Origin: a virus | Taxonomy: Duplodnaviria; Caudoviricetes | IMG/VR virus record: IMGVR_UViG_3300037264_008235 | Coordinates: 1,466 to 65,465 of that record | Strand: one strand, 5' to 3' | DNA length: 64,000 nucleotides | In this document: in pieces, positions 1-64,000 of the stretch | Layout: every line of letters begins with the position of its first letter | How positions within the stretch are numbered: position 1 is the stretch's first letter | Program-made: the position numbers and the translations under genes | Notes under the pieces: model-generated | What the model was told of the DNA's origin: nothing | Seen by the model: only the letters and a program-made list of their open reading frames with translations | Database searches by the model: none

Positions 1-2414
1 TGGACACCCTCGCGGCCGAGCTCTTCCCTGAGCTGGTTCCCCTTCTTGATCAGGTCGAACCCGAGCGTGAGCTTGGCGATCGGCGCGATGACCTGCGCGA
101 ACCCGCGCGCGGATTCCTGGGCCGCGTTCAGTAGCCCCGTCGTGATACTGACGGCGACCTGACGGACTACCGGGAGGACGTCCCGGATCGCGACGCGGAT
201 CCGGTCGAAGGCCCGGATCCCGACCGCCTCGACGGACGCGAACGCCTGCTGGGCCGCCGCGCGGAGCGCATCGAACACCAGATCCGGCCGGCCGGCCCGG
301 AGCGCCTTGAAGACGTCCCCGAAGCTGAGCCCGGAGATCTCCTTGAAGACGGCCGAGGCCTTGTTCCCGAACTCGACCACGACGCCGCGGGCCCGGTCGA
401 CGAAGGCGACCACCTCGTCGAACTTCTCCCCGAACGACGTCGCGAACTCCTTGGCGTCCTGGACGTACCCGGGCAGATTCTTGATGAAGTCGGCCACGAA
501 CGAGTCGATCCGGTCGAAGGTCCGGTCGACCAGATCGACGAGCCCGCGCGCGGACGGCTCGACGTTCAGCGTCTCGAGGATCCGAGGGACGGCGCCCTGG
601 ATCGTCGCCGCCAGGCGCGTGAAGAGGCGCTCGATCGGCGCGATCAGCGGCTCCCCGATCTGCTTGAACGAGCCGGTCACAGCCTTGACGAACGAGCCGA
701 AGGCTTCAGAGAGGTTCCCCTCCCGGAACTCGCGGAACGCATCCCGGAGGCTCTTGCCCGTCTTCCCGAACCCCTCCTGGACGTCGTCCAGGATGCCGGG
801 GAGGTTCTGGAGCGCCAGCGCGACGCCGATGAGCTCCTGCCGCTCCCCGAAGATCTCCTTGACGTTGGCCGGCGGGACGGAGGCGAGCTGCTTCAGGATG
901 TCGAGCAGCGGCCGCGCGTTCCCCGCCGCGTCCTTCAGCTCGAGCCCGAGGGTCCGCGCCGCCTCCGCCTCCGCGCGCGTCGGTGAGAGCAGCGTGCCGA
1001 TCGCCTGCTGGAGCGCGCGGAACGCGGTGTTCCGGTCCCCGCCGGCGGCGGAGACGAACACCTGCTGGAGGACCGCGAGCTCCCGGACCGACTGGCCCGC
1101 CGCGCGGCCGGAGGCCTCGAGCCGGCGGAACCCGTTGATCAGCTCGCTCGGCTGGAGGTCGCTGACCCCCTCCAGCGTCCGGAACAGGAAATCCGCGCCG
1201 TCCGCGGCGTCCTTGAACTCCTTGGGGAAGGTCCGGAGCGTACTCGAGAGGAGGCGAGTGCTCGCCCCGACGTCGATCCCGAGGACCTTCGAGAGCTTGA
1301 CCGCCTCCTCGACGATCTGCCGGAAGATGTCGATCCCGACCTTCGCCGGCTGGAACCCGCTGTCCGCCGCCTGGCTGACCGCCCGGAACACCTCGTCCGT
1401 CGGGACGTTGAACCGGACGCTCACGTCCGCGACCAGGCCCGTGAGCTGCCGCCGGAGCTGCGGCGTCACGTTGTTCAGGGAGACCAGCGCGCGGCGGAAC
1501 CCGGACTCGAAGTCCGCGGCGCCCTTGACCGCGAAGGCCAGGAACCCGCCGACCGCCGCCGTGGCCCCGAGCGCGAACTTCGTCGCGAACCCGAGCGCCG
1601 CGCCGAACGCGCGGGACGCGACGTCCACCAGACCGAAGAGGGCGCGGGAGATCAGGTTCACCGCGCCGACCGCGATCGACACGACCGCCTCGAAGGCGGC
1701 CGCGGCCGCGCGCACGATCCCCTCGAAGACGCCCGCCGCGATCCGCGTGAGACCCTGGAGGACCTCCGCGACCGCTCCGACGGCCGTCTTCGCGATCTCG
1801 GCCAGCGCGGTCAGCCCGCCCCCGACGACGCGCCCGAGCCCCTGCCCGATCAGGCCGAGCGCCGGGGTGAAGACGCTCCCGATGATCCCGCCCAGGAGCG
1901 GCGCGATCGCGGAGAGCAGGCGCGCCGCCAGCGGGACGATCCCTCCGACGAGGCGGAGGAGGCCGGAGGCGACGTCCCCGCCCGCCCGGATGACGTTGCC
2001 CCCGAGGTTGGCGACCAGCCTCGTCGCGATGGCGACCGCGGACGCGGCGCCGTTGACCAGCGCGCCGAACGGGCCGCCGGAGGTGTTCAGCCCCCCGAGG
2101 TTCCGCCCGAGGCCCTGGAACGCCTCCTCGAGCCCGCGCGTTATGTCCCGGACCGCCGGGGCGACCGACTCCCGCGCCGCGAGCGAGAGCGCCCGAAACC
2201 CTCCCTGGGCCGCGCGCCCCGCGGCGCCGGCCAGGTTCGGGAACTCGGGGATCCTCGACTGCGCCTTGAGCGCGTCCTGGGTCGCCCGCTGGATGGCGGC
2301 CGCCGTCGACCGGGCCTGGGCCTCGACGCCGCCGAAGAAGGCGCGGAGCGTCCGCCCAGCCTCCTCCGGCTTGTCGACGAGGACCCGGACCAGGACGTCG
2401 AACGGCTCAGCCAT
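1..2414 (-). CDS. Tail tape measure protein, N-terminal part (runs off window)
   Basis: ATG at 2414 (MAEPFDVLVRVLVDKPEEAG...), Ala/Gly-rich helical sequence; directly downstream of tail chaperones; the + ORF 307..2496 is its antisense shadow. Confidence 0.85.
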   Translation of the reverse strand, partial: MAEPFDVLVRVLVDKPEEAGRTLRAFFGGVEAQARSTAAAIQRATQDALKAQSRIPEFPNLAGAAGRAAQGGFRALSLAARESVAPAVRDITRGLEEAFQGLGRNLGGLNTSGGPFGALVNGAASAVAIATRLVANLGGNVIRAGGDVASGLLRLVGGIVPLAARLLSAIAPLLGGIIGSVFTPALGLIGQGLGRVVGGGLTALAEIAKTAVGAVAEVLQGLTRIAAGVFEGIVRAAAAAFEAVVSIAVGAVNLISRALFGLVDVASRAFGAALGFATKFALGATAAVGGFLAFAVKGAADFESGFRRALVSLNNVTPQLRRQLTGLVADVSVRFNVPTDEVFRAVSQAADSGFQPAKVGIDIFRQIVEEAVKLSKVLGIDVGASTRLLSSTLRTFPKEFKDAADGADFLFRTLEGVSDLQPSELINGFRRLEASGRAAGQSVRELAVLQQVFVSAAGGDRNTAFRALQQAIGTLLSPTRAEAEAARTLGLELKDAAGNARPLLDILKQLASVPPANVKEIFGERQELIGVALALQNLPGILDDVQEGFGKTGKSLRDAFREFREGNLSEAFGSFVKAVTGSFKQIGEPLIAPIERLFTRLAATIQGAVPRILETLNVEPSARGLVDLVDRTFDRIDSFVADFIKNLPGYVQDAKEFATSFGEKFDEVVAFVDRARGVVVEFGNKASAVFKEISGLSFGDVFKALRAGRPDLVFDALRAAAQQAFASVEAVGIRAFDRIRVAIRDVLPVVRQVAVSITTGLLNAAQESARGFAQVIAPIAKLTLGFDLIKKGNQLREELGREGV

Positions 2415-2417
2415 CGG

Positions 2418-2723
2418 TCAGTACCCCAGCGCCTCCGCGATCAGCATAAGCAGCGCCACGATCCGCGTACCCGTGACGTCCGCCCGGTCCCCGTAGGCCG
2501 CCTTCGACGCGGCCACGGCCCGCTCGACCGTCTCGGCGACGTGCCTCCGGTACGCGTCCTGCCAGCGGAGCCAGTCGAGCAGCTCCCGACCCGGCCGGTT
2601 CCCGGCCGCCTCGGACGAGATCCCGAGGCGCCGGGCGAACATGACGAGCAGAAGCCCCGCCGGCGCGCCGGAGGCGATCCCCGCGTCGAGCCAGGACCTC
2701 CACTCGTCTTTCCTCAGTTTGGG
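2418..2723 (-). CDS. Tail assembly chaperone -1 frameshift extension (gpT-like)
   Basis: -1 frame after slippery CCCAAAC reads PKLRKDEWRSWLDAG...MFARRLG...ALGY, open to 2418. Confidence 0.75.
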   Translation of the reverse strand, partial: PKLRKDEWRSWLDAGIASGAPAGLLLVMFARRLGISSEAAGNRPGRELLDWLRWQDAYRRHVAETVERAVAASKAAYGDRADVTGTRIVALLMLIAEALGY

Positions 2724-3121
2724 CGCTGCCCTCCGGGCGCGTCGCCCAGAGGAAGCACGTCCGCCGATCCGGCGTCGGGAACGACCGGGTCCGGAGCCGG
2801 GTTGAGGACCGCCGCGACCGCGCCGGCGAGCTGCTGAAGGACCTGGAGCGGGAGGACGTCGACGTTCTCTCTCGAGAACTCGATCGCCTTCCCGTTGTGG
2901 TCGAGGACCCCGTCCCAGCCGACCAGGAGCCGGTGCACGAGCTCGAGCCCGGGCCGGACGAGGTCCGCTCCTTCGGTCGACGCCTGGTCACGGAAGTCCA
3001 GCAGCTCCGTCGCCGTCCAGGAGCGGAACCGGAAAACAGCCTGGTCCTCCGGCTTCGCCCCCTCCGGGAACCTGATCTCGATCGGGGACTCGCGCGTCCC
3101 CACGGGGACTCTGAACGCCAT
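2714..3121 (-). CDS. Tail assembly chaperone (gpG-like)
   Basis: Between tail tube and TMP; LVGWDGVLD..IEFS motif typical of chaperones; ends in slippery site. Confidence 0.75.
   Translation of the reverse strand: MAFRVPVGTRESPIEIRFPEGAKPEDQAVFRFRSWTATELLDFRDQASTEGADLVRPGLELVHRLLVGWDGVLDHNGKAIEFSRENVDVLPLQVLQQLAGAVAAVLNPAPDPVVPDAGSADVLPLGDAPGGQRPN
2717..2723 (-). promoter_or_regulatory. Programmed -1 frameshift heptamer C CCA AAC
   Basis: X XXY YYZ heptamer in phase immediately before the TGA of 2714..3121. Confidence 0.75.
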
Positions 3122-3162
3122 CTTTCTCGCCTCCGAATTAAGGGAAGAAGGTCAGGACCGGG

Positions 3163-5118
3163 TCAAGAGTAGAGAGAGGACTGGGGCACGGCCCAGAGGA
3201 TCGGCTGCACGCCGGTCGTGGCCTCCGCCTCCCAGGCGACCTCCTGGCTGGTGATGTCTCCCGGCCCGCCGGCGAAGGGCGCCGTCGTGACCTGGAAGGA
3301 CGGGACGAAGAGCTCGATCGCGACGCTGTAGATCTGCGTGGACGCCGCCGTCCACGCGTAGAGCGTCCCGTTACCCGCGCCGCGCCCCTGGATCGTGAGG
3401 GCGACCGAGAGCGTGGTGACCGTGATCCCGCTGCCGTCCGCGGTGACCGCGACCGCGCTCCCGCCAACGGTCAGCGAGAGCTGGAAGTCATTCGCCGTGG
3501 CCGCGATCACGTAGTAGGTCGTGTTCGCGGTGAACCCGGCCGGGGGCGCCGCGAGGACCACGGCCTGCCCGTTCACCAGCCCGTGAGCCGTCTTCGTGAA
3601 CAGGTCTCCCACGTCCGTGGCGCTCACGGCCGTCAGGACGAGCTCGGCCGCGATCGCGGCGACGGTGATGACCTCCGCCTTCGCCGGCGTCCCGGACGCG
3701 CGGAGGAGGAGCGTGTCCCCGGCCATCATCCCGCCCGCCCCGCCGACGGACTGGACCCAGGTCTGGGTCCCGGTCCCGTCGCTGGTGATGTCGATCGCGG
3801 CGCCGCCCTTGGTCAGCGCGAGCTTGAACTTGTCGACCGTCCGGTCGCGAACGTAGTAGGTCAGACCCGCGATCAGCGGCGCGGGGAGCGTCGTCGTGGT
3901 CTGGACGGTGACGGCCTGGTCGTTCTGCAGCCCGTGGCTGGTCGACGTCAGGAAGTCGTCCGTCGCGAACGCCGTGGTGAACACGCCCGACCCGGCGGTC
4001 TGCCGGAGCGGGAGGAACATCGTCGTCGCGCCGGCGGCGAGGTTGTTCACGGTGCTCAGAAGCCGGCTGGTCCGGTGGAACCCGCAGACGCGGAGCCGGC
4101 CAACCGTCTGGTTCCGGATCATCGAGAGGTAGCGGGTGTTCGTCGGGTTGATCCGGAACGTCCCGCTGACCCGCTGGATCCCCGCGGCGAGACCGGTGAC
4201 CAGCGACTTCATGCGGCCGGCGTCGGTCGGGCTCCCGTCGACGTCGACCTCCCGGCCCTGCTGCTGGAGCGCCTGGTCGACCACGATCGTGAACGCGAGC
4301 GCGGAGCTCACGAGCGAGTCCGCCGGCGCCGGCGCCGTGTCGTCCCGCGCCTCGAAATAGGCGGTCAGGAACGTGAACCCCTTCGCGGCCGGGAGGACCG
4401 GAGCAGCCGGCGTCGCGGGGTTCGCGACCTCGCTGTCCTTCTGCGCGCGCCAGTCGACCGCGCAGAGGATGTCCGGGTTCCCGCCCCCCCGCTCCGCGCT
4501 GAAGGTTACCCGGCCCGCCTTCGCTCCCACGTTGAGGAGCGTCGTGTCCGTTCCCATCCCCGAGAAGTGCTTGATCGCGAACGAGTCCGTCTCGGAGTTG
4601 GTCCGGCGGAGGATCGCGTCGATCACCGGCGCCGAGTTGTCCGGGTAGAGGATCACCCGGATCGTCCCCTGTACGTTGTACTCGGTCGCGAGCCGCTCCG
4701 GCGCCTCGAGGCTCCCGACCTGGCGAACGACCTCGGTGAACGACGGCTGAGGGTAGAGCCCGAACCCGTCGTTCTCGACGCAGAGGACGATCGGGTCCGG
4801 CGTGACCGTGTTGGGCGGCGTCCCGACCGACGCCATCGCGATCGCGGTCCCGCCCTTCGTCGCCGCGACCGTGAACGTGTCCGCGTCCACGACGGAGACG
4901 ACGTAGTAGCGGGTCCCGCCCGTCAGGGCCGCGGGGAGCCCGCCGCCGGCGGTGAAGATCACGCCGCGCCCGGCCCGGAGCCCGTGCCCGACGACGACCA
5001 CGTTCGGGCTGCCGCCGCCCGTGAACGTGACCGAGATCGGGTCGAAACCGCGCCCGTCCCCGTAGAGCGACTCCTTCGTCCCGCCCATGGTGGTGAAACG
5101 TCCGAAACCGGAAGGCAT
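3163..5118 (-). CDS. Major tail (tube) protein with three inserted beta-rich modules
   Basis: Gene order; tube-like segments (VQGTIRVILYP, VSGTFRI, IELFVPSFQVT); three HGL..YYV..GG modules. Confidence 0.75.
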   Translation of the reverse strand: MPSGFGRFTTMGGTKESLYGDGRGFDPISVTFTGGGSPNVVVVGHGLRAGRGVIFTAGGGLPAALTGGTRYYVVSVVDADTFTVAATKGGTAIAMASVGTPPNTVTPDPIVLCVENDGFGLYPQPSFTEVVRQVGSLEAPERLATEYNVQGTIRVILYPDNSAPVIDAILRRTNSETDSFAIKHFSGMGTDTTLLNVGAKAGRVTFSAERGGGNPDILCAVDWRAQKDSEVANPATPAAPVLPAAKGFTFLTAYFEARDDTAPAPADSLVSSALAFTIVVDQALQQQGREVDVDGSPTDAGRMKSLVTGLAAGIQRVSGTFRINPTNTRYLSMIRNQTVGRLRVCGFHRTSRLLSTVNNLAAGATTMFLPLRQTAGSGVFTTAFATDDFLTSTSHGLQNDQAVTVQTTTTLPAPLIAGLTYYVRDRTVDKFKLALTKGGAAIDITSDGTGTQTWVQSVGGAGGMMAGDTLLLRASGTPAKAEVITVAAIAAELVLTAVSATDVGDLFTKTAHGLVNGQAVVLAAPPAGFTANTTYYVIAATANDFQLSLTVGGSAVAVTADGSGITVTTLSVALTIQGRGAGNGTLYAWTAASTQIYSVAIELFVPSFQVTTAPFAGGPGDITSQEVAWEAEATTGVQPILWAVPQSSLYS

Positions 5119-5130
5119 CTCGTCTTCCTC

Positions 5131-5613
5131 CTACGTGTTCTGCTCGAAAGTGATCTCGAGGAGGAGCTGGAACTCGGGCCAGTCGTCCTCTTTTCCCTGC
5201 GTCCCGGTATTCAGTTCCATCGACGGGATCGCCTTGATGGTGGGCGAGGGCCCAGACTCGAAACTCCGGATCGCCCGCGCGACCGCCTCCGCGTACTGGT
5301 GGAGCAGGTCGTCGCTGAAGTCGTCGAGGGAGGGCGAGATCGAGCCGACGACCAGGATCCGCATCGGGCGCCAGAGCGTCCCGCCCACGATCCCGCCCTC
5401 GGCCATCCGGCTCCCCGCGTGCCGGAGCTCGATCCGGATGTCCGGCGCCGCCTGGTCGTCCTCCGGGGTCGGCTTGTCCGTCGGCCGCCGGATCGAGAGC
5501 CCGTCCGGCCAGGCGGTCAGCCCGAACTCGTCCACGAACGCCTTGACCGGCCCGGTCGAGGAGAGGATCAGATCGACCAGCTCGTTGATGACGGTCGTCA
5601 GCGTACTAGCCAC
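5131..5613 (-). CDS. Tail terminator/completion-like protein
   Basis: 160 aa acidic protein immediately upstream of tail tube gene. Confidence 0.5.
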   Translation of the reverse strand: MASTLTTVINELVDLILSSTGPVKAFVDEFGLTAWPDGLSIRRPTDKPTPEDDQAAPDIRIELRHAGSRMAEGGIVGGTLWRPMRILVVGSISPSLDDFSDDLLHQYAEAVARAIRSFESGPSPTIKAIPSMELNTGTQGKEDDWPEFQLLLEITFEQNT

Positions 5614-6103
5614 GACGGAGCTTTCCCTTCGCGTGGCGCGCGTACGTCTGGGCCAGCTCGCGCTCGAGCCGCGGGCCGTCGAAGACAGGACGCGCCGGCT
5701 GGCTCCCGTCCTTCCGCCCCCCGTGGAAGACCAGCAGCGGGACGTAGCGCGTGGTCAGCCGGATACCGTTCTTCGTGTCCTCGTCGCGCGTGAGCGGCCC
5801 GCGCCCGGTCGCGTTCTCCAGCAACTCTCCCGTCCAGACCCCGATGAGGCTGGTCGTGATGGGCGGGAGCGCGTAGCGCCCGCTCCGGCGCCTCCGCGCG
5901 TCGCGCGTGGACTTCGCGAGCGGCGCGTACCCGCCGCCGCCCTGCGTGACGAATACCTGCCGCCGGATGTGGGTGTTCCTCGTCTTCCGGAGCGCGTCCC
6001 GCAACTCCTGCGTCGCGGCGAGCGCGTCGCGGAACTTCTCTCCGGCGCGCGCGATCTGGGCGCGGGACGGGAGCTTGACCTCGAGACGGAGCAGGCCCGG
6101 CAC
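5606..6103 (-). CDS. Virion morphogenesis / neck protein (Mu gpG-like)
   Basis: Basic; YAPLAKST, GVWTGELL, YVPLLVFHGG..QPARP motifs; GTG start with GGAGG RBS. Confidence 0.6.
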   Translation of the reverse strand: MPGLLRLEVKLPSRAQIARAGEKFRDALAATQELRDALRKTRNTHIRRQVFVTQGGGGYAPLAKSTRDARRRRSGRYALPPITTSLIGVWTGELLENATGRGPLTRDEDTKNGIRLTTRYVPLLVFHGGRKDGSQPARPVFDGPRLERELAQTYARHAKGKLRRG

Positions 6104-6104
6104 G

Positions 6105-6776
6105 TCAGACCTCCGACGCGCACGTCGGCGCGCCCGTCCCAAGCTTCATCTGCGCGGACCCGTCGTCCAGGACCAGGAACGGCGCCGCCTCGCACTCCTC
6201 GATCCGCGCCTCGCCGGACTCCTCGAACTTCTTGGCCGCCTCCGCGACGCCCTTCTCCTTCTTCGCCGCGCGCGAGTAGCTGATCTGGAGCACGGCCGCG
6301 GACGCGAGCAGCTCAGCCGCGTCCCGGACTGTCGTCGGCGTCTCCGCCGCGGTCGTCCAGAGCGCGCGCTCGATCACCAGATCGCCCTCCCCTTCCGCCG
6401 TGAGGTCGATCGCGCCGCCGTTGGCGGTCGCCGCGAGCCGGATCGTGTCCTTGTCCACCGGGATCGCGTAGTAGACGGTCCCGGCGACCAGCGGCGCCGG
6501 CATGGTCACGTTCGAGCGGAGGCGGACCTTGTCGTTGAGCGCGAGCCCGTGACCGCGGACGTCCAGCTCGTCCAGGAGCGCGTCGACGTCCAGTTCCGCG
6601 TCGATCTCGAAGACGCGGCTGTAGAGCCCCGCGAGCCGCTGCCGGACGCGGGACTCCGCCTTGGTCTCCTCGACGTCCACCTCGGCCTGCGTGACCCCGT
6701 CCTGGACGGTCGCGTGGAACTTCCCCACGCTCTTGAGGTACCCGGTCGCGGCGACGAGGTCGATGAACTGGCCCAC
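6105..6776 (-). CDS. Head-tail adaptor with one inserted module
   Basis: Position after capsid genes; helical ends interrupted by HGLALND..YYAIPV..GGAIDLT module. Confidence 0.6.
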   Translation of the reverse strand: MGQFIDLVAATGYLKSVGKFHATVQDGVTQAEVDVEETKAESRVRQRLAGLYSRVFEIDAELDVDALLDELDVRGHGLALNDKVRLRSNVTMPAPLVAGTVYYAIPVDKDTIRLAATANGGAIDLTAEGEGDLVIERALWTTAAETPTTVRDAAELLASAAVLQISYSRAAKKEKGVAEAAKKFEESGEARIEECEAAPFLVLDDGSAQMKLGTGAPTCASEV

Positions 6777-6957
6777 TTACTCCCGCTCCGTCTCCGTCTT
6801 CGTTCCGCCCTCACGGGGCGTCCCGCCCTGCGGTCAGGGCGGGAGCCCTTTCGCTCTCCGTTCCTCGCACGTGAGGCGCCGGATCACCCGGTAGCGCCGG
6901 AGGAGGTCCTCCCCCGCCAGCTCCGCCCGGAGATCCGGCGCCGCCACGCGCGGCCGC

Positions 6958-7446
6958 CTACTGGGCGACTCCGACGCGGGCGAGCCCGTAGAGCTCGTCC
7001 GCCTGCCCGCTCGGGTGCTGGATCAGGTCGGAGATGATCCAGGTGCCCGATACGAGGTAGTCCTGGACCGCCGCCACGAACACGATGCGGATGGCCTTGT
7101 AGGTCTCCGCGTTGACGTCCGCGAGGTTGATCGACCCGATCAGCGCCCCGTTCTCGATCGCGCCCCCCGAATCGGCCAGCCGGGCGACCGGGAACTGGAG
7201 GTCGTTCGTGCCGCCTCCGTCCTTGAGCGCCTCCCAGTTCCCGTCGGACCTCTTCTGGCCCTCCACCTTGCAGGTCGCCGTCGCGGAGGCCCCGACGGCT
7301 CCGCCCTGGAGGAGCACCGACGCCTGGCGCCCGATGTCCCAGGGCTCGCTGAGCGTCGCTCCGGTCCCGGTACCCGCGGCCGCGACCGTCTGGGTCGCCA
7401 GCGCGGTCGCGACCACGACGTGCTGACTGAGGACGTTGCCCTTCAT
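6958..7446 (-). CDS. Capsid decoration/cement-like protein
   Basis: Beta-rich 162 aa protein directly downstream of capsid gene. Confidence 0.5.
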   Translation of the reverse strand: MKGNVLSQHVVVATALATQTVAAAGTGTGATLSEPWDIGRQASVLLQGGAVGASATATCKVEGQKRSDGNWEALKDGGGTNDLQFPVARLADSGGAIENGALIGSINLADVNAETYKAIRIVFVAAVQDYLVSGTWIISDLIQHPSGQADELYGLARVGVAQ

Positions 7447-7500
7447 CTTCTGAACTCCGTTCGTGCTCTCTCGAGCGGTTTCTTTTCTCTTTCCCGATCG

Positions 7501-7528
7501 CCCGGCCGGGGACCGTTCCCCGGCCGGG
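7501..7528. other. 12-bp GC hairpin between capsid and decoration genes
   Basis: CCCGGCCGGGGA-ccgt-TCCCCGGCCGGG; no U-tract follows on the coding strand. Confidence 0.5.
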
Positions 7529-7559
7529 CCTATGACGTTCCGAGCGGCCCGCCAGCCGC

Positions 7560-8990
7560 CTACGGGGTGATCTGGATGTCCGGGCAGACGACGACCCCGC
7601 GGGGCTGACGCACGCCGACGTCGCAGAACATCTGCGCCTTGACGTAGGTCTGGCCCTTCGCGAAACCGACGCCCATCCCGCCGTCGTCGCTGATCCCGAT
7701 CCCGGCCCAGATGCCGAGGAGGACCTCCGACCAGTTCCCGAAGAACAGGTCGCCGAACTTGGACGCGCCGGCCGACTGCGGAGCGCCGACCGAGGCGCCC
7801 GGGACGTTCGCCCGCGGGATCTGGTTCGACGCGCCGAAGGGCCCGATCACCGACGCGAGCCCCTCGTCCGTGATGATCGGAGGGCCGGTCACGAAGGCGC
7901 GCCCGTCGCCGGCCGGCTGGGACCCGTAGGCCTCGACCTTGAGCTGCCGGAGCTGGGTGAAGGTCCGCCCCGCGCCGATGAACGCGGAGCCCGCCTCGAT
8001 GTCGACGTCGTTCTCCTCGAGCACGAGCCTCATGTCGGAGAGGACGTCGAACGTGACCGACGCCCCGTTCCAGTCCGCCTGGAACGGCGCCGACCCGAGC
8101 GCGGCCACGCCGAGCTCGCCGGAGCCGCGGGACTGCGCCGAGTAGACGTGGATCCCCTGCCCGGTCTGCCCGCCGCCGCCGCGCGTGTGCACGACGCCGC
8201 GCGGCTGCCCGCCCCCGCCGGTCCCGTAGAGGACCGCGTAGTCGAGCTTCTTCGCGATCGCCCGGGCCATGTCGGTCCGGAGGAGCGCGTCGATGCCCGG
8301 CATCGCGAGCAGCTTGAGCGCGTCGGTCATCCGGAACAGGACGCCGATCTTGTGCGGCATCAGGGAGACGTCGCCGAACTTCGCGACGCTCTCCGTGATC
8401 GCGTCCTCCTCGCCCGGCCAGTAGGCGAGCAGCCCGCCGTAGAAGCGCGGGATCTTCACCTCGGCGCCGGCCAGGTTCGGGATGACCCGGACCCGCTGCT
8501 GCCCCTCCCCAACCAGGTTGATCATCACCGACCGCGTGTAGATCGCGGGCACGATGTCGGAGAGGACCTGGATCGGGATCATGAACCCGCCGTACTTGTC
8601 GTCCCCGGCGGACTGCGCGGCCGCGCGCATGACCTCGTACTCGTGGGAGCAGTCGGCCTTGCCGTTGGTCTCGCGCTTGATGAAGTCCACGCCGTACTTC
8701 GACACGAGGAAGGCCTTGTGCAGGGAGAACGGCGCGTCTTCCATCCCCGGCAAGAAGCCGGGACCCGAGCTCCGCTTCACGAGTTTCTGGATCGCCTCCT
8801 GCTGCGCGCGGATCTTCTCCAGTTCCTCGATCGTCTTCTTCCCGTCGACGGCCCGCCCCTCCTCGAGCTTCGCGAGGCGGTCGAGCGTCTTGTCGAACGC
8901 GCCTCCCGCGCCGAGGAACCCTTCCAGCCGCGTCAGGAACTGCGCGGTCTGGACGGGATCGAGCACCGCCGATCCGTTGGTTTCGCCCAT
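7560..8990 (-). CDS. Major capsid protein, HK97 fold
   Basis: GGFMIP, AYWPGEEDAITES, FGDVSLMPHK, LDYAVLYGTG..QPRG, FFGNWS, DVGVRQP motifs. Confidence 0.93.
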   Translation of the reverse strand: MGETNGSAVLDPVQTAQFLTRLEGFLGAGGAFDKTLDRLAKLEEGRAVDGKKTIEELEKIRAQQEAIQKLVKRSSGPGFLPGMEDAPFSLHKAFLVSKYGVDFIKRETNGKADCSHEYEVMRAAAQSAGDDKYGGFMIPIQVLSDIVPAIYTRSVMINLVGEGQQRVRVIPNLAGAEVKIPRFYGGLLAYWPGEEDAITESVAKFGDVSLMPHKIGVLFRMTDALKLLAMPGIDALLRTDMARAIAKKLDYAVLYGTGGGGQPRGVVHTRGGGGQTGQGIHVYSAQSRGSGELGVAALGSAPFQADWNGASVTFDVLSDMRLVLEENDVDIEAGSAFIGAGRTFTQLRQLKVEAYGSQPAGDGRAFVTGPPIITDEGLASVIGPFGASNQIPRANVPGASVGAPQSAGASKFGDLFFGNWSEVLLGIWAGIGISDDGGMGVGFAKGQTYVKAQMFCDVGVRQPRGVVVCPDIQITP

Positions 8991-9004
8991 CTGATCCTCC
9001 TGGC

Positions 9005-10285
9005 CTACTGCTTTCCCGAACCCGCCGCGGCGCTATCGAGGGCCGCGAGCCTGGACAAGAGACCCGCGACCCGGGGGTCCGGGGAAACTGATCCCCGGGC
9101 CGGCTCGCGACGCGCTTCCGTTCCCTCGACGCCGCGGGCGACCTCCGCCCGCTCGAGCAGCTCCCTCGCGTCCTCGAGCTGCTGCCCCAGACCGATCAGT
9201 CCCTCGACCACGAGCGACTCGACCCGGTCCGCCCGTTCCGCCACCAGCTTCTCGACCGCGCGGAGGAGCCCCGGGAAGTCCCGGACCTCCGGCGCCGGCG
9301 CGGGAGCCGACCCGACGACGACCACGCGGTTCCCGGAGACCGGCGCCGCCGCCGGCGCCGAGTCCTCGACGATCGGACGCCCGACATCCGTCGCCTTCTC
9401 CCACCGCTCCGCCGGCCAGAGCGTCCGCGCCATCACGAACAGGCGCAGGTCCTGCTCCGCCCACCCGTCCCGCGCGCCCGCGTCCCGGACCGCCGCGCGG
9501 CGGAGCAGCTCGCGCCAGAGGTTCACGTCCGGCGGCCGGACCCGGCCCTCGGACTTCCGCTGGGCCAGGAGCGCGTAGGCGCCCTGGTTGCACGGGATCA
9601 GGCAGGGGGAGAACTCGATCAGCTCGTTCTTCTGGAAGACGATCCCGTGCTTCCCGAGTCCGAGATGCTCACGCTCCTTCGGATCCTTGACGTGGAGCGG
9701 CTCGTGGGACCGGAACCCGACCGAGCCGCCCCGCATGAATCCGGCGCGGACCAGCCGGAGCGCCTCGTCCGCCCGTGCGGAGACGTCCGCAGGCGCGAAC
9801 ATCGAGAAGAGACGGAGCGCCGGACCCTGGTAGTCGGCCCCCTCGCGGACGATGACTTGCCAGTCGAGGTGCTTCCCGATCGGGAGCCCGCCCCAGTCGT
9901 GGGAAAGCGGCATCGCGGGGTTGCCCGCGAACCGCTCGAAGGCCCAGTCCTGACGGACGATGTCCCCTTCCCCGTCGACGCGCTCATCGCTCGCCAGGTA
10001 GGGGACCACGCGGCCCGTCTCCGGGTGGGCCCACTCGTCTTTCCAATCCTGGACGCCGCGCGCCGTCGCCAGCGCGCGGAGCTCCGCGGCGCCTGGCAGC
10101 TGGACCGGGTCCTTGAGGACGAGCGCCGACTTTCCGAGCACCGGGAACCCTTCGCCGCCGGGCCCGTCCGTCCGGAGGACGGAGCGGCCGCCGGCGCGCG
10201 CCTCCTCGACCTGGAAAGTCGCGACCGGCTCGACCGACTTGAACCCGGCGAGCAGCTCCGCGACCCGGCTCTTGATCCCGTCCAT
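9005..10285 (-). CDS. HK97-family prohead protease
   Basis: ASDERVDGEGDIVRQ, SHDW..PIGK, GGSVGF, ELIEFSPC.IPCN motifs. Confidence 0.88.
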   Translation of the reverse strand: MDGIKSRVAELLAGFKSVEPVATFQVEEARAGGRSVLRTDGPGGEGFPVLGKSALVLKDPVQLPGAAELRALATARGVQDWKDEWAHPETGRVVPYLASDERVDGEGDIVRQDWAFERFAGNPAMPLSHDWGGLPIGKHLDWQVIVREGADYQGPALRLFSMFAPADVSARADEALRLVRAGFMRGGSVGFRSHEPLHVKDPKEREHLGLGKHGIVFQKNELIEFSPCLIPCNQGAYALLAQRKSEGRVRPPDVNLWRELLRRAAVRDAGARDGWAEQDLRLFVMARTLWPAERWEKATDVGRPIVEDSAPAAAPVSGNRVVVVGSAPAPAPEVRDFPGLLRAVEKLVAERADRVESLVVEGLIGLGQQLEDARELLERAEVARGVEGTEARREPARGSVSPDPRVAGLLSRLAALDSAAAGSGKQ

Positions 10286-10307
10286 ACGCTTTCTTTCCCT
10301 CCGCCGG

Positions 10308-10886
10308 TCAGTCCGGCAGCTCCTCGAGGACCGCCTCGCCGATCACTCGCGTCCCGGCCGTGACCGCCCCGTCCGCGCAGATCGCCACGCCCCCGGCAGG
10401 CGGGATGTCCATCACGCGGGAGAGGTCCGACTCGCTGGATCCGCGCGCGAGGTCGAACTCCCTCGGCCCGGCCGGCGCGTACCCGTCTCCCGCGACGTAG
10501 CCGACGTCGGCCCCGACCAGCCGCGCGAGCGGGGACTTCGTGCTGAGGACCGCCGTCCCCGCCGCGAGCCCCTCTTTCCGCATGAGGACGTCCGAGATCG
10601 TCGCCTCCGCGTAGCGGGAGTTGAGCGACTCCGGAACGATCGCCACGGCCGCGGGCGTCCCGGTCGCCGCGAAGGCCCCGACGAAGCGCCGGAGCGCGAA
10701 GACGGAGAACGTGATCGCGGTCGTCCCGCCGAACCGGAGGAGCGCGCGGAGCCCGCGCAGCAGGACGCGCCGGTTCGTGCTCGTGTTCCGGATCGCGAGG
10801 TACGGGGTCAGGTCGTCCAGGTCCGTGGTCGGGATGAAGTCGAACGAGACCACGTAGATTCCCTTCGGCGTCCCGCGAGTCACCAT
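10308..10886 (-). CDS. Hypothetical head-module protein
   Basis: 192 aa ORF with RBS between portal and protease. Confidence 0.5.
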   Translation of the reverse strand: MVTRGTPKGIYVVSFDFIPTTDLDDLTPYLAIRNTSTNRRVLLRGLRALLRFGGTTAITFSVFALRRFVGAFAATGTPAAVAIVPESLNSRYAEATISDVLMRKEGLAAGTAVLSTKSPLARLVGADVGYVAGDGYAPAGPREFDLARGSSESDLSRVMDIPPAGGVAICADGAVTAGTRVIGEAVLEELPD

Positions 10887-10899
10887 CTCGATCCTCCCG

Positions 10900-13113
10900 T
10901 CACGTCGGCGTCGCGAAGCAGCGGCAGCCGATCACCTCTGAGGCCGGCGCGCGCGGGTCTCCCGGGTACTCCAGGACCCCGCCGCCCCCGACCAGTTCCA
11001 TGAAGTTGAAGCCCAGGTCGACCTCGCCCGCGTCTCCGTAGATCCGGTGCGTGTCCCGGACGGCCTCGTCTCCGGCCGTCCCCCACTCGTGCTTGACGAA
11101 ACCCTGGATCCGGAACAGCTCGTCCCGCGCCCCGTTGACGAACCCGGTCGCCTCCGTCCGCGCGACCGAAAGGGACTTGGAGCTCGAGGACGCGAGCGAG
11201 AACTCCCGCGCCAGCCGGGCCCGGAGCTGGGGAACCGTCTCCCCCTGACGCTGCCCCTCGTCCATCGCGGACCGGAGCCGGCGCTCGAGGTTGGCCGGAA
11301 CCGTGTCCAGGAGTCGGCGCTCCCGGAACTCGAAGAAGCGCGTCAGGCGCGGGTCGTCGACCTCGACCGTCTGCGTCCCGATCTCCCCGGAGACGAAGTC
11401 GAACGTCTCGACCAGCGCGGCGCCATAGACCGGCCGCGCGTACGTCTTCAGGCGCGCCCGGAGGGCGGCCAGCGGCGGGAGCGCGACGCGCGGGTCGAGC
11501 GCGCGCGTCACCTTGTCGAAGGCCCGGAGGACCTCCTCCTGAGCCTCCGCCACCCACTTCCGGTAGGCGCGCCGCATCCGCGCCTCGACGGGCGAGTGGA
11601 GCGACAGGTACTCTCCCCAGGTCCTCCGCCGCGCCCGCCGCCGGGCGACCGTCGCCGGCGCCGGCGCGTCGTCCTCCTCCTCGACCGGAGGCTCGTCCTC
11701 GACCGACTCCGGAGGCTCGAGCGCGACGTCGGTCGGGACGAGACCCTGCCCGACGAGCGCGACGTCGTCTCCCGGGTAGCGGTTGACGTCGACGCCCGCG
11801 AAGTCGTAGGCGACCCGCGGCGGCGCGCGGAGCGGCTCCTCCGCCAGCTTCCGCGCGAGGTCGATCTTCTCCGAGACGCCGACCCGGAGCGCCTCGACGT
11901 TGGTCAGGTCGAACGCGCCGAAGAGGCGGTCCGTCTCGAACCCGAAGAGCGGGGAGAACTCGAGCGTCGTTTCCAGACGCTTGAGCAGCGGGAGGACCGT
12001 GTTCTCCCAGAAGATCTTGAGCTGGGCCATCGCCGTCGCGTAGTTGACGACGTCCGTGACCCCGAGCAGGCTGGGCGGGACCCCGAGGACGGCGAGGATC
12101 TCCTCCCGGTCCCAGCGCCGCGTATTCAGGTGTTCCATGTCCCGCGGCGAGAGCCCGACCTGGTGGTACTTGATCCCGCCGATGAGAACCCCGACTCGGC
12201 CGGCGTTCTCCGGTCCCCGGTGCCGGTTCTCCCACCGCTGGCGGAGCGTATCCGGATCGACCCCGACTCCCTCGTACTCGAGGATGCCCTCCGGGACCGC
12301 GCGGTTCGACAACATCCGGTCCTCGTGCGTCCGGAGCTTGAGGTCCGTCGTGACCGCCTCGGCAGCCGCGCTGATCTTTGATTTCCCGCGCGTCGGGTCG
12401 GCCGGGTTCGGCAGCTTGAACTGCACGACCTCCTCGAGATCGAGGAACGTCTCGACCCGCCGCTCCGCGCCGGGCAGGTAGGGCGGGAACCGGAGACGCC
12501 AACCGCCCAGCTCGCCGCGCTTCCCGCCGCCGACGTGGACGGGCTCGAGACTCTCTGGGCCGAGCGGCCAGACCCGCTCCGGGATCTCGCCGACACGCGG
12601 CCCGCCGCCGATCTCTCCCCAGTCGAGGACCCAGAACACCTCGCCGCAAACGACCAGCCAGAGGAAGGTCAGCGCCCAGAGGTCGTCCCCGTGCTGGTAC
12701 GGGTTCGGGTTGCTGAGCAGGACCGCGACCGGGTGGTCGTCGATCGCCTGGGCGGACGTGGCGCGGAGGAGCGTCGCCCGCGCGTGGAGTCGCGCGATCG
12801 CGGCGCGCTTCCTCCCGGCGCGCGGCTGCGGGCCTGGCTCGCGCGGGTCCTCCGCGTAGACGCGGAAGGGCGCGTTCATCGCGGCGGTCGCGATCGCCTG
12901 CGCGCCCGCGAACACCCACGCGTGGTTCGAGTAGGGATCCCGCGCCTTGAGCTCGGGCGGGAGCGCGGCGCCGGCGGCGCCTCCGAACAGCCCGCCGAAC
13001 CAGTCGTCCAGGAGCGACCCGAACCACTTCAGGCGATTGCCGCCCTCGCCGGCGCGCCGGCGACCCTTTCCGGCTCCGCCGTTCTGGCGGTGCCCGTTCT
13101 TCTCGAGGATCAC
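10900..13113 (-). CDS. Portal protein fused to Mu gpF-like head morphogenesis domain
   Basis: Portal motifs (LLSNPNPYQ, EVVQFKLPNP, GVPPSLLG, NYAT); C-terminal ARTEAT, KHEW..GDEAVRDTH, YPGDP..EVIGCRC. Confidence 0.9.
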   Translation of the reverse strand: MILEKNGHRQNGGAGKGRRRAGEGGNRLKWFGSLLDDWFGGLFGGAAGAALPPELKARDPYSNHAWVFAGAQAIATAAMNAPFRVYAEDPREPGPQPRAGRKRAAIARLHARATLLRATSAQAIDDHPVAVLLSNPNPYQHGDDLWALTFLWLVVCGEVFWVLDWGEIGGGPRVGEIPERVWPLGPESLEPVHVGGGKRGELGGWRLRFPPYLPGAERRVETFLDLEEVVQFKLPNPADPTRGKSKISAAAEAVTTDLKLRTHEDRMLSNRAVPEGILEYEGVGVDPDTLRQRWENRHRGPENAGRVGVLIGGIKYHQVGLSPRDMEHLNTRRWDREEILAVLGVPPSLLGVTDVVNYATAMAQLKIFWENTVLPLLKRLETTLEFSPLFGFETDRLFGAFDLTNVEALRVGVSEKIDLARKLAEEPLRAPPRVAYDFAGVDVNRYPGDDVALVGQGLVPTDVALEPPESVEDEPPVEEEDDAPAPATVARRRARRRTWGEYLSLHSPVEARMRRAYRKWVAEAQEEVLRAFDKVTRALDPRVALPPLAALRARLKTYARPVYGAALVETFDFVSGEIGTQTVEVDDPRLTRFFEFRERRLLDTVPANLERRLRSAMDEGQRQGETVPQLRARLAREFSLASSSSKSLSVARTEATGFVNGARDELFRIQGFVKHEWGTAGDEAVRDTHRIYGDAGEVDLGFNFMELVGGGGVLEYPGDPRAPASEVIGCRCFATPT

Positions 13114-13704
13114 GGCGCGCGCCTCGACGCGCCCGGGGCACGGGGTCGCTCGGAGGGGCGGCTCGTCCCCAACGATCGGGTACGGGCCGCGAGATGGGCC
13201 GCGACCCCACGACCCCGGCCGACGTTCCCCCGGGACGGACTACGATTCTTCTGCTCGGGCGGCGCGCGGCGCGGCGGTTCCGACGACGCTTCGGATCCGG
13301 CGCGCGCCCCGAACATCTCCCGCCGCCCGGACGCCAGGACTGCGAGCGCGTCGAGGCGCGCGGCGGGCGGCCGGTCGGTCCGGGCTCGAGGCCCGGTCTC
13401 CGGAGACGGGAACCTGACCGCGCAGCGCGGCGGCTGGTTGTGGAAGGCGCGCCCCGCGCTCTGCCGCGGGGTCACGCACCGCTCCGGAAACGAGCGGGTC
13501 GACGGGGTGCGGCGGCCAGGAGCGGGGAAGGCACGAGGCACCTCCCAGCTCGACTGTCGAGGTCCTCTCTCCCGCGGAGATCGAGGAAACCGCCCAAGGA
13601 CACCCCACGACCGCGAACCCGGAACCGGAGTGGTTGACTTTCTCAGTTACGAGGACTTCGAGATTCCGACGGACATTGGATAGCCCCGGGGACCCGGCGT
13701 CAAG

Positions 13705-15996
13705 TCAAACGCGCGCGCCGCCGGTGAAAAACGGCACGTCCATCATCAGCACGTCCGGGCGGAGCCGGACCTGCTTCCGCATCTGCCAGGCGATGGCCCA
13801 CTTCACCACGGCGTCGTCGTGGGCTCCCCCGTCCCCCCGGTACTTCCCGTCCGACTGGAGGCGGAACGAGAGGCACTCCCCGAGAAACTCCCGGTCCCGG
13901 ACCGGGAAGACGCCGAGCCGGATCGCCTCGGCCATCTCGACCAGCATGGTCGGGCGCGTCGCGCTGTTCGTGTCCCAGCCGGGACGGGCCAGCTTCATCG
14001 CGTCGAGGTCCGGCCGCTTCCAGCTCGCGGTCTCCGCCGCGCGCGGGAGGAAATAGAACAGCGGCCCACCGAGGAAGTGCGGGTCCCCGTAGCCGAGTTG
14101 CATGATCTTCAGGAGCACCGCGTGGCCGTGGTTCTCCCGCTCGACCCCGAGGAGCGCGTCGTTGTAGCGCCGGCAGAGCCGGACCGCGTGCTCCGCGAGG
14201 TCCGTGATGTTGAACGTCCCGTGGATCGCCGCGACCTGCGCGCCCGTGTCCCGCCGGAGGATCCCGACCCCGTTCGGGTCCCCGCCGAGGAGTCCCTCGC
14301 TCGTGTCGCAGCCGGCCACGTACTCGACCCCGATCTCCGGCGGCGCCCACTCGACCTCGTAGCCGCCCGCCAGGTGCCGGACCGCGTACTCCGGGAGGAC
14401 GCGGAGCAGCCTCGAGACCACCTCGACGTCGAAGAAGCAGCGCCCGGACGTCAGGAAGCAGAGCTCCGGGTCCTCCGGGTGCTCCTGACCCGCGAGCCGG
14501 CCGAAGTCCTTCCTGATCTTCCGCCGGAACGCGATCTGCGGGAGCGAGAGCTGGTGTTTCTGGACGAGCGCCCGCTCCTCATCGTCCAGCGTGTCCCTGA
14601 TCTCCTCCTCGGAGAACGTCCCGCTCGGGAGGATGTTGGTCGGATCCTCGAACCAGGGGAGGAAGATCGGGTACCAGCCGGACAAGGCGGGGTTCTTCTT
14701 CGCCTCCGTCCACTTGTTATAGAACCACTCGCGACCGTTCGGCGTCGTCTCGAGCACGACCTCCCCGCGCGCGGCCGCTCCCAGCACACCCGCCATGAGC
14801 TGGTCGACATCGTCTTGCTGGTGCGGGCCGGGACAAAACCACGCCGCCTCGCTCCCGTGGAATCGCTGGAGCGTGTCCCCGCGGGAGAACCCCTCCGCGC
14901 GCGCCGTCCCGATGAAGAACAGGGACTTGTTCTCGAACTGGAGCGCGCCCCTCGATTCCGAGAGCAGGTTAACCGGCTCCGCGTCCGTCTCCTGGAACGT
15001 CTTCGCGATGCGGAAGATCTGCTCCGTGTCCTTCGCCGTCTGGGCCAGCGTGACCGCGTAGGTCCGCGGCCGGGAGACGCAGAGCCGGTAGGACAGCGCC
15101 TGCTCCAGCGTCGAGAACCCCCCCTTGCGGTACTTCAGCAGGAGGAACTTGCGGAACCCCTTCCGGCGCGCGAACCGCTTGAGCGCGAGGTACCGCTTCT
15201 GGACCTGCGTCAGGTCGAACGGGACGATCCTCGAGACGCTCCCTCCGCTGTCCGTATCCGCCGGGCCCTCGACCGCGCCCTCCCGCTGGAGCGGGGTCAG
15301 CGTCTCGAGCGGGCGGTCCGTCCTGATCCTGAGCCGGCTCCTCGCGAACCCGACGAAGGGCAGCTCCCGGACCTTGACGTCCTCGAGGTCCATCAGCCGC
15401 CGGTAGCGCGGGTCTCCCGCCTTGAGGACGTGCGGCTCCTGGTCCGGGAACGCGGCCGCGACCGTCCTCGCGTCCAGCCGTATCCGCCTCGTCCCCTCCG
15501 CGCGGGCGAGCTTGTAGAACCAGTGCCCGCGCGGCGCGATCTGGCCGGAGACGAGCACGTCCGCGCCCGCGAGCCGCGGCCCGAAGCGCGTCAGAGGATC
15601 CTCGTCGAACAGGTGCGCGTCCGCGACCGCCACGAGCGAGAACTCCTGCCCCTGGATCCGGCCCGGCTCGTCCGAGAGCCAGAGGGCCAGGCCCGGGAGG
15701 TCGACCCGCGCCGTGTGCAGGTTCCGGTTCTTGCGCTGCGCGTCGCACCACTCCTGGATCAGGATCAGGGCACGCGGGACGTCGACGGTGACGAACGCGG
15801 CGCGCCCCTTCCGGCACAGCGCCAGACCGAGGAGCGCCTCGAAGGCGCGCGCGTTCAGCGCCGCGTGCTCGAGCGCGACCGTCCCCGCCGCCCCGACCAG
15901 GTCGGCGAAGACGCGCGGGAGCTTGATCCGGAACTTCTCCGGAGCGCGGCGGAAGTCCGAGAGGCGAGCCCGCCTCTGCTGATGGATCGCCGCCAC
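13705..15996 (-). CDS. terL: Terminase large subunit with N-terminal extension
   Basis: LKYRKGGFST (Walker A), FHGSEAAW (Walker B), ETTPNG, nuclease AGCDTSEG and HDD motifs. Confidence 0.9.
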   Translation of the reverse strand: MAAIHQQRRARLSDFRRAPEKFRIKLPRVFADLVGAAGTVALEHAALNARAFEALLGLALCRKGRAAFVTVDVPRALILIQEWCDAQRKNRNLHTARVDLPGLALWLSDEPGRIQGQEFSLVAVADAHLFDEDPLTRFGPRLAGADVLVSGQIAPRGHWFYKLARAEGTRRIRLDARTVAAAFPDQEPHVLKAGDPRYRRLMDLEDVKVRELPFVGFARSRLRIRTDRPLETLTPLQREGAVEGPADTDSGGSVSRIVPFDLTQVQKRYLALKRFARRKGFRKFLLLKYRKGGFSTLEQALSYRLCVSRPRTYAVTLAQTAKDTEQIFRIAKTFQETDAEPVNLLSESRGALQFENKSLFFIGTARAEGFSRGDTLQRFHGSEAAWFCPGPHQQDDVDQLMAGVLGAAARGEVVLETTPNGREWFYNKWTEAKKNPALSGWYPIFLPWFEDPTNILPSGTFSEEEIRDTLDDEERALVQKHQLSLPQIAFRRKIRKDFGRLAGQEHPEDPELCFLTSGRCFFDVEVVSRLLRVLPEYAVRHLAGGYEVEWAPPEIGVEYVAGCDTSEGLLGGDPNGVGILRRDTGAQVAAIHGTFNITDLAEHAVRLCRRYNDALLGVERENHGHAVLLKIMQLGYGDPHFLGGPLFYFLPRAAETASWKRPDLDAMKLARPGWDTNSATRPTMLVEMAEAIRLGVFPVRDREFLGECLSFRLQSDGKYRGDGGAHDDAVVKWAIAWQMRKQVRLRPDVLMMDVPFFTGGARV

Positions 15997-16009
15997 GGAG
16001 AGGACCTCC

Positions 16010-16564
16010 CTACTGCCGGTCGAGCAGCTCGGCGCCGTTCAGTCGGGACTCTTCGAGCTTCCGTTCCAGTTCCGTCCGCTCCGCTTTCAGGCGCTCGCAC
16101 CAGCCGCGCGCCTCGTCCCGCTCCGCGATCACGCGATTGACCGTGTCCTCCGCTATCCGGAGAATCTCCACGGGCATCGCCACGCCCTCGGACTTCGGAT
16201 CGAACCCGAGCGACGCGAGCGTCGTCCCGAGGTCTCCAGGCTCCGCGTAGTGAACGGGCATCCGGCAGCGGACCGCCTCCGCGATCTCCTCCCGCACACC
16301 GACGCTCTCCTCCCACCCGTCGAGCTTCAGGACGACCAGCGCCTCGGCCGCGCGGAGGAACTCGAAGTCGACCCGGCGCCAGAACGGCCAGTCTTTCTCG
16401 AGATCGTGGAGCCGCGCTCGGCAGATCGTGAAGCTGTAGACGATCGGAGAGAACACGACGTGGCCGGCGCGCAGCTCCCGCTCCAGGAAGTCCAGCGCGC
16501 GGTGGTACCGCTTCTCGCGGATGACCGGGTCCGCATGCGTGAACGGGCTCGCGAGGTAGATCAC
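16010..16564 (-). CDS. DUF1937 / nucleoside 2-deoxyribosyltransferase-like protein with coiled-coil tail
   Basis: MIYLASPFTH, VFSPIVY, W..VD..FL, LDGWEESVGVREEI. Confidence 0.75.
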   Translation of the reverse strand: MIYLASPFTHADPVIREKRYHRALDFLERELRAGHVVFSPIVYSFTICRARLHDLEKDWPFWRRVDFEFLRAAEALVVLKLDGWEESVGVREEIAEAVRCRMPVHYAEPGDLGTTLASLGFDPKSEGVAMPVEILRIAEDTVNRVIAERDEARGWCERLKAERTELERKLEESRLNGAELLDRQ

Positions 16565-16746
16565 GCAGACCTCCTCCTCTCTCTCTGCTCGTGCACGAGC
16601 TCCCGGTGGCGGGCCCTCGTCACCATCCCGCTACACAGGCAGACGGGACACGGTTGCCCGGAACCGTCTCCGCGGCGACGGTTCCCGGTCCCGTCACAGT
16701 TAAGGCACCTGTACGGGAACCCCTCTCTCGGCCGGAATAGCCTCAC
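16561..16746 (-). CDS. Small DnaJ-type Zn-finger protein
   Basis: CLNCDGTG...CPVCLCSG. Confidence 0.55.
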   Translation of the reverse strand: MRLFRPREGFPYRCLNCDGTGNRRRGDGSGQPCPVCLCSGMVTRARHRELVHEQRERRRSA

Positions 16747-17006
16747 TTGAGTAGGCGCTCCGCTCTCCGCGCGCGCCGTTCCTGCTCCAGCTTGCCGCCG
16801 CAGTAGATGAGCGCGCCCCGATCCTTTAGCCGGCGGAAAAGCAACTCACGCCGGATCGCGCTGATCTGCCGCGCGTCCGGCGAGTCGATCCCGTTCCGCC
16901 CGCGCTCGATCGAGAGGACGAGATCGACGAAGCGCGGGTCCCCGAGGGACCGGCGTTCCAGCCACGTCTGCCGCTGCGGTTTCTTGAACAGGCTCCCGTC
17001 CTTCAC
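16743..17006 (-). CDS. Hypothetical protein
   Basis: GTGA-coupled ORF. Confidence 0.4.
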   Translation of the reverse strand: MKDGSLFKKPQRQTWLERRSLGDPRFVDLVLSIERGRNGIDSPDARQISAIRRELLFRRLKDRGALIYCGGKLEQERRARRAERLLK

Positions 17007-17311
17007 GTCTTCCTCCGCGCCCGCCGGTGCCGCGTCGCGTCGAGAAGCCGGTAACCGGACCCCGGCGCGTTCCGCTGCGGCGGGAACCGCTCTCCCTTGC
17101 TCAGCGTGATCTCGTACTCCGTCTTGAGCCCGGTCGGGTCCACGATCGCGTACTGCCCGGATACCGGGCACTTGTTCCCCGGGTTGAAGTTCCTTCCCTC
17201 GAGCCGCGCGAGGTCGTGCTTGCGAGCCGGCTTCCGAGCGGGCATGTCTGATGCTCCTCTCAAGTTCTTCGGGTCGAACCGTTTCCAGAACCACTCCGCC
17301 CAGCGGCTCAC
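17003..17311 (-). CDS. YjzC-like protein
   Basis: FNPGNKCPVSGQY..G...EITLSKGERFPP motif. Confidence 0.65.
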   Translation of the reverse strand: MSRWAEWFWKRFDPKNLRGASDMPARKPARKHDLARLEGRNFNPGNKCPVSGQYAIVDPTGLKTEYEITLSKGERFPPQRNAPGSGYRLLDATRHRRARRKT

Positions 17312-17580
17312 CGGACCTTCTTCCCGCGCGCCGACGGCGACTCCCGATCCTCGTCCTCGACCAGCTCCTCCGCGCGCCGCCTCAGCCGGTCGGCGCAGGC
17401 GAGGTAGGCATCCCGCTGCTTCCCGTCCGGAGCGAACGCGAAGTCCGACTCAATCCCCAACGCGATGTCATTCAGGATCGCGGAGACGAGGCGCGGCCCG
17501 TCGTTCAGCAACCCGCGGTACACGTGGGCGCGCGGGTCCTCCGGAGCCGGAACCGGCGCGGCGGCCGCCGACGCGCTCAC
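17308..17580 (-). CDS. Hypothetical protein
   Basis: Translationally coupled ORF. Confidence 0.45.
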   Translation of the reverse strand: MSASAAAAPVPAPEDPRAHVYRGLLNDGPRLVSAILNDIALGIESDFAFAPDGKQRDAYLACADRLRRRAEELVEDEDRESPSARGKKVR

Positions 17581-18656
17581 CGCGACGCCTGAACGTTGTC
17601 CAGCCTCCAGCCGTCGAACCTCGTCGGAGTTTCCTGAGACGAGAAGTCCGCGGCGAACGACGCGAGGTAGGAATGACGCTCCCCGTTCCCTCCCGGCGTG
17701 AACGACGCGAGGAAGCGGTCCGACGCGGGAAGGTGTTCCAGGTCTATCGCCCCAGACCAGGCGTAGTGAACCGGGAACCCGAGATTGATCTGGGCGAGCA
17801 GCCCCCCGGATCTCGAGAACCGCTTGATGAGGAACGGCCCCCAGCGAACCAAGACGTCACCCGTCTGAGGGTGAAACGTCATCGCGTCGCCCACGACCTG
17901 ATAACCGCGCGGGTCGATCAGCGGCCCGAGCCACTCGAGCTCGTCGGCCGTGTACCGCTGGACGTCCGGCTGGCCCGGATCATTCCCGCTCCAGGCGCAG
18001 CCGAGCCAGATCTCGCGCCGGACTCTCAAGACCGAACGGCCTCCATGGACCGGAGGCCCAACGCCGCCCAACTCTACGGGAAACGCGCCACCGGACCGGA
18101 GATCCAGCGACCACAACGGCGGTTCCCCGAAACGCGCGTCGAGCAGGTACAGGCTCGGCGCCTCCGGGTGAAGCGTCCCGGCCACGAGCGCCGGACCTGG
18201 GACCTTCCACGAGAGAACGAACGGGAGCCCAGGAACCCAAGCGCAAACCGTCGAGACGTACGGCTGCGTCTGAGACCCGGAGAGGAAGCAGAGCAGCAGC
18301 CCGCCGTCGGCCTCCTTCCAGCCGCCTCCGAACGACTCCCGCCCGCCGGCGAATTGCCCGAGGAGCGGGACCTCCCCCGTCCGCTCGAACGGCGGCGCCG
18401 ACCGGTGAGAGCAGAACGTCCCGCGAGACCAGCGCGGATGAATGAGGAACCCGCCCGGGACCGTCCAGGCGTTCGCCTCGAGTTCGAACTCGTCTCCGGG
18501 CGGGAGGACCAGGACCGTCCCGCCAGGAATCTCCTGTACTCGATCGGCGAACGGAGGCGAGGACCGCGTCACGTCGAACAGCGCCAGGAGCGCCGACTGG
18601 GCGAACGCCGGCGTCACGGCCGCGAACAGAAGAACGAGAGCCCGAAGAGTCTTCAC
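17577..18656 (-). CDS. Secreted beta-rich protein
   Basis: Signal peptide MKTLRALVLLFAAVTPAFA-Q; possible Ig-like plus propeller-like strands. Confidence 0.55.
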   Translation of the reverse strand: MKTLRALVLLFAAVTPAFAQSALLALFDVTRSSPPFADRVQEIPGGTVLVLPPGDEFELEANAWTVPGGFLIHPRWSRGTFCSHRSAPPFERTGEVPLLGQFAGGRESFGGGWKEADGGLLLCFLSGSQTQPYVSTVCAWVPGLPFVLSWKVPGPALVAGTLHPEAPSLYLLDARFGEPPLWSLDLRSGGAFPVELGGVGPPVHGGRSVLRVRREIWLGCAWSGNDPGQPDVQRYTADELEWLGPLIDPRGYQVVGDAMTFHPQTGDVLVRWGPFLIKRFSRSGGLLAQINLGFPVHYAWSGAIDLEHLPASDRFLASFTPGGNGERHSYLASFAADFSSQETPTRFDGWRLDNVQASR

Positions 18657-18733
18657 GACCCGTCCCTCCGTACTTCCTGCAATCGCTCATGGTCGCCCAG
18701 ACGCTTCAGGTCGAGGCCCCGCCGCGACTTTCC

Positions 18734-20620
18734 TCACTCGCGTTTCTCTTTCGCCGGCGCGCGCGTCCTCGGATCCGGGTGGCACACGACGCAGCACCAG
18801 CCGCCGTCCGGCCGCCGCCACCATATCGTCGAGCCGCAGAACTTGCACGCGCCCTCCGGCTGCTCCTCTCCGGAGTGGAAGCAGTCCTCGATCTTCTTCT
18901 TCACCGCCGCGCGGTCCGGAACTTCAGCTCGACGTCCTCCTCCGCGTCCTCCGGCAGGACAATTACGACACGCGCGCCGAGGGCGACCTCTATCTCCCGG
19001 TCGAGGTCCCGCGCCACGCGGAGTGCGTCCGCCGACGTCTCCTCCTCGGACGGGAAGACGCGGAACACGATCTCGATCTTCACAGGACCTCCAGCAGCCA
19101 GACCACCAGGCGTCCGGCTCCGACGAAGAATAGGACCCCGAGCACGAACGCGGCGACCACGACCTCCCGCGTGACCTCGATCCGCGTCGGCGGCCGGCCG
19201 TCCGGCGGCCAGCCGCCGGGCATCCGATCCTCCTCCTCCCGGCGCCTCCAGTCAAACGGACGCGGGCGGGAAGGAGGCGGCGGCGGCGTGTAGCCCACAG
19301 GAGGTCAGCTCCCGCGCTCCGGCGTCACGGAACCGTCCGGGTGAAGTAGTCGGCCGGGAGGAGGTTCCGGCTTCGCGAACATCACCGCCATCGGCTTCTT
19401 CCGGACGAGGTCGACTCCGAGTAGTTGGACGTCGATCTCCGCGTCCCCGCCCTCGAGGACGCGCATCGGGAGCGCGGCCCTCCTCGCCGCGTCGAACCCG
19501 GCTTTCCAGGCGGCGCGGAACACCTTGTCGACCGTCTCTCCGACGACGCGCTCCGCCTCGTGCCCGCGGATATGCGAGACCTCGATCCCGAGCGCGCGGA
19601 TGAGCTCCGCCGCGGCGGCCTCCCGGAACTCGCGCTCGGCGCGGATCAGGTCCGCGTTCCGGTCGAGGACGGAGCGGATCGGGCGCTCGGTCACTTGGAA
19701 ATCGTCGTCCTCTCGAGCGTCGGGACCGGGCGGTTCCGGTCGACCGGCGCCAGGCCGAAGTCCGCGCGGTAGGCGTCGACCAGCCGCGCGCGCTCCTCCG
19801 GCGTCATGGACCCGCAGAGGACTTCGAGCTCCATCAGCCTGCGGATGCCGTTGAGCTCGGCCACCAGCGCGCGCCGGTCCGCGCGGTCATCCGCCGCGCA
19901 CTTCTCGCAGATCTCCCCGCCGCGCGCGGGCTGCGGGCAGCCCGGCGTCGGGCAGGGCCGCGCGTCCGCGTCCGGCATCTCCAGGTCGAGGCTCACTTCT
20001 TCACCGGCTTCCCGCGGAGCGCGTTCGCCGCGCGGTCGAGCCGCTCCCCGCAATCCAGGCAGACCACGTCGTTCTCGCCCCACAGGCGCCAGAACTGGCC
20101 GGGCGGTTTCCCGCACTCCTTGCACAGGCGCGGCCCGGTTGGTTTGCCTACGTCGAACCCGCGGCGCGTCATGACTTGCTGAGCCTCCGAACGTCCGACC
20201 TCCAGCACTTCCAGATCATGAAAAGCCCCGCGACCGCGCCAACGACGACGAGGATCGGAAGCGAGACGTGCGTGAACTCGTGCCAGCGCATCGCGCGGTA
20301 GAACTCGACGGCCTCATCGTGCGAGAGCCCGATCTTCTCCCACGGCGTCACTCCCGGAACCTCGACAACGCGGCCGCGGCGCGAGTCATCAGAGGGTGCG
20401 GCTCGACGCCGGTCGTGGAGATCAGCGCCTGGTAGGACGCGCAGGCTTCCCGCGCCGCCCGCAGCGCCACGCTCACCGCCGGCCAGGCCGAGATCGCGGC
20501 CGCCTCGAACGACCGGCGACGGATCGAGAACGGAATCGCGTTCAGCTCCGGCACCGTCTCCGCGTGAAGCCGGTCGAGCTCCGCGAGGCTGGGACGCGCG
20601 TCTTCTCTCTGGCCGCTCAC
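18734..20620 (-). CDS. Cluster of ~8 small coupled hypothetical ORFs (18734-18904, 18901-19083, 19080-19298, 19305-19694, 19691-19996, 19993-20172, 20169-20351, 20348-20620)
   Basis: Overlapping start/stop codons; several CxxC Zn-ribbons and single-TM proteins. Confidence 0.5.
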
Positions 20621-21147
20621 GTGATCTCCACGGTGCGTTCCGCGTTGGCGACGTTCGGCCCGCGCATGAGGACCAGCGCGTGAAGCAGCTCCGCCTCGAG
20701 CCGGCACAGCTCGCCGAGCAGCCGCGCGTCCGCCGTCGGCTTCCGCCGCTTCGTCATCTTCCGCGCGCTCACGATCGTCTTCGAGTTCGGCGCCTCCGGC
20801 CCGGTCCGCGTGACCTCCTCCTCCTCCTCGACCGCCTCCGGCTTCGCGTCCTTGTCGAGCTGCTCCTCGATCCGCGCCAGGAACTTGTTCTTGGCCTTCG
20901 CGATCGCGTCCGCCGCGTCGAGCACCCGCCCGCGCAGCTTGACGTCCATATCCTCAGCAGATCTGCGGATCGACTCCATCATCCGGCCCGCCTCGTAGGC
21001 GTCACGGAGCTCGATCCAGAGCTCCCGCTCCGCGCGGACCTCGATCGTCTGATGGTCGACCTCAAACTCCCGCTCGAGCGCCCGCACCTCGATCCGCTTC
21101 TCGACGAACATCCGCTTGATCTGGTCCCAGGGAATCCCCTTCGCCAC
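20617..21147 (-). CDS. Putative terminase small subunit
   Basis: N-terminal HTH WDQIKRMF..VRALEREFEVDHQTIEVRAERELW followed by helical region. Confidence 0.55.
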   Translation of the reverse strand: MAKGIPWDQIKRMFVEKRIEVRALEREFEVDHQTIEVRAERELWIELRDAYEAGRMMESIRRSAEDMDVKLRGRVLDAADAIAKAKNKFLARIEEQLDKDAKPEAVEEEEEVTRTGPEAPNSKTIVSARKMTKRRKPTADARLLGELCRLEAELLHALVLMRGPNVANAERTVEIT

Positions 21148-21149
21148 GG

Positions 21150-21449
21150 TCAGCGCGCCGCCGCGCGGCGGCAGTCCTTCGGCGCGGGACGGAAGAGGTC
21201 CGCCGTCGTGACCGGCGCGCCCCCGAGCGCGGACATCGCGGCCGCGATCCGGTCCGCCGTCGCGCGCTCGACCCGCCCGTTCTCGTTCTCGACCGCCCAG
21301 TAGCGCGCGTGCGTCCACCCGCACGCCTCGGCGACCGCCTCCTGAGTCAGGCCGAGCTCGACCCGCTTCGTCTCCAGTCTCCCGGAAACACAGATCACGT
21401 ACGCGGCGCCGCAGCGCCCCTCCGGACCCTCTCGATCTTCTCGACTCAT
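21150..21449 (-). CDS. XRE/Cro-type HTH regulator
   Basis: RVELGLTQEAVAEACGW...VEN.NG. Confidence 0.75.
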   Translation of the reverse strand: MSREDREGPEGRCGAAYVICVSGRLETKRVELGLTQEAVAEACGWTHARYWAVENENGRVERATADRIAAAMSALGGAPVTTADLFRPAPKDCRRAAAR

Positions 21450-21492
21450 GACCCGAATATAACACCTGCGAGCCGACGTACGAATGCCGCGC

Positions 21493-22395
21493 TCACGTCT
21501 TCTCCCTCCTGTGCTCCTCGACCAGGGCGCGGATCGCGGGGTGCTTCGGCGTCTTCCGCTCGACCAGCTCCGCGCCGTACTCGTCGACCGCCGGCAGCTT
21601 CGAGAGGTCGACGCCCGGCTTCAGGATCAGCGGCGTCCGGAACCCCTTCCACGCGTCGCGAATCACGTGCTGCGGACGCCCGTAGCGGCGGGACGTCTTC
21701 ACGACTCCCGGCCAGGCGCGCTCGAGGCTCCGGGCCATCTTCAGGCGCCCGTCCCCGGAGTAGAGCGCCTCCGTGTTCCCTCCCTTCACGGTCATAGTCG
21801 TCATCTTCCAGGCGAGGAACACGTTGACTAGGATCGTGCACCACCCGCCGGCGAGGACCTGGAGGCAGAGGTCCGCATCGTCGTTGTACTCGAACCGCCA
21901 GCGGAACGGAGCCGCGTGGTTGACGAGCGTACAAGAGTAGACGTGAGCGTTCACGAAGAAGGGCGGGACCCTCGACCGGTTCGGCGCGAACATGTAGTAG
22001 TTCAGGCCCGAGATCCCGACGTTCTCGTAGCGGTCCGTGAGGTCCTCCGCCACGCGGAGCGCGAGCCCGGCCTCACACGGGACCTTCCTCGCCTTCCAGC
22101 GCCGCCAGAAACCGGAGATGTTGTCGTCGAGCTGCCAGTGCTTCGCGGCGCCGGACGCTTCCGCGTGGTCACGGATCCAGTTCCGCGCGCGGAGGAGCCC
22201 GTCCTTCGCTCCCGGATCGTTGTCCCGAGGGAGGCAGACCACGCGCTCCGCCCCGAACCTGCGCGCGTAGTCTTCCCGCTCGCGCGGCTGGACGACGAGC
22301 AGGAAAGGCACCGCATCCCTGAGGAGCGCCTTGGCCGTCAAGCAGACGTCCGCTCTCCCCGCGGACGGGATGTAGACCGGGTAGCGCGGGTTCAC
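21493..22395 (-). CDS. TET-associated / GREB1-like glycosyltransferase (putative DNA modification)
   Basis: PVYIPSAGRA, RARNWI.DH, HWQLDDNI, VYSCTL, YNDDADL.LQVL, KGGNT motifs. Confidence 0.8.
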   Translation of the reverse strand: MNPRYPVYIPSAGRADVCLTAKALLRDAVPFLLVVQPREREDYARRFGAERVVCLPRDNDPGAKDGLLRARNWIRDHAEASGAAKHWQLDDNISGFWRRWKARKVPCEAGLALRVAEDLTDRYENVGISGLNYYMFAPNRSRVPPFFVNAHVYSCTLVNHAAPFRWRFEYNDDADLCLQVLAGGWCTILVNVFLAWKMTTMTVKGGNTEALYSGDGRLKMARSLERAWPGVVKTSRRYGRPQHVIRDAWKGFRTPLILKPGVDLSKLPAVDEYGAELVERKTPKHPAIRALVEEHRREKT

Positions 22396-23927
22396 GTCTT
22401 CGGCGCCTCCTCGAACCGGAGACCCGCCACGTCCTCCCGCTCGGAGAGCGGCCAGCGGACCGACCACGTCTTCTTCTTCCGGTAGATATTGGTCGCACCG
22501 ATCTTCTCGACGAACGCCGCGCGCCCGGCCTCGTCCTCGAAGAGGACCACGAGCTTGAGCTGGTCCTCCCCCTCCTCGTAGCCGGGAAGCCCGACCCAGG
22601 CGGCGGCGGCGTCGAGGTCCGGCAGCTCGTCCGCTCCGCGCGTCACCATCGCGAGCGCGGCGAGTTGCGCCTCGTCGAAGCCGGTCCCCTCGAGGCCGGC
22701 CGGCAGCTTGGCGAGCTCGCGGAGCATCTCGGTCAGCGTCCGGTCGTCGATCTCCGCCAGACGCGCGACCTCATTGTCGCCGGCGAGGATCCGGAGCGCG
22801 CGCGAGTCGTCCGGCTCGAGGTCGAGGCGGACGGCGGGCCCGCGCTCGATCCCCATCGCGAGGGCCGCCTTCACGACCCCGTGACCGGCGAGGACCGTCC
22901 CGTCCCGGGCGATCACCACCGGGCGGTAGAACCCGTTCGCCCGGAGGCTCGCCTGCAGGTGGGCGATCTGGTCCGGCGGATGCTCCCGGTAGTTTCGAGG
23001 GTGCGGGCGGAGAGAGGAGAGCGGGACGACCTCGATCGGGAGGTCGGCGCGCGGGGCGGACGGGAGCGGGGCGGGTTCGGTCAAGGACGTCTCCTGTCTT
23101 GCGGGCCTCTCGGCCTCTCCGGCGAGGACCCAGACGCCGGGTCGGTTGTTCCAGAAACCGGAGCTCACGCTCCGGTAGCCCTGGGCCCTCATCTCCTTGG
23201 CGAACACGCGGCCGAAAGAGCCGCCGTCGACCGGCCCGTCGTCGGACTGGTACCAGCGGAAGTGCCCGATCGACCGAGCTCCGAACGCGTTGGCGACCAG
23301 CCAGGCTCTCGGCCGGACGTTCCGGAGTATCTCCCTCAGGTGGTCGATCGGTCTCTCGAAGTGCTCGAAGTACTCGCTCGCGAGAGCGAGGTCGCACTCC
23401 CAGCCGCGGAGCGCCGCCGCGCTCTCCTCGAGGCGGAACCCGGTCCTGCGCGCGAGGACGGAGGCGACCCTCCACTGGAGGGACTCGGGCAGTTGCGTCC
23501 CGACGACGTCGGAGCCCGGGAACATCTCGGCCAGCGCCGCGGTCGTGACGCCGATCCCGCAGCCGAGGTCGAGGACGCCGCGCCCGGGCCCGACCTCGAA
23601 CAGGCGCTTCTTCCTCACCTCGCGCAGGTACCGCCTCGAGTAGACGGCCCAGCACGTCCAGGCCTCGGAAACGTACTCGGCGTCGTCGTAGACGCCGAAG
23701 TCCGGCAGCTCCGCGTCGAGCGACCGGTACCAGCGTTCCGTGAGCGGGTTCGGGTAGCCGTCGGAAGCCCTGGAACCGAAGTGGGAGACGCAGTCGCGGG
23801 AGAGGCGGACGATCTCCTCCGCTCCCTCGATCCCGGCCTCGGTCAGCAGGGAGAGGAAGAATCGGAACCCGGCGTCGCCGGCCATGTCCAGGAACGAGCC
23901 GGTCAACGGTCCTCCTCCTGGTGTCAT
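22392..23927 (-). CDS. SAM-dependent methyltransferase fused to ParB/Srx-like domain
   Basis: VLDLGCGIG and SEYFEH in N-half; LRPHPRNYREH..GFYRPVV..VLAGHG..LAGDN in C-half. Confidence 0.8.
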   Translation of the reverse strand: MTPGGGPLTGSFLDMAGDAGFRFFLSLLTEAGIEGAEEIVRLSRDCVSHFGSRASDGYPNPLTERWYRSLDAELPDFGVYDDAEYVSEAWTCWAVYSRRYLREVRKKRLFEVGPGRGVLDLGCGIGVTTAALAEMFPGSDVVGTQLPESLQWRVASVLARRTGFRLEESAAALRGWECDLALASEYFEHFERPIDHLREILRNVRPRAWLVANAFGARSIGHFRWYQSDDGPVDGGSFGRVFAKEMRAQGYRSVSSGFWNNRPGVWVLAGEAERPARQETSLTEPAPLPSAPRADLPIEVVPLSSLRPHPRNYREHPPDQIAHLQASLRANGFYRPVVIARDGTVLAGHGVVKAALAMGIERGPAVRLDLEPDDSRALRILAGDNEVARLAEIDDRTLTEMLRELAKLPAGLEGTGFDEAQLAALAMVTRGADELPDLDAAAAWVGLPGYEEGEDQLKLVVLFEDEAGRAAFVEKIGATNIYRKKKTWSVRWPLSEREDVAGLRFEEAPKT

Positions 23928-24373
23928 CCGGGTGTCCTCCAGGCGCCTCCAGGTGCCAGGAACGGGAGCGGTCCGCCCTCGCGGTAGGCGCGGGCGGCGC
24001 GGAAGCGGGTCACCACGACCCGGAAAGCGGCCGGGAACGCGTCCAGAGAGAGCTCGACCCCCTCCGGGTCCTCCAGGCGGACCAAGTCCCTGAGGACGAA
24101 CGCGCAGAGGCCTTGCGCGCGGAGCCGGCGGAGGCGCTCGACCTGGGCGGGGCGGAGCGGCCCGTCCCCGGACTTGAGCTCCGGGAGGAGGACGGCGCCG
24201 CCGGGCCCGAAGACGATCAGGTCCGGCCAGCCCGGAGGGGTCATGGCGTCCTGGCGCTCGACGCGGGCGAGCCAGCCGCGGGAGCGGAGGGCGGCGACCA
24301 GGGAGGCGCGGTCGTCATTCTCACGGCGGGCGCGGGAGCCTTTGGACGGGCGGCTTGGGGCGCGGTTGGTCAC
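23924..24373 (-). CDS. VRR-NUC (PD-(D/E)xK) nuclease
   Basis: GWPDL...ELKS..G.LRPAQ. Confidence 0.8.
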   Translation of the reverse strand: MTNRAPSRPSKGSRARRENDDRASLVAALRSRGWLARVERQDAMTPPGWPDLIVFGPGGAVLLPELKSGDGPLRPAQVERLRRLRAQGLCAFVLRDLVRLEDPEGVELSLDAFPAAFRVVVTRFRAARAYREGGPLPFLAPGGAWRTPG

Positions 24374-24469
24374 TGGAACCTCCGTAGACAGATCACGCGC
24401 GACCCCAAGTGTCCGGACGCGCGTAAGTCATCAAGTGAGCGGGCCTCCTGAAACGCCGTAAGTCTTCCG

Positions 24470-24780
24470 GAGTAGGGGGGAGGGTTCGGAAAACAGACCC
24501 TCCCCCCACTTAAGCTGTTTACTGGTAGCCAGTTGCCGAAATGTGCCTTGAGGGGGGAGGGTTTGGGGAGGGTTAACCGGGTATATATGTAAAACTAAGT
24601 CTGTATAATTGTACGTTATACTGGCGTACAAAACAGAGATCCCAGGATTAACCCCCCAGAAACCCTCCCCCCTGAGGTCCGTTTCGCGCAAAGCGTTATC
24701 TGGTAACGGCCGCAGAGGGGGGAGGGTTGAAAAAACAAACCCTCCCCCCCTATCGAGGTTTTCCACACGTTTTCCACAAG
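24470..24780. other. Putative replication origin
   Basis: Most AT-rich island in the window; GGGAGGGTT/AACCCTCCC repeats in both orientations; two TTTTCCACA boxes (24759-24767, 24770-24778); directly downstream of primase-helicase. Confidence 0.7.
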
Positions 24781-24789
24781 CGGGTGGGG

Positions 24790-27700
24790 TCATTCCTCAC
24801 CCGGCTCTCGGTTACGTTCGCCGGGACCCTCCGACCAGTGAGCGTCTTGCGTCGCGAGCGCGATACCGCGGTACTCGATCTTCCGGCCCGAGTGGCGGGA
24901 GGATTTCCGCTTCTCGAGCCCGCGCTCGGAGAGGCGGAGGCTGAACGCGGTCTGGGTCAGCGGGTCCTCTCCGCGCTTGAGAGCCCAGTTCCTGTAGTCG
25001 CCGTACAGGTCTGAGGCGAAGGCGGCGGCGTGGGGGGAGAGGGCGCAGCGGTCGGTGATCCACTCCCCGACGACGTCCTGTTCCGAGCGGTACTCGGCGG
25101 TGGCCTCCCGGACGGCCTCCGGATCCCGGAGCCCGCCGGCGAACCAGGCGACCGCGCCGCGGACGATCCAGGCGAGGATGCCGGGCGCCTCGGCGCGGAG
25201 CTTCTCGGGCAGCTCCGGGTCGCGCTCGGCCTCCGGGACGACGACGGAGAACGGGATCAGGCGGATGCGGCGCCAGATCCCGACGTCGGTGCCGCGGACG
25301 TCCGGTTTATGGTTGGCGGCGAGCCAGACCTTGTGGGTCGGCTCGAAGGACCAGAAGTCCTCCCGCATCCGCCTCGCCTTGATCAGGTCCCCGCCGGTGA
25401 TCTCCTTGACGATGGCCTCGGCCATCGCGCGGCCCTCCCCGACCTCGATGGTGGAGACGAGGCGCTTGCCGTGCAGGTCGGCGAGCTCGGTCGGGTGGTG
25501 CTCGCCGCGCTTGGCCAGGAGGAGTTCCGGGGGGGCCTTGTCGGCGTAGTCGGTTCCGAGGACGTGCTGGAGCGCGCCGAGCCAGGTGGAGTTGTGGGTC
25601 GGGACCATTCCCTCCCCGACGAGGTAGAGGTGGGAAGGGGAGTCGACCTCGACGCAGCGGACGGGGACGGGAGCGACGGGGTAACAGGCGACGACTGACC
25701 GGAAGAGCGGGAGCGAGCGCGGGCGGCAGGCGCCGAGTTTGCGGGGCGAGGAGAAGACGTCCAGTCCGGGGACGGTCGTGAAGATCACGCGGAACTTCGG
25801 GCCGTGGTCGACGCCGTTCAGGCGCGCACGGCCTTCGGAGAGCGTCGGGCGGAGGCCGAGGGAGCGGGCCAGCTCGAGGACGCCGTTGGCCAGCGCGCGG
25901 GAGGTCGAGCAGTACTCGCATTGCGCCTGCCGCTTGAGCGCGTGGCCGTCGGAGTCCATCAGTCCCTGAAGGAGCGCGAGTCGCTGTCGGGCGGAGGCGC
26001 GCAGGTAGGCGGGCGGGACGTGTTTGTTGTCGAGGACTTCCGCGCGGGCGAGCTTGGCGCGCGCGGAACCTCCGCGCATTCCGCAGCCGTAGCGGCGTTC
26101 CGTGGTGCGGAACGTAAGTGTCCGGCCTCGGCCCTTCACTCTCCCGAATGAGCAGAAGTACCCGGCGTTGGAGAACCGGCCGGCGACGTGGCCGGAATCG
26201 TCCTCGTGAGTAGCGATCTGCGGTCCTCCGGTCGAGCCGTTGCCGAGCCAGTAGCCGAGGACGTACGGGTCGAGCGGGAGGTCCGCGTCCGGCAGCGTTA
26301 GGGCGCCGGCCATCGCGACGCGCCAGCGGTACTCGGTCCCGCCGCGGCAGGCTCCGGTTGTGGGCCGGACGCGGACGACGACGTTGTCGGCGATCTCTCG
26401 AGTCATCCGGGTCGATTCCCGGCCGACGTAGTCGGAGACGCGCCACTCGTGCTCGGCGTCGGCGACGACGGAAGTACCGTCGGAGAATCGGACGCGGAAG
26501 CAGGGTCGGTCCGTCCACGTATCGGAGAGCGCCAGGACTCGGCAAGGCACGCCGCGTTCATCGAATACGAGATCTCCTGGCCGGAGCGCGCCCTGCGTCG
26601 TCCACCCCGTAGGAGTCGGAATGTAAGTGTTCAAGCAGCACGCTTTTCCGTTGGCGCCCGTCCCGTAGCAGAAGAAGAGGGCGTGGTCGCGGACGGAGCC
26701 GGTGGCGGAGTACCCGGCGGCGCGCTGTAGGTACTCGATCAGGAGGCGGTTCGGTTCCCAGGAGGTCCCCTCGGTCGTGACCAGCTCGCGGCCGAAGATC
26801 CGGTCGAGGAACCGTTCCCAGATCGGCGCGGGCGCGGCGGGGTCGAAGGGAGTCGGGCAGAGCTTGGTGATCATGTCCGCCTTGGCGTGCGGGCGGAGGG
26901 CGCCGGAGCGGAGGTCGACGACGCCGTTGGGGCAGCAGAGGGCCCAGGGGTCGCGGTCGAGGAGGTCGGGGAGGACGGCGACGCGGGAGCGGGCCATCTC
27001 GGCGGCGTTGCTCGATCCGGCGCGGGAGAGGGACTTGACCGCCCAGCGGGCGAGGGCCTTGGCCTCGGCGGGAGTCGCGGCGTCCAGGGCCTCACGGAAG
27101 ATGCCGCGGACGGAGCGGAGGGCGCGGCGCTCGATCTCCCCGGTCCGGTCGGGGCACCAGCGGGCGCCGTCCCAGGCGAGCCACTTGTTCCACGGGTAGC
27201 AGAAGCGGAGGTCCTCTCCGTGGTCGCGCACGAGGCGGGCGGCGTTGCCGGAGTCGGAGAACCGCTCGCTGTCCGGGCCGGGGAGGGGGGCGGGGGTCGC
27301 GGCCGTCGCCGGGGCGGTCCCGTTCCCGCCGGCGTCGCCGGAGCCGGCGGTCGCGTGCGGGCGCGGAGCGCCGAACCCCTCTCCGGCGAGGGCGCGGGCG
27401 GCGGCGCGGAAGTCGCCGCCGTGCTCGAGCAGGGAGAGGACCTGGAACGGGCTGTAGGCGTGGCGCGGCTCGAACGGTTTCCAGGAGGGGGAGAAGACGT
27501 AGAGGAGCGGGACGCCGTCGATCTCCCGGACGGTGGCGTCGATGCCGCGGGTGCGGGCGCCCGGGCGGCGCCAGTGCTCGATCCCGCCGGCGGCGGAGCG
27601 GGCGAGGACGGCGCCGCGGCGCTCGAGGAGGGCGCGGACGTTCCCGCGGCGGTTGTAGTCGTCCCCGGGGCGGTCGGTCCGGTCCGAGCGGGCGGAGCCG

Positions 27701-28353
27701 GACTCGACCTGCCGCTCGCTGGAGCCGGCCCGGCCGGCGACGCCGGCGGCGACGAGGCGGGCGGTCCGGGTGGGTTCGGGGAGGAGGACGCGGAACGCGC
27801 CGGTCCGGGCGACTCCCTGGACGGTGGCGCGGGGCGAGTAGAAGAGGCGGGCGCGGTCGAGGACGGGGGTCTGGTCGACGGAGAGGCCGCCGGAGTCGCC
27901 GAAGGGGAGGAGCTCGTGCACGGCGGTCTCTACGAGGAGCGCGGCGCCGCGGGCGGCGTCGTCCTGGAGGTCGCCGTCGGGCTCGGGCTCGTCGAGGACG
28001 AAGACGGCGCGGAGCCCGCGCGGGGTGCGGTGGGAGAGGTTGAGGAGCGGGGCCAGGAGGCGCTCGGCGGCGGCGGCGACGTTCTCCGGGACGGCGGAGT
28101 GGACCCACTCGGACTCGCCGGCGGGGGGCGGGGTCAGGTAGTCGAGGTCGACCACGACGGCGGAGGAGGAGCGCCAGGCGTCGCGGGAGCGGCGGTCGCC
28201 CTCGAACTCGAAGGGGGCCCACCAGGCCTCGTCGCCGGCGTGGGCGCCGACGAGGGAGGCGAGCGAGCGGACGGGGTCGGCGGGGTCGAGCGGGACGCGG
28301 CGGCCGTCGGGGCGGCGGAGGCCGAGGCCGAGGGTGACCGCGCGGGGTTTCAA
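24790..28353 (-). CDS. Primase-helicase (AEP-like N-terminus, D5/P4-type SF3 helicase) with intein
   Basis: VVDLDY..SHRTPRG; SDSGNAARL..WLAWDGARW; GTGANGK/ST; KEITGGD; ANHKP; IWRRIRLIPF; TTG start with RBS. Confidence 0.88.
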   Translation of the reverse strand: MKPRAVTLGLGLRRPDGRRVPLDPADPVRSLASLVGAHAGDEAWWAPFEFEGDRRSRDAWRSSSAVVVDLDYLTPPPAGESEWVHSAVPENVAAAAERLLAPLLNLSHRTPRGLRAVFVLDEPEPDGDLQDDAARGAALLVETAVHELLPFGDSGGLSVDQTPVLDRARLFYSPRATVQGVARTGAFRVLLPEPTRTARLVAAGVAGRAGSSERQVESGSARSDRTDRPGDDYNRRGNVRALLERRGAVLARSAAGGIEHWRRPGARTRGIDATVREIDGVPLLYVFSPSWKPFEPRHAYSPFQVLSLLEHGGDFRAAARALAGEGFGAPRPHATAGSGDAGGNGTAPATAATPAPLPGPDSERFSDSGNAARLVRDHGEDLRFCYPWNKWLAWDGARWCPDRTGEIERRALRSVRGIFREALDAATPAEAKALARWAVKSLSRAGSSNAAEMARSRVAVLPDLLDRDPWALCCPNGVVDLRSGALRPHAKADMITKLCPTPFDPAAPAPIWERFLDRIFGRELVTTEGTSWEPNRLLIEYLQRAAGYSATGSVRDHALFFCYGTGANGKACCLNTYIPTPTGWTTQGALRPGDLVFDERGVPCRVLALSDTWTDRPCFRVRFSDGTSVVADAEHEWRVSDYVGRESTRMTREIADNVVVRVRPTTGACRGGTEYRWRVAMAGALTLPDADLPLDPYVLGYWLGNGSTGGPQIATHEDDSGHVAGRFSNAGYFCSFGRVKGRGRTLTFRTTERRYGCGMRGGSARAKLARAEVLDNKHVPPAYLRASARQRLALLQGLMDSDGHALKRQAQCEYCSTSRALANGVLELARSLGLRPTLSEGRARLNGVDHGPKFRVIFTTVPGLDVFSSPRKLGACRPRSLPLFRSVVACYPVAPVPVRCVEVDSPSHLYLVGEGMVPTHNSTWLGALQHVLGTDYADKAPPELLLAKRGEHHPTELADLHGKRLVSTIEVGEGRAMAEAIVKEITGGDLIKARRMREDFWSFEPTHKVWLAANHKPDVRGTDVGIWRRIRLIPFSVVVPEAERDPELPEKLRAEAPGILAWIVRGAVAWFAGGLRDPEAVREATAEYRSEQDVVGEWITDRCALSPHAAAFASDLYGDYRNWALKRGEDPLTQTAFSLRLSERGLEKRKSSRHSGRKIEYRGIALATQDAHWSEGPGERNREPGEE
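25591..26643 (-). mobile_element. Class 3 intein (351 aa) with LAGLIDADG homing endonuclease
   Basis: Inserted in P-loop GK^ST; starts ACCLNTYIPTPTGW, has HEW, VRCVEV, ends PTHN; YVLGYWLGNG and LLQGLMDSDG motifs. Confidence 0.92.
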
Positions 28354-28724
28354 TCTTCCTCCTCGTCGTCGCGGAAGTCGGTCTCGCCGCGCTTCTCGAT
28401 GATCTCTACGCACTTGGCGCGCTGCTTCTCGGAGAGGGAGCGCCCGGAGCCGACCTGGCGGGTGATCGAGTCGGCGAACTCGGATTCCCAGTCGGAGAGG
28501 CCGCCGTAGTCGGCGAGCTGGTCGGAGAGGTCGCGGTCGGGCCAGCCGGCGGGCCCGGCTGGCGCGCCGGGGCGCGGGCCGGCGCTGGCGAGGTTGTCCG
28601 GGTCCTGGCGGGCCCAGGAGAGGAAGCGGCCGCAGGCGCGGCACTCCTCGCGGAGGTGGGCCGTCCCGTCCGCGAAGGCTTCCCAGCGGACGCGCGTCCG
28701 CTCGTGAGCGCAAGATCCCGACAA
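28350..28724 (-). CDS. Hypothetical Zn-ribbon protein (start uncertain)
   Basis: HLREECRACGRFLSW; WESEFADSI. Confidence 0.5.
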   Translation of the reverse strand: MSGSCAHERTRVRWEAFADGTAHLREECRACGRFLSWARQDPDNLASAGPRPGAPAGPAGWPDRDLSDQLADYGGLSDWESEFADSITRQVGSGRSLSEKQRAKCVEIIEKRGETDFRDDEEED

Positions 28725-28888
28725 GCTGACCGCCCTCGACCGCCGCCGCCGTTTCGATCTGCCGGGTCGCCCCGACCCCGCCGCCGCGCCTCCTCCGGAC
28801 CGCCCGGACCGGGGGGAGCGCCGCCGAATATAACACCTGCGCGGGAGAGAAGTGGTAACCGGAGGCGGGCGGGGGCGCGCGCGGAGCG

Positions 28889-29128
28889 TCACGGCGACTC
28901 CGTCCGCGGAGTGGCGACGGGTGCCTCATCGCCGTAGGGATACGTCTGGTAGCGGGAGAACTCGTAGACGTCCTCGTTCCCGCGCCGGCGCCGCTCGTAG
29001 AAGTGCCAGACGTCCGGCCCGTAGCAGGAGGCGGGGAAGACGACGAAGGGCGTGGCCGGACGGCCGGCCCGGAACTCGATCCAGCAGCCGTCGTGCGGCC
29101 CGCCGAAGACGCGCCGGGAGCGGGTCAC
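28889..29128 (-). CDS. Hypothetical protein
   Basis: FGGPHDG motif, coupled start. Confidence 0.45.
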   Translation of the reverse strand: MTRSRRVFGGPHDGCWIEFRAGRPATPFVVFPASCYGPDVWHFYERRRRGNEDVYEFSRYQTYPYGDEAPVATPRTESP

Positions 29129-29814
29129 GGCCGGCGCGCGGCCTCTCTCAGTTCGCGCGCGCGGCGGAGGAGGGACGCCACGGCCGCGCACTCGGACGCC
29201 GGGTCGTGGAGCTCGATCCTGAGCCCGGCGCGCTCCGCGCAGGTCCTCAGCGACGGCGGCTCGGCGTCCCCGTCCTCGAGGAACGCGGTGGTCGGGTCGA
29301 GCGCGCGGCGATGGAACAGGCCGCGGCACCAGTCCTCGGCCGGGAGCGCGCGGAGGAACGAGAGGTCGAACGACGGGTTCTTCGCCGCGACGACCCACGG
29401 ACCCCAGGCGGTCCCGTGCTGGTAGGCGTGGCGGGCCAGGATCGAGACGACGTCCTCCGGTCTGGTCGGGCGGTAGTCCCGCCCGCGCCACCGGACGGTC
29501 TCCGCCGGGCCGACGACCTCGGACCGGTGGTCCGCGCCGCGCTGGACGCGGACGGGCGGATCGCGGACCAGGACCGCGCGCGCGGCCGCGAGCGCCGCCC
29601 ACAGGCCGGTCCCGTCGTGCAGCGCAACGGCTCCGTCCTCGCACGAGTAGTTGCCGTCCCAGGTCGGCACGAGGAGGCGGAGCGTCGCGGCGTCCGTCTG
29701 CTCAGCGGTCCGCGGCGGGTTCCGGTCGTCGTCCAGCAGCGCCGCGAGCGCGACGAGCTGGTGGCGGGTCGGGTCGAGGCCGGTGGTCTCCACGTCGATC
29801 GACAGGAACCTCAC
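29125..29814 (-). CDS. DEDDh/DnaQ-like 3'-5' exonuclease
   Basis: SIDVETTGLD, NPSFDLSFL, HDPASE. Confidence 0.8.
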   Translation of the reverse strand: MRFLSIDVETTGLDPTRHQLVALAALLDDDRNPPRTAEQTDAATLRLLVPTWDGNYSCEDGAVALHDGTGLWAALAAARAVLVRDPPVRVQRGADHRSEVVGPAETVRWRGRDYRPTRPEDVVSILARHAYQHGTAWGPWVVAAKNPSFDLSFLRALPAEDWCRGLFHRRALDPTTAFLEDGDAEPPSLRTCAERAGLRIELHDPASECAAVASLLRRARELREAARRP

Positions 29815-30481
29815 TCCCCGCCTCCCTTCTCCGTCGCGGGAGCGGGACGCGGCGGCGAGCAGGTTCCGGCCCCCGGGTCACGACTCGGAGTCGATCGCTC
29901 CGGGCCGGTCGGAGCGCCCGCCGCCGGTCCCGCGTTCTGGAGGTCGTCGAGGTAGCGCGCGAGGGCGCGGAGGCAGTCGGGGGAGAAGACGGTCCCGTCC
30001 CGCGGAGCGAAGACGTGGCAGCGCCACTCCGGGTACCGCTCGACGACGCCGAGGACGGCGCCGCTTTTCCGGTTCACGACCTGCCGGCCGAAGGTCAGCA
30101 TGTATCGGCTGCGGAGAACCGGCGCGCTCACGTCCGCGCCTCCGCGTCGAGCGACGGCGGTTGCTGGCCCTCGCGAAGAACCTCGTCGGGCGGTCCCTGC
30201 GGTTTCGGCGGTGCCGGCTCTGCCGGCTTCGGCGGTGCCGGCTCTGCCGGCTTCGGCGCGAGCGCGCGGGCGAGCAACTGCTCCTCGACCGCCTCGATCG
30301 CCTTAATCGGGGACTCCGCGGTCGCCTCGACGCCGCCGCAGCACGCCGTCCAGAAGATCATGTCCTTGCCGCGGAGGAGCGGTCTGATGGAGACGTGCGT
30401 CCCCTTGAAGTACGCGGACAGCGCGTCCCCGTTTCCGGGCGCGAACCTGAGCGACTCGAAAGCCATTCCGGAACCCTCCAA
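29811..30481 (-). CDS. Two hypothetical proteins (29811-30131, 30128-30481)
   Basis: Coupled ORFs; second has a duplicated PKPAEPAP (24-bp) repeat. Confidence 0.45.
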
Positions 30482-30723
30482 AGCGGCGCGCCGCCCGCGC
30501 GCCTCCGGGACCTCCGCCAGCCGCCGCCTCTTCCCGCCCGCCGCGCCGGCTATTATAAGAGGAAGCGGTTCAAGAGGAAGGGTCCGCGGCGTCCCAAGCG
30601 GAGCACGCGCGTAAGTGTAGAGGTGGCGGATTGATAACGCTCAGGCGTTTTTCTTTTCCGTTTTCCGGTAACGCGCGGCCGGCTTCAGGGTATAACACCT
30701 ACGTAAAGAAAGGACGGTGACCG
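30482..30723. promoter_or_regulatory. Divergent promoter region
   Basis: Strand switch; minus TATAAT 30552-30557; AAGAGGAAG direct repeat; plus GTAACG-17-TATAAC at 30668-30696. Confidence 0.6.
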
Positions 30724-32942
30724 GTGAGTTCGATCAACATGATCAAGGTGGCGGCGCTGGACCGCCCGGTCCTGGCCGCGATCCGGAAGCGGATGGACGA
30801 GGCGCTCTCCGCGGTCGGGGTCGAGTTCGGGCTCCGGATCGTGACCGGGAGGGCGACCTACTCCCCGACGCTGGCGACCTTCAAGGTCGAGGTCGCGACG
30901 GTCGGAGCGGACGGGGTCGCGGAGACGCGGGAGGCGCGGGACTACCGCGAGATGGCCTACGCGTTTGGGCTCGACCCGGCGTGGCTCGGGAAGTCGTTCA
31001 CCTACGGCGGGAAGCCGGCCGAGATCGTCGGGCTCAAGCCGAACGCGCGCCGCTTCCCGGTCCTCGTGCGGCAGGGGGAACGGACGTTCAAGTTCACCGC
31101 GGACACGATCCGGAACGCGCTGGGCGGGAACGGAGAGAAGGGAGGCGCGCGGTGACTCACGTCAGCCTGACCGACGCCCGCTTCGCGGAGATCGAGGCCC
31201 GGGCGCGGGAGGGGGACCGGGCCGCGACCGCGACGCTGGTCTGCCTCTCGGGCCTGATCCGGAGCGCGGAGCGGGAGATCGAACAGTCGACCGCCTCGAT
31301 CCGCGACCGGCTCTCCGACGACCTCTACGACGAGATGGAGCGGTACCGGATCGAGGAGCGGAAGCGGGCGGAGGACGCGGCGAAGATGCCGCCCTGCGGG
31401 CATCCGGAGTGCCTCGGCGGTCCCTGCGCGCGCGGCGGATCGAGAGAGGCGGTGCGCCGTGGGTAGCCGGAGGGAGATGCCGCTCGAGGCGGTCAACGAC
31501 GCGATCGGGAACGCGGAGCGCGCGCTTGGCAGCACGAGCGAGGCGCGCCGGCAGGAGGCCGGGAAGTCGGTCGTCGAGCTGGTCGACGAGGCGGAGGGCG
31601 GCGCCGACCACGGCGCGCTCCGCTCGGAGCTGATGTCCGACTTGGTCAACGAGGTCGGGAGCGCGCGGGCGGACGCGCTCCTGATCGCCGCGCTCGGGCG
31701 CGCGTTCGCGGAGTCGGAGACCTGGAAGCGGTGGTCGGACCGGATCGCGGAGGCGGTCGCGGAGCGGCGGATGGAGGACGAGGAGGACCGGCTCGCGAAC
31801 CGGGAGCACGACGATGGGTAGCGGCGTCGAGAAGAGGCGCGGGCCCGGACTCGGCGACCTGGACTACGAGGCGGTCCGCGACGAGCGGGCGCCGGAGCGC
31901 CCCTGCCCGGACTGCGGCCGGCCGACGCGCGGCCTCGCGTGGGAGGACGGCGGGACGTTCTCCGGGTGCGAGGACTGCTGGCTGGCGCGGGTCGACGAGC
32001 GCGACCGGCCGCCCCCGCCGGGGACGTGGCCGGTCTCGGCGGAGGACAACGAGGTCCGGGGAGACGATCGAGACTACCTGCGTTTCGGAGGAGACTGGTG
32101 ATGGGAGACTGCGTCGCGCTGGAATCGAGGCTGGAGCGCCTCTGCTTCGGCCTCGAGACGGAAGGGCGCGGGACGGCGCCGAACGGGGACGAGTACGTGA
32201 TCCGGCCGACGATGTTCGGGTCCTGCGTCAACTGGGCGCGGCTCCGCCCGACGTCGGACCCGGCCGCGCCGGAGGTCCACGTGGACCCGACGTTCCACGT
32301 GACGGTGAACAACGACGGGCGCCGGGCCGCGATCGCGGCGGCCGTAGAGGACGCCCGCGCGATCGCGAGAGGAGGAGTCGAGAAGTGAACGACAAGACGA
32401 ACATGCTGGCGAGGAGTCAGGACGCTCAGCCTGGAGGCGGTCGGGGCGCTGCTGCCCGACCCGGTGCCGGAGAGGAGGGCCGCGCGGTGATCAGGACGGT
32501 GTTCTACTCGGCGATAACCAGCCGGAGTCCGGAGGGCGATCGGGCCGACCTCTCGTTTCGCGCCGAGCGTCCGGAGGGGCGGGAGGCGGCGAGCCGCGCG
32601 TTCCTGGCCGAGATCGCCTCGGAGGCGGAGCGGGCCGGCGCGGTCCTCTTCCACGTCGAGCCGGGAGACGGGACGCGCTACTTCGGGTCCGTCGTCCGGC
32701 AGGGCGGGACCGCGCGCGTGGTCCTGGCGCTCGCGGGGATGCTCGCGGCCGAGATCGACGGGCGATTCGAGGTCGAGCCGGAGGGGCTGGAGGACCTCGC
32801 CCGATCGCGCGCGGACGGCGGGCGCGGCCTGAACCCCTGTACGGCCGCGCTCGCGTGCGACGTCTGCAACTCGTTCACGGGCGCGCGGGACCGCGGCGCG
32901 GATTCCTACTACGACTGGGAGGCCGCGCAGCCGCGGATGTGA
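30724..32942 (+). CDS. Cluster of small early hypothetical ORFs (30724-31155, 31152-31466, 31459-31821, 31814-32101, 32101-32388, 32487-32942)
   Basis: Coupled ORFs with GGAG RBSs. Confidence 0.55.
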
Positions 32943-32952
32943 GGAGGCGACG

Positions 32953-33297
32953 GTGAAGACGTATCACGGCCACAGAGAGAACGGGTGTCTGAACGTGTTC
33001 GTGACCGCGGCCGGCCTGAAGCGGCCGCTCAAGCATCATGTCCACCACTCGCCGGACGGTTTCGAGTGCGGGTACGGCGGGTCCGGCCCGGCGGACCTCG
33101 CGCTCGCGCTCGCGGCCGACGCGATCGGGGCGGAGCGGGAGCGGGTGAGAATCTTTCAGGGAGAAGTCGGGCGCCGAGCCTGGGACGCGCACATGCGGGT
33201 CAAGGCGGAACTGGTCACGACGCTGCCCAGGGACGGCGACTGGACGATCTTCGAGAGTGAGGTCCTGGCCTCGATCGCGCGCGTGGAGCAGAAATGA
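32953..33297 (+). CDS. DUF6166-like protein
   Basis: HSPDGFECGYGGSGPADLALAL. Confidence 0.7.
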   Translation: MKTYHGHRENGCLNVFVTAAGLKRPLKHHVHHSPDGFECGYGGSGPADLALALAADAIGAERERVRIFQGEVGRRAWDAHMRVKAELVTTLPRDGDWTIFESEVLASIARVEQK

Positions 33298-33571
33298 GGA
33301 CCGGCGGCGGGGCCGACTCGGGATCCGGTCTGCTCGGAGTAACGCCCCGTCAGGCTTCTCGGGACCTCTGGCGTCCCCGCCGCCGCTTCCTTTCCGGTAT
33401 TCCCGGAGGTCCGCGCGCCGTCCCCGGCGCTCGGTCTGTCCCACGGCCCGGTCTCTCCGGGCGGTCGCGGGCCTCCTCTCTGTTCCTCCAGTCGCGCCGC
33501 GTTCCGGCTTCCTCTTCCGTCCGGAGCGCGAGTCGGTACAATACCTACCAGGCGGCGGCGGCTGGTTCGAC

Positions 33572-35611
33572 ATGACGTCCACGACTGCGGCGGCGTCCCA
33601 CTTGCTCGACACCTGCGGGCGGTTCCTCTCGCTCGGCCTGACCAAGGAGGGCCGGCGCTTCGACGCGTCGGTCCGCCTCCTCGCCACGGGGGAGCAGGAC
33701 CCGTCTCCGCCGCTCCACCTCGTCCGCTCCCTCTCCGACCTCGACGAGTCCCGCTCCTACGTGAAGGGCCGGCACCCGAAACCACGCTGGGCCGTCGCCG
33801 GGACCTGGGTCGCCGCCGCCGCGCTCCGCTCGGCCTGGGGCGAGCTGGCCCGGTTCCGCGGCGTCCGGTTCAAGGACGGGACCGAGCGGCCGGCCGCGGA
33901 GGCGGAGGCGCTCTGGCGCGCCTGCCTCGCCCGCGTCGACGCGTGGGAGGACCGCCCGCTGATCGTCGCCGAGTTCAAGGGCGCCGGCGTGGTCCCGGAG
34001 GTCCCCGGCTTCGAGCAGCCGGAGGGCGCGGTCCTCGGCGCCCACCAGATCGCGTCGCTCGCGTTCCTGGACGGCCGCTCCGCGCTCCTCTTCCAGGACA
34101 AAGGGACCGGCAAGACGGCCGTCGCCGCCGCGCTCGCGTCCCTGATCGCGCGGCGCCGCGCCGGGAAGAGTTCGCGCCTGCCGGGCGACGCGCGCGAGAT
34201 CGGGACCCGCGTCCTGGTCCTCTGCCCGCCCCAGGTCCGGACCAACTGGGTCGCCGAGATCCCGCGGTTCTGCTCCGTCCCGTCGCTCGCGCGCGTGCTC
34301 CGCGGGGACCGACTCGCGCGCGCCCGCCAGCTCGCCTCCTCCGTCTTCTGGTCCGACCTCTTCCCGGCGGCGCTCGCCTCGTTCTTGATCTGCTCCTACG
34401 AGACGGCCGGGACCTCGACCCTCGAGGACCTCCTCCGCGTCGAGTGGGACCTCCTGGTCTGCGACGAGTCCCACGCGTTCAAGGACCCGTCCACGCGGCG
34501 GTGGCGGACGGTCCGCGCGCTCCGCGACCGGAGCCGGCAGGCGCTCGGCCTGACCGGGTCCCCGATCGGGAACAGCTTCGCGGACCTCTGGACGCAGTTC
34601 GAGCTCTGCGGCTCCGGCGAGTCCGGGTTCATGAGCTCGCGCCACTTCCGGAAGCGGTACGGGAAGTACCTGCCGGTCGCGGGGGTCCCCGGCGTCGAGC
34701 GCCTCGTCGGCATGAAGAACGTCCCCGAGCTGCAGAAGACGGTCGCGCGCCTGGCGTTCGTCCTGACGAAGCCGGAGGCCGGCCTGTCCCTGCCGGAGAA
34801 GATCCGCGACCAGTGGGAGGTCGGGCTCGGCCCGCGCGCGCGCGCCGCCTACGAGTCGATGCGCGAGTTCCTGGTCGTCCGGCTCGCCGAGGACGAGGCC
34901 GACGCGCGCGCCGCCGGCCGCGTGCTCACCGTCGAGTCCTCCCTGGTCAAGCTGCTCCGCCTCGCGCAGATCACGTCCGGGCACGTCGCCTGGGATCCCG
35001 AGTTTCCCGCCGGAGAGGACGGCGAGCTCGAGGAGCGGACGGTCGAGCAGCTCGACGACCCGAACCCGAAGGTCGAGGCGGTCCTCGAGATACTGGGCGC
35101 CGAGGACCGGGACCCGCAGGGGAAGACGATCGTCTGGGCCTGCTGGCGCGAGGACCTCCGCGCGCTCTCCGCGCGCCTGGACGCGGCCGGGATCGACCAC
35201 GTCTCCTACCACGGCGGCGTGGACTTCGACGACCGGGAGGAGGCCGTCCGGCGCTTCAACGAGGACCGGCTCTGCCGCGTCTTCGTGGCGAACCAGCAGA
35301 CCGCCGGCGAGGGCCTGAACCTCGTCGGCTACGACCTCAAGAACCCGCGGGGGTCCCGGACCTACGCGGACCATGAGATCTTCTTCTCGCAGGGATGGAG
35401 CTCGATCATGCGTTCCCAGGCGGAGGACCGGGCCCACCGGCGCGGGACGCGCGTCCAGCTCCGGATCACCGACCTCGTCGCGCCCGGGACGATCGACGAG
35501 GAGATCCGCGAGCGCGTGACGGAGAAGCTGGAGACCGCCGAGCGGCTGACCGACCTCCGCGGTCTGCTCGACAGCGTCCTCCGGAAGTCGCTGGGAGGGC
35601 CCGACGAGTGA
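33572..35611 (+). CDS. SNF2-family helicase
   Basis: DKGTGKT, CDESH, LTGSP, GEGLNL, QAEDRAHRRG. Confidence 0.88.
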   Translation: MTSTTAAASHLLDTCGRFLSLGLTKEGRRFDASVRLLATGEQDPSPPLHLVRSLSDLDESRSYVKGRHPKPRWAVAGTWVAAAALRSAWGELARFRGVRFKDGTERPAAEAEALWRACLARVDAWEDRPLIVAEFKGAGVVPEVPGFEQPEGAVLGAHQIASLAFLDGRSALLFQDKGTGKTAVAAALASLIARRRAGKSSRLPGDAREIGTRVLVLCPPQVRTNWVAEIPRFCSVPSLARVLRGDRLARARQLASSVFWSDLFPAALASFLICSYETAGTSTLEDLLRVEWDLLVCDESHAFKDPSTRRWRTVRALRDRSRQALGLTGSPIGNSFADLWTQFELCGSGESGFMSSRHFRKRYGKYLPVAGVPGVERLVGMKNVPELQKTVARLAFVLTKPEAGLSLPEKIRDQWEVGLGPRARAAYESMREFLVVRLAEDEADARAAGRVLTVESSLVKLLRLAQITSGHVAWDPEFPAGEDGELEERTVEQLDDPNPKVEAVLEILGAEDRDPQGKTIVWACWREDLRALSARLDAAGIDHVSYHGGVDFDDREEAVRRFNEDRLCRVFVANQQTAGEGLNLVGYDLKNPRGSRTYADHEIFFSQGWSSIMRSQAEDRAHRRGTRVQLRITDLVAPGTIDEEIRERVTEKLETAERLTDLRGLLDSVLRKSLGGPDE

Positions 35612-36207
35612 GCGTCGACAGGGGCGCGATCGCGGAGCGCGCGGCGCTTCTCGCCCGGATCGAGGACCTCTACCGGGAGGTCGTCCGGGTCCTCGCCGGG
35701 GACCACGACGGGCTCGTCCCGTCCGGGTCGCCGGAGCTGGTCGACCTCGGCTACCTCGCGCGCCGGGCGGAGCGGACCCTGAAGGCGGCCGGCGTCGCCG
35801 CCGGCGCGCTGGCGCTCGCGGCCGGCAAGGTCCTCTACTCCCGCCACGCGGGCGAGGCCGCGATGGACCCGGTCCGGAAACTCCGCGTGGACGGCGAGCT
35901 GGCCTACGCCTACCCGGACTCGGACGTCAAGCCGGCGATCCCGCGGCTCGGGTCGATGGACCACGAGGACCTCCTGGTCCGGCTCGGGGTCCCGCCGCGG
36001 GTCGCGCGGACCGGGCTCCTGACCTTCCACTTCCGGAACCTCGGGACCTACTGTACGCGGCTGGCGGAGCGCGGCGAGGCGCCGCCGCTACCGACCTTCA
36101 GCGACTACTCGTGCACCTACCGCGGCCGCTCCTCGAAGGAGAAGGCCGCGGACGATTTCGACCGACCGATCGAGGAACCCGTAGAAGACGGAGGCGACGC
36201 GCGATGA
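35608..36207 (+). CDS. Hypothetical protein
   Basis: Coupled between helicase and SSB-like gene. Confidence 0.5.
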   Translation: MSVDRGAIAERAALLARIEDLYREVVRVLAGDHDGLVPSGSPELVDLGYLARRAERTLKAAGVAAGALALAAGKVLYSRHAGEAAMDPVRKLRVDGELAYAYPDSDVKPAIPRLGSMDHEDLLVRLGVPPRVARTGLLTFHFRNLGTYCTRLAERGEAPPLPTFSDYSCTYRGRSSKEKAADDFDRPIEEPVEDGGDAR

Positions 36208-37010
36208 CGGACAAGGACAAGCAGATGACGACGATCGGGGACTCGAGCTTCCTGGCGGAGCTCGCGGAGGGGGACAAGAGTCTGGAGAACCTCGAGCGGG
36301 ACCGGGTCCTCCCGCGGCTGGTGCAGATCCAGTCGACCAGCAAGGAGGAGTTCAAGGAGCTCTACGGCGAGGGGACGCTGGTCCTGATGCCGGGCGGGAT
36401 GGACGTCTGCCAGCGGCAGGAGCGGCTCCCGGTGATCCCCATCTTCTACTGGAAGAGCTGGGAGACGTTCGCGGATAACCGGGACAAGAACAGCCCGAAG
36501 TCGCTCGCCAAGAGCCAGGACCCGCGCGGGACGATCGCGCGGAAGGCGGCGAACCCGGAGACGCGCTTCGAGCAGTACGAGGGCGGGCCGCCGAAGGAGC
36601 CGTTCAAGATGGCCCACGTCGAGCAGCTCAACTTCGTCGTGCAGGTCGACCGGGAGAACGCGATCACCGGCGAGACGCTGAGCGTCCGGTGGCAGAAAGG
36701 GGACTGGTACGGCGGTCAGGACTTCCTGAACGGCATCCTCCAGAAGAAGGCGGACGGGAAGAAGATCCCGATGTGGGCCCAGCGGTGGGTCCTCCAGCCG
36801 AAGTGGATCGAGCGCGGGCAGAACAAGTTCTGGGGCGTCGGCGCGACGCCGAACGTCCCGCTCCTGCTCGACCGGGAGACGGCGGTCAAGGCGCGGGCGG
36901 CCTACCTCGCGATCGAGGCGGCCCACAACCGAGGCGCGCTGAGCGTGGTCGACGGAGACGAGCCGCCGCCGCCGGAGGCGGAGCCGGAGTCGTTCGACTT
37001 CAAGGTGTGA
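36204..37010 (+). CDS. Putative ssDNA-binding protein
   Basis: LENL..DRVLPRLVQIQ..S N-terminus and acidic/aromatic C-tail (EAEPESFDFKV). Confidence 0.5.
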   Translation: MTDKDKQMTTIGDSSFLAELAEGDKSLENLERDRVLPRLVQIQSTSKEEFKELYGEGTLVLMPGGMDVCQRQERLPVIPIFYWKSWETFADNRDKNSPKSLAKSQDPRGTIARKAANPETRFEQYEGGPPKEPFKMAHVEQLNFVVQVDRENAITGETLSVRWQKGDWYGGQDFLNGILQKKADGKKIPMWAQRWVLQPKWIERGQNKFWGVGATPNVPLLLDRETAVKARAAYLAIEAAHNRGALSVVDGDEPPPPEAEPESFDFKV

Positions 37011-37242
37011 TGATCTGATGAAACTGCGGGACGGGTCCGGGAACCTTTCTTTACACACGCCGAAGCGCCCGCTCGGGGCGCGCGCCGTCGCCCTTCCCGG
37101 GCCCGCCCCCTTTCCCGGAGGCGGAACGTGAGCGGAGGCCACGTGAAGCCCACGCCGCTGCAACTGTCGTGTCTCTCTGGCTTCTGGAACTACGCAACGA
37201 TGTACTGCAAGCGGTGCCGGAGGATCTCCCGGCTGAGTTCCC

Positions 37243-37864
37243 GTGGCTGACGCGCGCCGCCTGGTCGCCGAGCTGGCGGGCCGGCTCGAGCCGCTCGGCG
37301 GGCCGGACGCGGGCCTGATCGCTCGCGCGCGGAAGTTCGCCGCGGCGCCGGACCGCTCCGCCGATCTCGCGCTCTCGGCCGCCGCGCTGGCCCGCGGTGT
37401 GAGGCGGAAGCAGAACTACCTGACCATGCTGTTCCGGGAGGTCCTCGAGGTCGAGCGGGCCGCGCTCCGGGTCCTGAACGAGACGCGCCCCGCCGGGACG
37501 CCGTTCCGGACCCACCTGCTCGACGCGGTCCGGGACCGGGAGGAGCGGAGCCGTGCCTGACGACCCGGTCGTGGTCGGGTTCGACACGTGCCGTCCCGGC
37601 GCCGCGCTCGTGGCGACGCGGTTCCGGATCGGGGACCTCTCCGGGTACGGGCTCTGGAACGACAAGCTGCTGATCTTCGACGGGTACCTGCTGGACGGGT
37701 CCGCCGAGGGCCGGGTCGACGTGGCCGTCTCCGTCCCCCTGAACGGCGCGCTGGTGGCCCTGGGCTGCGTGGTGGGCGCGGCGTGCGTGGGGCTGTTCGT
37801 CTACTGCGTCGGGTCGAAACTGATGGACGAGTGGAAGTGGCGGCAGCGCGGGAGGCGGGGGTGA
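37243..37864 (+). CDS. Two hypothetical proteins (37243-37560; 37553-37864, TM)
   Basis: Overlapping ORFs. Confidence 0.4.
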
Positions 37865-39225
37865 GCTACGCGACCTTCCTGGAGCGAAAGTCGAACGTCG
37901 GGGCACGCGAGGGCTTCGATCCGATCTGGATGCCCGACTTCCTCTTCCCGTTCCAGGTCGCACTTGCTGAGTGGGCGATCCAGCGCGGACGTGCCGCGAT
38001 CTTCGCGGACTGCGGCCTGGGCAAAACGGCGATACAACTCGTGTGGGCCGAGAACGTCGCCCGGAAGACCGACGGCCGCGTGCTCCTCCTGACCCCGCTC
38101 GCGGTCGCGCAACAGACCATCCGCGAGGCGGAGAAGTTCGGGATCGAGGCGCACCGCTCGGTTGCCGGGGAGTTGCGGGGGCGCATCGTGGTCACGAACT
38201 ACGAGCGCCTCCACCACTTCAACCCGGAGGACTTCTCCGGAGTCGTCTGCGACGAGAGCAGCATTCTCAAGTCGTACGACGGGGTCCGACGCGCCGCCAT
38301 TACCGGGTTCATGCGGAAGACGCACTACCGCCTCCTTTGCACTGCGACAGCGGCACCAAACGACTACGTTGAGCTGGGCACGTCCAGCGAAGCGCTCGGG
38401 CATCTCGGGCACGTGGACATGCTCAATCGGTTCTTCGTGAACAACCGGAACAACTCGGCTGTGGGTGGGCGCCACCACCGCGAGACGATCCAATGGCGCT
38501 TCAAGGGACATGCGGAGGCTCCATTCTGGCGCTGGGTCTGCTCTTGGGCGCGCGCGTGCCGAAGCCCCTCCGACCTCGGATTCGAGGACGGGTCGTTCAT
38601 GCTGCCACCGCTCAAGGAGCGCGAGCACGTGGTCGAAGCGCGGACGCTGCGCCGCGGCGCCCTCTTCGCGCTTCCAGCGGAGAACATGCAGGAGGAGCGC
38701 GAGGAGAGGCGACGAACCATCATCGAGCGGTGCGAGAAGGTTGCAGAGCTGGTGCGCGGGAACGCGCCCGCTCTGATCTGGTGCGGTCTCAACGACGAGG
38801 GGGACTTACTCGAATCCATGATCCCGGACGCCCTCCAGGTGGCTGGCGGAGACTCCGACGAGGCCAAAGAGGAACGCCTAACCGCGTTCGCTGAGGGTCG
38901 CGTCCGCGTGCTCGTCACGAAGCCCAAGATTGGAGCCTGGGGGCTGAACCTTCAGCGGTGCGCGCACGTCGTCTTCTTCGCCACGCACAGCTTCGAGTCC
39001 TACTACCAAGGGGTCCGTCGGTGCTGGCGATTTGGGCAGACGCGCCCGGTTCTCGTGGAGACGGTGGCGACCGAGGGGGAGGCGCACATCTTGGACAACA
39101 TGCGACGGAAGTCCGCTCAGGCTGACCAGATGTTCTCGCAACTGGTCGCGCTCATGGGCGAGCAGCTTTCGATTGGGAGGCGACTCGTGGGAACCATCGC
39201 AACGGAGACACCGGCGTGGCTGTAG
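37861..39225 (+). CDS. SNF2-like helicase associated with a methylase
   Basis: FADCGLGKT, CDESSILK, TATAAPND, WGLNLQ, YYQGVRRCWRFGQ. Confidence 0.88.
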   Translation: MSYATFLERKSNVGAREGFDPIWMPDFLFPFQVALAEWAIQRGRAAIFADCGLGKTAIQLVWAENVARKTDGRVLLLTPLAVAQQTIREAEKFGIEAHRSVAGELRGRIVVTNYERLHHFNPEDFSGVVCDESSILKSYDGVRRAAITGFMRKTHYRLLCTATAAPNDYVELGTSSEALGHLGHVDMLNRFFVNNRNNSAVGGRHHRETIQWRFKGHAEAPFWRWVCSWARACRSPSDLGFEDGSFMLPPLKEREHVVEARTLRRGALFALPAENMQEEREERRRTIIERCEKVAELVRGNAPALIWCGLNDEGDLLESMIPDALQVAGGDSDEAKEERLTAFAEGRVRVLVTKPKIGAWGLNLQRCAHVVFFATHSFESYYQGVRRCWRFGQTRPVLVETVATEGEAHILDNMRRKSAQADQMFSQLVALMGEQLSIGRRLVGTIATETPAWL

Positions 39226-40184
39226 CCGAGCAGATCGTGACCGACCGCTTCGCACTCTACCTGGGCGATTCGATCGAGGTCCTGGCGGACTTGCCCGAGG
39301 AATCCGTCCACCTCAGCGTCTACAGCCCGCCGTTCGGTGGCCTCTACCACTACAGCTCCGACGATCGCGACCTGTCCAATTCGAGCGACTATGCGACCTT
39401 CTTCGAGCACTACGGCTTCCTGGTGCGTGAGAAGACGCGGGTGACAATGCCCGGACGGATGAGCGCGGTCCACGCGATGGACATCCCGTCTGGGAACACG
39501 GGCAACGACCACCTGCGCGACTTTCCGGGGGACCTGATCCGGCTCCACGAGCGCGAAGGCTGGCACTACGTCGCGCGCTACCACGTCTGGAAAGAACCGC
39601 TAGGTGTCAGGAACCGGACGTTGGCGAAGAACCTCGCGCACAAGGCGATTGTGGAAGACTCCTCGCGCTGCTCGTGTGCCAGCGCGGACTACCTCCTGAT
39701 CTTCCGGAAGCACGGGACGAACCCGGTGCCGATCGCGCACCCGCACGGGCTGATGGACTACGCGGGCGAGCGGAAGGTGCCGCAGTACCTTCTACGCTAC
39801 CGGGGCTGGCGCGGCAGCCAGATCGAGAACCGCTACTCGCACTGGATATGGCGGCAGTACGCGTCGGCCTTCTGGGACGACGTGCGCCTGGATCGCGTGC
39901 TCCCGTTCCGGCCCGCCAAGGACGAGCAGGACGAGAAGCACGTCCACCCGCTCCAGCTCGACGTGATCGAGCGCGCCATCGTCCTCTGGAGCAATCCGGG
40001 AGAGACCGTGCTCACCCCGTTCATGGGTGTCGGGAGCGAAGTCTTCGGCGCCGTGAGCCTCGGGCGCCGCGGCATCGGCGTGGAACTGAAGTCGAGCTAC
40101 TTCCGGCAGTCGGTGCGGAACCTGGAGCTCGTGGGCGTCGCAAAGGATCAACAAGCGAGTCTGTTTCATGACACAGCCGAGTAG
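39216..40184 (+). CDS. DNA N4-cytosine/N6-adenine methyltransferase (beta class)
   Basis: SPPF catalytic motif, HVHPLQL, VLTPFMGVGS SAM motif. Confidence 0.9.
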   Translation: MAVAEQIVTDRFALYLGDSIEVLADLPEESVHLSVYSPPFGGLYHYSSDDRDLSNSSDYATFFEHYGFLVREKTRVTMPGRMSAVHAMDIPSGNTGNDHLRDFPGDLIRLHEREGWHYVARYHVWKEPLGVRNRTLAKNLAHKAIVEDSSRCSCASADYLLIFRKHGTNPVPIAHPHGLMDYAGERKVPQYLLRYRGWRGSQIENRYSHWIWRQYASAFWDDVRLDRVLPFRPAKDEQDEKHVHPLQLDVIERAIVLWSNPGETVLTPFMGVGSEVFGAVSLGRRGIGVELKSSYFRQSVRNLELVGVAKDQQASLFHDTAE

Positions 40185-40205
40185 AAAGGCCCGGGCGGGC
40201 CAATT

Positions 40206-40700
40206 GTGAGTGACAAGCATGTGGCTCCTCCCGCCTCCCGTTGCCTCCGGCTCGGGACGTCGGAGGGCGGCGCGTTCCTCTCCAAGCGCGCCGGCCGCGC
40301 ATTCCTCGGCTACCTGACCGCCCAGCGCGAGAGGCTCCTCGGGCTCCGCGGCCAGCGGGACGTCCGGCGCGAGCACCTCGCCTCCGAGCACGGCTACGAC
40401 ACGAAGTACGCCATGCACGCGCTCCGCCTCGGGTTCCAGGGAGTCGAGTTCCTGACCGGGCGCGGGCGCCTGACGCTCCCGATGAGGGAGAGCACGCGCG
40501 CCCTGCTGATGAGCGTCCGCCGCGGGGAGCTGGAGCTCGCGGACGCGACGGGCCGGATCCTCGCCCTCGAGCTCGCGATCGAGGCGCTCCTCTGCTCGAG
40601 CCCCGCCTGCATCCCCGACGAGCCGGACCGGGCGCGGATCGACCGGCTCCTGGTCGGGTGCTACGCGGACCACTGGCGCGCGCGGGGACTCCTCCCGTGA
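40206..40700 (+). pseudogene. C-terminal half of a predicted nucleotidyltransferase (RlaP/YcgL-like), catalytic N-terminus absent
   Basis: FLSK..FLGY..Q, GYDTKYAMHALRL; no GS..YG / DxD motif; 5' end resembles the start of the C5-MTase gene. Confidence 0.6.
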
Positions 40701-40956
40701 CCGCCGTGCTCGTCGGCGGGCCGCTCGACGGGATCCGCCTCGAGGTCGAGGACGGAGCGGAGACCGTCCGGCAGTACGCGCTGGTCCCGAACCCGGATGA
40801 GGCCTCGATCCTGAAGATGGTCGGCCGCTGGTTCGTCTACCGCCGCGTCCTTTTCTCCTCCGCCGACGCCGGCGTTTCTCCTGATCCTGGCGCGACGTTC
40901 CTCTGGAGCTCCGGAGGGATTGGGTGATCCGTCAAACCCTTTTACAGGAGGTTCCC

Positions 40957-41727
40957 ATGCGTGCTCTCCTCAGTCTTCTACTGCTCGCCGCCGCCGCCCT
41001 CGCGCAGCCGCTCCCGGACCGGGACCGAGACTGCTTGCCCGACCTCTTCGAGACCGCGCACTTCCGTACCGACCCGGACCGCGCCGACACCGACGGCGAC
41101 GGGGTCCCGGACGGCGCGGAGGTGGCGCGGTTCTCGCTGCCCGGCAACCCGAAGATCTCCGGCCAGGGCGCGGGCGCCCGCTGGCTCGCGTCCGCTGACG
41201 ACCGGACGCTGCTCGTCGGCCTGCTGCTTCACGCGCCGGAGGGGTTCGAAGGCGTCCGGTTGCGGGCGCGCCTCGTGATCGGAGACTCGCCGTCGCCCGC
41301 GTCGACCTACGACCTGACGCTCGCGCTGCCGGCCGCGCGCGTCCTGGTCTCCGGAGACCTGAAGACGGCGCTCGTCTGCTGGGAGTTGCCGGCCGGCGTC
41401 CTCTCGGCGAGTTGGGCTTTCGGAGGAGGTTTCGAGATCGGAGCGCGGCGCGTTTCCGGCGCGGCGACGCTGTCTCCGGGCGCCGACGGGCCGCGCCTGC
41501 TCGAGCCGCGCGGCGAGCGGTGGCAGATCCGGAGGGTCCACCGAATCCGCCCTTTCGCGGGGGGCGCTGACCGGATCTGCGTCCAGACGCTGGAGAACGT
41601 AGGGAGCGAGCCCGGGCCGGTGAAGATCGTCGTCGACGAGGGCTGTGAGGAGGAGCCGAGCGAGTGCGTCTCGGACTGCGGCCTCATGATCGGCCGGATA
41701 GTGATCCTGCTCGACCAGATCTGGTGA
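40957..41727 (+). CDS. Secreted protein with Ca-binding DxDxDG (TSP3-like) repeats
   Basis: AGGAGG RBS; signal peptide; DRDRDCLPD, DTDGDGVPDGAE. Confidence 0.7.
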   Translation: MRALLSLLLLAAAALAQPLPDRDRDCLPDLFETAHFRTDPDRADTDGDGVPDGAEVARFSLPGNPKISGQGAGARWLASADDRTLLVGLLLHAPEGFEGVRLRARLVIGDSPSPASTYDLTLALPAARVLVSGDLKTALVCWELPAGVLSASWAFGGGFEIGARRVSGAATLSPGADGPRLLEPRGERWQIRRVHRIRPFAGGADRICVQTLENVGSEPGPVKIVVDEGCEEEPSECVSDCGLMIGRIVILLDQIW

Positions 41728-41977
41728 CGTCGCGGGACGCTCCTCCCGAACGCTGCCGCTTCTGCGGCAAAGGGCTCTACTGGTGCGTCCAGGAAGTCGG
41801 CGAGCGCGCGGGGCAGCTCCGCGTCCACTGCGAGGACGCGCAGCACTGCGGCGTCCTGATCGGGTTCGTCCCGGACACGCCGGAGAACCGCGCGCGCGCC
41901 GGCGCCTGGCTGACCGATTCCAGAGCGAACAGGGCGCCCCGGCTCGACGGGCGCCCGCTGAAGAAAGGACCGAGACC

Positions 41978-42508
41978 GTGAAGACGCTCGCCCGCTGCCT
42001 CACCTCTCCGCTCCTCCTCCCGACGGCGCTCGCCGCGCTGCTCCTCCTCTCCCGCCCGGCGGGCGCCCAGCTCGAGGCGCGGCACCTCGTCCGGCGGGAC
42101 GGGCCGGCGTCCGCGCTCGCGTCGCTCGACCTGGCGAACCGCGGGCCGGACCCGTTCCGGATCCTCGTCGTCTCCTTCGTCGGCCCGCCGGCGGAGCTCG
42201 TCGCCGTCCTCCCGCCACCGCTCAACCAGCAGCGGGTCGGGGACGGTACGGTCTCCGTCGTCGACCTCGGGACGCTCGCGCCGGGCGCCGAGGCGACCGT
42301 CCTCGTCCGCGTCGCCCTCTCCTCCGCCCGCGAGTGGGCCCACGCCGTCCTCCTGGACGCGGAGAACGTCCGCACGGGCGCGCGGGTCTGCGAGCGCCGC
42401 GACGCGCCGGTCACGGAGACCGCCGTCCCGTTCGCGGACGCGCGGACGCTGGTCGTGCTCGCGCTCGCGCTCGGCGCCGCGCTCTGGTGGAAGACGAGGC
42501 GGCCGTGA
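41978..42508 (+). CDS. Secreted protein with IPTL/PEP-CTERM-like C-terminal anchor
   Basis: Signal peptide ..PAGA-Q; ends VPFADARTLVVLALALGAALWWKTRRP. Confidence 0.6.
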   Translation: MKTLARCLTSPLLLPTALAALLLLSRPAGAQLEARHLVRRDGPASALASLDLANRGPDPFRILVVSFVGPPAELVAVLPPPLNQQRVGDGTVSVVDLGTLAPGAEATVLVRVALSSAREWAHAVLLDAENVRTGARVCERRDAPVTETAVPFADARTLVVLALALGAALWWKTRRP

Positions 42509-42815
42509 GGCTGAACCTGACCGTCCAGGCCCGGACCGCCGCGGTCGTCGAGGAGCTGAAGAACGGAGACCCCTCGGTCGTCGTCCTCCGCCACCTCCAG
42601 CTCTGCGCGGCCGACGCGCTCCGCTCCCTGGCGCGCGCGTTCGACGACGCCGCGCAGACGGAGAGCGAGGCCGCGTTCGCCACCTACGGGGACGACCCGG
42701 AGACGCCGTGGCCGGAGTGTGTCGTCGCGTCCGTCCGGCGCGCGAACTCCTGCGCCTCGGCCGCGCGCGCGACGGCCGACGCCCTCGACCGCGCGGCGGC
42801 GCGGGACGGTTTCTG

Positions 42816-43952
42816 ATGTGGCTCCTCCCGCCGTCCGCTGCCTCTCTCTGTTCTCCGGGCTCGACGGTCTCTTTGCTGGACTCCGCCGCGCGCTTCCCGG
42901 AGCGCGTCTTGTGGCTTGCGCGGAACGGGAAGCCTTCCCCGCGGCCGCTCTCCTGGCCCGGATGGAAGACGCGTCCCTGGAGCCGTGTCCTGTTTTCTGC
43001 GGCGACGTCCGGGAGGTGGACTGGCGCGGCTGGGCCGGAGCCGTGGACCTCGTCCTCGCCGGCTGGCCCTGCCCGCCGGTCTCCCTCGCCGGCAAGCGGC
43101 TCGGCCGGAAGGACGAGCGGTGGCTCTGGCCGGAGGTCACGCGCGCCCTTCGCGAGACTGGCGCCGGATGGCTCCTGGCAGAGAACGTGCGCGGCCTCCT
43201 ATCTGCCGACGATGGAGCCGCCTTCGGAGAGGTTCTCGGGGACCTGGCCGGTCTCGGGTTCGATGCGGAGTGGGACGTGTTCAGCGCGGCTGAGGTCGGA
43301 TCGTCCCAGCGGCGCGAGCGAGTGTTCCTCCTGGCCCGCTCCCGACGCGTCGGAGGCGGGCTCGAACCGGAGCGCCTCCTCCGGAGCTGCCGAGCGGCCC
43401 GCGATCGCGACGGCCGCGCGGAGCTGGGCCAGCCCGCGGACGGTGGACGGGAAGTACCGGGACGGGAAGGGCGGGCGCTTCCTGACGCTCGAGGGGCAGG
43501 CGACGGCGCTCTGGCCGAGCCCGATCGCGTCGGACGCGGAGAAGGGGGTCGACCGGCGCTTCGACCGCAACCCGACGCTCCTCGGCGCGGCGCGGGACTG
43601 GCCGACGCCGGGCGTCCCGAACGGGGGGCGCACGCTGCCTCCGGGGACGAGCCGGACGGGAGTCGTCCCGGACGGGCGGCAGCGGCAGGTGGACCTCCGG
43701 CGCGAGGCCGCGCTCTGGCCGGCGCCGGTCGCGAGCGACGCGCGGAGCGGGGAGGCGTCGGAGGCGACGGCGCGGAAGAACAGCCGGCCGCTCCGCGAGA
43801 CGGCGCTCCGCGCGCTGCCTTCCCTCCTGGACCGAACGAGCACGAGAAATGGAGCAGAATCTGCGCCCTCCGTTACGACCTCGCGCCAGCGCTTGAATCC
43901 CCGCTTCGTGTCCGTGCTGATGGGACTCCCTTACTGGTGGACGGAGATCTGA
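42816..43952 (+). CDS. Overlapping MTase beta-type polypeptide (TRD-like repeats and motif IX-like end)
   Basis: Five WPxP..SD-like repeats; ends RLNPRFVSVLMGLPYWWT. Confidence 0.65.
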   Translation: MWLLPPSAASLCSPGSTVSLLDSAARFPERVLWLARNGKPSPRPLSWPGWKTRPWSRVLFSAATSGRWTGAAGPEPWTSSSPAGPARRSPSPASGSAGRTSGGSGRRSRAPFARLAPDGSWQRTCAASYLPTMEPPSERFSGTWPVSGSMRSGTCSARLRSDRPSGASECSSWPAPDASEAGSNRSASSGAAERPAIATAARSWASPRTVDGKYRDGKGGRFLTLEGQATALWPSPIASDAEKGVDRRFDRNPTLLGAARDWPTPGVPNGGRTLPPGTSRTGVVPDGRQRQVDLRREAALWPAPVASDARSGEASEATARKNSRPLRETALRALPSLLDRTSTRNGAESAPSVTTSRQRLNPRFVSVLMGLPYWWTEI

Positions 43953-44521
43953 ACCGTGAAGAGGTGCCGGTCCTGCGGAGCGGAGTTGGCTCAGAAGAGG
44001 TTCCGCAGCGGAGTGCTCGAGGCTCCGTGCATGATGAAGCGGCGGGTCTACTGCGACCGGACCTGCATGGCGGCAGGGATGATGAAGCCGGTCTCCGCGT
44101 TGACGCGCTCTGGGCTCTTGGTTCGGGCTCGCCGGCATTTGAAGTCGCGCTGCGAGCGTTGCGGGACGTCTCAGCGTCTTGGAATCCACCACGCCGACGG
44201 CGACTGGAGGAACAACTCACCGCACAACCTGATCACGTTCTGCGCTTCTTGTCATACGCGGCACCACCACGAGCGTGGGGACATCGTTCCGCGGAGGATT
44301 CCGAGGTCCTGTCCGGTGTGCGGGCGGCGTTTCTGGCCGAGCGGTTTCAAACCCCGGACGTGCTCTCGCTTCTGCGGGCAGGCTCTCAGACACAGGCGCG
44401 CCTCCGGGCGATGAGCCGAGATGACCGCCTGCTCCGACTACGCGCGCTGGGCAACGCGGTCGTCCCTGACTGCGCGGCCCGGGCCTTCCTGACGCTCCTC
44501 CCCCGCCTCCTGGAGCCGTAA
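42818..44521 (+). CDS. C5-cytosine DNA methyltransferase, alpha-type frame (motifs I-VIII and X)
   Basis: SLFSG, AGWPC, ENV, QRRERVF, LRALGNAVV. Confidence 0.85.
   Translation: MAPPAVRCLSLFSGLDGLFAGLRRALPGARLVACAEREAFPAAALLARMEDASLEPCPVFCGDVREVDWRGWAGAVDLVLAGWPCPPVSLAGKRLGRKDERWLWPEVTRALRETGAGWLLAENVRGLLSADDGAAFGEVLGDLAGLGFDAEWDVFSAAEVGSSQRRERVFLLARSRRVGGGLEPERLLRSCRAARDRDGRAELGQPADGGREVPGREGRALPDARGAGDGALAEPDRVGRGEGGRPALRPQPDAPRRGAGLADAGRPERGAHAASGDEPDGSRPGRAAAAGGPPARGRALAGAGRERRAERGGVGGDGAEEQPAAPRDGAPRAAFPPGPNEHEKWSRICALRYDLAPALESPLRVRADGTPLLVDGDLNREEVPVLRSGVGSEEVPQRSARGSVHDEAAGLLRPDLHGGRDDEAGLRVDALWALGSGSPAFEVALRALRDVSASWNPPRRRRLEEQLTAQPDHVLRFLSYAAPPRAWGHRSAEDSEVLSGVRAAFLAERFQTPDVLSLLRAGSQTQARLRAMSRDDRLLRLRALGNAVVPDCAARAFLTLLPRLLEP
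43956..44414 (+). CDS. HNH endonuclease overprinted within the MTase ORF
   Basis: CERCG..LGIHHADGDWRNNSPHNLITFCASCH; additional CxxC motifs. Confidence 0.8.
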   Translation: MKRCRSCGAELAQKRFRSGVLEAPCMMKRRVYCDRTCMAAGMMKPVSALTRSGLLVRARRHLKSRCERCGTSQRLGIHHADGDWRNNSPHNLITFCASCHTRHHHERGDIVPRRIPRSCPVCGRRFWPSGFKPRTCSRFCGQALRHRRASGR

Positions 44522-44565
44522 GTCGCGCCGGCGCGTAGGTGTTATACCGCTTCGCGGATTCCGGC

Positions 44566-44622
44566 TTTTCCCGTAACGGGAACCTGCCGTGGCGGTATAA
44601 TACCCGCGTAAAGAAAGGACGG
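44566..44622 (+). promoter_or_regulatory. Phage promoter plus RBS homologous to 30661-30717
   Basis: TTTTCC.GTAACG-17bp-TATAAT-ACC..CGTAAAGAAAGGACGG. Confidence 0.7.
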
Positions 44623-44628
44623 CGAAAC

Positions 44629-46924
44629 GTGACTACGAATCAGAGAACGCTGGCGGCCGAGGCCGGGCGGTTCCGCGTCTTCCACGACGGGACGGTCGAG
44701 GGACCGGCCGACTACATGCGGAGCGCGCGGGCGGCGGAGACCTGGGCGCGGATCGAGAACGGGACCCACGTCCTGATCGCGGCCGCGCCCGAGGGCCTCT
44801 CCCTCTTCTCCCTGATCGCGGTGGCGCTCCAGACCGACTACGCGGCGTGGGCCGGGCAGCGCGGGCTCGATACGTTCCGGGAGGTGTCCCGTGAGTAGCG
44901 CGAAGCGGTTGGGTAGCCACTACCGAAGTCCCGGGCTCCGACTCCCGGTTCCCGTCCCAGCGCGCGTCGCGGAGGGGATCGCGCTGGTCCGCGCGCGGGG
45001 CGTCAACCTCCTCCGTTCCGGATCGGTCGCCTTCATCGCCGGGAACCTCGGCTACCCGGAGGTCGGACCGTGGATCGAGGCAGACCCGCGCCGCTACGCG
45101 CGCCTGCTCGCCGCGGACGGCGCCGCGCTCCCGCTCCCGCCCCCGACCACGCTGGCGCTCGCGGCCGCGGTCGCCGCGTTCCTCGAAGCGCTGGACTTCT
45201 GGGGCCCCTCCGACAACGACGGGCCGGCGGACCGCGTCCGCGTCCTCCTCCTGGTCGCGCCGGACTCGCCGCTCCGGACGGCGGCGGCGGAGGCGCTGGA
45301 CGTCTTCGACGACCCGGACGGCGCGCCCGACTCGACGTGGAGCGGGCGCTGGTGGCACGCGCAGGAAAAGCTGAGGGCGGTCCTCGCCGAGACGCCGCTC
45401 TCGACGAAGGGAGGCGGGAAATGATCGCCCCGGACATCCTCGCGCGGGATGCGCGCGGGGAGGACGTGCTCCTCCGAACGCCGTGCTGCGCGCGGCTCGT
45501 CCGGCGCGCGCTCCCGGCCGTCGCGACGGAACAGATCTCCGTCCGCTGCCGGAAGTGCGGCGCGCGCTGGCGCGTGATCTCCCGGCCGGTCTCCGCGAGC
45601 CGCCGCGCGGTCGTACGAGTGATCGAGTGGTCGAGGAAGAAAGGAGCGTCGAGATGAACCGCGGCATCCGGATCTCCGAGAAGCACGGGGTCAACCCGTC
45701 CGTGGGCGTCTGCTTCTTCTGCGGGGAGGAGGACGGGACGGTGATTCTGGCCGGCCGGCTTACGGGCGACGCGGAGGCGCCGCGCCGCGCCGTCTGGTCG
45801 CACGATCCGTGCCCGAAGTGCAAGGAGCACATGAAGGCCGGCATCGTCCTGATCTCCGTCGACCCGGCGAGGAGTCCGGATCACGCGAACCCGTGGAGGA
45901 CCGGAGGCTGGTGCGTCGTCAAGGAGGAGGCCTTCCGGCGCCTCTTCTCCGGACCTCCGGTCGAGACCAGCCTGAAGCTGAGGTTCGCGTTCGTGGAGGA
46001 CGCGGTCTGGGACCGCGTCGGTCTACCGCGCGCGGGCGCGGAGAAGGCTTGACGGTGCCGCTCGACGCCGAACGGATGAGGCGGGAGCTGGAGCTCACGG
46101 GGTTCTCCCGCGGGTACCGGGTCGCCCGCTACTCGTGGGACCAGACGCTCTGGGCCGTGACCACGACCGCCGGGACGGTCCTCGACCTCGCGCCGACGCT
46201 CGCGGCCGGGATCGCCCGGGCGGTCGAGATCGAGCTGGAATGCGAGGAGGTAAAGTGACGACCGAGAAGAAGAAGCCGGAGCCGGAAGACCTGTGGGCGG
46301 AACTGACCCGGCACGCGTGCCCGCACGCCGGAGCGCCGAAGGGCGGGCCGGCGCCGGCGCGGATCACGTGCGAGAAGTGCGTGAACGATGCGGGAGCCGC
46401 GCGCGCGGCCGTCCCCGCCGCTCCGGCGGCGCTCGTCGCCCTCCTGTCGTTCTTCTGCCTCGTCGGGGCGCTGGCGACGCTGTCGTGGGTGCTCGGGTGA
46501 GCCCGTGACGTACGCCGAGTGGATCGCGGCGCGCTACCCGGATACTGCCTCCGCGCGCGCGTGCTGTGCCGAGGCGACAAGGAAGCTGGTCGCCGCGTTC
46601 CCCGAACTGCGCCGCGTCCGCGGGCACTACGTCTGCCCGCTGTGGGGCCCTCGCGAGCACTGGTGGTGCGTCGCGCCAGACGGGTCGGTCGTGGACCCGA
46701 CGCAGGCGCAGTTCCCCACGAGAGGAGGGTTCGAGTACGAGGAGCGCGATGAGACGCGGCCGGAGCCGACGGGACGCTGCCACAATTGCGGGGAGTACTG
46801 CTACGGCGGGCGAACCGACACGTGTTCCGCCGCGTGCCACGAGACGTACCGCGCCTATTTGATGGACCTCCTACGATTGAGGCAACTCCGGCGGCGCCTG
46901 CGGACCGCGAGGGCCGACGGGTGA
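44629..46924 (+). CDS. Cluster of small hypothetical ORFs (44629-44898, 44891-45424, 45421-45657, 45654-46052, 46505-46924 and others)
   Basis: Coupled ORFs, several Cys-rich. Confidence 0.5.
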
Positions 46925-47166
46925 GCACGCCGTTCAAGTCGCTCCGCGTCCGGCGCGCGCTCCGGGCGCTCGGCTTCCGCGACTGCCACTCGAAGTCGGT
47001 CGAGGGCGCGCGCATGACGAACGGGGACGGAGTCCGCGTGGACGTCCACGTCCTCCGGCACCGGGAAGTCCAGCTCGCGGAGATCAAGCTGATCGGCCGG
47101 ATGCTGGAGACTCAAGGAGTCGTGCGGAAACGGGACGAGTTCCTCTCTCTGGTCCGGAGGTCCTGA
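46921..47166 (+). CDS. HicA-like small protein
   Basis: VRRALRALGF...M..GDG.RV.V..HREV...IKLI pattern; canonical GSH missing. Confidence 0.35.
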   Translation: MSTPFKSLRVRRALRALGFRDCHSKSVEGARMTNGDGVRVDVHVLRHREVQLAEIKLIGRMLETQGVVRKRDEFLSLVRRS

Positions 47167-47573
47167 TGATCGAGAAGGTCGGCAAGGAGTCCCTGAAGAT
47201 CGACGCGCCGTCGCGCGTGTTCGGTCTCGGTTTCGCGTGGCTGCTGGTCGTCCTGGTCCTCGGGAGTCTGGCGATCGTCGTCCTCGGCTGGTTCTTCCGG
47301 CTCGTACTCTACGTCTTCCCGAGGCTCGGGTGATCTTCACCGGCGACGAGGTCCCGTTCGGCCGCTCCGGCGCGCCGGAGCGGTACGCGGACGACGCGAT
47401 CGTGCAGATCATCCGGCGCTCGCGGGAGGGCGCCGCGTTCATGGACGACCTGCTCCTCGGACTCGCGCGCTCGTTCGTCGGTTCTGTGGTATCGGACGGA
47501 CCTCTGGCTCGGCGCCGCTTGCGCGAGGACCCGCACCTCGTGTAATTTCCTTCCACCCGCTCCGGGCCGGCCG

Positions 47574-47589
47574 GGTTCCACGTGGAACA
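47574..47589. promoter_or_regulatory. parS: parS-like palindrome
   Basis: GGTTCCACGTGGAACA (reverse complement TGTTCCACGTGGAACC), intergenic between convergent gene blocks. Confidence 0.75.
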
Positions 47590-47659
47590 TCGCCGGCCCT
47601 GTTCTCTTCGTACGCATCGAACGCATCTTACGTACTTGCGTCTGATGCGTGCGGACGCG

Positions 47660-48208
47660 CTACCGGAGCCCGAGGCGCTCCGCCTCCCGCCTCATCCGCG
47701 CGAACGCCTTCGCGGTGATTCCGGAGACGTTCTGCTGGGACGTCCCGAGCGCGCGCGCGACCTCCGTCGCCGACCGGCCGCCGAGGAACCGCTCCTCGAC
47801 CACCCGCCGCGGGCGCGGCGGGAGGACGGACAGGAGGCGGGCGACCAGTTCCCGGTCGTCGGCCGCGAGGTCCGGGCGCGCGCCCTCCGGCTCGGTCTCG
47901 AGCGAGAGGACGCGCGGCTTGTCCAGGTAGCGGCCGAGCCGGACCCGGCGTTCGGAGATCAGCGCGCCGCGGACGTGGAGCGCCGCCCACGACTTGAACG
48001 CGGCGCCGCCTGCCGGGTTCCAGGAACGCGCGGCGCGGACCAGCGCCAGGAGCGCGGCGCCGACCAGATCGTCGAGCTCCGGCGTTCCCGGGTCCGAGGC
48101 GAGGAATGCCCGCGCCGTCCCGCGCGCGAGGCCGAGGCAGGATTCGACCTGAGCGTCGGAGGCGCCTACCGGGCTCCGCCCGGACTCCAAGGGATCAGAC
48201 TCCCGCAT
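47660..48208 (-). CDS. Sigma-70 family RNA polymerase sigma factor
   Basis: Region 2 DDLVGAALLALVRAARSWNP..F.SWA; region 4 LPPRPRRVV..F..S..EVARALGTSQ.NVS. Confidence 0.85.
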   Translation of the reverse strand: MRESDPLESGRSPVGASDAQVESCLGLARGTARAFLASDPGTPELDDLVGAALLALVRAARSWNPAGGAAFKSWAALHVRGALISERRVRLGRYLDKPRVLSLETEPEGARPDLAADDRELVARLLSVLPPRPRRVVEERFLGGRSATEVARALGTSQQNVSGITAKAFARMRREAERLGLR

Positions 48209-49743
48209 TCCGCCGCCCAGGCGAACGACCTCGTTCTGGACACGTTGCCCCCCCCGTAGGGCCAGCCGGTCCGGTCCTGGAGCTTGACGATCACCTTCGG
48301 GCCGGCGCCGGTCCGGTTCGCCCAGCAGAGCCGGTCCCGAAGGCAGACCAGCGCCCGGAGCCGGTCCTCCGCCTCCCCGGTGACCAGGAAGCGGGTCCAG
48401 AAGAGGTCCGCCCAGCCGAAGTTGCTGGTCGCGTCCGTCATCACCCCGAGGACGCCGGAGTAGCGGTACCGCTTCCGTCCGTCCTCGAGGACCGCGGAGT
48501 GGTAGTCGCCGTCGTGGACCCAGTTCGGGACCCCCGCCAGGACCTGGTAGGACGCGCCCGGCGCGATCCCGAGCGCCTCCCGGGGGTGGAGGAGGGCCCA
48601 TGGCGCCGGATCGCCCTCCGCGGCGTTCCCGGCGACCCCGGAGGGCCGGAGCTCGCCTCCACGGAGGATCGGGTTCCCGTCCCGGAGCGCCAGGTCCGTC
48701 TGGACGAGGACCCACCGCCGGATCAGCTCCCGGACGTCGCCCCGCCGGGAGACCACGTACAGGGGGAGCGCCCTCCGGCCGGAGTCCCCCACGTGCCAGG
48801 CGGAGGCCGCCCGGTGGGCCGCGTTGGGGTTCCCGAGGGCCCGCCCGCACTCGATCGGGTCCGACCCGGCCCAGCACGGGTAGAGCGCCCTCAGGAACGT
48901 CCCCGGCGCCCGCTGGGAGGTCGCCAGGGACGCGGCGACGAGGTCCTCCGCGCGTTCCAGGAGCGGGCGGTGGCCGGTCGCCAGGTAGGCCCACGTCAGG
49001 TTGTCCGCGCTGAACCAGAGCCGGCTGTGGGCGCCCTCGTAGAAGACGTTGGTCACCGCCATCGGCACGACCGGCGTCCGGTGCAGGAGGTCCAGCCCCC
49101 AGCCGAGCACGAACTTCCGCGCCTCGTCCCGCTCGTCCTCGGAGAACGGGACCGCCGGCTCGAGGACCGCCCGGGCGAACGGTTCCAGACACCAGTGCCG
49201 GAGGAGGTCCGTGTCCCTCGGGATCGGATCCGCCGCCAGCGTGGTCGCGTGGGAGTAGGGCCCCGCCTCCCCGGAGACCCGCGGCAGGCCGTCGGCGGCG
49301 CCACAGAACGTCTCGTTCCTGGCGACGTGGAGCGAGTGGGTCCGGACCCACCCGAGCGCGCGGTCCCGCTCCGGCCCGGCCGGCAGTTCCAGAGCCCAGT
49401 CGAGGAACCGGCCGCCGACCCCGTAGGCGGTCGCGCCGGCGAAGGCCGACTTCCAGCCGCGGACGCAGCCGCGGAGCTCCGCGGCGCGGAAGTCCGGCCC
49501 GTCGACGTCGGCCAGGAACGCGCGCCACGCCTTGTCCCGCTCCGCCCGCAGCCAGGGCCAGTCGAGGTCCGCGTCGGCGCTCGCCGCCGGCGGCGGGATA
49601 TCGAGCGCGGTCGCCAGGCGCCCCGCCGCGGCGCGGCCGTCCTCGATCTCCTCCGGAGAGAGGGAGACGGGCGGCGCCGCCGCCTGCATGGGGGTCGGGG
49701 ACGAGCAGGAGAGGAGGAGGAGGAGGGCCGCCGCGCGCCGCAC
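48166..49743 (-). CDS. Large putative lipoprotein of unknown function
   Basis: MRRAAALLLLLSC lipobox-like; helical, W/Y-rich. Confidence 0.55.
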   Translation of the reverse strand: MRRAAALLLLLSCSSPTPMQAAAPPVSLSPEEIEDGRAAAGRLATALDIPPPAASADADLDWPWLRAERDKAWRAFLADVDGPDFRAAELRGCVRGWKSAFAGATAYGVGGRFLDWALELPAGPERDRALGWVRTHSLHVARNETFCGAADGLPRVSGEAGPYSHATTLAADPIPRDTDLLRHWCLEPFARAVLEPAVPFSEDERDEARKFVLGWGLDLLHRTPVVPMAVTNVFYEGAHSRLWFSADNLTWAYLATGHRPLLERAEDLVAASLATSQRAPGTFLRALYPCWAGSDPIECGRALGNPNAAHRAASAWHVGDSGRRALPLYVVSRRGDVRELIRRWVLVQTDLALRDGNPILRGGELRPSGVAGNAAEGDPAPWALLHPREALGIAPGASYQVLAGVPNWVHDGDYHSAVLEDGRKRYRYSGVLGVMTDATSNFGWADLFWTRFLVTGEAEDRLRALVCLRDRLCWANRTGAGPKVIVKLQDRTGWPYGGGNVSRTRSFAWAAECGSLIPWSPGGAR

Positions 49744-49744
49744 G

Positions 49745-50250
49745 TCAGGACACCTCGACGTGGACGTGCTTCCGCGCGCCGTTGTGCACGACGGACCCGA
49801 CGAGGCGGGCGGCTTCCGGAACCAGGCCGGTCGGGAGCGCGACGTGGACGCGCGCGCTCACCACGCTCTGGGACTTCGTCGGGCTGCTCGTGACCAGCAC
49901 GAGCTCCGGCCCGTCCGCGATCGCGGAGAAGTCCGTCCCGTACGGGACCTGGAGGACGACGGACCCGACGGGGGGCAGGATCGTTTCGGAGACGAGTCTT
50001 TCCACGCGGGCTTTCCTCCTCACAGGGCGAGCTTGACGCCCGCCTTCACCACGGCGCCGAGGACCGCCGCGAACACGGCTACCGCCTCGGCCCCGACCGT
50101 GCGCTGCGCGAGCGCCTGGGCCACGTCGCGGACCGCCGCGTCCACGACCTCCGGCTTCACGAGCGCGGTCGCCTTCTCGATCGCGACCACGTCCTCCGGC
50201 GTCAGCTCGCCGGAGAGTTTCGACAGGACCTCGTCCGGCAGCACTCCCAC
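49745..50250 (-). CDS. Two hypothetical proteins (49745-50023, 50020-50250)
   Basis: Coupled ORFs. Confidence 0.45.
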
Positions 50251-50372
50251 GTCAACCTCTCTTCCAGTTGACGACCCGCCAGGCCAGCGCCAGCGCGAGG
50301 CCGGCGACCAGCCAGAACACGAACGTGTTCCAGACCGCTTCCAAGGACATCATGTTCGGAACCGCGAGCACG

Positions 50373-50723
50373 TCACGGCCCTCCCTTCTTCTCAGCGAGC
50401 TTGGTCACGAGGTCCACGATCGACCCGATCTGCGCCTCCGTCACGACCGGCGGCGCGTCGATCGCGCGCGCCGTCGCCTCGTGGAGCCGCACGTAGTCGC
50501 CCCACCGCTCCCGGATGATCACGGCCGCCATGAGGATCGCCTCTCCCGCGCCCGGCTTGGTCCGGTCCATCCGGCCGAGCAGCTCCTCGCAGATCAGCTT
50601 GAGCTCCTCCGCCTTCCGGGCCTCGAGCGCGTGGCTCTGCTTCGTGGCCGGCGCGACCGACTGGAACGCCGCGCAGGACGGGAGGAGGAGCGCGAGCAGC
50701 GCGAGGCGCGCCGCGGGCCTCAC
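50373..50723 (-). CDS. Small lipoprotein (spanin candidate)
   Basis: LALLALLLPSC lipobox followed by helical region. Confidence 0.5.
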   Translation of the reverse strand: MRPAARLALLALLLPSCAAFQSVAPATKQSHALEARKAEELKLICEELLGRMDRTKPGAGEAILMAAVIIRERWGDYVRLHEATARAIDAPPVVTEAQIGSIVDLVTKLAEKKGGP

Positions 50724-51103
50724 GGCTTCACCGCCGGCAGCGCGATCACGAGGCCGCCGTCCTGGCCGCGGACGAGCACTCGCCCGTCGGGCAGCGTAAG
50801 CGGCAGGTCCACGACGTCGCGCGGCGGCCGCGTCGGCGGCATGGGGATCCGGACCGTTGACGGCGGCAGGGAAGCCTCGGGGTCCGGATCTCTCGCGGCC
50901 CCGTTCCCGTTCCCGCTCCGGATCTCCGCCTTCTTCAGGCTCGTCCGGTTGAAGCTGTAGAGGCCGGCGAGTCCGACCGCCGCGGCCGCGCACACCGCCC
51001 CGAGCTTCTTGTCCGGGAACACGTCGCCCACGGCCGTGAGGACCACCACGATCATCGCCGCGACGACCCCGAAGAACTCCGACGTAACGAATCCCTTGGT
51101 CAC
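50720..51103 (-). CDS. Holin-like two-TM protein
   Basis: KGFVTSEFF start, two TM helices, Y...R...K tail. Confidence 0.55.
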   Translation of the reverse strand: MTKGFVTSEFFGVVAAMIVVVLTAVGDVFPDKKLGAVCAAAAVGLAGLYSFNRTSLKKAEIRSGNGNGAARDPDPEASLPPSTVRIPMPPTRPPRDVVDLPLTLPDGRVLVRGQDGGLVIALPAVKP

Positions 51104-51154
51104 GCTTCACCTCTTGATTGCTGTCCGCCGCCAGCTCGACCCCGCGCGCGTCGT

Positions 51155-51686
51155 TCACGGTTTCCGCGCGTCGCCTCCGTTCTTCCGCAAGTAGAGCATC
51201 CAGTAGCCGGTCAGGGCCAGAGCCGCGATGATCAACGGATAGGCCGAGACCGCCGCCTCGAACTCGATGTGCGTGCCTCGCCAGATCGCCCGCGTAATCA
51301 TGAGTTCGCGCAGCATGGCCACGCCGCAGGCGCACCAGATCAGCCACCAGCCGGTCGCGCGCTCCCGACGCGCGATCAGGAAGACGACGTGAACCAGTGC
51401 GAGATACAGGATCGTCGCCGGAACGTGCTCGACCAGGCCGACCGCCATTTCACTTCCTCCTCATCTCTTCCAGGGCACGCTGCATCAGCTCGTTCGCCTT
51501 CGTCTGAATGCCGACCCACTGGAGGATTGTGTCGTTGACCCGCGCCTGACTGAACCAGAGCAGGACGAACAAGCCGGAGATGACGAGCATGCCGGCGACG
51601 AGAACCGGCCCGCCCCGGCCCACGGACCCGATGGCGTCGCGGGCGAGTCCCACGGGCCCAGTCTCTTTCGACCCGCCGTCCTTCAC
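51155..51686 (-). CDS. Two membrane proteins (51155-51448 ~3 TM; 51450-51686 1 TM)
   Basis: Hydrophobic helices. Confidence 0.5.
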
Positions 51687-52168
51687 TACGCGGCCTCCGC
51701 CGCCCAGAGCCGGAGCTCGAGGTCCACCAAGGGGAACGGCTGGCCGGAAGAGACCACGCGCGCGGACCCGAGGTCCCACCAGGCCCAGACCTCCCGGCTC
51801 CCGACGGTCCCGTTCGCGTCGGTCATCACGACGTAGCGCGCCCCGACGGAGTCGAGCGGGATCGGGCCCCCGGACGCCGTCCAGACCACGTCGCGGATCA
51901 TGATCCGGGCGCGGTCGAGCGCGTCGTCCTCCGTGAGCGTGTCGAACCCGGTCGCGTCGCGCGTGACCGTCCCCTCCGCCCCGCCGCCTGAGGTGTAGCC
52001 GTTCCCGGCCGTGACCTCGGTCAGGTCGCTCATCAGATTCGTGTCCGCCGAGGGGACGCTCGAGGCCCGGATCAGCGCCAGGCGGAAGGTCGCCGGGAAC
52101 GCGACCCCGCGCGCCATCGCCTCCAGGAGCCGGTAGACGCCGCGGTTCGTCCAGCCAGTGACGTTCAA
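51686..52168 (-). CDS. Putative virion structural protein
   Basis: FRLAL...DLTEVTAGNGYTSGG...VVWTASGGPI..ARY pattern common in tail regions. Confidence 0.55.
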   Translation of the reverse strand: MNVTGWTNRGVYRLLEAMARGVAFPATFRLALIRASSVPSADTNLMSDLTEVTAGNGYTSGGGAEGTVTRDATGFDTLTEDDALDRARIMIRDVVWTASGGPIPLDSVGARYVVMTDANGTVGSREVWAWWDLGSARVVSSGQPFPLVDLELRLWAAEAA

Positions 52169-52178
52169 GGTTTCCCTC

Positions 52179-53011
52179 CTACCCTCCAGCCTCCGGAGCC
52201 GGCGGCGGTTCCGCGGGCGGCTGACTCTCCGGCGCTCCGGCCGGCTGGTCGACTGCCGGCGGCGCCGGCGGTTCCGCGGCGGGAGCCGGCGCCGCCGGCG
52301 CCCCGTTCCTGCCCCGGCCGCCCATCAGCGCGCGCAGCGACGGCGCGCCCGGCTCCTCGAGCCGCTCGAACCGCATCACGCCGCGGTCCTCGTCGAACCC
52401 GGCGAACGCGACCGGCTCCGTGATCCCGAGCTCCGCGTAGAGGCCGAGCAGCTCCGCGCTCAGGCGCGACGCGCGGTCGAGGAGCGGCCGCGCCGCCTCG
52501 ACCTGCGGGGAGATCCGGACCAACTCCTGCCCCTTCGCGTTCACCTTCCAGACCGTCAGCTCGTTCTCGTCGTTGATCTCGATCTCGATCAGCCGGGACC
52601 GCGCCTTCTCCGTCTTCGCCATAGGACCGCTCGCCTCCGTGTTTGCCGAGGACCTCCGCTCCGGAACGTCCGGAACTGACCGCCGATGATCGTCGCACCC
52701 GGCTCGCGCGGTCGCAAGGAGAACCAGGTCCAGAATCACGGCTCGACGTAGATGTTAAACTTGTTCCGGCTCTTGAGCAGCGTCGGCGATTTCGCGTACT
52801 GCAGGTGGCAGAGGTATTGCCCAACCGCGAAGTTGTCGGCCAGGATGACCAGCGAGCACACCCCGTCCGCGCCGTTGGTCAGGACGAAGGAGGCGGTCGC
52901 GTTCCCCGGCACGAAGAGCGTGACGGTCGCTCCGCTGAGAGGCGCCGGCGCCCCGTCGATGTTGACGTTGAAGACGAGAGTCAGGTTGCGTTCGACGACG
53001 CTGAATCTCAT
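52179..53011 (-). CDS. Two proteins (52179-52622 hypothetical; 52736-53011 BppU/Ig-like)
   Basis: PLSGATVTL...DGVC..GQY pattern in the second. Confidence 0.4.
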
Positions 53012-54492
53012 GCGAGCCTCTGAGTGGTTTGGATCGTGACCAGGAACGGGACGGTCTCATAGTGTCTGGACAGAAGACTCGCCTCGATGCTGACGGTCGA
53101 CCGGAACGCCACTTCCTCGTAGAGGAAGACCGGCGCTCCGGTGCTGGAGGTGCCCTGCGCGCTCAGCGAGACCGCGCCCAGGGCGCGCTGGAGGACGCCG
53201 AGCACTGGGACGGCCCCCTGCGCCGCGCACTGAAGGGAACCCAGGACGGAGTCGGAGACGCCGGCGACGCGCGCCTGGGCGATCGAGGAGAGCGCGAGCC
53301 CCCCCAGAGTCCGAGCCAGATTCCCCGAAACGTCCACCTTGGCCGAGGCCGCTCCCGCGAGCGCGCCGAGGGTCGCCGACAGTTGCCCGTTGACCCCGCC
53401 CCCTACGGTGCCGGCGGCGACCAGCGCCAGCGGGCCGAGCGTGCGCGACGAGCTGCCGGCGACGGCGACGGTTCCGGTCGCCTGAGCGGAGAGGACCCCG
53501 AGCGTCCTCGAGGCGGACCCGGTCACGTCCACCGCCGCGGAGGCGCTCGCGGTCAGCGCGCCGAGGGTCCGAGCTGCCGTCCCCTTGACCTCGACCGTCC
53601 CGGCCGCCGCGCTCGTCAGGACGCCCAGGGTCCGAGCGACCGCCCCCTCGACCTCGACCGTCCCGGCCGCCGAGCTCGTCAGGACGCCGAGGGTCCGAGC
53701 GACCGCCCCGGACACGTCCACCTTCCCGGTCGCGCTCGAGGTCAGGGTCCCGAGCGTCTTGTCCAGCGCGCCGTTGATCCCCCCGGACTCGACCGTCCCG
53801 TCCGCGTCCAGCGTCAGCGCACCGAGCGTCCTCGAGACCGTTCCCTGGACATCCGCCTTCGCGTCCGCGTCCAACGTCGTGGCGCCCAGCGTCCGCGCCG
53901 TCGAGCCCTGAACGTCCACCTTGCCCGTCGCCGCGCCGGTGAGGCTGCCCAGCGTCTTCGAGAGGGCTCCGTCGATCGGGGCGTCGTAGGTGGCCTGGAC
54001 GATGATCGACGAGAACGTGGTCGACGGGTTCACGTCCGACCCGCGAACGCCGAAGGCGGTCAGCCCGTTCGTCCCGGTCCCGTTGACCTCGTCGACCGTC
54101 CAGGCCGCCGCCGACTTCGGGTTCGTCGCGTAGTTGTCCGTCCGGAGCGCGATGTTCGCGTTGCCGTTCCCCGGATTGTGCGTGGCCGCGTCGCGCCCGG
54201 TCGCGTCGTTGCAGCGGATGCGCGCGGAGACGGCGGCGCTCTGCGAGCCGTTCTTGAAGTCGTAGTAGATCACCTGGACCGAGAGGTTCGCGGAGCCGGC
54301 GGGGACCGTGAAGACGCTGAAGCCGAACAGCCCCTCGCCGGCCGTGGTCGTCCCGTGCGTCAGTCCGTCGGCGATCGGGTTCCCGCTGTCCGGGTGATCG
54401 TCGACGGACTGGAAGCGCACCCCGGCCGAGCCCGTCCACGTGCCCGTGAAGGACACGTCGCTGGTCGGGTTCCTCGTCTGGGTGCTCGCCAT
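53008..54492 (-). CDS. Tail fibre-like protein with 20-aa tandem repeats
   Basis: About 13 repeats of G.xxRTLGxLTxxAxGxVxV. Confidence 0.6.
   Translation of the reverse strand: MASTQTRNPTSDVSFTGTWTGSAGVRFQSVDDHPDSGNPIADGLTHGTTTAGEGLFGFSVFTVPAGSANLSVQVIYYDFKNGSQSAAVSARIRCNDATGRDAATHNPGNGNANIALRTDNYATNPKSAAAWTVDEVNGTGTNGLTAFGVRGSDVNPSTTFSSIIVQATYDAPIDGALSKTLGSLTGAATGKVDVQGSTARTLGATTLDADAKADVQGTVSRTLGALTLDADGTVESGGINGALDKTLGTLTSSATGKVDVSGAVARTLGVLTSSAAGTVEVEGAVARTLGVLTSAAAGTVEVKGTAARTLGALTASASAAVDVTGSASRTLGVLSAQATGTVAVAGSSSRTLGPLALVAAGTVGGGVNGQLSATLGALAGAASAKVDVSGNLARTLGGLALSSIAQARVAGVSDSVLGSLQCAAQGAVPVLGVLQRALGAVSLSAQGTSSTGAPVFLYEEVAFRSTVSIEASLLSRHYETVPFLVTIQTTQRLA
53160..53975. repeat. 60-bp coding tandem repeat
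   Basis: Near-identical adjacent units around 53580-53710. Confidence 0.75.
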
Positions 54493-54507
54493 CGGAAGAG
54501 CTCCGCG

Positions 54508-54915
54508 CTACGGGTTGGCGTCCGTGAGGGTGAAGGCGGTGACCGTGACCTGCTGGCCGGTCGCGATCGACGTGTTGTCCAGCTCCAAGTCGCCGCCGCC
54601 GCCGGTCGCCGTCACCGTCCCCTGGAGGTGGCACGTAGTGGCGGCGGTGTCGTAGAGCCGGAAGTGCGCCGCGGTGCCGGTCGCGTCCGCGGTCGCGTCC
54701 TGCCACGTTCCGGTCTTGGCCTTCGCGCCGCTCGCGGCCGCGGCCATGTAGTCCGACGGCAGGTTGAGCGTCGCGAGCACGGTCCCGGTGTCCGCCGCGG
54801 CGCAGTCGGCCGGCGCGGCGCCCGTGCGGATCTTCAGCACCGCGGACGTGCCGATCGTCGTTTCGATCTGGTCCAGCCGCGCGTTCCTTACCGAGGTGGA
54901 GAGTTGTAGGGCCAT
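54508..54915 (-). CDS. Conserved phage structural protein
   Basis: RNARLD..LKIRTG..P..LATL..ADATGTAAHFRL..QGTVT..GGDL. Confidence 0.6.
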   Translation of the reverse strand: MALQLSTSVRNARLDQIETTIGTSAVLKIRTGAAPADCAAADTGTVLATLNLPSDYMAAAASGAKAKTGTWQDATADATGTAAHFRLYDTAATTCHLQGTVTATGGGGDLELDNTSIATGQQVTVTAFTLTDANP

Positions 54916-54933
54916 TGGTCGTCGCGTCCCTTC

Positions 54934-55986
54934 TTAGACGATTGCCAGGAGGATCGAGTAGACCGACCCGCCAGAGTCCTTGTAGCTGAAGTAGTGGAAG
55001 CCGGTAGAGGTGTTGACGTACTGCGCGGCCTCTCCGGTCGCGAAGAGGGACGCCTGAGAGTTGGGCAGTCCGGCGGCCGAGATCGTACGCGGCAACAGAG
55101 CGCCGGGGGTGCTGGACGCCTGGCCCTTGACGACGACGACCGTCCCGACCTGAACGTCCCCCGTGTCGAACCGGTGCCGCGCGCCGAGCTGGTCGTTGTT
55201 CCCGCCCGTGTAGACGGAGTACCCGGACACGCCGAACCCCCAGGTCTCCGCCCCGATCGTCCCGACCATCAGCCCGGCCGCCGTCGCGAAGTAGCTGTCC
55301 GAGACCACGCTGTTCCCGGCGAGCACGTTGGCGGCCGAGTAGAGCTTCCGGACGCCGACCGGCAAGCCGGCGCCCGCGCTGGTCGCGCCGGAGAAGTCCG
55401 TGTCGACGACCAGCACCTTCGCGAACTCCAGCGCGCTCGACGCGTTGCGTTTGAGGACCGTGCTCGCGGTCGCCGCGACGATGTCCGCGTAGGCCGCGCC
55501 GGAGCTGCCGGCCACGCCCAGGACCGAGAGCGCCGTCCCGTTCGCGATCTTCGCCAGCGTCACGTTCGAGTTGAGTATCTTGTCCGTCGTGACCGCGTCG
55601 CTGGCGAGGCCGGCCGCGGCCACCGTCCCCCAGCCGATCACGCTCCCGCTCTCCCGGAACACCGCCCCGGAGTCCGCGGAGGCCGCCAGGTCCGCGAGCG
55701 CGCCGGGGCTGTTCGCGCTCCGGGCGACGACCGAGAGCGCGCTCCCGTCCGTCAGGCCCGCGCGCGGGATGCGGGCGCCCATGCCGGCGCCGCCCGTGTG
55801 GTCGTGGACGCTGACGTCGACGTTGTCGATCCGGACCCCGGCCACGGCCGCGATCGGACCGGCGAGTATCATCTGCGTGTTGACCTGAACGACGTCCGCC
55901 ACGAGCTGGTGGACGGTCAGGAGGTCGAGGTCCACGTCGACGTTCCTCGGGTTCGGGAACCCCATCAGCCCGCGGTTGCCCGCCAC
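54934..55986 (-). CDS. Tail fibre / receptor-binding protein
   Basis: HDHTGG; LASDAVTTDKILNSNVTLAKI beta-helix-like repeats. Confidence 0.55.
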   Translation of the reverse strand: MAGNRGLMGFPNPRNVDVDLDLLTVHQLVADVVQVNTQMILAGPIAAVAGVRIDNVDVSVHDHTGGAGMGARIPRAGLTDGSALSVVARSANSPGALADLAASADSGAVFRESGSVIGWGTVAAAGLASDAVTTDKILNSNVTLAKIANGTALSVLGVAGSSGAAYADIVAATASTVLKRNASSALEFAKVLVVDTDFSGATSAGAGLPVGVRKLYSAANVLAGNSVVSDSYFATAAGLMVGTIGAETWGFGVSGYSVYTGGNNDQLGARHRFDTGDVQVGTVVVVKGQASSTPGALLPRTISAAGLPNSQASLFATGEAAQYVNTSTGFHYFSYKDSGGSVYSILLAIV

Positions 55987-55988
55987 GG

Positions 55989-56378
55989 TCAGAAGTCCCC
56001 GCCGTGGACGAAGACGTTGAAGGTCTCCGCGTTGTGGGTCGAAGCCCGGAGCGAGTAGCCAGTCGGGAGTACCAGCGGCTCGGTCGGGACGAACTCGGTT
56101 GAGAAGGCAGCGACCGTCGTCGAGGGCGTGGTCGCCGCGACGAGCAGTTCTTTCCAGAGCCGCGCGTTGGTGCCGTTGTGGATGAAGAGCCGGACGACCC
56201 CGTCCGTCGTCGTCCCGGTCGCCTGGACGCGGACGTACTCGATCCGCCCGCCGTCGGAGCCCGGCGTGTAGATGGTCGCGATCGTGCCGGTCCCGTCCCG
56301 GTCCGGATTCGCGACTGAGACCTGGCCGACCGCGGCCACGGGCGTCAGGGTGAAGATCGGGGTCGTGTTAGGGGGCAT
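55989..56378 (-). CDS. Tail-associated beta-sandwich protein
   Basis: ATG at 56378: MPPNTTPIF...GVVRLF...LVLPTGYSLRA...GGDF. Confidence 0.55.
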   Translation of the reverse strand: MPPNTTPIFTLTPVAAVGQVSVANPDRDGTGTIATIYTPGSDGGRIEYVRVQATGTTTDGVVRLFIHNGTNARLWKELLVAATTPSTTVAAFSTEFVPTEPLVLPTGYSLRASTHNAETFNVFVHGGDF

Positions 56379-59300
56379 CAGACGAACCTTTCCATGGAGA
56401 GGAGCCTCGTGGTCGGGGTGAGCGCGGCGACGCGCCCGAGGAGGGACGCGGGATTGCTCGCGGCGATCTCCTCCCGAAGCATGGTCTGCGTCCGGTCCGG
56501 GTCGAGCGTGATGAGCGGGAAGTCCGGATGGAGCCCCTCGCCCGAGTCGATCGCGGGGTAGAGGCCCACCGCGTTGGCGATCATCCAACCGACGACCGGG
56601 TGGAAGAAGACCGCGCCGAGGTTCCCGGTGACCAGGTTCTCGGGGTAGCCGACGCCGTTCCCGAGGCTCGCGCCGTTGATGCTGACCGTGTTCGCTGGGA
56701 TGCCCAGGGGCGCGTAGGCGTCCGACGGCGTGGGCCAGTCGAGCGGGTCGATCGGCCCCCCGTGGATGCCCGGGTCCGCGAGGTACTGGAGCCAGGTCAG
56801 GTGCGTCGCGGGGTTGAAGCTGGGCGGCCAGAGGCGGTTGCCGGGGCCGCGGGTGAGGTCCCCGATGATCGCCCGGGGCCAATAGATGCACCCGGTAAGC
56901 TCGGTGTAGGACCCCTGCGCGAGAGGATCAGTGTTCCCGCTGATGTTGTCCGGGAAGACGGGTTGCTGCGGGTGCCGCCCGGTGAAGTTGGAGCCGTCAC
57001 CGCTCAGGGGTGTCGCGGTGCCGTCCCTGGTCGTCGAGACCTTGAACTCCGTCGAGGAAAACCCGTCGGCGATGACGTAGTACTTCGCCCCGCTGGTGAT
57101 CCCGCCAGGGATGGAACCGCTTCCGTCCGTGAATCGGACCGGCTCGCCGACGACGAGACCGTGCGCCCCGCCTCCGTCCTTGGTGAAAACCTCGGTGTCT
57201 GCCTCAGCGTCCAGCGTGATCGTGCCAGTTGCTGGCCGAATCGTGTTCGACTCCGGGTCGAGTTCGCCGCGGAGCTTGACCGCCTGCTTCTTGTTCCGCA
57301 GGAACTCAGCGACGTAGGGGTCCGGTGCGGGGCGTTCCTCGTCCCAGCGGACGATCGCCATGATCGAAGGGTGGCCCTGGATGTCGTAGGTGACAGCCGA
57401 CACCCGAGCATCCACCCCCAGGACCACGTCTTCGAGCGCCTCGACGTCGATGATCGGCACGTCGGCGGTCGGCCCAGATCCCTCGTTGAGATTACTCAGA
57501 GCCGACTCGGCGGAGTCGGCAGGGGCGTCCGGACCCTTCTCCGCGTCCTGCTTGCCTTGGACCGCTTCGAGCTTGCTCCAGAGCGCTGCGAGGCCGGAGC
57601 CGATCGCCGATAGACCGTTCTGGACCTTGTTGTTGAGCGCGTCGATTTGCGCCTGCAACCCGCTTGGATCGAACTGGGTGGCGTTCTGGCTGCGTCCACC
57701 GAACGCCCCTCCACCATTCGGCCCGTTGAGCCCCCCGCCGAGCGCCCCGCCGCCGCCGACCGCGCCGCCGACCGCGCGCGCGCCCGCGAGGCACCGCTCG
57801 CGGTCGTTCATCTTCTTCACGACGCGCTCGAGCGCGGCCGCCTTCTGCCGCTGCCGGACGTCCGCCACCGCGCGGTCGAACGCGCCGCCCGTCCCGCTCC
57901 GGTCCGTGGACAGAGTCACGGACGTCTGGTTGGCGGCGAAGTCGTAGACCTCCCGCGTGTGCTGGGCGCGCTCGACGATCACCTTCCCGCCCGAGTGGAG
58001 GTCCACGCACGCCTGGACGCACGGCTCGGCCGCGTAGGCGGGCGCCGGCAACGGCGGCGGCGCGGTCAGGAAGACCAGCCAGTCGAAGCGGAGCCCGCGC
58101 AGGACCAGCTCGCCCGCGTAGCGGACGTCCTTGTACTGCTCGAGGATCTCCTTCGCGTGGTTGCGCGCGGACGCCACGAACTCCGGGTGCTTGAATCCCT
58201 GCGGGTTCGCCGGAGTGGCCGGATCGCCCCGCTCCATCGACTCCTCGTTGATCGCGTCCAGGTAGACGAGGAGCTCGCGCTCGATCCCGAGCCGGCTGTA
58301 GGCGGTCGAGGTCGCCTGGCCCGCGTACCCGAGGTGGACCTCCGCGGAGACGGAGACGGACGGGCTGGAGACGGTCAGGTTGACCGGGTTCCCGCCGCGC
58401 GCGAGCGCGATCTTGAACGCGGTCGCCGTGAAGCCGGAGCTCGCGACGTAGTAGCGGCTGCCCAGCGTCACGCCACCTGGGACGCTCCCGTAGAGCCGGA
58501 CCGGCTGGCCCGCGAACAGTCCGTGGGCGCCGCCCCCGACCTTGACGAACGTGTCGGTCGACGCCAGCGCCGCGGCCGAGAACTCGACGTTCTCCGGGAA
58601 GCGGACGGAGAGCGTCCCGCCCGTCTTCGTGCAGAAGCGGAGCTCCTGGACGGGGTTCACGATCGCGGAGCCCGGCGTCGCGCAGCTCGCCCCGACGTAG
58701 GCGGGCGAGAGCAGCGAGACCAGGTCGAGCGTGACGTTCTGGCCCCCGACGATCCGCGTCTCCCGCACGACGTCCCAGTCGGCCGGGATCATCTGCGCGG
58801 TCGGCGAGCCGCTCGGCCCGAGGAGCTGCTGGACGAGGTAGGCCGCGTCGCAGCACGAGTCGAAGACGTGGGAGAGGGAGACCGGCGGGTACTTCCACGG
58901 CGCCGCCGGGGAGACCGGCGGCAGCGACGTGTCGACCACGAGGTAGGTCCGGAACACGTCCACCGCGGAGCCCCCGGCCGCGGGCGGCCGCGCGGTCACG
59001 GTGATCCGGTGAAGATTCCGGACCTGGAGCGCGGCCCAGCCGGTCGGCCCGCCGCCGTTGATGACGGCCGGCGGCGCCGGCGTGCCCGCCGCCAGGTTGA
59101 GCGTGTCCCGGAAGCTGGTCGCGACGTCCGCCTCCCAGACGGTCGGCGGGCCGACGATCGGGGGGGTCTTGAAGACGTTGAACTCGACCTTCACGCGCCC
59201 GCCGCTCCACCAGAGCGGCTGCCAGGCGAGGGAGCCGATCTGGATGAACGGCTGGTTCGGCCCGCCGCCGTTGACCGAAGTCCCCGTCCAGGTCGAGACC

Positions 59301-60658
59301 GGCGCCTGCGTGCAGGACCAGTACTGCTCGAGGTTCCGGTCCCAGGCGCGGACGATCGCGTAGCGGCGGTCGGCGAAGGCCGGGTCGTTCGGGTGCGGCG
59401 GGACGTAGGTCGAGATCTCCGCGACGAAGCGGGCGACCGCCGGCTCCGTCTCGTCCCGCCGCCCGACCAGCCGGCAGGCGGTGTAGAGCTGGCCGGAGGA
59501 CTCCTTGAACCCGTGCCGGAGGACCTGCTGCTGGTCGTCCACGTCCACGCGGAAGCGGTTCGGGAACCCGGACGCGAGCCCGTTCTCGCTGAGCTGGTCG
59601 AACGGGTCGATCTGGACCCGCATCTCGTCCACGAACGGGGCGTCGAACGTGTGCTGCCAGAGCTGCATCGTCGGGCTCACGCTCTTCACGAGCACGACGA
59701 CCGCTTCCTTGAACGGCCCGTCGAAGACGAGCTTGCCCGGCCGCGGCGCGCGGCCCGCGTACCAGTCGGTCGAGATCCGGAAGCTGGCCGGGAACAGGTC
59801 GTGCGTCCCGCCGGCCACGTAGAACGGGCCGAGGATCGGCGTCAGCTCGTAGAGGTGGCTGAGCTCGAGGTCCTCCCCGATCGCGACCACGTCCGCGCGG
59901 TGGTCCGCGAGCGCCCGCTCGTCGAAGTCCGGGTCGTCCGGGTCCGGGTTGTAGACGCGCCGCGGGAACAGGCGGTTCGGGTCCGGGTTCGGCTCGAGGC
60001 GCGGGTTGTTCGTCACCTGGAAGTTGAGGTCGTCGAACAGGCTCCGGCAGAGGTACTCGACCGCCCTCCCGTCCGAGGTCCGGTTGATCTCCGCGATCCG
60101 GCCGGAGAACAGCGGCTGCCGGAAGTCGCTGGTAACGGTGAACCCGGCGGTCCCGTCCGAGGTCAGGTCGAGGACGGCGCCGCCGCGCGTCTCCGAGATC
60201 TGGAACGTGGTCGCGGTCGCGGCGACGACGTAGTAGGCGCGGAGCGGCTCGATCCCGCCCGGGAGCGCGCCGGCCGCGGCGCGGAACACGACCGGCTCGC
60301 CGACGATGAACGCGTGGGCGACGGCCGGCGGGACGAGCGTCGTCGTGACGAGGTTCCCCGTCGCCGAGCCGGAACATGAGTAGGACGGCGGAAGCTCGCC
60401 CCGCGCGTGGAGCACGCGCGAGTACTCGGAATGGTAGTACGCGACGCGGCGCCCGTAGGCGAAGCTGGCCCGGTCGAACGGGACGTGCTCCCGGAAGACG
60501 AGGAGGTCCCCCTCATTCCGGTTCTTCTCGCACCGGACCATCGAGATCTCGCCGTTGAGCCCGTCGTCCCCGAAGAGGTCGACGACCCGGTCGGCGTCCG
60601 GGCCGGCCGGGGAGGAGATCGACGGCGTGACCCCGACGCGCAGCCGGTGACCGCTCAC
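56378..60658 (-). CDS. Large tail tip / hub protein with three inserted modules
   Basis: 1426 aa; LFSGRI..INR..VEY.C hub-like motif; coiled coil; position after TMP. Confidence 0.6.
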   Translation of the reverse strand: MSGHRLRVGVTPSISSPAGPDADRVVDLFGDDGLNGEISMVRCEKNRNEGDLLVFREHVPFDRASFAYGRRVAYYHSEYSRVLHARGELPPSYSCSGSATGNLVTTTLVPPAVAHAFIVGEPVVFRAAAGALPGGIEPLRAYYVVAATATTFQISETRGGAVLDLTSDGTAGFTVTSDFRQPLFSGRIAEINRTSDGRAVEYLCRSLFDDLNFQVTNNPRLEPNPDPNRLFPRRVYNPDPDDPDFDERALADHRADVVAIGEDLELSHLYELTPILGPFYVAGGTHDLFPASFRISTDWYAGRAPRPGKLVFDGPFKEAVVVLVKSVSPTMQLWQHTFDAPFVDEMRVQIDPFDQLSENGLASGFPNRFRVDVDDQQQVLRHGFKESSGQLYTACRLVGRRDETEPAVARFVAEISTYVPPHPNDPAFADRRYAIVRAWDRNLEQYWSCTQAPVSTWTGTSVNGGGPNQPFIQIGSLAWQPLWWSGGRVKVEFNVFKTPPIVGPPTVWEADVATSFRDTLNLAAGTPAPPAVINGGGPTGWAALQVRNLHRITVTARPPAAGGSAVDVFRTYLVVDTSLPPVSPAAPWKYPPVSLSHVFDSCCDAAYLVQQLLGPSGSPTAQMIPADWDVVRETRIVGGQNVTLDLVSLLSPAYVGASCATPGSAIVNPVQELRFCTKTGGTLSVRFPENVEFSAAALASTDTFVKVGGGAHGLFAGQPVRLYGSVPGGVTLGSRYYVASSGFTATAFKIALARGGNPVNLTVSSPSVSVSAEVHLGYAGQATSTAYSRLGIERELLVYLDAINEESMERGDPATPANPQGFKHPEFVASARNHAKEILEQYKDVRYAGELVLRGLRFDWLVFLTAPPPLPAPAYAAEPCVQACVDLHSGGKVIVERAQHTREVYDFAANQTSVTLSTDRSGTGGAFDRAVADVRQRQKAAALERVVKKMNDRERCLAGARAVGGAVGGGGALGGGLNGPNGGGAFGGRSQNATQFDPSGLQAQIDALNNKVQNGLSAIGSGLAALWSKLEAVQGKQDAEKGPDAPADSAESALSNLNEGSGPTADVPIIDVEALEDVVLGVDARVSAVTYDIQGHPSIMAIVRWDEERPAPDPYVAEFLRNKKQAVKLRGELDPESNTIRPATGTITLDAEADTEVFTKDGGGAHGLVVGEPVRFTDGSGSIPGGITSGAKYYVIADGFSSTEFKVSTTRDGTATPLSGDGSNFTGRHPQQPVFPDNISGNTDPLAQGSYTELTGCIYWPRAIIGDLTRGPGNRLWPPSFNPATHLTWLQYLADPGIHGGPIDPLDWPTPSDAYAPLGIPANTVSINGASLGNGVGYPENLVTGNLGAVFFHPVVGWMIANAVGLYPAIDSGEGLHPDFPLITLDPDRTQTMLREEIAASNPASLLGRVAALTPTTRLLSMERFV

Positions 60659-61965
60659 GGGTTCGGCCCTCCGGTATCGGCGCCCGCCGCGGCCGCGGCG
60701 GGGACGATCCCGAGCGGGCCGGCGGAGTCGGCGGCCGCCTCCGCGGCGTCGGGCCGGATCGAGGTCGGCCAGGACTCAGCGACCGCGGCGGCCGGGAGCG
60801 CCGGCGTGATTCCCTTGGGACGGAAAGTCACGATGCCGGCGGGGACCAGGAACTGCGGGGGGAGGATCAGCCACCCGCGCCGCCGGTTCCGGAGGTACTG
60901 CTCGATCAGGAAGTACCACTGCCAGTTGATCTGGACGAGCGGCTCGGTCGTCGTCTCCGCCGGCTGGACGAGCGACGGCTCGGTCAGCTCGACCGTGATC
61001 CGTTCCCAGATATCCGGGTCGAACACGCCGCGGGTCCGCTCGTCCTCGTTCAGTTTCACGAGAGAGAAGGCCCACTCGCCCTGCCCGTGCCGGCGCCGGT
61101 AGGCCCAGACCGGACTCGCGGGGGGGAGCAGCTCGAAATAGTCGAACTCCCGCCGGAACGGGCGCGCGTAGGAGGCGAACCCGTTGGCGGTCATGGTCGC
61201 GGGCGCGACCTCCCACCAGGGATCGGTCGGCGTCGAGACGAGCGCGACGGCGCTCAGAGCGAACGCCGCGTCCATCACGAGCACCGGATCCGGGGGGTTC
61301 GCTTCGAGTCCGGGGACCGGCGCGCCGTAGTGGAGCTGCACGAGAAGAGTGTGCGTCCCACTGCCCTGGGACGTAAGGTCCACGATCGGGAAGCAGATCA
61401 TCCCCGTCGCGTCTCCGGTCAGGTCGAACTCCGACCCGCCGAGAGTCGCGGAAAGCGTGAAGTTGTCCGCGTCCACGACGACCCGGACGTAGTAGGTCGT
61501 CCCCGCCGTGATCCCGGAGGCGCCGACGCTGCGGAATACTACAGGCTGGTCGACCGCGAGTCCGTGCGCGACCTTGGTGATCCGGTTGTTGGAGGCGGTC
61601 GCCACGACCCCGGCGAGCGCGGTCGGGAACGTGGATACCTTGAAGGTGTCGGCGTCCTTGTCCTGGACGAAGTACTGCGTGCCCTTGGCGGTCCCTCCGG
61701 GAAGCGTCCCGAGGAGGTTCCGGAGCTGGACCGCCTGACCGTCTGCGAGCCCGTGCGCCGCTTCCGTGATCGCGTTCGTGGTCGCGTTCACGTCCGCGGC
61801 GGGGAACGTCTTGGTCGTGACCAAAAAACCCTCGAAGGCCACGGCGACGCGCTCCCAGAGCTGGGGAGGGAAGAACGGTCGCGTGGCGGCGTCCTCCGTC
61901 AGCAGTTTCGTGGTGAGTGCCCACGGGTTCGCGCTGCACTCGCGGTTCCGGTAGACGTAGAGCAC
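60655..61965 (-). CDS. Minor tail protein with two nested modules
   Basis: Position; module inside module. Confidence 0.55.
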   Translation of the reverse strand: MLYVYRNRECSANPWALTTKLLTEDAATRPFFPPQLWERVAVAFEGFLVTTKTFPAADVNATTNAITEAAHGLADGQAVQLRNLLGTLPGGTAKGTQYFVQDKDADTFKVSTFPTALAGVVATASNNRITKVAHGLAVDQPVVFRSVGASGITAGTTYYVRVVVDADNFTLSATLGGSEFDLTGDATGMICFPIVDLTSQGSGTHTLLVQLHYGAPVPGLEANPPDPVLVMDAAFALSAVALVSTPTDPWWEVAPATMTANGFASYARPFRREFDYFELLPPASPVWAYRRRHGQGEWAFSLVKLNEDERTRGVFDPDIWERITVELTEPSLVQPAETTTEPLVQINWQWYFLIEQYLRNRRRGWLILPPQFLVPAGIVTFRPKGITPALPAAAVAESWPTSIRPDAAEAAADSAGPLGIVPAAAAAGADTGGPNP

Positions 61966-61966
61966 G

Positions 61967-63658
61967 CTACGGCCACCTCGCGCTCTTGAAGAGGTCCCCG
62001 GCGCCGCCCGGCTCCCCGATCCCGCCCGCCTCGATCCTCACCCATCGCCTCGTCCCGGAGCCGGTCGAGGTCACGTCGACCGCGCCGCCGCCCAGCGTCG
62101 TCGAGACCTTGAACGTGTTCGCGCGCCCGAGCTTCATCGTCCCGGTCCCGGTCGTTGTCAGGTCGATCTCAGTCCCGGGGCCGGCGACCGCGGAGAGCTT
62201 GACGGTGTTCCCGTCGACGACGATCACGTAGTAGTCGACCCCCTCGAGGAGCGGCGCCGGGAGATACATGCCGTAGAGCCGGACCGCTTCTCCGGACGAG
62301 AACCCGTGAGACGCGATCGCGATCGTGTTCGCGCCGGCGTTCACGTTCGCGTCCGTGAACGTCTTGCTCGTCAGGACTACGTAGTAGGCGCCCTTCGCGT
62401 TCAGGCCCCCCGGCATCGCCGCGCCCGGGTCCGCCCAGAGGACGACGCGGTCGTCGTTGACGAGCCCGTGGCCGGAGGACGTGAGCGTGTCGTCCGTCTC
62501 CGCCGTGAAGATCCCGGTCGTCGTCCCGAACGGGACCAGCCGGGAGAGGTTCTGGATCAGCGGCCGCTTCCGCCCGAGGAAGTTGTAGTTGAGCGTCGCG
62601 AGGCGCCCCGTCTGCTCGTTGATCTCCGCCGTGATCCGCTGGAAGGCGACCTCCCGGTAGAGCCCGACGAACCCGCGCACGTGGAGCCCGGCCGTGTAGG
62701 AGACCGGCTGGCCGGCGATGATCTGCGGCGGCCTCCGGACCGGCTCCTGGAGGACCACGACCCGCCAGTCCCCGTTGCCGGCGACGGTCTCCCGGATCTC
62801 CTCGATCTTGACCAGCTCGCACCCGACGTCGATCCCGCCCGCGTCCTCCCCGTCCCCGCCCGGGTGGTCCTGGAGGTCGAACTTCCCGACGGAGAGCACC
62901 ATCCCCGGGCGGAACCCGACCGACCAAGCGTCGAAGAGGAGCGTTAGGACGTCGGTCCCCCAGTTGACGTTGAGGATGATCGCGTTCTCGAGCGTCGGTT
63001 TCGGGTACTCCCCGTCCCCGTCCGGGACCGAGTAGGGGTTCGGCGTGGCCGTCTTCACGACCTGGCCGTCCCAGAAGACGATCACGTCGCACAGGTAGGC
63101 CTCGGTCCCGAGCCGGAAATCCTGGAGATACCGCTCCGGCCGGTTCGGCGCGGAGAACTCGGGGCTGTTCCCCTTCCCGACCTGGACGAGCGTCGGGTCG
63201 TAGAACCGGAACGCCTCGTGGAGGTCCCTGGTCTGGTCGGAAAGGAACTCGTCCAGGACGAGCGGGCTGGCGAACGCGACGCCGTGCCGGAACGAGTGCT
63301 GGAACGTGAAGTTTCCGGAGCTGCCGTCGATCGCCGGCGCGAGCCCGCGGCTGACCGGGTCGACCGATAGCGCGCCGCGCTCGATCGACGTCGTCTTGAC
63401 CTGGTAGGAGCTGCCCGAGAGCGGGACGGTCGTCCGCCACTTCCCGATCGGGAACGCGCGGTGCCAGGGCGCCGTCGGGAGGACCACGATCCCGATGGTA
63501 CCTTCCGTGACCTCCGCCTCCGGCCAGTTGGTCGGCCGGTCGAGCTGCGGCTGCGGCCACTTCCCGCGAGGGTCGTCCGCGGCCTCCGCGGGCGACCGCT
63601 TGAAGTCGTAGATCAGCAGCCAGGCGGCCGTCGCGCCGAACACCGCGGTGGAGGCCAT
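61967..63658 (-). CDS. Distal/minor tail protein with two nested modules
   Basis: First gene after the probable TMP end; module inside module near C-terminus. Confidence 0.55.
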   Translation of the reverse strand: MASTAVFGATAAWLLIYDFKRSPAEAADDPRGKWPQPQLDRPTNWPEAEVTEGTIGIVVLPTAPWHRAFPIGKWRTTVPLSGSSYQVKTTSIERGALSVDPVSRGLAPAIDGSSGNFTFQHSFRHGVAFASPLVLDEFLSDQTRDLHEAFRFYDPTLVQVGKGNSPEFSAPNRPERYLQDFRLGTEAYLCDVIVFWDGQVVKTATPNPYSVPDGDGEYPKPTLENAIILNVNWGTDVLTLLFDAWSVGFRPGMVLSVGKFDLQDHPGGDGEDAGGIDVGCELVKIEEIRETVAGNGDWRVVVLQEPVRRPPQIIAGQPVSYTAGLHVRGFVGLYREVAFQRITAEINEQTGRLATLNYNFLGRKRPLIQNLSRLVPFGTTTGIFTAETDDTLTSSGHGLVNDDRVVLWADPGAAMPGGLNAKGAYYVVLTSKTFTDANVNAGANTIAIASHGFSSGEAVRLYGMYLPAPLLEGVDYYVIVVDGNTVKLSAVAGPGTEIDLTTTGTGTMKLGRANTFKVSTTLGGGAVDVTSTGSGTRRWVRIEAGGIGEPGGAGDLFKSARWP

Positions 63659-64000
63659 CAGATCACTCCCGTCAGGCTCGGGAACTGGGTCTCGAGCTCG
63701 AGCTCCCGCCGCGCTGCGTCCCGCGCCGCGTCCGCGACGACCTTCTCGCGCGCGATCAGGAACGCGCCGAGCCGGTCGAGCGAGGCCGCGATCTGGGACA
63801 GCCCGAGCTCGGTCGTCTTCACGGCCGCCTCGGACGTCTCCTCCGTTCGCTTCGCCGCCGCGGCCGCCTCCGCCGCCGGCTCGGCGAGCCGCTCGGCCAC
63901 GAGCGACTCGCTCCGCGCGTTGAAGTCGTCCGCCGCCTGGCGCGCCTCCTCGACGCTCTGCCCGCGCTTCCGCCCGCCGGCCCCCGCCGGCGGCGCCGCC
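63658..64000 (-). CDS. Probable C-terminus of tape measure protein
   Basis: Open frame enters from the window edge; Ala/Glu helical sequence; stop overlaps next ATG. Confidence 0.6.
   Translation of the reverse strand, partial: AAPPAGAGGRKRGQSVEEARQAADDFNARSESLVAERLAEPAAEAAAAAKRTEETSEAAVKTTELGLSQIAASLDRLGAFLIAREKVVADAARDAARRELELETQFPSLTGVI

Follow-up and report, generated by a model that had tools for sequence, protein, structure and literature searches.

An eleven-copy beta-barrel module in five virion genes of a siphophage, with empty sites in orthologous proteins

We analysed a window of 64,000 nucleotides, positions 1,466 to 65,465 of a 65.5-kb IMG/VR siphophage contig (IMGVR_UViG_3300037264_008235). 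Five virion genes on the minus strand of this window share a module of about 78 residues, which occurs in 11 copies. The module family has the consensus H-G-L…V…LP.GL…YYV…F..S.T.GG…T..G.G. The genes and copies are listed here with positions counted from the first letter of the window; the external HMM is described below.

3163..5118, minus strand: tail tube gene P0001, 651 aa, with a Phage_tube_2-type core, three modules and one accessory domain
4795..5034, minus strand: copy tubeA, P0001 residues 31-108 (external-HMM i-E 1.7e-17)
3745..3984, minus strand: copy tubeB, P0001 residues 380-457 (external-HMM i-E 8.4e-25)
3394..3633, minus strand: copy tubeC, P0001 residues 497-571 (external-HMM i-E 2.1e-23)
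3319..4041, minus strand: tube accessory domain (AAGATTM...GDTLLL...EVITV...LTIQGRG), host of tubeB and tubeC
6105..6776, minus strand: gene P0002, 223 aa, flanked by the capsid and tube genes
6360..6599, minus strand: module copy in P0002, residues 61-138 (external-HMM i-E 4.4e-22)
56378..60658, minus strand: large gene P0003, 1426 aa, third gene after the tape measure gene, at the tail-tip position
60125..60364, minus strand: copy tipA, P0003 residues 98-178 (external-HMM i-E 5.8e-17)
58334..58573, minus strand: copy tipB, P0003 residues 695-774 (external-HMM i-E 5.8e-12)
56972..57211, minus strand: copy tipC, P0003 residues 1149-1226 (external-HMM i-E 7.6e-15)
60655..61965, minus strand: gene P0004, 436 aa, second gene after the tape measure gene, with a nested pair in its N-terminal region
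61345..61797, minus strand: P0004 outer module, residues 57-112 and about 195-207; the N-part covers HMM positions 2-57 (i-E 2.3e-17)
61384..61611, minus strand: P0004 inner module, residues 119-194 (external-HMM i-E 3.1e-22)
61967..63658, minus strand: gene P0005, 563 aa, first gene after the tape measure gene, with a nested pair in its C-terminal region
62039..62512, minus strand: P0005 outer module, residues 383-432 and 513-540, split around the inner copy
62120..62353, minus strand: P0005 inner module, residues 436-513 (external-HMM i-E 1.3e-20)

The 11 copies are homologous. A seed HMM built from the nine contiguous window copies detects all 11, including the two split outer copies, which had been left out of the seed. 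For these two, the N-parts were recovered at i-E 1.4e-16 and 1e-9; one C-part matched at 2e-6 and the other weakly, at 15. An external HMM of 284 module copies, all from proteins of other organisms, matched 5 of the 843 six-frame ORFs of at least 30 aa, and these are the five module genes. Apart from the weak 13-residue C-part of the outer module in 60655-61965 (IVDLTSQGSGTHT; 0.82), every part gave a domain i-E between 8e-25 and 4e-7. This second test is not fully independent, since the copies in the external HMM were gathered with a window-derived profile. All 11 copies lie at the coordinates given by the sequence-only reading, on the minus strand. When the whole contig (65,465 b) was searched, the 12 matches obtained were the same 11 copies; the 1,465 b that the window leaves out contain no module match.

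In the last two genes (60655-61965 and 61967-63658), the doubled copies are not tandem but nested, a module inside a module. The outer module of P0004 is split by the inner copy after the fifth strand. That of P0005 is split in the loop between strands 4 and 5, its N-part covering HMM positions 3-48 (i-E 1.2e-7) and its C-part positions 47-70 (i-E 3.9e-7). Both insertion points map to loops in the structural model of tubeB described below. This nesting had been missed by the sequence-only reading.

What kinds of protein carry the module? P0001 lies just before the chaperone (2714-3121) and tape measure (3-2414) genes, and a search with its tube core finds the orthologues P0136, P0137, P0139 and P0140. 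The core matches P0139 at E 4e-6 (BLASTP 1e-10), and P0139 matches PF18906 Phage_tube_2 at 3.7e-14 (53 bits versus a cutoff of 27). In the Atlas, P0136 groups with Phage_tube_2 clusters (feature score 0.96-0.97, structural TM 0.64/0.85). P0001 itself has no Pfam match; its membership in Phage_tube_2 is transitive, via these orthologues and its gene position, and the earlier labelling as a tail tube gene holds. The position of P0002 suggests a neck or connector (head-tail adaptor) role; the C-terminal flank of this protein has no homologues outside its own cluster. P0003 matches no Pfam family at E<=1, and its gene position points to a putative tail tip protein. Its residues 1-101 and 182-293 match positions 18117-18755 of a syntenic relative, L006. 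Judged from its synteny with L006, P0005 probably occupies the Dit position; the L006 gene directly after the tape measure gene matches P0005 residues 92-372. P0004 shows no significant similarity to its neighbour gene in L006.

The same insertion sites are filled in some orthologues and empty in others. In the tube, tubeA is inserted about 27 residues from the N-terminus, tubeB in the first loop of the accessory domain and tubeC in a later loop. This accessory domain is contiguous in P0136 (AAGATTM...GDILVF...VEAVRV...FTIQGRA) and P0140, as expected if two tube copies interrupt it; residues 266-302 of P0136 give a weak match to PF23140 Gp80 (E 0.0077, below cutoff). Tube orthologues carry 0, 0, 0 or 2 modules, versus 3 here. 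The tubeA site is empty in P0136, P0137 and P0140, and the tubeC site in P0136 and P0137. The tubeB site is empty in P0136, P0139 and P0140, and P0137 has two tandem modules there. L006 is without a module at all three tube sites. Its orthologue of P0005 (370 aa) ends about where the P0005 modules begin and lacks the nested pair, and its orthologue of P0003 has about 4 residues in place of tipA. The single module of L006, in 18.8 kb, lies in a different gene. In its presence and absence at the three tube sites, the P0005 pair and the first P0003 site, the module behaves like a dispensable decoration domain, and it is dispensable for assembly in relatives, whose orthologous tube, Dit-position and tip proteins do without it. 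The proposal of a plug-in domain with empty sites in orthologues is borne out at these places; the opposite outcome, all orthologues filled at the same positions, did not occur among the relatives compared. Parsimony favours module gains at variable sites.

An AlphaFold2 model of tubeB, the one copy modelled, was computed from a 38-row alignment and confidently predicts a six-stranded beta-barrel (pLDDT 90.8, pTM 0.81). In a Foldseek search of the PDB the best matches were Uba1 chains (probability 0.96-0.98, TMq 0.54-0.65, the match being known per chain and not per residue), and the phi92 and K1F endosialidases also appeared (TMq 0.48-0.53, E 0.22 or higher). None of the 162 PDB matches reached E<=0.001, all having E 0.08 or higher. 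In BFVD, 32 of 514 matches at E<=10 reached E<=0.001, with TMq up to 0.89, and these sit in tail fibre, baseplate and tailspike proteins. No window copy attains a Pfam threshold. For PF16190 E1_FCCH (gathering score 29.5 bits) none of the nine contiguous copies matches at E<=10, and P0004 scores 11.9 bits (E 0.25). For PF12195 End_beta_barrel (35 bits) two of the nine match weakly (best E 0.0052, 17.1 bits), and P0004 scores 13.7 bits. The module profile matches PDB 4hiz_A at E 0.23. The E1 FCCH domain and the beta-barrel of phage endosialidases appear to be the closest solved folds, both sub-threshold, in keeping with the E1 FCCH-like resemblance noted from the sequence. The module and E1_FCCH families touch, since 5 of the 120 module-bearing proteins listed have a precomputed match to the Pfam E1_FCCH model.

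The module is widespread and promiscuous, occurring in tube, connector, capsid, fibre and flagellin proteins and in many unrelated virion families. Among 8,000 scored candidates, 122 proteins contain it at E<=1e-3, and single proteins hold arrays of up to 13 copies. Elsewhere it is found N-terminal to Phage_tail_2, inside SU10_MCP, together with Phage_connect_1 and between Collar and Gp10_C; one flagellin has it seven times in its central region. The best explanation is that it is a small autonomous domain from a large and mostly unnamed family, whose members are surface domains of phage proteins and flagellins and whose distant relatives are E1 FCCH and the endosialidase barrel.

FCCH-decorated tail tubes are already published, and the case described here is a variant of a known way in which phages decorate their particles. 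PMC13576161 describes FCCH domains that face the exterior on the tube proteins gp39 (NBD2) and gp13 (MED16), of family PF08813. Like our module, these are small six-stranded beta-barrels; they are N-terminal on the tube protein, the position of tubeA, and some members of one tube family have them and others do not (PMC13576161). However, the tube family here is Phage_tube_2 and not PF08813, each tube subunit has three modules, two of them within another accessory domain, and eight more copies, two of them nested, lie in four other virion genes. In addition, the window copies fall below the PF16190 threshold. Endosialidases (K1F endoNF and phi92; PF12195; PDB 4hiz, 3gvk) likewise contain an inserted beta-barrel in a virion protein and have an H-G-L-x-V-G-D-x-V type motif in common with the module (profile alignment to 4hiz residues 198-256). 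PMC12632334 locates a polysialic-acid binding site in the K1F barrel and calls this barrel 'largely permissive' in deep-mutational data, so that its role is modulatory even there. In contrast to endosialidases, there is no catalytic propeller partner here, and the match stays below threshold in every comparison (profile E 0.23, fold E >=0.22, 17 bits versus a Pfam cutoff of 35). The module also resembles Ig-like domains in being a promiscuous accessory domain on many structural proteins that is dispensable in homologues, but its fold differs. Fraser et al., in J Mol Biol in 2006, reportedly described Ig-like decoration domains (BIG2, FN3, I-set) on phage capsid, tube and fibre proteins. The later mucus-adherence model proposed that Ig-like domains bind surface carbohydrates weakly. 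To our knowledge, copy number per genome and self-nesting as seen here have not been described for Ig-like domains.

We consider it likely that the module is an outward-facing, low-affinity decoration or adhesion domain, gained in frame by shuffling without an active mobile element. Modules would have been added at termini and surface loops of the neck-position protein, the Phage_tube_2 tube and the three post-tape-measure proteins, and two further copies inserted inside loops of an existing copy. The domains would point away from the neck, tube and tip, as they do in the solved structures of tube proteins with FCCH domains; the orientation is by analogy only, because the model of the whole tube protein was too poor to use (pLDDT 46.4). 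They may bind weakly, probably to glycans. At three modules per tube subunit, the tail would be lined by several hundred of them, making retention on a cell or matrix surface likelier. Ordinary recombination, illegitimate or homologous, together with domain shuffling would account for their gain, after which the copies would have diverged for a long time.

Alternatively, the modules could serve mainly as structural cement, stabilising the virion through bridges between adjacent subunits or rings in the neck, tube and tip, and bind nothing external. Phage particles can be stabilised by accessory domains on their tubes and capsids, and the module is present in assembly proteins at every tail level and, elsewhere, within major capsid proteins. 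However, the orthologous proteins without modules argue against a cementing role, as do the flagellin variable regions and fibre proteins that carry the module too. We regard this alternative as unlikely, though worth keeping in view.

How did one genome come to have 11 copies? The sequence-only reading had the module spreading within this genome, and a founder copy could have multiplied by duplication or transposition-like spread. Four cultured module-bearing phages have 1, 2, 1 and 1 copies and L006 has one, versus 11 here, and self-nesting suggests repeated local insertion. Moreover, tipB and tipC share indels and form a sister pair (support 0.745). Yet this is the only pair of window copies in a FastTree of 295 copies, the other 9 of 11 having no window sister; the sister of the P0002 copy, for example, is a copy in P0093 (support 0.97). 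Pairwise identity among the 11 copies is 19-42% (mean 33.6%), equal to that with the 284 foreign copies (mean 32.3%). Every copy has its best match outside the genome (44-57% versus 34-42% inside), a comparison of 284 outside with 10 inside copies that biases the maximum. DNA similarity between copies is just 61-82% over 85 nt or less, and the genome holds no near-identical DNA copies or DNA-level repeats of the module. The idea of spread within the genome is not supported: the copies are as distant from each other as from foreign ones and lack DNA repeats or flanking signatures. An intragenomic burst is improbable.

Even less credible is a selfish DNA element actively inserting into coding loops. 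Rickettsia palindromic elements make such in-frame insertions in many unrelated genes and consist of near-identical palindromic DNA repeats. The module, too, is always inserted in frame, at many sites in unrelated protein families and in itself, and its occupancy differs among orthologues. Here, however, the proteins are 19-42% identical and have no DNA-level signature. For 10 of the 11 copies, flanking direct repeats reach at most 6-9 nt, lengths that fall within the null distribution (P = 0.063 for 9 nt or more), and a single 11-nt repeat does not flank its module. Module GC and GC3 equal those of the host genes. No module-associated recombinase was identified in the annotated part of the window, outside the replication half. 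We found neither the near-identical copies nor the defined ends or target-site duplications of an in-frame mobile DNA element. There is a very slim chance that the family is, or was, a self-propagating coding cassette, a 'domain parasite' that homes in on surface loops, both in virion proteins and in the module itself, and whose copies are now old and ameliorated with their signatures decayed.

Finally, a genome of 71% G+C yields many long spurious ORFs and Ala/Gly/Thr/Val-rich sequence, but we reject a chance or compositional artefact as next to impossible given the confident fold model and the specificity of an HMM free of window copies, which matched just five ORFs, each a real virion gene, at i-E values as low as 8e-25.

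The genome amounts to a natural experiment on how domains are inserted, with matched empty sites from orthologues. Insertion of the barrel is tolerated at a protein terminus, within loops of a second accessory domain and at two separate loops of the barrel itself. These sites show engineers where tube, Dit-position and tip proteins permit insertions, which could be of use in phage display on tails. Should the modules bind glycans, hundreds along the tail would be an extreme case of adhesion by decoration. The family appears to lack a dedicated Pfam model, and its members are sometimes annotated 'tail fiber'. In two cultured phages, module genes at the tube position are annotated 'tail fiber protein' or 'putative tail protein'.

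The sequence-only reading had placed eleven copies of a module of ~80 codons in five genes, and each copy was confirmed where it had been put. Aligned over 80 columns, the nine contiguous copies show 29-36% identity to the first copy, with H, V, YY and G invariant. An HMM seeded with these nine, leaving out the two outer copies of the proteins P0004 and P0005, recovered both of the latter, each split by an intact inner copy. The P0004 match covered model positions 3-57 (i-E 1.4e-16), with a weak continuation at 64-76, and the P0005 match covered 3-50 (1e-9) and 50-77 (2e-6). The doubled copies in these two proteins are therefore nested, not tandem. A second HMM, built from 284 copies from other proteins only and partly independent of the first (its members were gathered with the window profile), matched the same five ORFs and none of the others among 843 six-frame ORFs. 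Its domain E-values lay between 8e-25 and 4e-7; the exception was a 13-residue C-terminal part in P0004 (0.82). No further copy was detected in a search of the whole contig.

The source IMG/VR contig (65,465 b, G+C ~71%), of which the window spans bases 1466-65465, is classed as linear, with an estimated CheckV completeness of 76%, and its minus-strand genes are arranged in siphophage order.

Genes in siphophage order, all on the minus strand, with module copies
13705-15996, minus: large terminase
10900-13113, minus: portal fused to a Mu-F-like domain (PF04860, 2.7e-50)
between the portal and capsid genes, minus: protease- or scaffold-like gene
7560-8990, minus: HK97-type capsid protein (PF05065, 2.8e-28)
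between the capsid gene and 3163-5118, minus: four small genes, among them 6105-6776 (P0002, neck/adaptor position, one copy)
3163-5118, minus: tube gene (P0001; copies tubeA, tubeB and tubeC at sites A, B and C)
2714-3121, minus: chaperone-like gene, between 3163-5118 and the tape-measure gene
3-2414 (positions 1-3879 of the contig, L001), minus: tape-measure gene of >=1,293 codons, running off the contig start
63658-63999, minus, at the other window end: 5'-open ORF of 113 codons, stopping exactly at the start of 61967-63658
61967-63658, minus, next: P0005 (Dit position, outer and inner copy)
60655-61965, minus, then: P0004 (outer and inner copy)
56378-60658, minus, last: P0003 (tip position; copies tipA, tipB and tipC)

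In L006, a syntenic relative contig, the orthologue of 61967-63658 begins 4 nt past the tape-measure stop. On this basis the 5'-open ORF most likely encodes the C-terminal end of the tape measure, and both contig ends seem to fall within that gene; the two putative pieces share no sequence overlap. The genome may thus be nearly complete and circularly permuted, in which case the CheckV figure could be too low. Elsewhere in the window, a nucleoside 2-deoxyribosyltransferase-like gene (16010-16564; PHROG 355, 8e-18) adjoins the terminase, and 22392-23927 is a ParB-like or methyltransferase-like gene of 511 aa; both hint at DNA modification functions. The gene at 53008-54492 (minus strand) holds, at 53294-53938, six mostly head-to-tail copies of a 63-nt (21-codon) unit with 62-87% identity to a reference copy, and its 494-aa product, which has no PHROG match, is possibly a repetitive fibre-like protein. 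A 73-nt motif occurs in two copies that are 73% identical (30661-30733 and 44566-44638), each with a TATAAT-like box and a AAAGAAAGGA stretch directly ahead of a GTG; the pair resembles a duplicated promoter/leader region serving two plus-strand gene blocks.

What are the carrier proteins? Transitive homology (the P0001 orthologue P0139 matches PF18906 at 3.7e-14), Atlas feature and structure matches of a second orthologue, P0136, to Phage_tube_2, and gene order all identify P0001 as a tube protein of the Phage_tube_2 type. After the tape measure come P0005, P0004 and P0003, in that order. Pfam and PHROGs returned nothing besides the module on P0002-P0005, so 'adaptor' and 'tip' remain positional labels. 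For residues 1-380 of P0005, Atlas gave scores below 0.9, which we treat as leads, and no family.

The module had been described as a plug-in domain, a view against which orthologues all carrying it at the same positions would have spoken. Empty sites were found in orthologues at the tube sites, the P0005 pair and tipA. With residues 106-378 of P0001, the tube core free of modules, as query, a search of 1.84 billion representatives returned seven proteins at E<=1e-3. Two of these, P0138 and P0141, are long tandem-repeat proteins with many short query matches and were dropped as spurious; the 1.5e-31 of P0138 (851 aa, ~48-residue units) came from 15 short stretches on query residues 14-60, a repeat-driven artefact.

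Module occupancy of the three tube sites
P0001 (window phage): site A, module; site B, module; site C, module
P0136 (tube relative encoded by L006; 421 aa, 39% identity, 7e-47): sites A, B and C empty
P0137 (tube relative; 575 aa, 37% identity, 1e-43): site A empty; site B, two tandem modules; site C empty
P0140 (tube relative; 431 aa): none at sites A, B or C
P0139 (tube relative; 350 aa): none at sites A, B or C

The accessory domain that hosts tubeB and tubeC in P0001 is contiguous in P0136. Since two distant module-free proteins serve as outgroups, gains of the module at the tube sites are probably more parsimonious than losses. The two copies in P0137 are nearest to tubeB (44%) and tubeC (48%) among the window copies, and they may be related copies at shifted sites.

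The tail genes of L006 are syntenic with those of the window and extend the comparison beyond the tube. Its P0005 orthologue (370 aa) stops at about the start of the nested pair, and its P0003 orthologue has ~4 residues in place of the 80 of tipA, P0003 residues 1-101 and 182-293 matching L006 stretches that lie 12 nt apart. The L006 gene at the P0004 position has no significant similarity to P0004. The only module detected in L006 lies in an unrelated upstream gene of the head-gene region (811-2043, 410 aa), and the head genes of the two contigs share no similarity at E<=1e-3. L006 also carries a methyltransferase-like gene (9617-10777; PHROG 21658, 2.6e-27) between its tube and chaperone genes. 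Further relatives were scarce: queries with the major capsid protein, P0136 and P0137 found none among the viral contigs searched, the tube alignment found none in genome contigs, and the P0002 C-terminal flank had no homologues outside its own cluster. At 90% clustering, P0002, P0003 and P0004 are each joined by one further member of identical length, which is uninformative on indels. In tblastn against cultured phages, the major capsid protein reached at most 25% identity over most of its length; thus, the phage has no close cultured relative.

Did the module spread within this genome, as the sequence-only reading proposed? Neither the identities nor the tree lends support to a recent in-genome burst. 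Pairwise identity among the 11 window copies is 19-42% (mean 33.6%, 55 pairs), and the mean between window copies and the 284 foreign ones is 32.3% (3,124 pairs). For each copy the best foreign match (44-57%) exceeds the best in-genome match (34-42%), a comparison biased by the larger foreign pool. In a FastTree of all 295 copies, a weak tree of 80 columns, tipB and tipC form the sole window-window pair (support 0.745); the copy at the adaptor position groups with one from the database protein P0093 (0.97), and tubeA with one from P0014 (0.95). Module codons equal their carrier genes in G+C and GC3, and flanking direct repeats showed no excess over a same-gene null (at tubeA, a repeat of 9 nt had P = 0.063). 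At the inner copy of P0005, a match of 11 nt was rejected as not flanking. Repeats shared between copies at the DNA level have 61-82% identity across 85 nt at most and centre on the YYV and F-K-x-S motifs; no long DNA repeats or template/variable repeat pairs were found.

The module is widespread. Among 8,000 candidates scored with the module profile, 122 proteins matched at E<=1e-3, and copy mapping revealed arrays reaching 11-13 modules within one protein. Split matches in four of the database proteins (P0006, P0008, P0020 and P0078) suggest nesting there too. Pfam scans of ten carriers gave its domain contexts.

Domain contexts of the module in database proteins
P0108: N-terminal to a Phage_tail_2 tube domain
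P0098, P0106: within SU10 major capsid proteins
P0084: with a gp6-like connector domain
P0089: between a tail Collar domain and a Gp10_C domain
P0042: flagellin, seven modules in the central region

The domain therefore also occurs outside phages: P0042 is a bacterial flagellin of 1757 aa that retains standard N- and C-terminal helical regions. With a single module copy as query, tblastn found 14 cultured-phage records, from Microbacterium, Rhizobium and Sinorhizobium phages, and four carriers held 1, 2, 1 and 1 copies per genome. In two cultured carriers the module gene lies at the tube position: that of Rhizobium phage RHph_N28_2 (L007 5611-6348; 245 aa, 'putative tail protein') and gp56 of Sinorhizobium phage phiLM21 (L008 2599-3336; 245 aa, 'tail fiber protein'). 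Both genes have a tail terminator on one side and chaperone and tape-measure genes on the other, so the 'fiber' label is probably wrong.

To which fold does the module belong? We modelled tubeB with AlphaFold2 from a 38-row alignment, checked column by column (nine window copies, one L006 copy and 28 whole small relatives), and obtained six beta strands with pLDDT 90.8 and pTM 0.81. A full-length P0001 model from 5 rows (pLDDT 46.4) was discarded and not used for fold search. The best Foldseek matches in the PDB were chains of ubiquitin E1 (Uba1) along with the endosialidases of phi92 and K1F, at probability <=0.98 and all at E>=0.08; the module profile aligned its HGL-x-VGD-x-V motif with phi92 endosialidase residues 198-256 (E 0.23). 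Predicted viral structures gave 32 matches at E<=0.001 (TMq up to 0.89), including tail fibre, baseplate wedge and tailspike proteins and many unnamed ones. PHROGs 4711, 7765 and 9370 matched the module at 1e-10 to 1e-15; 9370 carries the label 'tail fiber protein'. Pfam E1_FCCH matched 0 of the 9 contiguous window copies, End_beta_barrel matched 2 of the 9 weakly and below threshold, and precomputed annotation placed E1_FCCH on 5 of 120 relatives among the matches listed. The earlier description 'E1 FCCH-like' seems fair for the fold; the window copies fall below the Pfam family threshold.

The copies are homologous, one was modelled confidently as an autonomous barrel, and site occupancy varies. 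Insertion points are loops or termini; within the barrel itself they are the loop joining strands 4 and 5 and the segment that follows strand 5. The ends of the barrel would lie close together, as expected of a closed barrel and as insertion into loops implies, and the module could then enter a loop and leave the fold of its host intact. A rule of thumb gives ~1.5 Å of tail per tape-measure residue, and another ~4 nm per tube ring; taking the tape measure as no shorter than 1,406 residues in total, we roughly estimate some fifty rings and, for the tube by itself, between several hundred and about a thousand modules. Ig-like decoration domains are a proposed precedent for weak multivalent adhesion. 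By analogy with them and with the K1F endosialidase barrel, which bears a polysialic-acid site (PMC12632334), the modules may confer adhesion of this kind. They would also point outward from the particle, as FCCH domains do in the solved tubes of gp39 and gp13 (PMC13576161).

That decoration domains are promiscuous is textbook material. Tail tubes bearing FCCH-type domains, present in some members of one tube family and absent in others, have already been published (PMC13576161). A limited literature search found no published account of multi-gene or nested occurrence of the domain; equally limited searches found no phage papers on PF16190 and none joining endosialidase, beta-barrel domain and tail fiber. 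What is unusual here is the load and spread, with 11 copies in 5 genes versus 1-2 copies in the four cultured carriers checked, together with insertion of modules into a second accessory domain, self-nesting in two different loops, and relatives that offer matched empty alleles.

Follow-up and report, generated by a model that had tools for sequence, protein, structure and literature searches.

A probable C5 DNA methyltransferase of two polypeptides encoded in two overlapping frames of one phage locus

The reading frames at the locus

The window, meaning the whole stretch of 64,000 nucleotides of viral DNA that was analyzed, has a GC content of 74%. All features described here are on the + strand. 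When the window was read directly, positions 42,814–42,820 were found to be TGATGTG. This junction contains the stop of an upstream ORF (42,334–42,816, TGA at 42,814–42,816), an ATG at 42,816, and a GTG at 42,818, as stated in the original prediction. Frame B begins at the ATG and is open for 378 aa (beta, 42,816–43,952), with the five W(P/A)xP repeats that had been noticed in it. Frame A begins at the GTG and encodes 567 aa plus a stop (alpha, 42,818–44,521). The locus had been given as 42,814–43,952, which holds for the end of frame B, but frame A continues to 44,521. Motifs I, IV, VI, VIII, and X had been assigned to frame A and are there, but it was not mentioned that motif X lies past an HNH ORF.

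Alpha appears to be the catalytic polypeptide. It consists of motifs I–VIII, an unconserved linker, an FPPGP..W block, the HNH gene read in an alternative frame, and motif X. The names and consensus sequences are what we take to be those of C5-methyltransferase motifs. Motifs I (FxGxG), IV (PC), VI (ENV), VIII (QxRxR), and X (GNxVxP) are all in the frame A chain, and those up to VIII (here QRRER) are in the catalytic part (42,818–43,345). PF00145 matches alpha residues 7–173 with positions 2–160 of its 324 (E 1.2e-28, 101 bits vs. a cut-off of 22). The distal half of the profile had no match anywhere in frame A in the Pfam search. The chains of M.HhaI and M.HaeIII were matched in a PDB sequence search (E 4e-25). 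TIGR00675 (dcm) gave 86.7 bits for the window alpha, under the cut-off of 100.65, and 103.3 for alpha of the homologous locus L083. Over its whole length, the L083 alpha can be aligned with phrog_363 (profile 50–315 of 327), a short phage methyltransferase family. Invariant residues of alpha include G14, P84, C85, E122, N123, V124, R166, and R168, as well as G545, N546, V548, and P550 of motif X. The window alpha keeps every invariant column of the 50-sequence alignment. Its motif IV is PCPP, with P at the position of a near-invariant Q.

The middle of alpha (43,346–43,819) is open, unconserved, and predicted to be disordered, and the beta repeats are on the same bases. Identity in frame A is 0.10–0.24 here vs. 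0.10–0.20 for synonymous shuffles, which is null level. To be open and yet conserved only at null level is as would be expected of a linker. The FPPGP..W..LAP..RADG..LVD block follows (43,820–43,945) and is conserved in frame A, with P337, P339, W345, and P361 conserved in alpha alignment A3. The alpha chain lacks a recognition region and motif IX in the interval from motif VIII to motif X; the stretch from motif VIII to the FPPGP block has null-level conservation and predicted disorder, and the motif IX-like segment is in frame B. The AF2 pLDDT of alpha is 84–97 for residues 1–200, <50 for residues 201–335, and about 90 for the C-terminal piece (44,411–44,521) with motif X (LGNAVVP, 44,447–44,467). 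Ahead of motif X, the window alpha has a 163-residue insertion.

The N-terminal part of beta is overprinted on the catalytic domain of alpha. The five WxxP repeats (43,332–43,727) are at residues 173 (WPAP), 204 (WASP), 233 (WPSP), 262 (WPTP), and 301 (WPAP), with W at 43,332, 43,425, 43,512, 43,599, and 43,716. In alignments of beta, there is hardly any variation in their W and P columns. Among 131 homologues, the number of repeats is 0 to 6 and correlates with protein length (r = 0.71). In multispecific phage C5 methyltransferases, tandem recognition domains have one target each. The original prediction had the repeats as target-recognition units of a possibly multispecific enzyme, a role that is hypothetical. 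The third-position GC of frame B is 0.95–1.00 across 43,420–43,840. The frame ends in RLNPRFVSVLMGLPYWWTEI, and its motif IX-like segment is RLNPRFVSVLMGLPYWWT (43,890–43,943), and 50 sequences show no variation at its L, N, P, L, M, G, P, and W. The window beta keeps all invariant columns of the beta alignment.

Full-length homologues of beta, beginning M(x)WL, were found, and beta matches phrog_1008 (E 1.8e-21). No family was matched in Pfam and NCBIfam searches, and PDB sequence searches gave no known relative. The end of frame B had been said to resemble motif IX. This possible likeness is one of pattern, as compared with the presumed motif IX consensus, and of placement in the docking model described below; profiles of the segment linked it to no methyltransferase in PDB or Pfam. 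An ESM Atlas feature search led from beta to PF00145 clusters (score 0.94). This was given no weight because a real gene that is translated in the wrong frame can still score as a member of its family. AF2 of beta alone has a mean pLDDT of 49, with 88/70 for the motif IX-like segment.

The putative HNH endonuclease ORF (43,956–44,414, 152 aa) is in the frame of beta. By the alpha alignment, it was inserted between (R)VD and RLR of alpha, directly after GWT of beta. It matches phrog_1271 (E 8.7e-14) and an H-H..N..H pattern can be seen in its translation. The Pfam families HNH, HNH_2, and HNH_3 gave 16–17.5 bits, under their cut-offs of 21–25. Free-standing HNH homing endonuclease genes can split phage genes, and the ORF is like these in having its own ribosome-binding site (GGAG, 9 nt ahead of its GTG) within a conserved phage gene. 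It differs in that the insertion site is empty in all 240 other family loci that were fetched. No close relatives of the HNH gene were found in viral contigs, where there was one weak match, and none was at the same site. Frame A has 0 stops across the gene vs. 3.5 expected (P = 0.012), and the third frame has 8. An ATG at 44,411 overlaps the HNH stop (ATGA); thus, a separate 36-aa motif X product is possible. A group I intron or intein that contains the HNH ORF and splices frame B to motif X was set aside. Splicing is not needed because insertion-free homologues have the same change from frame B to frame A at this point.

Conservation of both frames in homologues

The double openness noted in the original prediction is within chance in the window alone. 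All six window frames hold stop-free runs of 600–1400 codons. In synonymous shuffles of the window, P was 0.24 for B being open over the N-terminal part of A and 0.16 for A being open over the middle of B. The significance of the double openness comes from the homologues. Eighty viral loci were picked only by their likeness to the alpha protein. The original prediction had named conservation of the open ATG frame as a point to be checked; in 76 of the 80, B is open over the whole catalytic part and A is open through motif IX, which speaks for the prediction. The exceptions are L171, L242, L234, and L239. L234 could be taken for a same-frame split; its contig has ambiguous bases and both frames shift together, and it was dropped as evidence. 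The offset is A = B+2 wherever both match, in 79 of 80 viral loci plus phi1026b and in 80 of 80 bacterial or archaeal loci. A sequencing-error frameshift in the window was ruled out since the two-frame layout recurs in every related locus. Bacterial loci with a GC content near 50% likewise have both frames open, as do cultured phages of Paenibacillus, Synechococcus, and Burkholderia.

Shuffles of the homologues expect 3–8 stops, and none were observed. In 15 non-redundant loci, there are 0 stops in B over the catalytic part vs. 29.5 expected in total (product P(0) = 10^-18.4). In nine of these loci, there are also 0 stops in A over the rest of B (10^-20.6, synonymous shuffles). The zero-stop result was repeated with Paenibacillus phage Mock2 (gene GC 0.48), Enterobacter plasmid pTO42E, and Synechococcus phage Yong-M2-251. 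The RefSeq/GenBank records of these three annotate alpha alone.

Both frames and both start codons are conserved, and each frame has conserved segments of its own. Over the catalytic part, identity in frame B is 0.290 vs. 0.226 predicted by the alpha constraint (z = 22.6, against a null of synonymous shuffles held stop-free in B), which rules out the N-terminal part of beta as a shadow of alpha. For the middle and end of beta, this reading was ruled out by a B identity of 0.24–0.61 with A at null, and it is also contradicted by the third-position GC of frame B. The motif IX region is better conserved in B than in A (0.61 vs. 0.41). One and the same set of bases is conserved as motif VIII in alpha and as the first W-P in beta. 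In segments where one frame is conserved, the other is simply open. As for the start codons, 38 of the 131 family members have NTG-TGG with the A-frame GTG at +2, as in the window, and 85 others have the A-frame start 4 nt upstream of the B start. Adjacent start codons are thus present in at least 123 of the 131 loci.

The motif IX-like segment is in the +1 frame in 78 of the 79 evaluable loci among the 80 selected by alpha; therefore, no close relative without beta was found. A profile of the beta repeats and motif IX-like segment matched 36,808 cluster representatives at E ≤ 1e-3. The best 149 of these were classed with local HMMs built from the alpha and beta alignments. A beta-type N-terminus was found in 86, and two have the alpha catalytic domain in the same chain. 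When 10 of the best 149 were scanned with Pfam, PF00145 was found in P0080 only. In a minority of loci (L055, L017/26/45, L101, and L242), frame A is closed directly after motif VIII, with stops at the chance number, and motif X is still retained. Thus, a continuous alpha is not universal. These homologues had also been overlooked in the original prediction.

The complex model and known two-subunit methyltransferases

Co-folding of both products had been proposed along with the original prediction. The motif IX helix of beta docks on alpha in the resulting model, and the controls were passed (ipSAE 0.85/0.84/0.84 vs. 0.05 for the best of three controls). Among solved complexes, 58 of 80 attain this mark, as do 2 of 110 mismatched pairs; these counts are only rough with user-supplied alignments, and likeness to solved single-chain methyltransferases may explain the pass. 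At least 37% of contacts are in common between runs, and the partner pLDDT is at least 33 and only 34–39. The modeled interface is beta 357–378 against motifs I, VIII, and X of alpha, with contacts at alpha residues 331–336 and 354–361 (FPPGP block) and 537–551 (motif X). Only the last 22 or so residues of beta are confidently placed.

M.EcoHK31I was reportedly described by Lee, Kam and Shaw in 1995 as a two-polypeptide C5 methyltransferase of E. coli. In published descriptions of this enzyme, alpha has motifs I–VIII and X, beta has motif IX and lies within the alpha gene in another frame, activity requires both, and the predicted recognition domain is placed in alpha (PMC2836561, PMC3404938). 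Compared by this published description, the locus is alike in having an alpha with motifs I–VIII plus motif X, together with a beta ORF in another frame within the alpha gene, a layout found in 76 of the 80 alpha-selected loci. By the same description, it is unlike M.EcoHK31I in several ways. The window beta starts 2 nt before alpha and not internally, so that the overlap is complete. It is 378 aa, as long as the conserved span of alpha. The conserved repeats at the position of the recognition domain are in beta and not in alpha, and an HNH gene is nested in the locus.

M.AquI is described as a two-subunit C5 methyltransferase with a natural split within the variable region and a small subunit that holds motifs IX and X (PMC3404938). 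On that description, loci in which alpha stops after motif VIII (L055, L017, L101, and L242) resemble the large subunit of M.AquI. The difference is that motif X is in the frame of the catalytic part here and that the two genes overlap completely. As far as published accounts of long same-strand overlapping genes of phages and bacteria go, the locus is like these in having two frames of one strand with selection visible in both. It is unlike them in that the products appear to be parts of one enzyme and that the overlap of about 1.1 kb is conserved across phyla. Natural split methyltransferases have served as scaffolds for targeted methylation (PMC2836561).

Alternative explanations and the proposed enzyme

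It is quite unlikely that the locus encodes a single-chain methyltransferase made by two programmed frameshifts, from A to B (+1) after motif VIII and from B to A (-1) after motif IX. The parts would then be back in the canonical order of motifs I–VIII, recognition region, IX, and X, and the order across the two frames is exactly canonical. It would also fit the loci in which frame A is closed mid-way and motif X is kept, and the alpha and beta parts are in one chain in 2 of the best 149 representatives. However, frameshifting requires neither that B be open from the shared start nor that A be open mid-way, and both have held against 3–8 expected stops. Because alpha's motif VIII and beta's first W-P overlap on the same conserved bases, a single chain could not contain the two together. 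It is in frame A that the FPPGP..W block, upstream of motif IX, is conserved, and the HNH gene is exactly at the supposed second shift site. With no common slippery heptamer seen in seven junctions inspected by eye and frame B open and conserved from its start codon, the locus does not resemble known programmed ribosomal frameshifting.

Alpha might be active alone, with the FPPGP..RADG..RVD block as a minimal recognition region and beta as a separate overprinted protein such as a regulator or specificity modifier. The end-to-end alignment of the L083 alpha with phrog_363 and the lack of detectable homology between beta and known methyltransferase parts are in favor of this. It is nevertheless improbable, given the motif IX-like segment in the +1 frame of nearly all alpha-selected loci (78/79), the better conservation of the motif IX region in B, and the docking model, which sets the beta helix between motifs I and X of alpha. 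It is likewise doubtful, and slightly more so, that the enzyme of this phage is crippled, a decaying copy from a two-frame family. The HNH insertion between RVD and RLR would have split alpha, P has replaced the near-invariant Q of motif IV, and the TIGR00675 score is below the cut-off that the L083 alpha exceeds. Against decay, the invariant columns of both alignments are all kept, frame A is open through the HNH gene, the HNH stop overlaps an ATG from which a motif X piece could be made separately, and motif X is still docked in the complex model.

Judging from the sequence comparisons and the complex model, the locus probably makes one C5 DNA methyltransferase from two polypeptides, encoded in two frames of one mRNA. 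The prediction of a heteromeric methyltransferase with its motif IX subunit in an alternative frame is partly supported by the conservation of the frames, the presence of both starts, and a complex model that passed its controls. Translation of alpha and beta would start at adjacent codons behind one ribosome-binding site. Alpha (GTG 42,818) would be the large catalytic domain, with motifs I–VIII N-terminal and motif X C-terminal. The linker between motifs VIII and X could be of arbitrary sequence; its bases would be those of the beta repeats and, in the window phage, also those of the nested HNH gene, read in the alternative frame. Beta (ATG 42,816) would supply the part between motifs VIII and X of a single-chain enzyme, a recognition region built of repeats and a motif IX-like helix that may pack against motifs I, VIII, and X of alpha. 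We infer that both polypeptides are translated, bind each other, and are both needed for methylation. The HNH gene would be a later insertion at the only point between the end of the functional coding of beta and motif X of alpha.

With some hesitation, we favor the view that the gene is one example of a very large class of C5 methyltransferases, found in phages, plasmids, and bacteria and essentially without annotation. The small domain (recognition and motif IX) of its members would be a protein of its own, encoded in the +1 frame along the full length of the large-domain gene and with an adjacent start. A literature search, which had most subscription journals outside its scope, found no paper on C5 methyltransferases encoded in two frames throughout a family. 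Of the two ORFs, just one is called by annotation pipelines. Thus, a large enzyme family has a recognition part that goes unseen, and targets predicted from the annotated protein would be misleading. The two-frame arrangement recurs in hundreds of phages and bacteria, with a range that extends from Paenibacillus phages to Alphaproteobacteria. If this class is real, few same-strand overlapping gene pairs in prokaryotes would be longer or more widespread, specificity predictions for such enzymes would be reading the wrong frame, and M.EcoHK31I, the single known precedent, would be only the visible tip of a large family. Should both frames be translated, two conserved proteins, which come together as one enzyme, would be encoded by about 1.1 kb of DNA, and the locus would be a clean natural system for the study of two-frame co-evolution and of one ribosome-binding site that feeds two starts.

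Locus layout in the window

The source IMG/VR record has 65,465 bases, is about 76% complete and has about 71% GC. Positions 42814-42820 of the window read TGATGTG and contain an upstream stop and two adjacent start codons. The stop terminates an upstream ORF (42334-42816, plus strand). The ATG at 42816 begins frame B (plus strand, stop at 43950-43952), with a predicted product of 378 aa, here called beta. The GTG at 42818 begins frame A (plus strand), whose predicted product is alpha and which is without a stop to 44521. The overlapping ATG and GTG frames of the original prediction are thus borne out by the sequence, as are the five W(P/A)xP repeats in frame B, whose C-terminal end is RLNPRFVSVLMGLPYWWTEI. 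The predicted extent of 42814-43952 needs amending in two respects: the frame A gene runs 570 bases further, and a putative HNH gene is nested in it.

Residues 7-173 of frame A match Pfam DNA_methylase (E 1.2e-28, limited to profile positions 2-160 of 324) and the M.HhaI and M.HaeIII chains (E 4e-25). Motif X (LGNAVVP) is found at 44447-44467 on the plus strand. Frame B has no family match in Pfam or NCBIfam; it matches phrog_1008, annotated as "DNA methyltransferase" (E 1.8e-21). In the window's alpha, P replaces the nearly invariant Q that follows the catalytic PC, and the TIGR00675 score is under the cut-off. The window nevertheless retains every strictly invariant column of the two alignments.

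Another DNA methyltransferase, different in type, is present 2.6 kb upstream at 39216-40184 (plus strand; phrog_67, E 2.5e-32). Around it is a replication module with a helicase (33257-35611, phrog_62) and a nucleotidyltransferase (40206-40700).

Distribution and conservation of the two frames

When frame B was used as a protein query, 21 proteins matched; many of these are full length and begin with M(x)WL. Loci were then collected through three scans, with 80 relatives kept from each. In viral contigs, an alignment query of frame B gave relatives in 341 of 596 candidate stretches, and the catalytic domain is in the frame two bases after that of beta wherever both matches are present (79 of 80 viral loci, and phi1026b). 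The one exception, L061, has frame changes within both matches. The same query against one genome per species gave relatives in 246 of 600, from Micavibrio, Bdellovibrionales and Chloroflexota to Bacteroidota, Leptospira and Akkermansia, with the same offset in 80 of 80 loci. The third scan, of viral contigs with frame A (567 of 598), is unbiased towards beta. Here a motif IX-like segment is found in the +1 frame in 78 of 79 evaluable loci. The ATG frame had been expected to stay open in homologues, and in 76 of the 80 loci frame B is open across the whole catalytic part and frame A has no stop as far as the end of the motif IX-like segment. The exceptions are a broken frame B (L171), a frame A that terminates after motif VIII (L242), a joint shift of both frames on a contig that contains ambiguous bases (L234), and a truncation by a contig end (L239). 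At E <= 1e-3, a profile of the beta repeats and motif IX-like segment matched 36,808 cluster representatives; the numbers at 1e-10 and 1e-30 are 18,499 and 1,360. Two of these, P0026 (885 aa) and P0028 (903 aa), are much longer, with four to five matched stretches and no Pfam family.

The layout is also present in Burkholderia phage phi1026b gp67, Paenibacillus phage Mock2 (gene GC 0.48), Synechococcus phage Yong-M2-251 and Enterobacter plasmid pTO42E. In the records of the latter three, the frame A protein is the sole annotated product. The beta of Mock2 is an internal ORF of 236 codons (1342-2052 of its locus) that starts about 60 codons inside the annotated methyltransferase and does not adjoin the alpha start. 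In phi1026b (1760-3880 of its locus), the beta frame has no stop up to an annotated ParB gene in the same frame (3059-3880), and the feature under the beta match is named a chromosome partitioning protein in three related Burkholderia phage records. This continuity reflects a fusion of beta with ParB or else an artefact of the annotation.

Among 131 family members, 38 have NTG-TGG with an A-frame GTG two bases downstream, as in the window; in a further 85, an ATG, TTG or GTG of frame A precedes the B start by four bases. In 73 of the 131, a Shine-Dalgarno-like tetramer is found 5-18 nt upstream. Frame B begins with ATG in 103 cases, with GTG in 16 and with TTG in 13.

Double openness in the window is by itself not beyond chance. 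When synonymous codons were permuted within each locus, preserving protein and codon usage, 24% of shuffles of the window (74% GC) left no stop in frame B across the catalytic part, and 16% left none in frame A across the middle of B. All six frames contain stretches of 600-1400 codons without a stop. The case therefore depends on the relatives. For 15 non-redundant loci (catalytic parts <60% identical), 29.5 frame B stops are expected over this part in sum and none is present (product of zero-stop probabilities 10^-18.4). Over the rest of B, frame A has 0 stops in nine loci (10^-20.6); in five more, the one or two stops are its own terminal stops about 13 nt before the end of B, and the remaining locus, L055, has the minority layout described below. 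Shuffles of Mock2, pTO42E and Yong-M2-251 gave P values of 0 to 0.018 in both directions.

Conservation is divided between the two frames along the gene. Identity over the catalytic part is 0.46 for frame A; for frame B it is 0.290 versus 0.226 in shuffles kept without frame B stops (z = 22.6; mean BLOSUM62 0.81 versus 0.22). In the repeat region, the conserved frame is B (0.24-0.40), with frame A at the null (0.10-0.24 versus 0.10-0.20); from the FPPGP..W block through motif X, frame A again rises above the null. The beta tail in other loci has no conservation of its own. At one site, conservation in the two frames falls on shared bases, with alpha motif VIII (R.R.F.LA) over the first S-S-W-P of beta. 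The motif VIII leucine codon is invariably xTG, including at 50% GC, and the beta tryptophan is thereby preserved. The AF2 confidence profile of alpha alone agrees with this partition (pLDDT 84-97 for residues 1-200, <50 for 201-335 and about 90 for the motif X helix).

A putative two-polypeptide enzyme

In solved C5 methyltransferases, motifs I-VIII and X form the large domain, and the variable region and motif IX form the small domain (PMC3404938). The content of frame A corresponds exactly to the large domain, and that of frame B, with its motif IX-like end, appears to correspond to the small domain. In M.EcoHK31I, beta is encoded in another frame inside alpha and both were shown experimentally to be required for activity (PMC2836561 and PMC3404938). 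The adjacent starts would give two polypeptides, which would form one enzyme. From the sequence, the models and this analogy, the two products of the locus most likely assemble into a single C5 methyltransferase, as in M.EcoHK31I. The internal beta start of Mock2 is nearer to the published M.EcoHK31I description than the adjacent-start loci are.

Alternatively, ribosomal frameshifting between frames A and B could produce a single chain. However, among the 149 best-ranked representatives of the beta repeat and motif IX-like profile, only two have the catalytic domain in the same chain, while 86 have a beta-type N-terminus. Frameshifting requires neither that B is open from its start codon nor that A is open through the middle, yet both are maintained. 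In addition, a single chain could not contain both motif VIII and the first repeat because they share the same bases. These points argue against the single chain.

Co-folding, which had been suggested for both products, favors their pairing. The window's full alpha modeled with beta residues 160-378 gave ipSAE values of 0.85, 0.84 and 0.84 versus 0.05 for the best of three controls, with at least 37% contact agreement between runs and partner pLDDT of at least 33. Among solved complexes 58 of 80 attain this mark, as do 2 of 110 mismatched pairs; these counts are approximate with user-made alignments, and resemblance to solved structures may itself yield a pass. The confident interface joins beta 357-378 to alpha 15-20, 40-53, 157-164, 331-336, 354-361 and 537-551. 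In the model, the motif IX-like helix of beta packs on alpha motifs I and VIII, the FPPGP block and motif X. The beta end appears motif IX-like by pattern and docking, as originally predicted, but not by profile searches, in which beta-end profiles matched no known methyltransferase in the PDB or Pfam. The repeats have no confident placement in the complex, and AF2 of beta alone gave a poor fold (mean pLDDT 49). Any multispecificity of the enzyme, as raised in the original prediction, is hypothetical. Repeat number ranges from 0 to 6 across homologues and correlates with protein length (r = 0.71).

M.EcoHK31I is the one published precedent for the two-frame principle. In the literature searched, mostly outside subscription journals, neither a family-wide two-frame arrangement nor complete overlap with adjacent starts nor conserved repeats in the second frame is described. 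Such a layout may nonetheless have been described elsewhere.

Putative nested endonuclease gene and possible division of the large domain

The predicted HNH endonuclease ORF (43956-44414, plus strand; phrog_1271, E 8.7e-14) is found between the beta end and motif X. It shares beta's frame and has a GTG start with GGAG 9 nt upstream. Compared with 49 homologues, the insertion is between (R)VD and RLR of alpha, directly after beta's GWT, and this point is the end of beta's conserved coding. No insertion is present at this site in the other 240 family loci fetched, and no close relative of the HNH gene was found in viral contigs. Across the ORF, frame A has 0 stops versus 3.5 expected (P = 0.012) and the third frame has 8, which suggests that alpha is still translated through the region. 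An ATG at 44411 overlaps the HNH stop and could be an alternative start for a motif X piece of 36 aa. Positions 43950-43958 read TGA ACC GTG, placing the HNH start one codon past the beta stop; read-through would fuse beta to the endonuclease, and this may be coincidence. AF2 places helices (pLDDT about 75) at alpha residues 439-480 (44132-44257), in the alternative frame of the HNH gene, which may be an artefact of Arg/Ala-rich sequence.

In the minority layout, frame A ends five codons past FILAY in L055 (3531), L017 (3489) with L026 and L045, L101 (3034), and L242; four lineages close it at the same codon. The stop is a TGA that arises from xxT-GAC of beta, and further on the middle of frame A has stops at chance level (9-15 observed versus 10.6-12.9 expected). 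FPPGP..W and motif X are nonetheless retained in these loci, on a same-frame ORF that has its own ATG, with AGGA upstream of it in L055. The arrangement resembles a version of the enzyme in three pieces. Since the separate motif X ORF survives, the large domain can apparently be delivered as two pieces, and the linker in the majority would be either a tether or a means of translating motif X without a separate start.

Follow-up and report, generated by a model that had tools for sequence, protein, structure and literature searches.

Organization of the methyltransferase locus

The locus lies on a high-GC virus contig of the Caudoviricetes, of which a stretch of 64,000 nt (hereafter the window) was analysed, and its features are listed in Table 1. 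The alpha ORF encodes a C5-cytosine methyltransferase of 600 codons in its open frame and runs without a stop across a second gene, that of a predicted HNH endonuclease, which is nested entirely within it. Its translation matched Pfam PF00145 over residues 40-206 (E 1.3e-28) and the PHROG families phrog_363 (E 4e-44) and phrog_116 (E 3e-41); it also has the catalytic PC and ENV residues and an intact motif X. The beta region, recognized by two HMM matches (43056-43289 and 43281-43949) and further supported by the alignment and a match to phrog_1008 (E 2e-10), contains WPxP repeats, the sequence KNSRPLRE and motif IX (LNPRFVSVLMGLPYWW). It ends with WWTEI and TGA, followed by ACC and then by the GTG with which the HNH gene starts, 3 nt past the beta stop.

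Table 1. Coordinates of the features of the methyltransferase locus in the window.
Feature	Position	Strand	Remarks
Alpha ORF, C5-cytosine methyltransferase	42818..44521	+	Open frame from 42719; likely start GTG 42818
Alpha motifs			I-VIII at the N-terminal end, X at the C-terminal end; own frame runs through the beta and HNH genes
Beta coding region, frame +1 of alpha	43056..43952	+	5' edge is that of the beta HMM match; stop TGA 43950-43952
Upstream copy of the alpha/beta overlap segment	43892..43951	+	Beta reading is the end of motif IX
Shine-Dalgarno-like GGAG	43943..43946	+	9 nt 5' of the HNH GTG
Alpha-frame read-through segment, ~160 codons, 0 stops	43952..44431	+	Out-of-frame reading of the HNH gene
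Predicted HNH endonuclease gene, 152 aa, frame of beta	43956..44414	+	Start GTG; stop TGA 44412-44414
C-terminal 36 codons of alpha	44411..44521	+	First codon ATG, overlapping the HNH stop (ATGA)
Motif X (LGNAVVP)	44447-44467	+	Alpha C-terminal tail

Codon-position GC content marked alpha as the coding frame over 42940-43360 and the beta frame as coding over 43400-43950 (GC3 of ~1.0), and the HNH frame had a GC3 of 0.77-0.87. The total GC content dipped over the HNH insert to 0.63-0.66 versus 0.72-0.81 in the flanks. From the ATG at 44411, the alpha frame reads MSRDDRLLRLRALGNAVVP... and reaches its stop at 44519-44521. The original prediction had placed an intact HNH gene 3 nt behind the beta stop inside a stop-free alpha ORF, with the HNH stop overlapping an ATG that leads into motif X, and these coordinates proved correct in all parts. 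Moreover, in a public run that may represent the source sample, a separately assembled contig contained the region 42700-44700 with 0 differences, so that the frame changes are not assembly slips of this record alone. A scan of 42500-44800 for promoters and terminators detected nothing that resembles a promoter; its single terminator-like site lay on the minus strand and was at chance level.

The segment just upstream of the insert (43892-43951), when read in the alpha frame, is a degenerate version (ESPLRVRADGTPLLVDGDL) of EPxVxRVAxGxxxRVDRL, which lies ahead of motif X in relatives that lack the insert. Such a flanking duplication at the protein level is weak in the window and clear in four other loci (L047, L090, L030 and L041). 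At the DNA level, direct repeats flanking the insert in the window did not go beyond chance-level 10-13-mers, and local alignment of the flanks from 12 loci gave short matches only. A GAGAT target duplication considered at the insert was dropped, as no direct DNA repeat exceeded the chance level.

Identity of the nested protein

The protein encoded by the nested gene combines a zinc knuckle (CxxC...CDRxC) at its N-terminus with an HNH core and, at the C-terminus, a CxxC ribbon; it matched the PHROG family phrog_1271 'HNH endonuclease' with an E-value of 8.7e-14. Its Pfam scores were below the gathering thresholds (16.8 bits versus 21.4 for PF01844 and 17.5 versus 21 for HNH_2), with E-values of 0.004-0.007, while PF01844 was matched at E <= 0.001 by 31 of the 49 aligned relatives. 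The Cys, His and Asn columns that are invariant in these 49 sequences are all present in the window protein, and H78, H79, N91, H100, C66, C69, C96 and C99 are among the invariant residues. The AlphaFold2 (AF2) model had a mean pLDDT of 93.5, with strands at 75-79 and 92-96 followed by a helix at 97-107; the residue columns and the model together give the beta-beta-alpha-metal motif with H...N...H and CxxC pairs that characterizes the HNH superfamily. The N-terminal cysteines C4 and C7 are also conserved among the relatives, and the GTG at 43956 is therefore needed as the start. A fold search with the whole model against the PDB returned nothing at E <= 0.001, and the HNH subfamily is consequently not assignable; Cap5, PacI, I-HmuI, McrA and Gme were among the weak matches. 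The assignment of the product of 43956-44414 to the HNH endonuclease superfamily, as a predicted nuclease, holds on the basis of residues and modelled fold. The closest proteins (P0003-P0005) were 56-60% identical to it. A first scan of viral contigs with this single protein as the query had recovered one partial relative only.

The open alpha frame across the HNH gene

The absence of alpha-frame stops from the HNH gene was evaluated against 2000 synonymous-codon shuffles of the HNH ORF, in which stops were counted in the alpha frame. For the window alone, the shuffles contained 3.5 stops on average and were stop-free in 1.55% of cases (P = 0.0155). Among 52 distinct related HNH ORFs drawn from metagenomes, MAGs and phages, the same frame (HNH+2) was stop-free in 47, against 0.36 open frames expected in total from the shuffles. 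The open frame persisted down to 34-45% GC, and in the loci of 34-50% GC it was kept though the shuffles never produced one, whereas in the other frame (HNH+1) the stops were about as many as the shuffles predicted. The five exceptions with stops had no methyltransferase HMM match and look free-standing. A methyltransferase part was detected by HMM with 38 of the 47 open-frame ORFs, and in the remaining open-frame loci that were checked methyltransferase motifs IX and X could be recognized by eye in the open frame. Judged from these alignments and shuffles, the open alpha frame across the HNH gene is not due to chance and is kept by selection, and the depletion of stops strongly supports translation of alpha straight across the HNH gene. 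This is the read-through that the original prediction had named as one way in which the insert is tolerated.

The AF2 model of alpha was confident for residues 1-199 and 535-567, with the stretch between them mostly below a pLDDT of 50. The values were below 50 at 357-434, 47-79 at 435-530 and 86-97 at 541-567. The alpha-frame product of the HNH insert is thus modelled as a low-confidence loop, which is probably disordered.

Relatives of the locus, and the possible mobility and translation of the insert

In the uninvaded relatives L003-L006, alpha is uninterrupted (244-468 aa) with beta nested in it, and 21 of the 22 nearest alpha relatives carry no HNH insert. The comparison with HNH-less homologues, which the original prediction had put forward as a check, thereby identified the HNH gene as an insertion. 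The nested alpha/beta layout itself was present in 145 of 155 HNH-less loci. Using the HNH alignment, dozens of loci with the gene order alpha N-terminal part, beta, HNH and motif X were recovered. Among cultured phages, Staphylococcus phage CUB-EPI_14 provides an example: its gp45, 601 aa long and annotated as a single methyltransferase, carries a 160-aa HNH ORF in its +1 frame. One of the top matches of alpha, gp69 of Mycobacterium phage Hades, is a short methyltransferase (237 aa) without an insert and was uninformative.

On a FastTree phylogeny built from 146 alpha N-domains, 13 of which belong to HNH-bearing loci, the presence of HNH was patchy and required at least 10 changes, at least 7 of them forced by well-supported branches; the rows came from two different searches and their sampling is therefore biased. 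The insert was found at two or more positions, 5' of motif IX in single-frame enzymes and 3' of motif IX in the window and L008. A degenerate, frame-broken HNH copy was present in L271. The patchy distribution is as expected for a mobile element. The identities of HNH and alpha N-domains were partly correlated (r = 0.49 for 78 pairs of 13 loci), and the HNH divergence (35-50%) was as large as that of the host methyltransferases. Because the HNH proteins have diverged as much as their hosts, the association looks old at the sequence level, and recent homing is unsupported. In two DNA contig sets, no joint skipping the HNH gene was found, contigs being a record of presence only that cannot exclude an empty allele; the second set held only short conserved pieces of the locus.

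In 38 of 45 related loci, no more than 12 nt separated the start of the HNH gene from the in-frame stop before it; a motif-IX-like beta end preceded this start in 25 of 45 and a Shine-Dalgarno (SD)-like motif in 28 of 45. An HNH start that adjoins the beta stop behind an SD motif suggests translational coupling.

Interpretation of the locus

The reading favoured here, with a probability of roughly 0.7, is that of a three-ORF module, in which a frame-transparent HNH gene would be read through by alpha and coupled in its own translation to beta, while the methyltransferase stays functional and the nuclease propagates by selfish homing. The comparisons above show directly how the genes are arranged, that selection acts on the open frame and that the HNH gene is a patchily distributed insertion, whereas the translation routes, the tolerance of the loop, methyltransferase function and homing are inferred from them. 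The host would be a C5-methyltransferase of the EcoHK31I type, with a long alpha subunit (motifs I-VIII plus X) and a beta subunit (target-recognition repeats and motif IX) nested in the +1 frame. An HNH gene of the ShiLan kind of out-of-frame insertion would have settled behind the beta stop, in the beta frame and between motifs IX and X. There would be no splicing; ribosomes translating alpha would stay in their frame while crossing the HNH gene, where this frame is kept stop-free by selection. Since the stop-free insert would be read through, alpha would carry an extra loop of ~160 residues, probably disordered, before motif X and would remain functional. The loop may be tolerated, as the catalytic domain and the motif-X helix are modelled confidently and the insert is not. 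The HNH protein itself would be made from its own GTG, most likely by termination-reinitiation coupled to beta. Selfish homing would be the reason why the element exists.

A different purpose of the nesting is conceivable, although rather unlikely: the HNH protein may be a partner nuclease rather than a parasite, working with the methyltransferase through linked expression. Its role could then be restriction-like cutting of unmethylated DNA, Vsr-like nicking for T:G repair after deamination of 5-methylcytosine, or degradation of the host DNA. The invariance of the catalytic and zinc-binding residues across the 49 sequences would fit such a role, as would the preservation of a single family, catalytically intact by its residues, in 47 loci. 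The same holds for the host frame being open in 47 of 52 ORFs (38 of the 47 with an HMM-detected methyltransferase part), the HNH start adjoining the beta stop in most loci and the partly correlated divergence of HNH and host (r = 0.49). The overlap of dcm and vsr in E. coli offers a precedent. However, the HNH protein has no similarity to Vsr, and a partner would hardly be distributed so patchily (at least 7-10 changes for 13 carriers and no HNH in 21 of the 22 nearest relatives), vary in insertion position with enzyme type or decay into a frame-broken copy such as that in L271. In addition, published relatives, according to the available text of the two reports, act as horizontally moving elements (PMC9957025, PMC11855218). 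A more specific variant, which we regard as doubtful, would turn the nested HNH from a tolerated guest into a third functional component of a compact, self-contained module that occurs in many phyla. Its synthesis would be tied to beta by termination-reinitiation or by occasional stop read-through, and the nuclease would be made only together with protective methylation, as in a three-frame restriction-modification-like or repair unit. If this were true, ribosomes passing the one in-frame stop would produce a fusion of the nuclease with the DNA-recognition subunit of the methyltransferase.

The remaining explanations concern the fate of alpha, and all of them have low probabilities compared with read-through of a functional module. 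It is quite improbable that the insertion cuts alpha and that motif X is made as a separate 36-aa peptide, reinitiated at the ATGA at 44411, so that the enzyme would consist of three chains. The ATGA overlap is indeed present, the 36-aa tail is modelled as a confident helix (pLDDT of 86-97), and C5-methyltransferases tolerate splitting, as the available part of the report on M.EcoHK31I describes (PMC2836561). However, the overlapping start is not conserved, and this part of the original prediction did not stand: an alpha-frame start codon overlaps the HNH stop in only 13 of 45 loci, is ATG in 2 of 45 and is missing from L008, L009 and L010, the loci with the most similar HNH. For the 20 ORFs that end in TGA, NTGA would by itself yield a start whenever N is not C, which predicts 15 of 20, and the 13 starts do not exceed this. 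No canonical SD precedes the ATG at 44411, and nothing would hinder alpha ribosomes from reading through anyway. A separate motif-X chain would, furthermore, leave the alpha frame within HNH unconstrained, yet this frame is stop-free in 47 of 52 ORFs. Removal of the insert as a group I/II intron with an HNH ORF, or by protein splicing, is very improbable. Group I introns of phages commonly carry HNH genes, and the alpha-frame sequence 5' of the insert weakly resembles that 3' of it. In the accessible portion of their paper, the ShiLan authors treat such a resemblance of the flanks as a possible intron-like sign and discuss HNH genes in phage group I introns (PMC11855218). Their intron search, as that portion states, used RNAweasel/MFannot, and ours was an Rfam scan (42600-44700, E <= 10), which returned three chance-level matches and no intron family. 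The insert leaves 3 nt before the HNH ORF and none after it, the HNH stop overlapping alpha coding sequence. Because the HNH ORF fills the insert, there is no space for an intron core outside it, and because it does so out of frame with the host, the insert is not an intein. The alpha-frame insert starts with ...VDGDLNRE and ends with ...AMSRDD, thus lacking a C/S/T and HN signature. Only translation of the insert in the host frame would explain why this frame is conserved as open (47 of 52), which likewise argues against an intron. The original view of an invasion with neither intron nor intein is therefore borne out by the lack of an Rfam intron match, the frame of the HNH gene and the absence of intein end residues. 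Finally, the chances are minimal that the insertion killed the methyltransferase and that the open frame is luck in GC-rich DNA. Long open frames are common at high GC and the window-only P of 0.016 is not overwhelming, but the same frame is open at 34-50% GC, where shuffles never left it open; motif X, PC and ENV are kept, and the codon-position GC is typical of coding DNA.

Overall, the frame-transparent lodging of an endonuclease in a host gene is not a mycobacteriophage oddity; it is a further mode next to introns and inteins. It recurs in 47 or more diverged loci, which stem from phages, metagenomes and MAGs and span many phyla, and the statistics clearly mark selection on the frame of the host gene. 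Where the host methyltransferase is of the alpha/beta type, three reading frames overlap within the same piece of DNA. Gene callers report such loci as one long methyltransferase and miss beta and the nuclease, as with gp45 of CUB-EPI_14, a cultured phage that offers a tractable experimental system. The junction of beta stop and HNH start gives a testable answer to a question raised in the available text of the ShiLan paper, namely how the hidden nuclease is translated (PMC11855218).

Relation to described elements and enzymes

Out-of-frame HNH insertions, the ShiLan domain among them, have been described in the DNA methylases of actinobacteriophages (Arsenault, Gosselin and Gogarten, Genes 2025, PMC11855218; Genes 2023, PMC9957025). 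The kind of element is thus already published (2025, PMC11855218), and what is described here is its occurrence in an EcoHK31I-type host with three overlapping ORFs. As far as the available text of these papers allows comparison, both inserts lie inside a phage DNA methylase gene without introducing a stop in the host frame, and both encode, in another frame and from a GTG close to the insert's 5' end, an HNH with flanking zinc fingers. Intron and intein features are lacking in both, related methylases carry the inserts in a disjunct pattern, a poorly ordered loop is predicted for the in-frame product, and the start of the insert resembles host sequence beyond it. Within the same limits of the source, differences were noted: the window host is a two-frame alpha/beta enzyme with three ORFs overlapping; its HNH is in frame +1 of the host, whereas the third frame is reported for that of ShiLan; the window HNH starts 3 nt past the beta stop behind an SD, for which we offer coupling, whereas the paper proposes leaderless initiation; and the ShiLan domains are near-identical, while the elements here have diverged as much as their hosts. 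A tblastn search with the HNH protein against 50,697 phage records gave 18 matches, none to a Mycobacterium phage, in a collection that may not include ShiLan.

In M.EcoHK31I, according to the accessible part of its description, alpha has motifs I-VIII plus motif X, and beta, with motif IX, lies wholly inside alpha in another frame (PMC2836561). The window enzyme shares this motif split and the nested beta, and was assigned to the type by layout and not by sequence match. The same part of the source describes no HNH gene (PMC2836561), and beta in the present family additionally has WPxP repeats that resemble a target-recognition part. With I-HmuI, an intron-encoded HNH endonuclease, the window protein shares the HNH core and the residence in a conserved phage gene, and the weak fold match (1u3e) had a probability of 0.96 over 47 columns. 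Unlike the hosts of such intron-encoded enzymes, the host gene in the window has no intron and would be read through rather than split or spliced. In E. coli dcm-vsr, the nuclease gene lies in another frame and shares the 3' part of the C5-methyltransferase gene, and its translation is coupled to that upstream gene. The fold of Vsr differs from that of HNH, and the dcm-vsr overlap covers a few codons, whereas in the window the whole HNH gene is nested.

Organization of the methyltransferase locus

The window takes up the greater part of a 65.5-kb virus contig from IMG/VR (GC content, ~72%). The N-terminal part of its long methyltransferase ORF, alpha, is a C5-cytosine methyltransferase catalytic domain (Pfam PF00145, E 1.3e-28), alpha matches the PHROG DNA methyltransferase families (E 4e-44), and the final 36 codons include motif X (RLRALGNAVVP). 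As indicated by codon-position GC, alpha is the coding frame only to ~43360, and at ~43400-43950 the true coding frame is that of the nested ORF beta, shifted by +1 with a GC3 of ~1.0, which encodes the WPxP repeats, KNSRPLRE and motif IX (LNPRFVSVLMGLPYWW). The HNH gene lies between motifs IX and X, and the GC content over the insert drops to 0.63-0.66. All that the original prediction had observed here was correct, namely an HNH gene starting just past the beta stop inside a stop-free alpha, with an ATGA leading into motif X.

Coordinates of the features in the window
Feature	Position	Description
alpha ORF	42719-44521	600 codons, stop-free
GGAG	43943-43946	5' of the HNH GTG
beta stop TGA	43950-43952	
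HNH ORF	43956-44414	GTG start, 152 codons, frame of beta, 3 bases past the beta stop
ATGA	44411	HNH TGA overlapping an alpha-frame ATG

Just past the alpha stop is a 13-nt inverted repeat (44538-44604; arms 92% complementary and 41 nt apart), whose right arm includes TATAAT; it may form a regulatory hairpin or serve as an operator ahead of the following gene, the GTG of which is near 44629. In the compared sequencing run X1, one contig (depth 10.7 of 28.4) had small indels at 42847-42855, near the alpha start, which suggests a related variant within the same sample.

Judged by its sequence, the inserted ORF is an HNH endonuclease gene. Its product falls under the Pfam cut-offs (E 0.004-0.007), matches phrog_1271 'HNH endonuclease' (E 8.7e-14) and has relatives with 56-60% identity. 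The 49-member family alignment, the window included, shows no variation at two CxxC pairs or at the H, H, N and H of the HNH motif, and 31 of the 49 members match PF01844 at E <= 0.001. The AlphaFold model obtained from this alignment (mean pLDDT 93.5) has the expected two strands and helix, and a PDB fold search with it gave weak matches only, including Cap5, PacI, I-HmuI and McrA. The start was placed at the GTG because the conserved N-terminal Cys pair requires it. The closest protein relatives (P0003, P0004 and P0005) have an extra C-terminal tail of 30-40 residues (...SETPSCPPK...), absent from the window HNH and similar to some beta ORF ends (e.g., at the comparison locus L003), as if the HNH ORF continued into a duplicated beta tail.

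HNH-less relatives and the insertion site

Comparison with HNH-less relatives bore out that the HNH is an insertion: their alpha ORF is unbroken (~250-470 codons), comprising motifs I-VIII and motif X with a weakly conserved stretch between them, and beta is nested in its +1 frame. Nesting of beta within alpha (42818-43952 in the window) is the rule for the family: an alpha N-domain was found at 155 HNH-less loci, and at 145 of these, from many phyla and phages, beta is in alpha +1, alpha spans beta and motif X comes afterwards. In annotated records, such loci are usually called as a single methyltransferase gene.

In these relatives, the beta end (EWLMGFPxGW...) and the alpha stretch preceding motif X (RVAxGxPxRVDRL) are the same DNA in two readings. 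The alpha frame 5' of the window HNH holds a degenerate copy of this stretch (ESPLRVRADGTPLLVD), and the functional one is found 3' of HNH. At the carrier loci L047, L090, L030 and L041, the overlap segment is duplicated on both sides of HNH, which is plain at the protein level; the duplication is weak in the window, and no DNA repeat flanking its insert was detectable.

Other carriers are arranged differently. L008 (2058-3599), with the most similar HNH among those found with context (50% identity), has motif IX (LNPRFVEWLMNWP) read in the alpha frame, no beta ORF, and HNH between motifs IX and X; its methyltransferase appears to be single-frame. At L012 (1513-3471), L011 and L043, the beta frame, not that of the alpha N-domain, is open across HNH and bears motif X, which would be a different kind of split or an assembly frameshift. 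The host frame of L026 (2211-4265) and L039 (1-1485) runs ~190-260 codons longer past HNH before motifs IX and X, which places their HNH at a far more 5' position within the target-recognition region.

Selection on the open host frame

At the level of sequence comparison, the evidence that the open alpha frame is not due to chance is decisive. Shuffling synonymous codons of the window HNH ORF 2000 times gave a mean of 3.5 alpha-frame stops, and 1.55% of the shuffles were stop-free. A search with the HNH alignment recovered 80 metagenome and 36 genome loci, in which HMM scans repeatedly found the order alpha N-domain, beta, HNH, motif X. In the comparative set of 52 distinct HNH ORFs (>= 60 bits), which share ancestry and are not independent draws, the host frame (HNH+2) was stop-free in 47 versus 0.36 expected in total from shuffles, including loci at 34-45% GC (L051, L018, L032 and L088); frame HNH+1 had about as many stops as expected from shuffling. 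The five ORFs with host-frame stops (L029, L046, L048, L095 and L108) had no match to the methyltransferase HMMs and look free-standing. Since synonymous sites are saturated at 30-50% protein identity, the retention of the open frame reflects purifying selection.

The same arrangement occurs in the cultured, low-GC Staphylococcus phage CUB-EPI_14 (ON325435.2; L278 815-2620), where gp45, annotated as one 601-aa DNA-cytosine methyltransferase, hides a 160-aa HNH ORF in its +1 frame (L278 1974-2456). A further HNH endonuclease gene, gp47, is annotated 260 bases downstream.

Proposed translation of the nested genes

The sole sense that could be made of host-frame selection inside the insert is translation of the insert in the host frame; ribosomes translating alpha would pass through the HNH gene in the alpha frame. 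Such selection argues against RNA splicing, against a dead methyltransferase and, together with the unconserved ATG over the HNH stop, against motif X as a separate chain. Intron models gave no match in the insert region and the HNH ORF leaves no space for an intron core, in agreement with the proposed invasion without an intron. Of the two routes of tolerance originally offered, read-through was thus upheld by the 47 open frames, and the separate 36-aa motif-X chain was not, the ATG being present at 2 of 45 loci. Start-type codons in general overlap the HNH stop at 13 of the 45, which is not above chance from NTGA among the 20 TGA-terminated ORFs, and there are none in L008, L009 or L010.

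In the AlphaFold model of a 567-aa alpha chain, the catalytic domain (residues 1-199) is confident and residues 541-567, including motif X and the C-terminal helix, reach pLDDT 86-97; pLDDT stays under 50 at residues 200-332 and 357-434, the remaining middle being at 47-79 except for short low stretches. The model fits an insert translated as a tolerated loop in alpha, as its authors proposed for the ShiLan domain, the published out-of-frame HNH insertion in mycobacteriophage DNA methylases (PMC11855218).

For HNH itself, termination-reinitiation coupled to beta would be the simplest reading. In 38 of 45 carriers, <= 12 nt separate the HNH start from the last same-frame stop before it; the upstream ORF ends in a motif-IX-like beta tail in 25 of the 45 and an SD-like motif precedes the start in 28; in the window, the intervening distance is 3 nt and GGAG is 9 nt upstream. 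The shared frame of HNH and beta is no extra evidence, as geometry forces both to +1 of alpha.

Mobile element or partner nuclease

On a FastTree phylogeny of 146 alpha N-domains, a sampling biased by rows from two different searches, the occurrence of HNH in 13 carriers takes at least 10 gains or losses, 7 of them forced by well-supported branches, and HNH is missing from 21 of the 22 alphas most closely related to that of the window. The insertion position also differs, being before motif IX in single-frame enzymes (e.g., L022, L093, L302 and CUB-EPI_14) and after it in the window and L008. The frame-broken carrier L271 (2056-3385), closely related to the HNH-less methyltransferases L161 and L237, has a partial HNH match (52 bits) and HNH and motif X frames that misfit alpha, and is seemingly a copy in decay or a misassembly. 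These observations all speak for mobility.

A live rival is that HNH serves as a partner nuclease of the methyltransferase: the HNH proteins have diverged as far (35-50% identity) as their hosts, the two sets of identities correlate (r = 0.49, 78 pairs), and the catalytic residues are invariant, all of which also counts against recent mobility. However, the repeated gains or losses, HNH-less nearest relatives and varying position are at odds with a partner, and the nested HNH is most likely a selfish, homing-type element.

Comparison with known insertions

The window case is not categorically new, as the phenomenon is already in print. The ShiLan domain adds no host-frame stop (Arsenault, Gosselin, Gogarten, Genes 2025, PMC11855218) and is without intron or intein features, its authors leaving the HNH translation route open; its distribution is disjunct (PMC9957025), and further cases are mentioned in a genome announcement (PMC12613952) and a preprint (10.1101/2025.01.02.630785). 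Among 1150 phage records matching the alpha N-domain (tblastn, E <= 1e-8), 483 are Mycobacterium phages, and therefore the ShiLan host family may be related to that of the window. The supplements of PMC11855218 aside, we found no published work on the nested beta combination or abutting stop/start, nor a statistical test of the open host frame across phyla. Like the ShiLan domain, the window insert adds no host-frame stop and matches no intron; together with its relatives, it constitutes a broader and anatomically richer case than the published ShiLan-type ones.

Follow-up and report, generated by a model that had tools for sequence, protein, structure and literature searches.

The locus and its phage

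The window analysed in this study, a stretch of 64,000 nucleotides, makes up nearly all of a single phage contig (65,465 bp, 71% G+C) that codes for a terminase, a portal, a major capsid protein and a tape-measure protein. The gene of interest, P0002, is the second gene downstream of the tape-measure gene, and its third codon positions have a G+C content of 0.91, like the other genes of the contig. The features that define its setting are as follows.

60655..61965, minus strand: P0002, tail protein gene, open reading frame with translation, 436 aa
60655..61320, minus strand: C-terminal half of P0002 (residues 212-436), orphan, pLDDT below 45
3..2414, minus strand: tape-measure gene, running off the left contig end
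63658..63999, minus strand: short open frame ending at 63658, entering from the right contig end

No exact overlap was found between the two contig ends. The genome is probably circular or circularly permuted, and the contig probably lacks a part of the G+C-rich tape-measure gene. On a circular map P0003 (61967..63658), P0002 (60655..61965) and P0004 (56378..60658) would directly follow the tape measure, in that order. In siphoviruses these three places belong to the distal-tail, baseplate and fibre proteins. Gene order, the only basis of this placement, suggests that P0002 is a distal-tail protein of a siphovirus-like phage. No Dit or Tal domain was detected in P0002, P0003 or P0004, and none of them had a Pfam or PHROG match outside the module described below. 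The portal is at most 27% identical to the portal of any isolated phage.

P0002 consists of about 50 N-terminal residues, a nested pair of modules (residues about 52-211) and the orphan C-terminal region. This last region had no relatives among 1.84 billion representative proteins and no family match, and a search of the ESM Atlas with it gave no usable lead. It is presumably the anchor of the protein or the part that gives it specificity.

Several other genes of the window were noted. A D5-like primase/helicase of 1379 aa (24790..28929, minus strand; D5_N, E = 1e-32) carries LAGLIDADG and Hom_end homing-endonuclease domains at residues 981-1042, and this segment is probably an intein, which would be a second kind of in-frame insertion in the genome. 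At 21493..23927 (minus strand) a TET-associated glycosyltransferase (PF20691, E = 2e-39) adjoins a 511-aa protein with a methyltransferase domain, a pair that may point to hypermodified phage DNA. The plus strand codes for an N6_N4 DNA methylase (39216..40184) and an SNF2 helicase (33257..35611).

A module shared by five proteins of the phage

The module is about 80 residues long and is recognized by the landmarks HGL..G..V, LP.GL, YYV, F.LS, GG, IDLT and G.GTHT. A six-frame hmmsearch of the phage, using a profile of 296 uninterrupted copies from 150 external proteins, found nine contiguous and two split copies spread over five proteins. P0002 and P0003 hold one nested pair each, and the uninterrupted copies elsewhere are found in three proteins.

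56378..60658, minus strand: P0004, 1426 aa, downstream of P0002; three uninterrupted copies at about 60125..60346, 58352..58585 and 56981..57226 (71.0, 54.3 and 64.6 bits)
3163..5118, minus strand: 651-aa protein upstream of the tape-measure gene, with two small genes in between; three uninterrupted copies at about 4795..5034, 3745..3990 and 3406..3648 (71.3, 87.3 and 81.9 bits)
6105..6776, minus strand: 223-aa protein between the capsid and tail genes; one uninterrupted copy at 6366..6611 (69.5 bits)

The PHROG matches of the 651-aa protein are to the module only. This protein is probably the major tail protein, and through it the entire tail tube may be decorated with the module.

Outside this phage the module is widespread. 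A HMMER search of the 1.84 billion representatives returned 1393 proteins that match P0002 at E <= 0.001, all through the module. The 150 external proteins, a subset of these 1393, gave 956 hits, 613 of them full copies; a single protein can hold up to 26 matched stretches, and tandem arrays are the commonest arrangement. No Pfam model of the module was found, only sub-threshold hits to PF12195 (End_beta_barrel) and PF16190 (E1_FCCH). The PHROG matches of P0002 (phrog_7765, phrog_4711 and phrog_9370; E = 6e-11, 5.3e-10 and 3e-9), the last of which is annotated as a tail fiber protein, span residues 118-204 only and therefore describe the module and not the whole protein. PDB sequence searches that used P0002 and P0005 as queries found no hit below E = 0.3.

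One module copy within another in P0002

The original prediction for this gene concerned the span 61340..61820 (residues about 49-209 of P0002), where an outer copy of the module was said to be interrupted by a complete second copy and then to resume. The strings quoted in its favor are all present in the translation of 60655..61965 on the minus strand. Two module profiles were built without either copy of P0002 or P0003, a small one from the seven uninterrupted copies elsewhere in the genome and the external one from the 296 copies described above. Both returned the same parse, in which a full copy stands between an N piece and a C piece, so the proposed interruption and resumption are reproduced by two independent profiles.

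61624..61797, minus strand: N piece of the outer copy, residues 57-114, profile positions 8-64, 61.9 bits (hmmsearch), predicted strands 1-5
61390..61614, minus strand: complete inner copy, residues 118-192, profile positions 7-81, 81.9 bits, inserted after strand 5 of the outer copy
61345..61383, minus strand: C piece of the outer copy, residues 195-207, profile positions 69-81, 5.8 bits alone, last strand at residues 205-209

The C piece consists of 13 residues, VDLTSQGSGTHTL, and picks up five profile positions past the break (64 to 69). The parent pieces cover the profile once and in order (8-64 and then 69-81), and the insert is a complete domain (7-81, 81.9 bits, pLDDT 85-97). When the inner copy was excised and the two halves were rejoined, the external profile matched them as one domain spanning positions 8-81, and the score rose from 66.5 bits for the N piece alone to 78.4 bits (a gain of 11.9), a value inside the range of normal copies (median 72.9 bits, n=296). 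The expectation that the rejoined halves would match the module profile was thus borne out, the match being to one full-length domain. P0002 was aligned with 12 external proteins of the same arrangement; in 10 of the 13 rows, P0002 included, the rejoined outer copy reaches profile position 78 or beyond, and in the other 3 it stops by position 65.

AlphaFold2 was run on the whole of P0002 with this 13-row alignment. The model has a mean pLDDT of 54.9; in blocks of 10 residues the values are 73-97 over residues 51-210 and below 45 elsewhere. Toward the C-terminal side the pLDDT is 92 for residues 191-200 and 78 for residues 201-210 before it drops below 45, and the confident region therefore ends exactly at the end of the outer C piece. 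In the outer N piece the predicted strands are at residues 56-60, 65-67, 78-83, 97-101 and 107-111, and the last strand of the outer copy (205-209) lies in the C piece. In the inner copy they are at residues 117-123, 128-130, 141-144, 157-163, 168-172 and 186-193, with a bridge at 179, at profile positions equivalent to those of the outer N piece. The predicted strand order is the same in the inner copy and in the outer N and C pieces. Structure prediction, a check proposed along with the original prediction, thus models residues 52-211 with confidence.

The model also speaks to where the insertion lies. The outer copy is broken between profile positions 64 and 69, and the inner copy in the model has no strand at positions 62-74, only one bridge residue. 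This is consistent with the earlier proposal of an insertion into a loop, here after the fifth strand in a predicted strand-free stretch. In the model the chain needs at most 5 residues to pass from the last strand of the outer N piece into the inner copy (111 to 117) and about 2 to come back (193 to 195), and with gaps this short at both ends the inner copy would be a side branch tethered twice. The outer C piece is likely to pack against the outer N piece, judging from the pLDDT up to residue 211 and the matching strand order. A complex prediction of residues 52-114 with residues 193-222, run without controls, gave a score of 0.16 (mark, 0.32) and weighs on neither side.

Taken together, these results, from sequence and predicted secondary structure, point, with a probability of about 0.82, to residues about 52-211 of P0002 being two copies of one seven-strand beta-barrel module of about 80 residues in a parent-and-insert relationship. 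The chain would build strands 1-5 of the outer copy, exit through the loop after strand 5, make the complete inner copy, come back within about 2 residues to supply the last part of the outer copy and then, with the outer copy closed, run on into the C-terminal region. The inner copy would be a side branch on two short connections and not the next bead on a string.

Recurrence of the arrangement and alternative explanations

A second nest was found in P0003, the gene upstream of P0002.

62042..62524, minus strand: second nest, in gene P0003 (61967..63658), from hmmsearch with the external profile

Here the N piece covers residues 379-431 (profile 5-54), the inner copy residues 432-510 (profile 3-81) and the C piece residues 513-539 (profile 55-81). 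The break is at the turn between strands 4 and 5, a different loop from that used in P0002. The rejoined pieces score 75.5 bits, compared with 39.9 for the N piece alone, a score matched by none of 1000 shuffled tails and none of 335 other tails. In an AlphaFold2 model of this nest (6-row alignment, mean pLDDT 58.4) the inner copy reaches 72-86 and the outer pieces 26-65, so the P0003 nest is identified from its sequence parse.

The 150 external proteins contain 52 N pieces that stand directly before a full copy, and 26 of the 52 then have a C piece. In these 26 split copies the position at which the outer copy resumes follows the position at which it breaks (Pearson r = 0.83), the two being within 12 positions in 24 of the 26, and this agreement was matched by none of 10000 permutations. 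The break points fall at profile positions 33-45, 50-58 and 62-73. None of these stretches holds a strand in the model of the intact copy; the first is the long loop that separates strands 3 and 4, the second the turn joining strands 4 and 5, and the third the segment that follows strand 5. Counted from the other side, 43 C pieces stand directly after a full copy; for 20 of the 43 the full copies are not immediately preceded by an N piece in the strict sense, although a partial N-like piece lies 11-47 residues upstream in 10 of these 20. Self-nesting recurs in many phage tail proteins and is not a one-off. In four proteins (P0030, P0130, P0147 and P0140) the insert was observed to be two tandem full copies, placed after profile position ~33 of the split copy. 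No clear case of a three-level nest was found among the five architectures that a pattern search flagged in the 150 external proteins. No description of self-nesting of this module was found in open-access full text, supplements aside.

One alternative to a nest is a decayed tandem array, in which three copies once stood head to tail, two strands were lost from the end of the first and the third shrank to the 13-residue remnant, so that the N and C pieces do not make one domain. Tandem growth is indeed the common habit of the module, as the share of full copies (613 of 956 hits) and the arrays of up to 26 stretches indicate, and the 26 of 52 N pieces that precede a full copy with no detectable C piece also count in its favor. 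However, in P0002 this explanation needs two independent deletions with complementary ends (64 and 69), and it does not account for a resume point that tracks the break point in the 26 external cases (r = 0.83; 0 of 10000 permutations). A remnant would not be conserved, yet the motif VDIT..G.G of the outer C piece is aligned in most of the 12 homologues, and the model is confident up to residue 211. A decayed array is therefore considered improbable.

It could also be argued that VDLTSQGSGTHTL resembles the end of the module by chance, through its richness in T, G and S, and that the outer copy is a truncated domain followed by a linker. The C piece does score only 5.8 bits alone. With the 7-copy profile, moreover, the gain on rejoining is only 5.2 bits (53.5 to 58.7), and the best of 300 composition-preserving shuffles scored higher (60.3), which means that the excise-and-rejoin result depends on the better, 296-copy profile. 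With that profile, however, the rejoined score of 78.4 was reached by none of 1000 shuffled C pieces and by none of 220 other 20-residue stretches of P0002. The C piece is also at the right place and in the right register, and homologues keep it, all of which makes a chance resemblance very improbable. A circular permutation, or a tandem pair read in a shifted frame, was rejected as barely credible, since nothing specific speaks for it and a permuted or phase-shifted array would begin with the C piece and end with the N piece, whereas the order in P0002 is the opposite (N, 8-64; full, 7-81; C, 69-81) and the three pieces together cover the profile exactly twice. In this respect the original prediction of a nested insertion, as opposed to a permutation, agrees with the order observed.

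Origin of the nest

Under the parent-and-insert reading, the nest would have arisen when a segment coding for one module was inserted in frame into a loop of a second copy. The fold may tolerate such an insertion because its two ends sit side by side. Within P0002 the inner copy and the outer copy share 39% identity, and any self-duplication must therefore be old. Over the 13 nested proteins the mean identity is 35% among inner copies, 30% among outer copies and 37% between the inner and outer copy of the same protein, values that do not separate inner from outer copies. A poorly resolved tree of the 13 inner and 13 rejoined outer copies requires 7 label changes, compared with a mean of 9.0 after shuffling, and 65 of 500 shuffles were as low as 7. 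The inner and outer copies of P0153 and P0077 form one well-supported clade (SH-aLRT 98), which suggests that this lineage underwent either a self-insertion of its own or concerted evolution. Since insertions occupy three or more different loops, several independent events have probably taken place in the family.

No orthologue of P0002 without the insert, and no close relative of P0002 at all, was found in the databases searched, where no protein shares its C-terminal region; P0037 matches P0002 through the module alone. The sequence TTCCCGA occurs at both borders of the inner copy (61385..61391 and 61622..61628) and codes for Phe-Pro both times. As an insertion footprint this 7-nt direct repeat was rejected, given that 12% of randomly drawn window pairs with this spacing showed a match of that length.

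Implications

What the modules do can be proposed by analogy with other phages. There is about an even chance that they are lectin-like adhesion domains carried on the tube, baseplate and fibre of the tail. In that case a nest would provide a second binding unit, set at a fixed angle, while leaving the path from the N-terminal to the C-terminal side no longer than before. A broader proposal, for which the case is evenly balanced, is that the barrel is a self-inserting building block, one that grows in tandem and also enters at least three loops of its own kind as single or paired copies, giving branched, doubly tethered and rigid arrays of binding domains. If this is true, then the family (1393 cluster representatives and no Pfam model) would be a natural system in which to study how domain insertion originates and is tolerated.

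At the practical level, a very common and unnamed phage tail module can serve both as host and as guest of domain insertion. Domain annotators that expect contiguous domains would miscount or mis-delimit such copies, recording a truncated copy and a stray strand, and models of phage receptor-binding proteins should admit branched arrays besides the bead-on-string form. For the engineering of domain insertions, the family is of use because it offers many natural examples of sites at which one small fold accepts an insert. The nest opens no new kind of biology.

Comparison with known systems

When the P0002 model was compared with the PDB using Foldseek, the top matches were phage endosialidases (phi92, 4hiz; K1F, 1v0e, 3ju4 and 3gvk), which took 7 of the top 8 ranks with E values of 1.2e-3 to 8.9e-3; ranks 1-8 had probabilities of 0.95-0.98. 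The TM-scores of these matches are low because the whole 436-aa model was compared with whole chains. A Klebsiella phage depolymerase and many E1 enzymes followed, the Uba1 and Uba6 chains among the latter with 84-100 aligned columns and an rmsd of 4.5-7.1. Among predicted viral structures there were 78 matches to the model at E <= 0.001, and of the 50 matches listed the named ones were mostly baseplate wedge, tail fibre and tail spike proteins, with many others unnamed or uncharacterised. The two leading Foldseek groups, endosialidases and E1 enzymes, correspond to the domains that Pfam also hit weakly, PF12195 (13.7 bits, E = 0.063, residues 118-172, below the gathering cut-off of 35 bits) and PF16190 (11.9 bits, E = 0.25, below the gathering cut-off of 29.5 bits). 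A profile of the nine window copies, searched against PDB sequences, gave the phi92 endosialidase (4hiz_A) at E = 0.2.

By its predicted structure, then, the fold of the module appears nearest to the endosialidase beta-barrel. That barrel is an insertion into a beta-propeller, and the FCCH domain of E1 enzymes is likewise a barrel inserted into another domain. Since both are inserted domains, they would fit a fold whose termini lie together. The endosialidase barrel (K1F, phi92; PF12195) is the best structural match to the module and a weak sequence match, and it is a small barrel that belongs to a phage host-recognition protein. However, the endosialidase barrel has a propeller as its parent, whereas the module is found in multiple copies, in tail proteins that are not enzymes, and has a parent of its own family. 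The FCCH domain (PF16190) is eukaryotic and unrelated in function, and its likeness to the module is probably one of fold only. A study of K1F describes a polysialic-acid (sialic-acid) binding site on the barrel that affects host discrimination (PMC12632334).

A parallel in use, as opposed to fold, is provided by the lactococcal 936 siphophages. According to a paper on these phages, carbohydrate-binding modules are found on evolved Dit, Tal, the major tail protein and the neck passage, in some cases inserted into a host domain, and their binding was demonstrated experimentally (PMC6669499). Accessory binding modules thus sit on several tail proteins of one 936 phage, and here one module is found in five structural proteins. 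The 936 modules have a BppA-like fold, and there the insert is unrelated to its host domain, whereas the module described here has another fold and a binding role proposed by analogy. On that analogy, the odds that the module binds sugar or acts in adhesion can be put at roughly one in two.

In domain insertion generally, a discontinuous parent carries a continuous insert in one of its loops, and the termini of the insert are adjacent. The nest in P0002 has the same parent-insert-parent layout. It differs from the general case in that the parent and the insert belong to the same family and are nested at three or more different loops. Domain insertion as such is already known; here one family acts as both host and guest, and does so at several loops.
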